From positions 1 to 16,533 of the forward strand of contig JAYWGM010000082.1 in the NCBI GenBank assembly GCA_043778225.1: DNA of 16,533 nt, in the 5' to 3' direction. The notes under the pieces are model-generated. The model was not told where the DNA came from. It did not search any database and saw only the letters and a list, made by a program, of their open reading frames with translations. The DNA is from Deinococcales bacterium. GTDB taxonomy: Bacteria > Deinococcota > Deinococci > Deinococcales > JAAFIG01. Positions 1-16,533 of the stretch are shown in pieces (positions within the stretch are counted from its first letter, which is position 1; every line of letters starts with the position of its first letter). Position numbers and translations under genes: made by a program.

Positions 1-35
1 CGGGCTGTTCGCGCTTCTCGCGTTAAATTCGGTAT
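1..35 (-). repeat. Partial repeat / putative IS200-type left-end copy running off the left edge of the window
   Basis: The reverse complement of 1-20 (cgagaagcgcgaacagcccg) matches 7811-7830 at 19/20, and 1-17 matches 7814-7830 exactly. The copy at 7811 lies upstream of a tnpA fragment. The minus strand here begins ATACCGAATTT. Confidence 0.55.
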
Positions 36-40
36 CGTTA

Positions 41-97
41 ATACTCCCGTTGGTCGGGTAAAGAATCAAAAAGCGATTCTTTACCTTAATTTGGTAT
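41..97. repeat. Short ATAC...GGTAT-bounded hairpin repeat (MITE/REP-like)
   Basis: tactcccgttggtcggg (42-58) is identical to 7798-7814. A perfect 11-bp stem, ggtaaagaatc/gattctttacc (57-67/75-85), closes the loop AAAAAGC, the same loop as the hairpin at 7756-7780. Confidence 0.6.
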
Positions 98-186
98 GAT
101 TGTCTAAAACCACCGAATCTTGTGCTGCTCGAGGTATCTAAGATTCCTCAAATGATAGACCACGCCACAACAAGGTAGACTGCCCC

Positions 187-723
187 ATGAAACAACGACT
201 TATCTTGCTGTTGACCTTTATTTTACTCGGCTCGAGCGCTGGCGCACAGCGTTTTTCAATCGAAGCGGGTTTGAGTAATTTTTTTGGTTTACCGGGAATT
301 GTGGTTGGCGCATACTTGCCAACCGAACCAACGGGCATCAGTGGCGGACGGGTTCATGCTTTTTTTGCTTCAGATGCCCTGAGTGCGCTTGGTTTTTTTG
401 GCGGTACTGGAAAAACAGGCTGGGTTTTTGGGGTGCGTTCTGAAGTTTTGATTGGTCAAAGCCTATTGCCCTTGGTTGGCGTGAATTCGGATGTGCTGGG
501 GGTCTATGCCAAACTTGGGCTACTGCTGATGATTGGTGACATCTCGAGGGCTGGCGGTGGCTTGTGGGCATTGCCTGTTGGAGTTGGTTTGGAAGTGGGC
601 GGTGGGCTGTTGTTGCAACTGCCTAATGTGGTTGGGGCATTTCTCGAGCTTGAGGCTGGCTACTTGTTGCCCGTCCAGTGGTACGCCTTACTGAGCTTTG
701 GTTTACGGGTACGGATTAGTTAG
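187..723 (+). CDS. Hypothetical secreted protein, probable small outer-membrane beta-barrel
   Basis: 178-aa ORF with a Sec-type signal (MKQRLILLLTFILLGSSAGA|Q), Gly-rich alternating hydrophobic strands and C-terminal LLSFGLRVRIS. Its stop codon directly abuts the next ATG. Confidence 0.6.
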   Translation: MKQRLILLLTFILLGSSAGAQRFSIEAGLSNFFGLPGIVVGAYLPTEPTGISGGRVHAFFASDALSALGFFGGTGKTGWVFGVRSEVLIGQSLLPLVGVNSDVLGVYAKLGLLLMIGDISRAGGGLWALPVGVGLEVGGGLLLQLPNVVGAFLELEAGYLLPVQWYALLSFGLRVRIS

Positions 724-1713
724 ATGTACCACCTGACTTTGATTGGTTTGGGCAATGTCAATCGCGGCTTATTGGAATTGCTTGAGCAAAAAAAAGCCGA
801 CCTTGCCGCGTTGGGTATCGAATTTCTAATTACGGGTGTCTACTCGAGAAGACTTGGTTTTGTGGTTAATCCCAACGGCTTAGACATCAAAGCCTTGCTC
901 GAGAATAAGCTACCCGCCGACTCGAGCATTCAAAATGTAGTCGAATTTCTTAAAGCCGCCCAAACCAATGTGCTGTTTGAAGCCTCGAGCCTAGAACCGT
1001 TTAGCGGTCAGCCCGCCATAGATTATATTCGGGCGGCGCTGCAACTCGGCGCTCATGCAATTACCGCCAACAAAGGACCGATTGTTCATGCGGCTGCCGA
1101 ACTCGAGGCACTGGCGGTCGCCAACCACGTCAAATTTAGGTACGAAGCCACGTTTATGGGCGGCATCCCTATTTATAGTTTGTTGCGCGAGTGCTTACCT
1201 GTGGCAAAATTATTGCGTTTTTGTGGTTTACCCAACAGCACCAGCACCGTGATTCTCGAGGCATGGGAAAATGGTTTAAGTTACGAAGCAGGAGTGCGCC
1301 GCGCCCAAGAAATGGGGATTGCCGAAACCGACCCAAGTATGGATGTGGACGGCTGGGACAGCGCCGTTAAAATTGTTGGACTTGCCAACACGGTGATGAA
1401 GGCTCAGCTTAAACTCGAGGATTGCCAAGTGGTTGGTCTCCGTAGCTTAACCCCCGAACAAGTTCGTCATGCCAAAGCTGTCGGTCAACCCTACCGACTT
1501 GTGGCAAGACTTGAACAAACCCCGCAGGGTGTAACGGCTCGGGTGATGCCAGAGCAAGTTGAAGGAGTATTTGCCTTGGTCAGTGGCAACGATATGTTTG
1601 CCCGCTTTGAATTTGATGTTTTGCCAGCCATTGAACTCATTTCAAGAGATTCTGGTGCAAAAGAAACGGCTTACGATATGCTCAGTGACTTTGTGAACCT
1701 CGCCAAGCAGTAG
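724..1713 (+). CDS. hom: Homoserine dehydrogenase (short form, no ACT domain)
   Basis: N-terminal Rossmann loop LIGLGNV, ITANKGP, YEATFMGGIP and GIAETDPSMDVDGWDSAVK, which contains the family's conserved E/D/D/K residues. Confidence 0.85.
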   Translation: MYHLTLIGLGNVNRGLLELLEQKKADLAALGIEFLITGVYSRRLGFVVNPNGLDIKALLENKLPADSSIQNVVEFLKAAQTNVLFEASSLEPFSGQPAIDYIRAALQLGAHAITANKGPIVHAAAELEALAVANHVKFRYEATFMGGIPIYSLLRECLPVAKLLRFCGLPNSTSTVILEAWENGLSYEAGVRRAQEMGIAETDPSMDVDGWDSAVKIVGLANTVMKAQLKLEDCQVVGLRSLTPEQVRHAKAVGQPYRLVARLEQTPQGVTARVMPEQVEGVFALVSGNDMFARFEFDVLPAIELISRDSGAKETAYDMLSDFVNLAKQ

Positions 1714-1722
1714 ACTGAATCC

Positions 1723-2472
1723 ATGCCTAAACAAAGTGTTTGTTGGTGGTGCTTTGAGCATTTATTGAGACCACAAGAATTGGTTCTCGAGTCTGCCCGC
1801 ATTGGTTTTTTAGGCATCGAACTTGTGCCAGAAGAACACTTTGGGCTGGTCAAAGCCCACGGACTCGAGATTGCCACCCACCGTGGGCAGACGAGCATTG
1901 AACGCGGTTGGAATGATCGTGCAAACCATGCCGAACTCGAGCAAGAATTTTTGCAAAGCCTCAAGATGGCTCAAACTTGGCAGATTCCGACCCTGATTGT
2001 TTTTTCGGGCAACCGTTATGGCGTTTTGGATACAGATGGCACACAAATAGCTGCCGAAGGCTTGGCTCGAGTGCTTGGTCATGCCCAAGATGCGGGTGTC
2101 ACGATTGCGCTAGAGTTGCTGAATTCTAAAATCGACCACCCGCACTACATGGCAGACCAGACCGCTTGGGGACTCGAGCTTTGCCAGAGGCTACAATCGC
2201 CAAATTTTGGCTTACTGTACGATATTTACCATATGCAAATCATGGAAGGCGATGTGCTGCGAACGATTCAAAACTTGGGTTCTTGGTTTGTGCATTATCA
2301 TGTGGCTGGCAACCCCGGACGGCACGAACCAGATGCTACGCAAGAATTAAATTACCCAGCCATTGCAAAAGCCTTGGCTGGGTTTGATGGTTTTGTGGGG
2401 CAGGAATGGCAACCAACGGGCAATCCGATTTTGGGTCTCGAGGCTGCGTTTAAGACTTTTAAGCCCGACTAA
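1723..2472 (+). CDS. Hydroxypyruvate isomerase-family (xylose isomerase-like TIM barrel) protein
   Basis: Motifs ELLNSKIDH, LLYDIYHMQIMEGD, HYHVAGNPGRHEP, QELNY and GQEW are typical of the Hyi family. Confidence 0.85.
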   Translation: MPKQSVCWWCFEHLLRPQELVLESARIGFLGIELVPEEHFGLVKAHGLEIATHRGQTSIERGWNDRANHAELEQEFLQSLKMAQTWQIPTLIVFSGNRYGVLDTDGTQIAAEGLARVLGHAQDAGVTIALELLNSKIDHPHYMADQTAWGLELCQRLQSPNFGLLYDIYHMQIMEGDVLRTIQNLGSWFVHYHVAGNPGRHEPDATQELNYPAIAKALAGFDGFVGQEWQPTGNPILGLEAAFKTFKPD

Positions 2473-2476
2473 AGGT

Positions 2477-3844
2477 TTAGCCTTTTTCGCCGCCACTGAG
2501 TTGACCCGACACAAAGACTTGTTGGAAGCTGTAGTACAACAGCACAATCGGAATTGCCCCAAGCACGGCGGCAGCAGCAAATGTGCCGTATTCGACTGAA
2601 AATTGCCCAGTCGCAAAAGAGCGCAGACCGACACCGACATTCCAGTTTTGCGCTCCAGTCACCAAGACATTAGCGGTCAAGAATTCGGTGTATGTACCAA
2701 CAAACTGCATCAAGAAAATAAAAACCATCATTGGACCAGAAAGCGGCAAAACAATTTTGGTAAAGGCAGTCCAACGGGTGCAACCATCCACCAAGGCAGC
2801 TTCCTCGAGACTGGCAGGCAGGCTTTCGACATAGCCCTTATAAATCCAAGTGCCGAACGAAACCGCGCCGCCGGTATAGGCAATCACCAAGCCCGGTAGA
2901 CTTTCGGTTAAGCCAAGGCGATACACAAGTTCGTACATCGCCACCAGACCCAAAAGGGCTGGGAACATTTGAATAAAAATAAGAAACATCAAAAATTCAA
3001 AGCGCCCCGGAAAACGCAGTCGGGCTAAACCATAGCCAGTCGTGGTGCAGAGCAGCACGGTTAAAATACCAGTTGCTCCAGAGACCAAAAAGGTATTGCG
3101 AATCCAGAGTAAGAATTTACTCGAGTTACTAAAGCCTGTAAATTGGTCTATGGTTAAAGACCCAAAGAAAGCAAAGACACCCAGCACCGCAATCCAAGTC
3201 GAAACCAAGCGGGCGCGGTTGGTGCTTGGGTCTACCCGTCCGCCACCGTTGCGCTGCACCAGCACCCAGATGACCCCAATGCCAAGAATACCAGCCGCCG
3301 AAACAGCCAGCAGAATCCATTGCCACGAGTAAATAACGACACCATCAAACAGCTTGGCATAATTGGCAAAACTCATCCCTTCAAGACTCGGCAGGACTCG
3401 AGACCGAATTAAAAGCGGTTCTTGACTGCTGCCCAGTGTGGCTTGGGTCAAGCGGTTAAGTGGGTCAAACGAGGCACTGACGACATAAAAAATTGGATAC
3501 AAAGAAAACAGAATCACAAACCAAAAAAAGACATGGGTCAGTTGGTCGTTTAAGACCGATAAATACTTGACTTTGCCATATTTTCTGCTAGCCTGACCAA
3601 TCAGTTGACCAATAAAACTTGTGCCGCAAACCAGCGCAATTAAGCCCAGCACCACCAACAGCGTGGTGATGCCCGCGTTAGCTGGGCGGATAATCGCAAA
3701 CGAAGGACCTTGAACCCTCGAGTTGAGGTCGCGCCCAAGAAAAAATAAAACAATCAGCACACCAGCCAACAGACTCCAATTCAGCACCACCCGCCAGACT
3801 GGAGTACGTTGTTCGTATTGCATTGGGGCATTCGGGCTACTCAT
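2477..3844 (-). CDS. malG: Maltose/maltodextrin-type ABC transporter permease (MalG-like, N-terminally extended)
   Basis: EAA loop ESLPASLEEAALVDGCT, GYGLARLRFPGR, IQMFP and multiple TM helices. ATGA overlap with the upstream permease at 3841-3844. Confidence 0.85.
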   Translation of the reverse strand: MSSPNAPMQYEQRTPVWRVVLNWSLLAGVLIVLFFLGRDLNSRVQGPSFAIIRPANAGITTLLVVLGLIALVCGTSFIGQLIGQASRKYGKVKYLSVLNDQLTHVFFWFVILFSLYPIFYVVSASFDPLNRLTQATLGSSQEPLLIRSRVLPSLEGMSFANYAKLFDGVVIYSWQWILLAVSAAGILGIGVIWVLVQRNGGGRVDPSTNRARLVSTWIAVLGVFAFFGSLTIDQFTGFSNSSKFLLWIRNTFLVSGATGILTVLLCTTTGYGLARLRFPGRFEFLMFLIFIQMFPALLGLVAMYELVYRLGLTESLPGLVIAYTGGAVSFGTWIYKGYVESLPASLEEAALVDGCTRWTAFTKIVLPLSGPMMVFIFLMQFVGTYTEFLTANVLVTGAQNWNVGVGLRSFATGQFSVEYGTFAAAAVLGAIPIVLLYYSFQQVFVSGQLSGGEKG

Positions 3845-5250
3845 TTGCTTGCCTCCTTAAACACACCAGCCGCACGGAAATTGAAAATCGAAATCACCAC
3901 GGTCAGCACCCCAACAATCACCGAAACTGCGCCAGCTAAGCCATACGCCTGAGCGCCAGCCCCCGTAAAAGCGGTATTAAAACCCCATGAAAGTAAAATA
4001 TCGGTGGCTCGAGCCGTGTTTTCGCGCCCTATTTCGGCAGGTCCGCCACCAGTCAAAAGGTAAATAATCCCAAAGTTATTAAAGTTATAAGCAAAAGTTG
4101 CCAGCACAATCGGCGTGAAGGCGGCTTGGAGCATGGGTAAGGTAATAAACTGGACTTGCTCGAGTTTGGTTGCGCCGTCTACTTCGGCGGCTTCGTAAAG
4201 TTCGTCTGGAATAGCAGAAAGTGCGCCGAGTGTGGCGGTCATCATGTACGGAAAACCAAGCCAAAGATTGACCAACAAAATCGCTACTTTTGCCCAGAGT
4301 GGGTCGGTTAGCCACGGAATTGGCAGCCCACCAAATAAACCCAACAAGCGGTTTAAGCCACCAAAGTTCTGGTTGAGGAGGGCTACCCAAAGTTGAATCG
4401 AAATGACACCTGGCACAGCCCAAGGCAGAATCAGAATCGAGCGATAAAAGTTGCGGAATTTAAGGCGTTTGTTGTTTAATAAAATACCCAGCAGCAAACC
4501 AACAATGACGTTAATAATCGTGGTCGAGATGGCAAAAACCACAGTCCAAATCAAGACTGGATACAACTGGGTACTGGCTTTTGAAAAAATATCTTGGAAA
4601 TTGCCTAAGCCAATGTTGGCAACTGGGTTAATGCGCCGTACTCGAGTAATATCGGTCGGTAGGGCGGGTTGGTTGGGCGCAAGGGTGATGCTATTTCCAG
4701 CCACTTGCAGCACATAATAGGTTGGTCCCGGTTTACCAATTTCGGCATCGGAACGCACTTCAATGGGTTCATTGACACAACCTGTTTGGCGGCAAGCCAG
4801 CGTCTCGAGTTTTGATTCGCCAGTTAATTCGAGCGTATTTGCCCCAGTCGTTCTGACCGAAATTTCGGTGGTGCTGTCTGGGCGGTCGTTGTTTTGCGAA
4901 TTAAAATTGGTAAAGGCATAGCCAAAAGTCATGATAATGGGGTAAACTGTAAACGCCAGCAAACAAATAATGGCTGGCAGCATATAGTACCAGCTAATCA
5001 GCCACGGAAAAAACCGCACCGCAATCAGCAATAAAGGAATCAGTGCCAGCACCACAAAAACCAGCAAAATCCAAGGTTTTATGGTTGGAATTGCGGCAAT
5101 CACCGCACTGGTCAAGACTGTACCGACCAGTAAACCCAAAGCACAAATCCCTAAAACCAAACCAATTGCAAAAGCAACACCAGCGCTTCCCTCTGGGGGT
5201 TTATTTGAGCCAATCCCAAACATATCTGGCTTTGCAGTCATCATCGCCAT
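3841..5250 (-). CDS. malF: Maltose/maltodextrin-type ABC transporter permease (MalF-like)
   Basis: LILPWAVP, VNLWLGFPYMM, EAA loop AIPDELYEAAEVDGA, FAYNFNNF and TDILLSW, plus a periplasmic loop. RBS AAGGAG lies upstream. Confidence 0.87.
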   Translation of the reverse strand: MAMMTAKPDMFGIGSNKPPEGSAGVAFAIGLVLGICALGLLVGTVLTSAVIAAIPTIKPWILLVFVVLALIPLLLIAVRFFPWLISWYYMLPAIICLLAFTVYPIIMTFGYAFTNFNSQNNDRPDSTTEISVRTTGANTLELTGESKLETLACRQTGCVNEPIEVRSDAEIGKPGPTYYVLQVAGNSITLAPNQPALPTDITRVRRINPVANIGLGNFQDIFSKASTQLYPVLIWTVVFAISTTIINVIVGLLLGILLNNKRLKFRNFYRSILILPWAVPGVISIQLWVALLNQNFGGLNRLLGLFGGLPIPWLTDPLWAKVAILLVNLWLGFPYMMTATLGALSAIPDELYEAAEVDGATKLEQVQFITLPMLQAAFTPIVLATFAYNFNNFGIIYLLTGGGPAEIGRENTARATDILLSWGFNTAFTGAGAQAYGLAGAVSVIVGVLTVVISIFNFRAAGVFKEASK

Positions 5251-5276
5251 GTTGCTCTCCTTTTAAGAACCAACGC

Positions 5277-5309
5277 AAACACCCCGCTCTGTAAAAAAGC
5301 GGGGTGTTT
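5277..5309. terminator. Intergenic stem-loop between malE and malF (terminator-like / mRNA-stabilising)
   Basis: Perfect 12-bp stem aaacaccccgct/agcggggtgttt with a 9-nt loop. The T-rich tail is on the + strand (tttatttt); the operon (-) strand has only TTT. Confidence 0.7.
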
Positions 5310-5355
5310 ATTTTAAGACTCGAGCTTATTCATAGATAACCTCGAGACCAAGCAA

Positions 5356-6588
5356 TTACTTCTTGTTGATGGCAGCCTTGATTTGCTTCACGCCTTCGCC
5401 AAGTAAGCTGGCGGCATCAGCGTTGGCAGTTTTGATAATCAGGTTCTGAGCGTCGCCCCAAGGACCCCAAACCTGACCCATTTCTGGGATGTTTGGCATT
5501 GGAATACCTTTGGCAATGGCTGCGCCAAATCCGGCTGCCACTGGGTCTTTGCCCAATTGACGAACCGCACTTTTACTAATTGGTAAGCGTCCGCCAATTT
5601 TGTTGAGGCTGATTTGGTTAGCGTTGCTGACCAAGAACTTAGCAAATTCGGAAGTGACCGGTTTTTGTTTGCTGTAGGCATTCATGACCAAGCCACGAAC
5701 ACCAAGGAAGGGTTGGAAGTCTTGGGTTGCACCAGTTGGGCGTGGTGGTAAGCCGATACCATAGCTAATGCCAGCTTTTTTGATGTCTGCCATTTTCCAA
5801 GGACCGTTCAGCCACATCGCTAAGTTACCCTTGAGGAACAAATCGGTTTGCAGACCATCGTCTTCTGCACCTTCTGGAATCAATTTGTGCTTAAAGCGCA
5901 AGTCGGCAAGCATCTGGGCAGCTTTAATCGAACCTGCGTTGTTTAAGCCAATATCGGCGGTGTTAAAGCTGCCATCTTTATTTTTGCCGAAGACATAGCC
6001 ACCAAAAGCGCGGTAGAAACCATGCTGGTGGTACTGAATACCGATTGGGCTTAGGTAGCCAAATTGTTGTTTTTCGGCATTGGTCAGGTTTTGGGCAACT
6101 TTAATAAACTCGTCCCAAGTTTTTGGAATACCACCTGGCAAGAGCTTTTTGTTGTAAATAAGCGCCACAGCTTCGCCCCACATTGGAATACCGAAAGTAC
6201 GACCTTTGTAATTAAAAGCATCCAAGCTGCTTTCGGCAACGTCGGCTTTGAAGGCTACGCTCAGGTATTTATCCATTGGCTCGAGAACACCAGCGCTGGC
6301 AAATTGACCAACTTGGTCGTGTGGGATTGTGGCAATCAGGTCAGGACCCTCACCTTTTGGGGCGCTTTGGATAAACTTATCGCGGTTTTCGCCCAGTGGC
6401 ACTGCCACAATCTCGAGCTTTGCACCTTTGGCTTGTGGGGTCTTTTCAAAGGCATCGGCGGCTGCCGAGAACCATTTGAGTTCTTCGGTTGCAAAATCCG
6501 TCCAGATAACGAGTTTACTTTGTCCTTGTACTGCTCCTGCCGCAAGCGCGAGGCTGAGTGCGGCGACAACTCCTGCTACTTTCTTCAT
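5356..6588 (-). CDS. malE: Maltose/maltodextrin ABC transporter substrate-binding protein
   Basis: Sec signal without a lipobox Cys. Motifs GEGPDL, PHDQVGQFA, ALIYNKKLL, NGPW, PFLGVRG and PMPNIPEMGQVW. RBS GGAGG. Confidence 0.88.
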   Translation of the reverse strand: MKKVAGVVAALSLALAAGAVQGQSKLVIWTDFATEELKWFSAAADAFEKTPQAKGAKLEIVAVPLGENRDKFIQSAPKGEGPDLIATIPHDQVGQFASAGVLEPMDKYLSVAFKADVAESSLDAFNYKGRTFGIPMWGEAVALIYNKKLLPGGIPKTWDEFIKVAQNLTNAEKQQFGYLSPIGIQYHQHGFYRAFGGYVFGKNKDGSFNTADIGLNNAGSIKAAQMLADLRFKHKLIPEGAEDDGLQTDLFLKGNLAMWLNGPWKMADIKKAGISYGIGLPPRPTGATQDFQPFLGVRGLVMNAYSKQKPVTSEFAKFLVSNANQISLNKIGGRLPISKSAVRQLGKDPVAAGFGAAIAKGIPMPNIPEMGQVWGPWGDAQNLIIKTANADAASLLGEGVKQIKAAINKK

Positions 6589-6626
6589 GGTCTATCCTCC
6601 GTTGGCGCACAGTTCTCGTAGCTGTT

Positions 6627-6640
6627 TGGTAGCGCTTCCA
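6627..6640. promoter_or_regulatory. Putative LacI/GalR-family (MalR-like) operator upstream of malE
   Basis: TGGTAGCGCTTCCA is a 12/14 palindrome with the central AGCGCT typical of LacI-family operators, about 40 bp upstream of the malE start. Confidence 0.6.
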
Positions 6641-6736
6641 TACTCGAGAGTATGGTAAAGCCCTCAAAAACAAGACATGATTTGGCTGTTTGCCTAGCCA
6701 AGATGCTAACACAAGACCTCGTGAAGTGCTAGAGCG

Positions 6737-7471
6737 CTAGTCCTCTAAAGCATCAAGATTAAGATTACTATAAACACTCTGGACATCATCCAATTCCTCG
6801 AGTGCTTCGAGCAAACGCAGCACCTTAGGGGCATCTTCGGGGCTGACATCGACGGTGTTTTCGGCAAGACTGGTAAACTCGACACTGATTGGCTCGAGTC
6901 CACTTTGACGAAAACTTTCGGCAATACCAATCATATCGGTAAAGGAAGTATAAACATCCATGCGGTCTTCGCCATCTTCGTCGTAAACCTCGAGGTCGGT
7001 TGCCCCTAAATCCATTGCCATCAGTTGGGTATCGTCGTCGTTTTTGGCTAAGGTGATTAACCCTTGGCGCTCGAACATCCATGCCACACCACCGCTCATG
7101 CTGCCACCGTGCTTGGTAAAGGCGTGGCGCACTTCGCCGGCTGTGCGGTTGCGGTTGTTGGTCAAGCCATACACCAGCACCGCCACACCAGCCGCTCCAT
7201 AGCCTTCATAAATCACTTCATCGAGTTGCGCCGCTTCGCCACCACCGAGGGCTTTTTTAATTGCATTAGCGATGTTATCGGCGGGAACACCATCACGCTT
7301 GGCTAAAGAAAGTGCATTTTTTAAGCCTAGGTTGGCTGCGGTGTCGCCACTGTTGCCATTTCGTACTGCCACCGAAATAGCTGCCAAGTGCTTAGAATAC
7401 ATTGCCCCACGTTTTTTGTCGGTGACTGCTTTTTTGCGCTTAATTTGCGACCATTTGCTATGCCCTGCCAT
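6737..7471 (-). CDS. yebC: YebC/PmpR (TACO1) family protein
   Basis: Hallmark N-terminus MAGHSKWSQIKRKK, YEGYG, TNNRNRT, and C-terminal LEELDDVQSVYSN. Confidence 0.95.
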   Translation of the reverse strand: MAGHSKWSQIKRKKAVTDKKRGAMYSKHLAAISVAVRNGNSGDTAANLGLKNALSLAKRDGVPADNIANAIKKALGGGEAAQLDEVIYEGYGAAGVAVLVYGLTNNRNRTAGEVRHAFTKHGGSMSGGVAWMFERQGLITLAKNDDDTQLMAMDLGATDLEVYDEDGEDRMDVYTSFTDMIGIAESFRQSGLEPISVEFTSLAENTVDVSPEDAPKVLRLLEALEELDDVQSVYSNLNLDALED

Positions 7472-7582
7472 AAAAACCCCCTAAAACTCGAGAACCAAAA
7501 ACCATTGGCGGCTCGAGTCGTCTGGTGGCGGGTAAATGGCTTCGTAAACAACACAATTCACAACCCGCAAAGATTAACATAC

Positions 7583-7611
7583 TTGCGCCAGCCTTGGGCT
7601 GGTGCTATTGT
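7583..7611 (+). promoter_or_regulatory. Putative sigma70 promoter of tRNA-Ala
   Basis: TTGCGC (7583-7588), 17-bp spacer, TATTGT (7606-7611) with a TGn extension, ending 8 bp before the tRNA. Confidence 0.55.
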
Positions 7612-7619
7612 TTTTTTAT

Positions 7620-7695
7620 GGGGATGTGGCGCAGTTGGGAGCGCGCTTGAATCGCACTCAAGAGGTCAGGGGTTCAAATCCCCTCATCTCCACCA
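7620..7695 (+). tRNA. tRNA-Ala(CGC)
   Basis: Acceptor stem GGGGATG/CATCTCC with the G3:U70 Ala identity pair, anticodon arm CTTGA-AT CGC AC-TCAAG, T-arm AGGGG-TTCAAAT-CCCCT and encoded CCA; 76 nt. Confidence 0.96.
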
Positions 7696-7698
7696 TCA

Positions 7699-7725
7699 TA
7701 AAACCCTGTTTTAGACAGGGTTTTA
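7699..7725 (+). terminator. Intrinsic terminator after tRNA-Ala
   Basis: 11-bp inverted repeat taaaaccctgt/acagggtttta followed by cctttt. Confidence 0.75.
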
Positions 7726-7748
7726 CCTTTTAGGGTTATTATGTATAG

Positions 7749-7898
7749 ATACTCTGTATTTCGCAAAAAGCGCGAAATACGTCGACGGTCTTTTTTTTAC
7801 TCCCGTTGGTCGGGAAGCGCGAACAGCCCGCAAGGTGCTGTCTTATGAGCAAGAAGTTCGTAAGAACTTCCGAAACTTGGTATTGGTAGAGTAGCTGA
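7749..7898 (+). mobile_element. Hairpin-rich repeat plus putative IS200/IS605-type left end
   Basis: Hairpins at 7756-7780 (loop AAAAAGC), 7823-7841 (GCAA loop) and 7853-7870 (gaagttc-GTAA-gaacttc). Two 17-mers are shared with positions 1-58. The segment lies directly upstream of a tnpA fragment. Confidence 0.55.
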
Positions 7899-8018
7899 GT
7901 GAATCAAACTCGTTCTGGGAGTCATGGTGTGTCTAGGTTGATGGCACATATTGTGTGGGTCACGAAGTTTAGGTATAATAACGGTATTTTGATTGAGATT
8001 CGCCCACCTAACACGTAA
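7899..8018 (+). pseudogene. tnpA: Truncated IS200/IS605-family transposase (TnpA, Y1) 5' fragment
   Basis: Hand translation from GTG 7899 gives (M)NQTRSGSHGVSRLMAHIVWVTKFRY, matching the TnpA N-terminal pattern SH.V..L..H.VW.TKYR. Similarity stops at 7976, followed by 13 unrelated codons and TAA at 8016-8018. The HUH motif and catalytic Tyr are absent. Confidence 0.75.
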
Positions 8019-8023
8019 ACAAA

Positions 8024-9193
8024 TCATCGATTGACCTCAAGTGCATAATGCCCTTCGATGTAAGCAAAACGCTGCTCGAGATTGGCTGCCAATTCAAACC
8101 CCATTCCGGGTGCATCTGATAACTCGAGCATCCCGTTTTTAATGGCTAACGGCTGGCTGATAACGGCTTCTTGGAGTGGTCCTTGAATCATGCAATGCTC
8201 GAGTGGCAAGTTGCTGTCTATTGCCGCTAAGAATTGTGCGTTTTCTAAGAGCATTGGCGCGTTATGCCAACTGTGTGGTGTGACGGCAATGCCAAATCGG
8301 GCTGCCATTTTTGCAATTCGTAAGCCTTCGGTGATCCCTGTCAGGGCAACATCGGGTTGTACAATGTCAAAGCCCTTGGTTTTAAGGAATGGGTAGGCTT
8401 GTTCAAGGGTTGCAAAACTCTCGCCACCCGTGATGGCAATACCAACGGCTGCATTCAGTCTCGAGTACCCATCCACGTCAAACATATCTATCGGTTCTTC
8501 AAGCCATTTGAACCCCAGCTTCTCGAGTTCTTTTGCCACAATCAGGGCTTGCTCGTAACTCAAGCGCTTACCGCCATCCACTGCCAGTTCCATACGCCCA
8601 TTGACCGCTTGGGAAAGTTCGCGCATTAGACCCAAGAAGCGTTCAACGGTCACGCCATCCCACTCCCAATGCGTTCCGAGTCGAACTTTACTGGCAGTGT
8701 AGCCTTGTTCAAGATACCCAAGGGTTTCTTTGATCAGTTGCTCAGGAAAAATTCGCCAGTCGTACCGACAACCCGAGGAGGCATAGAGCCGCAGTTGATC
8801 GGGTGCATTTGGGTTAATCAATTTGCGAACGCTAACACCCGCAATTTTGGCACGCAAATCCCATAACGCACAGTCCAAACCAGCCGCAGCGCAATCATGA
8901 GCCGTCATGTGCGGAAACGAAGTCGTTGGAAAATGTCCGTTGGGGCGCGGTGCAATCGCAGGGTCATTCGGGTCTTGTCCAATTAACTCGAGCGAAAGCC
9001 AGTCAATTGCTTCTCGAATCAAATTTGGAGCGCCATAAGCACTGGCTTCGCCGATTCCCTCGAGTCCAGCATCGGTATGGACAATCACCAAGGCGCAGTC
9101 GGCTTTGACCGAACGGTATCTATGCGTGAACCATTGCTCTGAGCGTTCGTGAAGGCGGGATAGGCAAAGTGTTTCAATTCGGGTTATTTTCAT
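8024..9193 (-). CDS. Mandelate racemase/muconate lactonizing enzyme family (enolase superfamily), probable acid-sugar dehydratase
   Basis: GIGEA, AGLDCALWDLRAK, metal ligands in VDGG/WLEEP/GGES, QPD and PHSW. The start is better placed at ATG 9193 (MKITRIE, GGAG RBS) than at TTG 9205. Confidence 0.85.
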   Translation of the reverse strand: MKITRIETLCLSRLHERSEQWFTHRYRSVKADCALVIVHTDAGLEGIGEASAYGAPNLIREAIDWLSLELIGQDPNDPAIAPRPNGHFPTTSFPHMTAHDCAAAGLDCALWDLRAKIAGVSVRKLINPNAPDQLRLYASSGCRYDWRIFPEQLIKETLGYLEQGYTASKVRLGTHWEWDGVTVERFLGLMRELSQAVNGRMELAVDGGKRLSYEQALIVAKELEKLGFKWLEEPIDMFDVDGYSRLNAAVGIAITGGESFATLEQAYPFLKTKGFDIVQPDVALTGITEGLRIAKMAARFGIAVTPHSWHNAPMLLENAQFLAAIDSNLPLEHCMIQGPLQEAVISQPLAIKNGMLELSDAPGMGFELAANLEQRFAYIEGHYALEVNR

Positions 9194-9269
9194 GATTTTC
9201 TCCAATTTTTAAGGCACAATAGTTTCGGAATGTTTTTGATTTTTTGCGTCTATAACGCATTTGGATTTT

Positions 9270-9296
9270 GTAGGGGTAGACCCCCGTGTCTACCTT
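9270..9296 (+). repeat. GTAG-type REP-like palindrome
   Basis: GTAG followed by the stem ggtagac/gtctacc around the loop ccccgt; isolated GC-rich palindrome in an AT-rich intergenic spacer. Confidence 0.5.
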
Positions 9297-9367
9297 GTAG
9301 GACAAGATAATTTGGATTTCTCCTGAAAAATATTCTGAACAATGGCTGTAAGTCAATCACCAGAAAC

Positions 9368-10330
9368 TCACACCAACAACTCGAGCAGTGGCACAGTCGA
9401 ATTGACTACTAACGCACTCAGGCTGTCCTCGAGTTGCTGCAACGTGCGACAACCAACAATCGGAACGGTCAAAAACGGTTGCGAAATTAAGTAATTCAGC
9501 ACAATTTGCGTAATCGTCCAGTTGGTCGTCTGCTGAATGCGTTGAATTTGCCTCGAGCGCTCGAGATTACCAGCAAGTGGGTACGGGCGGCGTGCATCGG
9601 GATTCATCTGTTCAAGGCTGCCGCTCAAAATTCGTTGGAATAAGCCGTTGGCTTGGGCGCTGTACGGCATGGCTGCTAGACCAGTAGAGTTGTGGTACGC
9701 GATTAAGTCGTTGTCCATGACCACCATTGTTTGGTCAGGTATCGCGCTGGGTTCGATCACCGCCGCGCTCCACATCACCTGACTGGCAACAAAGCCCTGA
9801 ATACCGTGCAAAACAGCGTATTCTTGGGCAAGTCTGAGCCGCTCGAGACTCCAATTTGAAGCCCCAAAGTAGCGAATTGTGCCACGTTTGACCAATTCGT
9901 TGAGCGTCCCCAAAATGTCTTCAACGGGTCGGGCAGGGTCGTCGCGGTGCAGCCAGTAAAGGTCTATCCAATCGGTTTGTAAATGCTCCAAACTTTCTTC
10001 GAGGTCGGTCTGGATTTCGAGTCTGGACAGCCGCCCAAGCTGCATCGTCTCGAGCTTTGGATGTGCGCCCTTGGTGGATACGATGATTTTTTGACGGTTC
10101 TGACAACTTTTCATCCACAGCCCAATGGTTTTTTCACTCATGTGCTTTTCGCCAGCCAGCCAATTCGAGTAGACATGGGCTGTGTCGAGCAGATTGCCGC
10201 CGCGCTCAACAAAATAATCCAGCAGCCCAAAAGCGTCTTGACGGTTGATGGTGTTACCAAAACCAACCGTTCCAAGGCTGATTGGTGAGACCTCGAGTTT
10301 AGTGTTGGGAATCTGGCGATGCAGCATCAT
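9368..10330 (-). CDS. Aldo/keto reductase
   Basis: VSPISLGT, GGNLLDTAHVY (catalytic D/Y), SEKTIG, VSTKG, IDLYWLHRDD, IRYFGASNW and PIVGCRT. Confidence 0.92.
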   Translation of the reverse strand: MMLHRQIPNTKLEVSPISLGTVGFGNTINRQDAFGLLDYFVERGGNLLDTAHVYSNWLAGEKHMSEKTIGLWMKSCQNRQKIIVSTKGAHPKLETMQLGRLSRLEIQTDLEESLEHLQTDWIDLYWLHRDDPARPVEDILGTLNELVKRGTIRYFGASNWSLERLRLAQEYAVLHGIQGFVASQVMWSAAVIEPSAIPDQTMVVMDNDLIAYHNSTGLAAMPYSAQANGLFQRILSGSLEQMNPDARRPYPLAGNLERSRQIQRIQQTTNWTITQIVLNYLISQPFLTVPIVGCRTLQQLEDSLSALVVNSTVPLLELLV

Positions 10331-10428
10331 GTTTCCTATTTTGACTTAAAGTCTCTGATTTGAGTTATGAATTCTGATGACAATGGTTGTTTAGACTGCG
10401 CTGAGAGCCTCGTTAAAGTAAATCACGA

Positions 10429-11742
10429 TTAAGAACTTGGTTCTGCTTGTAACTGCCACGCTTGACCATTTGGAAATTCAAACTCCTCAAGCGATGCGCT
10501 TTTCATTTCAATGCTGTAGCCAGATTCTCGAGGGGCGACATAATGCCCATTTTGAATCGTGCAAGGGTAAAGAAAATGTTCGTGCAGATGATCCACAAAT
10601 TCAGTCACTCGATTCTCGAGTGAACCCGAAACGGCAATATAATCAAAAATACTCAGGTGCTGCACGTACTCGCACAGTCCCACACCACCAGCGTGCGGAC
10701 AGACTGGAATACCAAACTTAGCGCACATTAACAGCACCGCTAAGTTCTCGTTGACTCCGCCCATTCGGGCGGCATCTATCTGACAAAAAGAAATCGCTTG
10801 GGCTTGCAATAATTGCTTAAATAAAACTCGGTTCTGACCCATTTCGCCCGTGGCAACACCAATTCCAAAAGGCTGCATGGCTTTGGCTATCGTGGCATGA
10901 CCAAGAATGTCATCAGGTGAAGTCGGTTCTTCAATCCAGAGCGGCTTAAAAATGGCGAGGTGCTGCATCCAATCTATCGCTTCTTGAACATCCCAAACTT
11001 GGTTGGCATCCACCATCAAAAAATTATTCCAACCAATTTCTTCTCGAATAATTGTAGCGCGGCGAATATCATCCTCGAGATTCCGACCAATCTTTATTTT
11101 AATGTGCTTAAAACCCTGTGCTAGTGCCTCTTGGCATAATCGCCTGATTTTATCATCGGGATAGCCAAGCCAGCCAGCGCTGGTGGTGTAGGCAGGATTG
11201 CCAGTTTTGAGCATTTGGGCGGTTCTGACTGCTTTGGTTGGCTCGAGGCGCGTCAGAATCTCGAGTGCTTCTGATGGCGTTAAAGCATCGGTGATGTACC
11301 TAAAATCTATGCAGCCCACCAATTGGCGCGGGGTCATGTCTGCCAGTAAACGCCAAAGTGGTTTATCCTCGAGTTTCGCCCATAAATCCCAAACGGCGTT
11401 AATCACGGCGGCTGTCGCCAGATGAATCACACCTTTTTCCGGACCAATCCAACGAAGCTGCGAATCAGAGGTGATGTGCCGATAAAACTTGCCCATGTCA
11501 GCCGTAAAATCCTCGAGTGTATGCCCGATAATAAGTGGTTTGAGGGCATGAATGGCTGCCACCACAACTTCGTTACCTCGTCCAATGGTAAAGGTTAGTC
11601 CATGCCCCGTTAAACTCGAGTCAGTATGCAGTATCACATAGGCTGCGCTGTAATCAGGGTCTGGATTCATGGCATCTGAACCATCCAAGTGCTGAGAAGT
11701 TGGAAAACGAATGTCTTTGACCTGTAAATGCGTGATTTTCAT
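10429..11742 (-). CDS. fucD: L-fuconate dehydratase (FucD/ENOSF1-type enolase superfamily)
   Basis: Diagnostic [92 protein letters not shown] and [10 protein letters not shown]. Start placed at ATG 11742 (MKITHL, AAGGGA RBS). Confidence 0.9.
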
Positions 11743-11831
11743 GCTTAAATCCCTTACCTTTAACGTCACTTTCGAGAAATCCTTAGACTCAATTTGGTTT
11801 GCTTCTGTAAAAACTAAAGCTACAGCAATGT

Positions 11832-14800
11832 TCAGGCAACCACGGTCAGACCAAGTAAGCTAACCACCACTTCTTGGGATAGACACTCGAGCGAAACTTG
11901 TACCAACTCGAGGTTCGGGCGCAGTGGACAGTTGATGACCACCGCCCGAATATGCTTCCCAAGTTGCACTTGTGGTGGTGGATTCGGCAGCGCGAACGCA
12001 TCAATGTCCCAGTCGTAGCGTCCCGATAGTGACAAGTAATTATCGGGGTGAATCAGCGCCGCTGAATCGGTACTTCCATCGGCGTAGGTCAGGTGCAGGG
12101 CAGCATTGGCGATTCCAACCTGCATTGGGTTGGTTGTGCCAGATACGAGGACATACAGGTTGCGTCCAACTGCCGAAATCTCGAGGTCAATCTGAGTTGG
12201 AAAGTTATCCCAGCGCGAGGTTAGGCAAGCATTCAACCCACTTTCGCTCCACAAAAATGGAACTCGAGCCTCGCTCCAAAGCCAGCCTTGTCGGTCTGGG
12301 ATTACGTTGTCAAACTCGAGAATTGGCGGTTTGATATTCCAGAACGGATATGTCCAAGGCGAGTAGCCATCTGTGCCGAGTTGTGCCGAACAGGTCTCTG
12401 GACGTGGGGACAAGTACGATTGCTGGTAAATGGTTCGCAAGTCCGCATTGAAATAAGCGCCAATCTCGAGCGGCTGCCAGTGCTGTTCGGTGCTTGGAGA
12501 CGGTTCAATCAGAACTTGGATAGGCGCAAGAATCTGAATCTCGAGCGGTTGGTAACGCAGACACCCCAGATGCTCGAGGCGAGCCAGTACCAAGTGTTTG
12601 CCGATTGATTCCCCGAGGGTTGCTCGAAAGCCATGTGCTTGTTGTTCTACTCCTACCAAACACATTTGGGGATTCTCGAGTGCGGTCAATTCATCCGTCC
12701 AGAACTGCGTGACCGTTTCACCCGCGAAGCCCTCGAGCAAAATGGGTTTCAGGGCTTCTCGCTGACCTTCCCAGCGTACACAGACCGTCGCCGAAGTTGT
12801 TGCAATTTCAGACTCGAGCGTCAAACGCGTGTCCCCATACCCCGGCTCGAGCGTGAATGGGACTGGCTGCCCATTGAGCGTGACCTCGAGTACCTGTTCG
12901 CAGAGCAAAGGCAGTATCCATCGGACTCGGGCGGCGCGACTCAGGTGTAATGCGTAGGTGGACTCGCCGTTGGCACTCAGAAACTCGAGTTTGAATTCGG
13001 GCGTTTTGATGCTTGCGCTGTCCCAATCGTCGGGAAATTGCGGCGCACAAATGACCATACCTTGTGGGTAATTCGGGCGTAAACCAAATAAGCCCTCGAG
13101 TACAACTCGCCCAAATAAGCTGACTCCATCGGCAAAATCGGTGGCTCGCCCCTGACGATGAGGCTCGAGTCCTCGGCTGGGGAAATGCGGCGCGATGTTG
13201 ATTGTACCGGGGCTGGTGGAACGAAAAGCCGATTCATGCACCACACCAGTCAAGAGTTTGTACCCATCGCGTCCTCGCCCAGATTGGTAGTACGCCAACG
13301 CCAGATGCAGCGTATCGGCAAAATCGAGTTCACGCACTGACCATTCATAAGGAACCCAGTTGTTCAGCCAGCACAACTCACCGCCCTCGACTGCCACCCG
13401 CTCGAGACCCCATTCGGTGTAATGCAGGTTTTGCCACGCCTCGATTTGGGTGAGCATCGCTGCGTCTATTGGCAGAAAAATGGTGTACAAACAAGCGATG
13501 TCATGACGACGTTTCAAACCCAACGCATCGCGGTACTCTGCCAGATGCCCACGCTCGATAATCCACAGTGACTCGAGGACACCCGTGCGGATTTTCTCGG
13601 CTCGAGAACGGTGCAAGTCTGCCCGCTCGAGTAATCCTGCACGTTCACAGAGTTCGGCGGCTGCAAGATACCCTGTGTAGGCATAGGCGCTGGACTGGGC
13701 GGTGCCACCGCCGTTGTACCAGACCGAATCACTTGCCCAAACATTGAGGTAACTTTCGTACACCCCGTCGTCGTCTGGGTCAAAGCATTCGCGCTGCCAC
13801 TCGAGATGAAGCTCGAGCGCGGGCAGTAACAACGCCTCGAGTTCGGCATCTTGAGTCCAGCGCCAAGTGTGAATCAGTTGGTCAAAATAAACTTCCTGCA
13901 TATTGTAGAACTCGGCGTAAATCGAAATGCGTCCCAACCCGTAAAAGCGTGAATCATGACTTTGCAAGCACTGTAATAGCTTCGAGTCAGACTGGAAACC
14001 GTGGAGGCTCGAGTCCTGAACTTGATGCGGCAAAATGTGTTTTGCCTCGCTAATCACGCGGCTCGAGTAGCCGTAAGCAGTTGGACCGTAGCGGATTCGC
14101 CAACCGAGAAATGGGATGTTCCAAGCCATGCAGCCGTGAACAAAAGCAGGTGGGTAAAAAAGTGCGTCCATCGAAGCGTTTGAGGCATCCATGACCCGAT
14201 CCAGAAAAGCATTAGGAGTACGACAGACCACGGTTTGGAGTTGCCGTTCGGCTCTCGCTTGACCCGCCTCGAAATCCGTTTTTGGCTTGCGGGTTAGATG
14301 TTCGCTGTTTGGCTGTCCGATGCTCCAATACAGTGCGTCTGATGGAATTGTTAATCGCCCAGCCAGCAATGGATGCTTGAGCAAAGCTAATTGCGTCGGG
14401 TTCTCGAGGAACGTTGGGTCAGTCCAAAGATTTGCATCCACCAGATTCAGTTCATAACCCGCAGGAAAAAAGCCCACCACACCAGAGGATTCTCCCTGCG
14501 GATGCAAGACCGAAAAATGCGTCTCGAGAACCGAAAAGACATTTTCTTTGCAACCGCTCGGGTCAAAACCTTTTTCGGTCAGTTCCGGGTGTTCGTTGGG
14601 GTCAAGTGTCCACAGCAGATTGCTCTCGACTTTGGGTTTTATACCGCCATACACCCAAAGCAGTTCATCCTCGAGTTGACTGCCCAGTACCTCGAGCCGC
14701 ACTGCAAAACCCGCGCCTTCTGCCCATGGCACAACCTCGAGTTTGAGTTCCAGCCCCTCGAGCCGTGAATCGGACAGTTGCCACGAGGTTCGGTTGGGCT

Positions 14801-15035
14801 TAAAAGTGGTCTGGCGATGGTCGAAATCGTGCAACCAGACGGTTTGCTGACCGCGTTTGATCGCAAGCATCAAATCGCCGCAGACCGCTTGTCCGTAAGC
14901 CAAACGCAGGCAGGGTTGGTCGCCACTGAGGACAACGCTGGGAAGATTCGCACCGTAAAGCGGACGGTTATGAAAACGTGTTCCGTTCTGGCAGACGATG
15001 GCAGTATCAGTTGGGCGATAAAGTGAAGTCGTCAT
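11832..15035 (-). CDS. DUF4450-like large protein, putative (alpha/alpha)6-barrel glycoside hydrolase
   Basis: N-terminal [12 protein letters not shown]...SGDQP; central [25 protein letters not shown] and [26 protein letters not shown]-terminal SRWDNFP and GTTNPMQ. The family is recognised from memory, not by search. No signal peptide. ATGA-coupled to the upstream GH78. Confidence 0.65.
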
Positions 15036-16533
15036 GGTTGTCCTTTAATCATTCGAGCATCACTTTCAAACTCGTACTCACCCGAGCCAAGCTCAAAAAC
15101 CCTCAATCCATGCTCGAGTTTGCCTTGAGAAGACTCGAATGGTTTTTGACCCTCGAGAATCTGCACGTTTGGAATCGGATAATGTAGGGTTGCGCTCGTA
15201 TTGGCTGGGATTCGCACGCGCCAATAGAAACGATGATGCTCGAATCGCCACTCGCTTTGAATCAAACCACTGATGCTGTTGTACGAGGCTCGAGCTTGTG
15301 TGAGACCGCCACCGGGTTGAGCGCCTAAGCGAATGTGTCTGAAGCCCGGTGCGAGGTTGTCAATACCCGCAACGGTTTGATACAACCACTGTCCGACACT
15401 GCCCAGCGAGTAGTGATTGAACGAGTTCATGCCCGCGTCCTGAAAGCCGTTTTCGGGTGTCCAACCGTCCCAGCGTTCCCAAATACTGGTTGCGCCCATG
15501 CGAATCGAGAAACCCCACGATGGAAAAGTATCGTTTAGCAGTAACCGGTAGGCGGTCTCGAGGTGTCCTGTCGCAGTCAGTGTGGGACAGAGATAACCAA
15601 CCCCCACAAAGCCAGTCGAGAGGTGCTGGTTTTTTGCAGCGATGTCCTCCAGAAGTCGCGCCGTGACTTGTTCACGTCTTGAAGCTGGGACAAGCTCGAA
15701 GTGAAGCGCCAGCACTTGCCCAGTTTGGGTATGATCACGAATCCAACCATCTGGCTCGAGGAAAGCAGCATTAAACGCCTCGCGGATTTTAGCAAATAAA
15801 CTTTCAAACTCGAGTGCTTCGGTTTCGCGTCCAATCACCCTTGCCATCTTTGCCATCAGACTTGCATCGTATGCCCAGTAAGCCGTTGCTAAAACATCTT
15901 TGTTTGTCTCTGCGCCAACCGATAACCAATCACCAAAGTCGTGGTTGCGCCGCTCGAGCCACAAATGATTTGGATTTGCCTCGGCGATATAGCCCATCCA
16001 AGCATTCATGCCTGCCCAATGGCGTTCAATCAGGCGCGTATCGCCGTAGACCTGATAAATTGTCCACGGAACGATAATCCCAGCATCTCCCCAAGCGGGC
16101 GCGGCATCTTTATAATCCACAACTCGAGGTGCGACATCCGAATATGCACCTGTTGGTGATTGCGCGTCTTCAACGTCTTGTAACCATTTTGTAAAGAAAG
16201 CTGCAACGTTTGCTAGAAAGCTCGAGGTTCGCACAAAAATTTGGCTATCGCCGAGCCAGCCAAGTCGTTCATCGCGCTGTGGGCAATCGGTTGGGACACT
16301 CAGAAAATTACTGCGCTGCGACCAACGAATGTTAGAAAAAAGCTGATTGACCATTTGGCTCGAGCATTCAAAAGTACCTGTGTCTGGCGTGTCCGAACCG
16401 ATCACCATTCCCGTGACTGTTTTGAGGCTAGGTTCGTAATTCAAGCCCGCTATTTCGACAAACCGAAAACCATGAAAAGTAAAGTGTGGTTCGTAAATCT
16501 CGAGATGGTCGCCACGCAGAATATAAGTATCGG
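15032..16533 (-). CDS. Alpha-L-rhamnosidase (GH78), 5' part outside the window
   Basis: PTDCPQRDERLGWLGD, PAWGDAG, FGDWL, STGFVG, GATSIWERW and MNSFNHY. The frame stays open to the window edge (DTYILRGDHLEIYEPHFTFHGFRFVE), so the TTG start at 16444 in the ORF track is not the real start. Confidence 0.92.
   Translation of the reverse strand, partial: DTYILRGDHLEIYEPHFTFHGFRFVEIAGLNYEPSLKTVTGMVIGSDTPDTGTFECSSQMVNQLFSNIRWSQRSNFLSVPTDCPQRDERLGWLGDSQIFVRTSSFLANVAAFFTKWLQDVEDAQSPTGAYSDVAPRVVDYKDAAPAWGDAGIIVPWTIYQVYGDTRLIERHWAGMNAWMGYIAEANPNHLWLERRNHDFGDWLSVGAETNKDVLATAYWAYDASLMAKMARVIGRETEALEFESLFAKIREAFNAAFLEPDGWIRDHTQTGQVLALHFELVPASRREQVTARLLEDIAAKNQHLSTGFVGVGYLCPTLTATGHLETAYRLLLNDTFPSWGFSIRMGATSIWERWDGWTPENGFQDAGMNSFNHYSLGSVGQWLYQTVAGIDNLAPGFRHIRLGAQPGGGLTQARASYNSISGLIQSEWRFEHHRFYWRVRIPANTSATLHYPIPNVQILEGQKPFESSQGKLEHGLRVFELGSGEYEFESDARMIKGQP

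What the first reader, a model, noticed from the sequence alone, without database searches (positions are those of the whole stretch)
128..16504. CTCGAG is a highly iterated palindrome (about 25-fold over chance), a HIP1-like system outside cyanobacteria
Seen: about 99 copies of CTCGAG by hand count in 16.5 kb (about 1 per 170 bp), versus about 4 expected for a 6-mer at equal base frequencies. It occurs in all three frames (Leu-Glu CTC GAG; TAC TCG AGA at 841; GCT CGA GTG at 2065, using a CGA Arg codon) and at six intergenic sites (128, 5319, 5341, 6643, 7487, 7512), so it is not just amino-acid bias. Known: palindromic restriction sites are normally avoided. CTCGAG is the XhoI/PaeR7I site and contains TCGA, the TaqI site. 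Cyanobacterial HIP1 (GCGATCGC) is the precedent for a hyper-abundant palindrome tied to a DNA methyltransferase site. Inference: this lineage has a dedicated process that creates or keeps CTCGAG, such as methylation-directed repair, a chromosome-organising protein, or an uptake/recombination signal.
Basis: partly seen in the sequence, partly recalled or inferred. Interest (0 to 1): 0.85.

Follow-up and report, generated by a model that had tools for sequence, protein, structure and literature searches.

The report
Hyper-abundant CTCGAG palindrome in Deinococcales
This uncultured relative of Deinococcus has written the six-letter palindrome CTCGAG into its DNA about once every 160 bases, while almost every other palindrome of that size has been erased, and the DNA of its viruses carries the same mark, so an unknown process that acts on all DNA in these cells seems to be at work.

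Summary
Observation confirmed. The window holds exactly 99 CTCGAG (2.2 expected from dinucleotide shuffles). The genome holds 24,877, one per 162 bp, about 27x expectation. Density is equal in coding and non-coding DNA and the sites fall in all three frames. The count is 9.4x a synonymous-codon-shuffle null, and Leu-Glu is the most over-represented dipeptide. All 19 genomes of the family share the trait, as do 2 of 3 species of a genus in another family. Deinococcus proper does not. I found no paper reporting it. This scan has flagged it before on other DNA.

New here:
- The genome is otherwise purged of restriction-type palindromes (29 of 64 hexamer palindromes below 0.05x).
- CRISPR spacers (8.5 sites/kb) and a CRISPR-targeted virus-like contig (2.8/kb) are also CTCGAG-rich.
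- Sites arise by substitution, are kept 68% vs 28% for control hexamers, and one-off variants are rare.
- Spacing is random.

Best reading (about 0.4): a sequence-directed repair or conversion bias acting on all DNA in the cell. Main rival: a selected self signal that invaders mimic. It resembles cyanobacterial HIP1 but is denser, shorter, and has no identified enzyme.

The parts
128..16504 (.). The 99 CTCGAG sites of the window (6.0 per kb). 93 lie inside the 12 long ORFs (frames 70/9/14) and 6 lie between them.
128..133 (.). Intergenic site upstream of the first ORF. It is not covered by the alignments to congeners.
5319..5346 (.). Pair of intergenic sites 22 bases apart, just beyond a G+C-rich hairpin followed by a T-run (about 5281-5315, read by eye as an intrinsic terminator). 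The sites are not part of that hairpin. Site 5319 is kept in 5 of 5 covered congeners and 5341 in 2 of 5.
6643..6648 (.). Intergenic site private to this genome (0 of 5 covered congeners; they read CTGGA-, CT-GAA or ACCAAG).
7487..7517 (.). Pair of intergenic sites 25 bases apart, between the YebC-like gene and a tRNA gene (7620-7692). They are kept in 4 of 5 and 5 of 5 covered congeners.
11832..15035 (-). Densest gene of the window: a 1,067-aa DUF4450 protein with 31 sites (9.7 per kb).
5356..6588 (-). Sparsest gene of the window: a solute-binding protein with 2 sites (1.6 per kb), both kept in all 7 congeners. This gene was used to place the organism.

Best explanation
SHOWN: CTCGAG is a real hyper-iterated palindrome, genome-wide and clade-wide. 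It sits in a genome otherwise stripped of restriction-type palindromes. Individual sites arise by point substitution. They are held far longer than other hexamers and are placed almost at random. They occur at the same density inside and between genes. The motif is also enriched in the DNA that invades this organism. INFERRED (my committed mechanism): a weak but constant push at every potential site, of roughly ln(27) = 3.3 in scaled units, comes from a sequence-directed bias in mismatch repair or gene conversion. When one strand of a mismatched duplex reads CTCGAG, the other strand is corrected to match. New sites are therefore fixed more often than chance, and decaying sites are restored. 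This is the same logic as Elhai's ratchet model for HIP1 and, in a narrower form, as very-short-patch repair. Because such a bias works on any DNA that replicates or recombines in the cell, it also marks phages and plasmids, and it needs no minimum spacing. Whether methylation supplies the strand signal is open. No enzyme has been identified.
For: (1) Strength and generality: 24,877 sites at 26.7x expectation; 26.2x in coding and 31.3x in non-coding DNA at the same 6.17 per kb; all three frames; 9.4x over a synonymous shuffle. (2) Attractor behaviour: at orthologous positions in 7 congeners a site is either perfect (67.7%) or two or more changes away (26.3%). One-off states make up 5.9%, against 34.6% for control hexamers. 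Gains and losses balance, 53 to 60. (3) Substitution, not insertion: sites align to gaps in 1.4-3.7% of cases (background 2.3-2.5%). The usual change keeps a conserved Leu and rewrites the next residue to Glu. (4) No spacing selection: gap CV is 1.00, gaps of 801-1,600 bases occur at 0.95 of the geometric expectation, and there is no helical periodicity. A function that needs only one site per stretch would give even spacing and diminishing returns. A per-site bias would not. (5) It acts on invaders. The 43 CRISPR spacers of this genome hold 10 sites (8.45 per kb; 0.27 expected from composition, Poisson 4e-13), with no self matches. The one confidently matched target is a virus-like 6.4-kb contig of a congener with 2.8 sites per kb (13x). 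Real phage contigs elsewhere carry the same signature in all frames, with Leu-Glu 2.1-2.5x. (6) Foreign low-GC islands lack the motif. (7) All 18 one-mismatch neighbours sit near normal frequency and no single position is singled out. This fits a whole-site force and not a deamination patch.
Against: No enzyme is in hand. No Vsr was found, and no methyltransferase orthologue group is shared across the family. I know of no characterised repair activity that corrects any of the six positions of a hexamer. Conservation, attractor behaviour and balanced turnover are equally expected under weak selection for each site. The 186 site x genome cells come from 7 related genomes and are not independent. 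Spacers could in part derive from relatives' chromosomes rather than phages. Only 1 of 43 has a confident target, and there are no other confident hits in 18 relatives. The hosts of the CTCGAG-rich IMG/VR phages are unknown. G000 is 89% complete.
Confidence: 0.4

Rival explanations
1. A selected 'self' signal. Each CTCGAG is read by host machinery that handles incoming or broken DNA, such as an uptake receptor, a recombination hotspot reader or a nuclease that spares marked DNA, in the manner of DUS/USS or Chi. Successful phages and plasmids have been selected to mimic the mark.
For: Recent HIP1 work points this way. HIP1 raises natural transformation in a methylation-dependent way and was likened to Chi (abstract of bioRxiv 10.1101/2024.09.10.611283). 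HIP1 abundance also correlates with competence proteins (passages of PMC13756078). Here, sites are conserved, are missing from foreign islands, and invaders carry them, which mimicry would explain. The wholesale purge of other palindromes shows a lineage under heavy pressure from foreign DNA and restriction.
Against: No RecB/AddAB-type nuclease domain was found in G000 (PF12705, 0 hits; genome 89% complete). An uptake bias would not act on phage genomes. Known uptake and Chi signals work at about one per kb or less, so the 150th site on a phage should add little. Yet density is one per 160 bases, at the cost of amino-acid changes. Spacing shows no evenness. Density is no higher between genes than within them. 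Pairs in non-coding DNA show only a weak hump at 21-27 bases.
Confidence: 0.25
2. A methylation system of the HIP1 type in the strict sense of Elhai 2015. A CTCGAG- or TCGA-specific orphan methyltransferase marks the sites, and methyl-directed repair or protection maintains them. The enzyme differs from genome to genome by non-orthologous replacement.
For: Every genome examined has several DNA methyltransferases of unknown specificity. G000 has a TaqI-like enzyme with a TaqI_C specificity domain. In cyanobacteria both m5C and m4C enzymes serve the same HIP1 core (passage of PMC4390886). The ratchet model predicts a whole-site force and action on phage DNA.
Against: No group is coextensive. The TaqI-like enzyme is in 3 of 19 family genomes. 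The other five traced groups are in 1, 2, 4 and 5 of 19, and 9 of 24. The complete chromosome G013 has 0 PF01555 hits and a single C5 enzyme, and G010 has 0 C5 enzymes. No Vsr was found. There is no excess of the deamination products TTCGAG or CTTGAG over the other transition neighbour (o/e 1.39 and 1.40 against 1.18), which argues against m5C.
Confidence: 0.15
3. Binding sites for a lineage-specific nucleoid or chromosome-organising protein.
For: Even genome-wide density, conservation, and independence from reading frame.
Against: This gives no reason for viruses and spacers to carry the motif. There is no helical or regular spacing. The tens-of-kb periodicity reported for HIP1 was not tested because the assembly is in 107 contigs.
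Confidence: 0.07
4. No special process: the count is a by-product of codon usage, dipeptide content, base composition or the avoidance of other words.
For: 59% of coding sites are in the Leu-Glu frame. GC-rich relatives such as the Thermus-like genus g9 reach about 0.8-1 per kb from ordinary codon usage.
Against: The count is 46x over dinucleotide shuffles and 9.4x over synonymous shuffles that already contain the inflated codon usage. The density is equal in non-coding DNA. Leu-Glu itself is inflated 2.33x while Glu-Leu is 0.97x. The other spared palindromes reach only 1.1-2.5x.
Confidence: 0.01

Closest known systems
HIP1 (GCGATCGC), the highly iterated palindrome of cyanobacteria (Elhai 2015, PMC4390886, passages read; Xu, Lawrence and Durand 2018, PMC5861425, passages read)
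   Same: A short palindrome far above expectation across a whole clade. It occurs in coding and non-coding DNA, is conserved beyond codon preference, and has no gene-level function. It contains a restriction-type core and is still unexplained.
   Different: Six bases, not eight. About 6,200 sites per Mb here, against 300-2,700 per Mb quoted for HIP1. A different phylum. No methyltransferase coextensive with it, whereas GATC and CGATCG enzymes are almost coextensive with HIP1. One-off variants are rare at orthologous positions here (5.9%), whereas Elhai calls them common and Xu et al. find them conserved. Neither paper's main text mentions phages (0 occurrences each), while here invaders share the motif. 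The tens-of-kb periodicity was not tested.
Alternate HIPs of single cyanobacterial lineages (GGGATCCC, TCGATCGA, CAGGCCTG, GCsGC, rCCGGy)
   Same: They show that the identity of the iterated palindrome can change between lineages. That matches the patchy distribution here: family f1, 2 of 3 species of genus g23, and G042.
   Different: Each is reported together with a matching methyltransferase. None is CTCGAG ('CTCGAG' occurs 0 times in PMC4390886 and PMC13756078).
DNA uptake sequences of Neisseria and Pasteurellaceae, and their accumulation by molecular drive
   Same: A lineage-specific word that accumulates by many point substitutions, in genes in all frames, and is absent from foreign DNA.
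   Different: Those are 9-12 bases long, not palindromic, occur about once per kb, and are enriched between genes and in terminator pairs. Here the word is 6 bases, occurs once per 160 bases, has equal density in genes, and is present in viral DNA.
Chi sites with RecBCD/AddAB (recalled; mentioned in the introduction of PMC4390886)
   Same: An over-represented short word that marks self DNA for the recombination machinery. Short Chi words can be frequent.
   Different: Chi is asymmetric and oriented with replication. No RecB-type nuclease domain was found in G000.
Very-short-patch repair and the excess of CCWGG in E. coli (recalled)
   Same: A repair bias tied to one sequence context raises that word's frequency. 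This is the only well-understood precedent for the proposed mechanism.
   Different: It acts on one position (T:G at the methylated C), depletes one specific neighbour, gives a modest excess, and needs Dcm and Vsr. Here no Vsr was found, no neighbour is singled out, and the excess is 27-fold.
Restriction-site (palindrome) avoidance in bacterial genomes (Rocha et al. 2001, seen only in Elhai's reference list; otherwise recalled)
   Same: The purge of the other palindromes, including degenerate ones such as RGATCY, GRGCYC and GGYRCC, has the spectrum of type II restriction sites. The virus-like contig and the spacers share it.
   Different: The depth is extreme: median o/e 0.077, and 29 of 64 hexamer palindromes below 0.05. 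It coexists with the opposite extreme for one palindrome.

Membership tests
Highly iterated palindromes (HIP1 and alternates) | A short palindrome many-fold above expectation throughout the genome and across a clade | tested here: met
   26.7x in G000; 19 of 19 family genomes at 4.3-6.8 per kb
Highly iterated palindromes (HIP1 and alternates) | Present in coding DNA in all frames and in non-coding DNA, and not explained by codon usage | tested here: met
   Frames 12,819 / 4,375 / 4,507; 6.17 per kb in both compartments; 9.4x over synonymous shuffle
Highly iterated palindromes (HIP1 and alternates) | Sites conserved between related genomes more than control oligomers | tested here: met
   68% against 28% in 7 congeners. 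Intergenic sites are kept in 16 of 25 cells. The genomes are related, so cells are not independent.
Highly iterated palindromes (HIP1 and alternates) | A methyltransferase for the motif or its core present wherever the motif is abundant (Elhai 2015) | tested here: inconclusive
   No orthologue group is coextensive: six groups traced, found in 1-9 genomes each, and six genomes clustered. Specificity cannot be read from sequence. Five probable R-M enzymes, three HsdM and the large type IIG-like enzymes of G000 were not traced.
Highly iterated palindromes (HIP1 and alternates) | Quasi-periodic distribution on a scale of tens of kb (Xu et al. 2018) | not tested
   G000 is in 107 contigs. Only short-range spacing was examined.
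DNA uptake sequences (DUS/USS) | Preferential uptake of DNA that carries the word | not testable with these tools
   Needs a cultured, competent member
DNA uptake sequences (DUS/USS) | Excess between genes, often as inverted pairs that form terminators | tested here: not met
   Equal density in and between genes. Only a weak hump at 21-27 bases in non-coding gaps. The window's two intergenic pairs are not terminator stems.
Chi-type recombination signals | A RecBCD/AddAB-type helicase-nuclease that reads the word | tested here: not met
   PF12705: 0 hits in G000, while the control rang in 11 of 14 genomes. The genome is 89% complete.
Very-short-patch-type repair bias | A Vsr endonuclease, and depletion of the one neighbour that differs at the methylated cytosine | tested here: not met
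   PF03852: 0 hits. Transition neighbours are at o/e 1.18-1.40 with none depleted.
XhoI/PaeR7I-type restriction-modification target | A cognate nuclease and methyltransferase pair in the genome | tested here: inconclusive
   PF04555 (XhoI): 0 hits, but the control rang in no genome. The TaqI-like methyltransferase is present in 3 of 19 family genomes only.

The most novel reading that the evidence does not exclude
These bacteria carry a so far unknown sequence-directed repair or conversion activity, perhaps derived from a restriction-type protein, that needs no conserved methyltransferase. It steadily rewrites any DNA replicating in the cell (chromosome, plasmids and viruses alike) towards CTCGAG. 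It operates in lineages that have at the same time erased nearly every other restriction-type palindrome. The word would then be a heritable watermark of the host cell on DNA, and a second, independent and experimentally cleaner entry into the 30-year-old HIP1 problem.
Probability: 0.25. Interest if true: 0.9.

Novelty: new variant of a known kind. Interest (0 to 1): 0.8.

Why it matters
Highly iterated palindromes have been a cyanobacterial puzzle for three decades. A second case in an unrelated phylum is useful for that reason alone, and this one is denser and built on a different word. It also has a natural on/off contrast inside one genus: G156 and G157 have the trait and G158 does not. 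That turns the puzzle into a comparative problem in which the responsible genes can be sought by gene-content comparison. The force is strong enough to make Leu-Glu the commonest excess dipeptide of the proteome, so it is a clear example of a DNA-level process rewriting proteins. The motif is shared by CRISPR spacers and a targeted virus-like element. If that holds, it rules out purely chromosomal functions and bears on the current uptake-signal hypothesis for HIP1. The near-total loss of other restriction-type palindromes is among the deepest avoidance patterns I know of (from recall), and it marks this lineage as one under exceptional restriction pressure. In practice, motif density flags foreign DNA in these genomes and could help to assign viruses to these hosts.

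Tried and rejected
Codon, dipeptide or composition artefact: rejected.

Window-only or assembly artefact: rejected.

Footprint of a mobile element (6-base insertions): rejected, since sites align to gaps no more often than background.

Regular arrays, helical phasing or hairpin pairs: not seen. The window's intergenic pairs are not terminator stems.

Candidate methyltransferases traced and found not coextensive:
- C65 TaqI-like: 3 of 19 family genomes.
- C2 C5: 5 of 19.
- C41: 2 of 19.
- C101: 4 of 19.
- C99 HTH-C5: 1 of 19.
- D12 group A: 9 of 24.
- Clustering the hits of six genomes gave only scattered orthologue sets, the largest in three genomes.

Families with 0 hits in G000: Vsr, XhoI nuclease (control silent), RecB-type nuclease, HK97 capsid.

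Linking the palindrome purge to the enrichment: they are separable. G042 is enriched without a purge, and locus L012 is purged without enrichment.

Hosts of the CTCGAG-rich IMG/VR contigs could not be assigned:
- 4 weak hits of 604 viral ORFs in G000.
- The L239 terminase is about 40% identical to alphaproteobacterial phage terminases.
- It is 39-45% identical to Deinococcus prophage terminases, with none in f1 or G042.
- A second query found nothing.

Enlarging the spacer sample:
- The repeat occurs in 0 of 18 relatives.
- G016 has a related array of only 3 repeats.
- The newest spacer has no exact match in the viral or metagenome contigs.
- The packaging ATPase of the targeted element has no relatives in the viral contigs.

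Population variants: the runs are kept as contigs only. 0 of the 40 listed variant places (of 322) fall in a site, where about 1.4 were expected, so the test has no power.

A low-density stretch that I suspected to be rRNA or CRISPR (C34) is one giant ORF.

Literature: 0 papers hold 'CTCGAG' together with 'highly iterated palindrome'. 2 papers hold CTCGAG, Deinococc and overrepresented; the one listed concerns other organisms. Two further searches found nothing relevant. Delaye and Moya 2011 (PMC3271550) is not held, so its survey of HIP1 among prokaryotes was not seen.


Full report
THE OBSERVATION. 200 dinucleotide-preserving shuffles gave a mean of 2.16 and never more than 7. Measured against the 12 long ORFs, 70 sites read CTC|GAG, 9 read xxC TCG AGx and 14 read xCT CGA Gxx. 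The six intergenic sites are exactly 128, 5319, 5341, 6643, 7487 and 7512. The window is the whole of contig C82 of a 4.03-Mb, 107-contig assembly that is 89% complete.

GENOME-WIDE COUNTS. The genome has 24,877 sites, one per 162 bases. That is 26.7 times the zero-order expectation at 48.7% G+C. CTCGAG is by far the commonest hexamer, and the next commonest are its own one-base shifts. The flanking bases show only a weak preference, so the word really is six bases long. Every contig carries 3.99-10.6 sites per kb. 5-kb windows average 30.9 sites (sd 6.8), and only 6 of 1,449 windows have 8 or fewer.

I called 3,280 ORFs of at least 120 codons as a crude gene set.
- Density is 6.17 per kb inside these ORFs and 6.17 per kb outside them. 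That is 26.2x and 31.3x the local composition.
- Shuffling synonymous codons within each gene keeps the protein and the gene's already inflated codon usage. It gives 2,308 +/- 41 sites against 21,701 observed.
- 69% of 18,544 Leu-Glu pairs are written CTC-GAG. Yet CTC makes up 9.2% of Leu codons not followed by Glu, and GAG makes up 22.6% of Glu codons not preceded by Leu.
- Leu-Glu is the most over-represented dipeptide of the proteome (o/e 2.33), while Glu-Leu is at 0.97.

The enrichment is therefore not codon or dipeptide bias, and it has changed protein sequences.

WHO HAS IT. A solute-binding protein of the window placed the organism among uncultured Deinococcales known only from metagenome-assembled genomes. 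In the loci fetched with it, CTCGAG is 10-29x expectation in 13 loci of that lineage, whose G+C ranges from 45 to 62%. It is 0.3-1.4x in Deinococcus, 1.5-3.7x in Thermus, and at most about 4x elsewhere.

Whole-genome counts gave the following:
- Family f1: all 19 genomes, in 5 genera, hold 12,028-35,442 sites (4.3-6.8 per kb).
- The survey covered 364 Deinococcota genomes.
- The extreme state also occurs in family f3, genus g23. G156 has 16,253 sites in 1.9 Mb and G157 has 24,536 in 3.5 Mb. Their congener G158 has 683 in 2.3 Mb.
- G042 (genus g19, 67% G+C) has 13,562 sites.
- The 111 genomes of genus g7 have 26-1,372 sites.
- Several genera of families f2 and f5 are intermediate, at 2-3.5 per kb.

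In samples of these genomes, Leu-Glu is 2.0-2.5x expectation in every enriched lineage, 1.16x in G158, and about 1.0x in Deinococcus and Thermus loci. G158 therefore shows almost no fossil of the trait.

PUBLISHED AND EARLIER WORK. I found no paper reporting the motif. 'CTCGAG' occurs 0 times in Elhai 2015 and in the 2026 Genome Biology and Evolution paper on HIP1. This scan has noted the motif before, in 35 notes on at least 16 genomes. One report concerned this same genome, and part of it later fell; the index did not say which part.

CTCGAG is the lone hyper-abundant palindrome in a genome otherwise purged of palindromes.
- Of the 64 palindromic hexamers, 29 are below 0.05 of expectation and the median is 0.077. 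Non-palindromic hexamers have a median of 0.817, and 64 of 4,032 are below 0.05.
- Examples in 4.03 Mb: GACGTC, AGGCCT and GGGCCC occur once each. GGCGCC occurs 3 times and CTTAAG 8 times. GAGCTC, which has the same composition as CTCGAG, occurs 24 times.
- The loss is specific to the hexamer. CGCG occurs 11,832 times, but its four palindromic extensions total 120.
- GGCC occurs 131 times (0.01x) and GATC is at 0.13x.
- The few strongly depleted non-palindromic hexamers either contain GGCC or GATC or belong to degenerate palindromes typical of type II enzymes, such as RGATCY, GRGCYC, GDGCHC, GGYRCC, RCATGY and GRCGYC.
- Spared palindromes include GAATTC, CAATTG, AAATTT, TTGCAA and AGCGCT, at 1.1-2.5x.
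- In the window itself, 39 of the 64 palindromes are absent.

The spectrum is that of restriction avoidance at an unusual depth. This fits the large and fast-changing set of restriction-modification genes in these genomes.

The purge and the enrichment can be separated. Pooled o/e of the other 63 palindromes is 0.32 in G000, 0.43 in G157 and 0.27 in G156. It is 0.80 in G158. It is 0.81 in G042, which is nevertheless 10.6x enriched for CTCGAG. It is 0.21 in a Deinococcus locus (L012) that has no CTCGAG enrichment.

HOW SITES BEHAVE.
- Spacing is close to random. Gaps have a mean of 160.6 and sd of 160.2.
- Pair distances show a three-base period from coding and no helical period. Gaps of 801-1,600 bases occur at 0.95 of the geometric expectation.
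- Distance 6 never occurs; it would create GAGCTC. Distances under 20 are depleted.
- The 18 one-mismatch neighbours are near normal frequency. Transitions are at o/e 1.18-1.40 and transversions at 0.13-0.99, and no position is singled out.
- Against orthologues in G158, G042 and Deinococcus/Thermus loci, Leu-Glu sites of G000 align to gaps in 1.4-3.7% of cases (background 2.3-2.5%).
- They align to Leu-Glu in only 17-24% of cases. Most often they align to Leu-X or to Val/Ile/Phe-Glu. Sites are therefore made by substitution, often next to a conserved Leu.
- In alignments of the window to 7 congeners (only positions 229-7731 are syntenic, at 70-85% identity), 126 of 186 site x genome cells keep the site. 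Control hexamer cells are kept at 28.0% (n = 46,041).
- Intergenic sites are kept in 16 of 25 cells.
- 60 cells have lost a site, and 53 cells have a site that the window lacks.
- One-off states make up 5.9% of cells at sites, against 34.6% at controls.

A position is thus either a perfect site or far from one, which is the behaviour of an attractor. The seven genomes are related, so these cells are not independent. An earlier comparison with other loci gave the same picture: 62-86% of sites kept against 22-35% for controls in six loci at 76-82% identity (a seventh covered only 2 sites).

THE ENZYME QUESTION. G000 has the following:
- five full-length C5 methyltransferases;
- three full N4/N6 enzymes plus fragments;
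- three HsdM;
- a TaqI-like enzyme with a TaqI_C domain;
- another gamma-class enzyme;
- several large type IIG-like proteins;
- three D12-class enzymes;
- no Vsr, and no XhoI-family nuclease, although that control rang in no genome.

Gene neighbourhoods suggest that C33, C38, C55, C79 (inserted in the nuo operon) and C92 are restriction-modification pairs. C2, C41, C99, C101 and C65 look like orphans or long-term residents.

I traced the latter five across 41 genomes:
- C65: 3 of 19 family genomes.
- C2: orthologues in 5 of 19.
- C41: 2 of 19.
- C101: 4 of 19.
- C99: G000 only; the next best match is 45% identical.

The repertoires of five further family genomes show the same mosaic.
- The complete chromosome G013 has 0 PF01555 hits, one C5 enzyme and two PF07669 hits. 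G010 has 0 C5 hits.
- Clustering all hits gave only scattered orthologues. The largest set spans three genomes.
- That set, a D12 enzyme of G013, G009 and G011, has orthologues in 9 of the 24 genomes searched. It has none in G000, in three 94%-complete congeners, or in G156, G157 and G042.

So no methyltransferase that I could trace tracks the motif. Limits: target specificity cannot be read from sequence, the probable R-M enzymes, the HsdM and the large enzymes of G000 were not traced, PF02384 was searched only in G000, and most genomes are incomplete.

INVADERS CARRY THE MOTIF.
- G000 has a 44-repeat CRISPR array at the start of contig C80. Its 43 spacers (1,399 bases, 48% G+C, no match elsewhere in G000) contain 10 CTCGAG, or 8.45 per kb.
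- That compares with 7.3 expected at host density and 0.27 from composition (Poisson 4e-13). The spacers hold 7 other palindromes where about 18 are expected.
- When the array was compared with the 19 family genomes, one spacer matched G001 contig C690 at 94%.
- That 6.4-kb contig has small ORFs on one strand. Among them are a PHROG packaging-ATPase/terminase-like protein and a virion structural protein.
- It holds 18 sites (2.8 per kb, 13.4x) and 26 other palindromes where 100 are expected. It therefore carries both host signatures.
Of the 80 loci fetched with flanks, 17 exceed 3 sites per kb. These are mostly 58-72% G+C and show no purge.
- Three of the six I annotated are clearly phages, with terminase and portal, tape measure and prohead protease, or lysin and ERF. 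They show sites in all frames, with Leu-Glu at 2.1-2.5x in most.
- Their hosts could not be assigned. They show only that the phenomenon extends to viruses, and possibly beyond the lineages sampled here.

WEIGHING MECHANISMS. What is shown is a weak, constant, per-site directional force. It acts on whole sites and not on one position. It needs no particular spacing, works equally in and between genes, and reaches the DNA of invaders.
- Functions that need only a site every so often (uptake signals, Chi, strand signals for repair) predict even spacing and diminishing returns. They do not easily explain one site per 160 bases bought with amino-acid changes, on a small virus as well.
- An uptake bias should not act on phages.
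- A classical Chi reader is not present (PF12705, 0 hits).
- An architectural role gives viruses no reason to comply.

A sequence-directed bias in mismatch repair or gene conversion has the right properties. This is the logic of Elhai's ratchet for HIP1, with or without methylation. It is my best explanation at about 0.4, but it rests on inference, since no enzyme is identified. A selected self mark that invaders mimic is the main rival (0.25). A strict methylation-based HIP system with non-orthologous enzymes is third (0.15).

COMPARISON AND VERDICT. By phenomenology this is a highly iterated palindrome. It is a hyper-abundant, clade-wide palindrome, found in and between genes, conserved, and of unknown function. 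It differs from HIP1 in its word, length, density and phylum. It also differs in the rarity of one-off variants, in the lack of a coextensive methyltransferase, and in the two new observations made here: the purge of other palindromes and the sharing by invaders. I file it as a new variant of a known kind. It is of high interest because it offers an independent route into an old open question and has a built-in contrast within one genus.

Noticed in passing
whole genome G000; in the window 39 of 64 palindromic hexamers are absent: Extreme avoidance of restriction-type palindromes. 29 of 64 hexamer palindromes are below 0.05x and the median is 0.077. GGCC occurs 131 times in 4 Mb and GATC is at 0.13x. 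Degenerate sites such as RGATCY, GRGCYC and GGYRCC are also depleted. A fixed set is spared (GAATTC, CAATTG, AAATTT, TTGCAA, AGCGCT). The same pattern holds in family loci, G156 and G157, but not in G158, G042 or D. pimensis.
   Followed up: partly
IMG/VR loci L195-L274, e.g. L200, L239, L211, L245, L217: Viral contigs of 58-72% G+C with 3-7 CTCGAG per kb (10-21x). They show the host-like signature in all frames and a Leu-Glu excess, but no purge of other palindromes. Hosts are unknown. L270 carries WhiB, which suggests an actinophage. The motif may therefore be enriched in lineages not sampled here.
   Followed up: partly
G000:C80:1-2700 (L349): A CRISPR array of 44 identical 29-base repeats, type I-E-like by the repeat (recalled), with 43 spacers. 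The repeat was found in none of 18 family relatives. G016 has a related 3-repeat array.
   Followed up: yes
G001:C690 (L374, 6,422 bases): A small virus-like element targeted by a G000 spacer. It has one-strand small ORFs, two copies of a 228-aa ORF (one scanned: a packaging ATPase/terminase-like protein), a RelE-like toxin and a virion structural protein. No relatives were found in IMG/VR with one query.
   Followed up: partly
window 1-100: A dispersed repeat that recurs at 98-100% identity at many contig ends of G000, so it probably breaks the assembly. Contig depth there is 6-10 times that of the rest of the window.
   Followed up: no
window about 7810-7858 (wider 7745-7883) and 9216-9343: Two short dispersed repeats. 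A 45-base element at 88-100% identity occurs in dozens of places in all congeners. A 125-base element occurs at 73-85% identity in many places. Depth spikes at 7729-8280.
   Followed up: no
window 8000-16533: The rhamnosidase / DUF4450 / enolase-superfamily / aldo-keto-reductase block has no syntenic counterpart in the 7 congeners. Only paralogue-like hits exist in G000 (C85, C26) and G007. Even so, it is the most CTCGAG-dense part of the window.
   Followed up: no
G000:C79:52753-54650 (L091): An N4/N6 methyltransferase with an unknown 324-aa neighbour sits between the NuoF-like and NuoG-like genes of the complex I operon. It looks like a restriction-modification unit inserted in an operon.
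   Followed up: no
G000:C44:57000-64500 (L325): The only long CTCGAG-free stretch of the genome. It is a 30-37% G+C exopolysaccharide-type gene cluster (EpsG, glycosyltransferases, flippase-like protein, aminotransferase), presumably imported.
   Followed up: partly
G000:C34:25001-33482 and C93:5001-15550: Two giant ORFs, one over 2,800 aa and open at both ends, the other 3,513 aa with PQQ/BamB-like and Ig-like repeats. Both have unusually low CTCGAG density, about 1-2 per kb.
   Followed up: no
genomes G156, G157 versus G158 (same genus g23): A natural on/off contrast for the enrichment, the palindrome purge and the Leu-Glu excess, all within one genus. G+C is 50-56% in all three, and G158 is assembled in 5 contigs.
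   Followed up: partly
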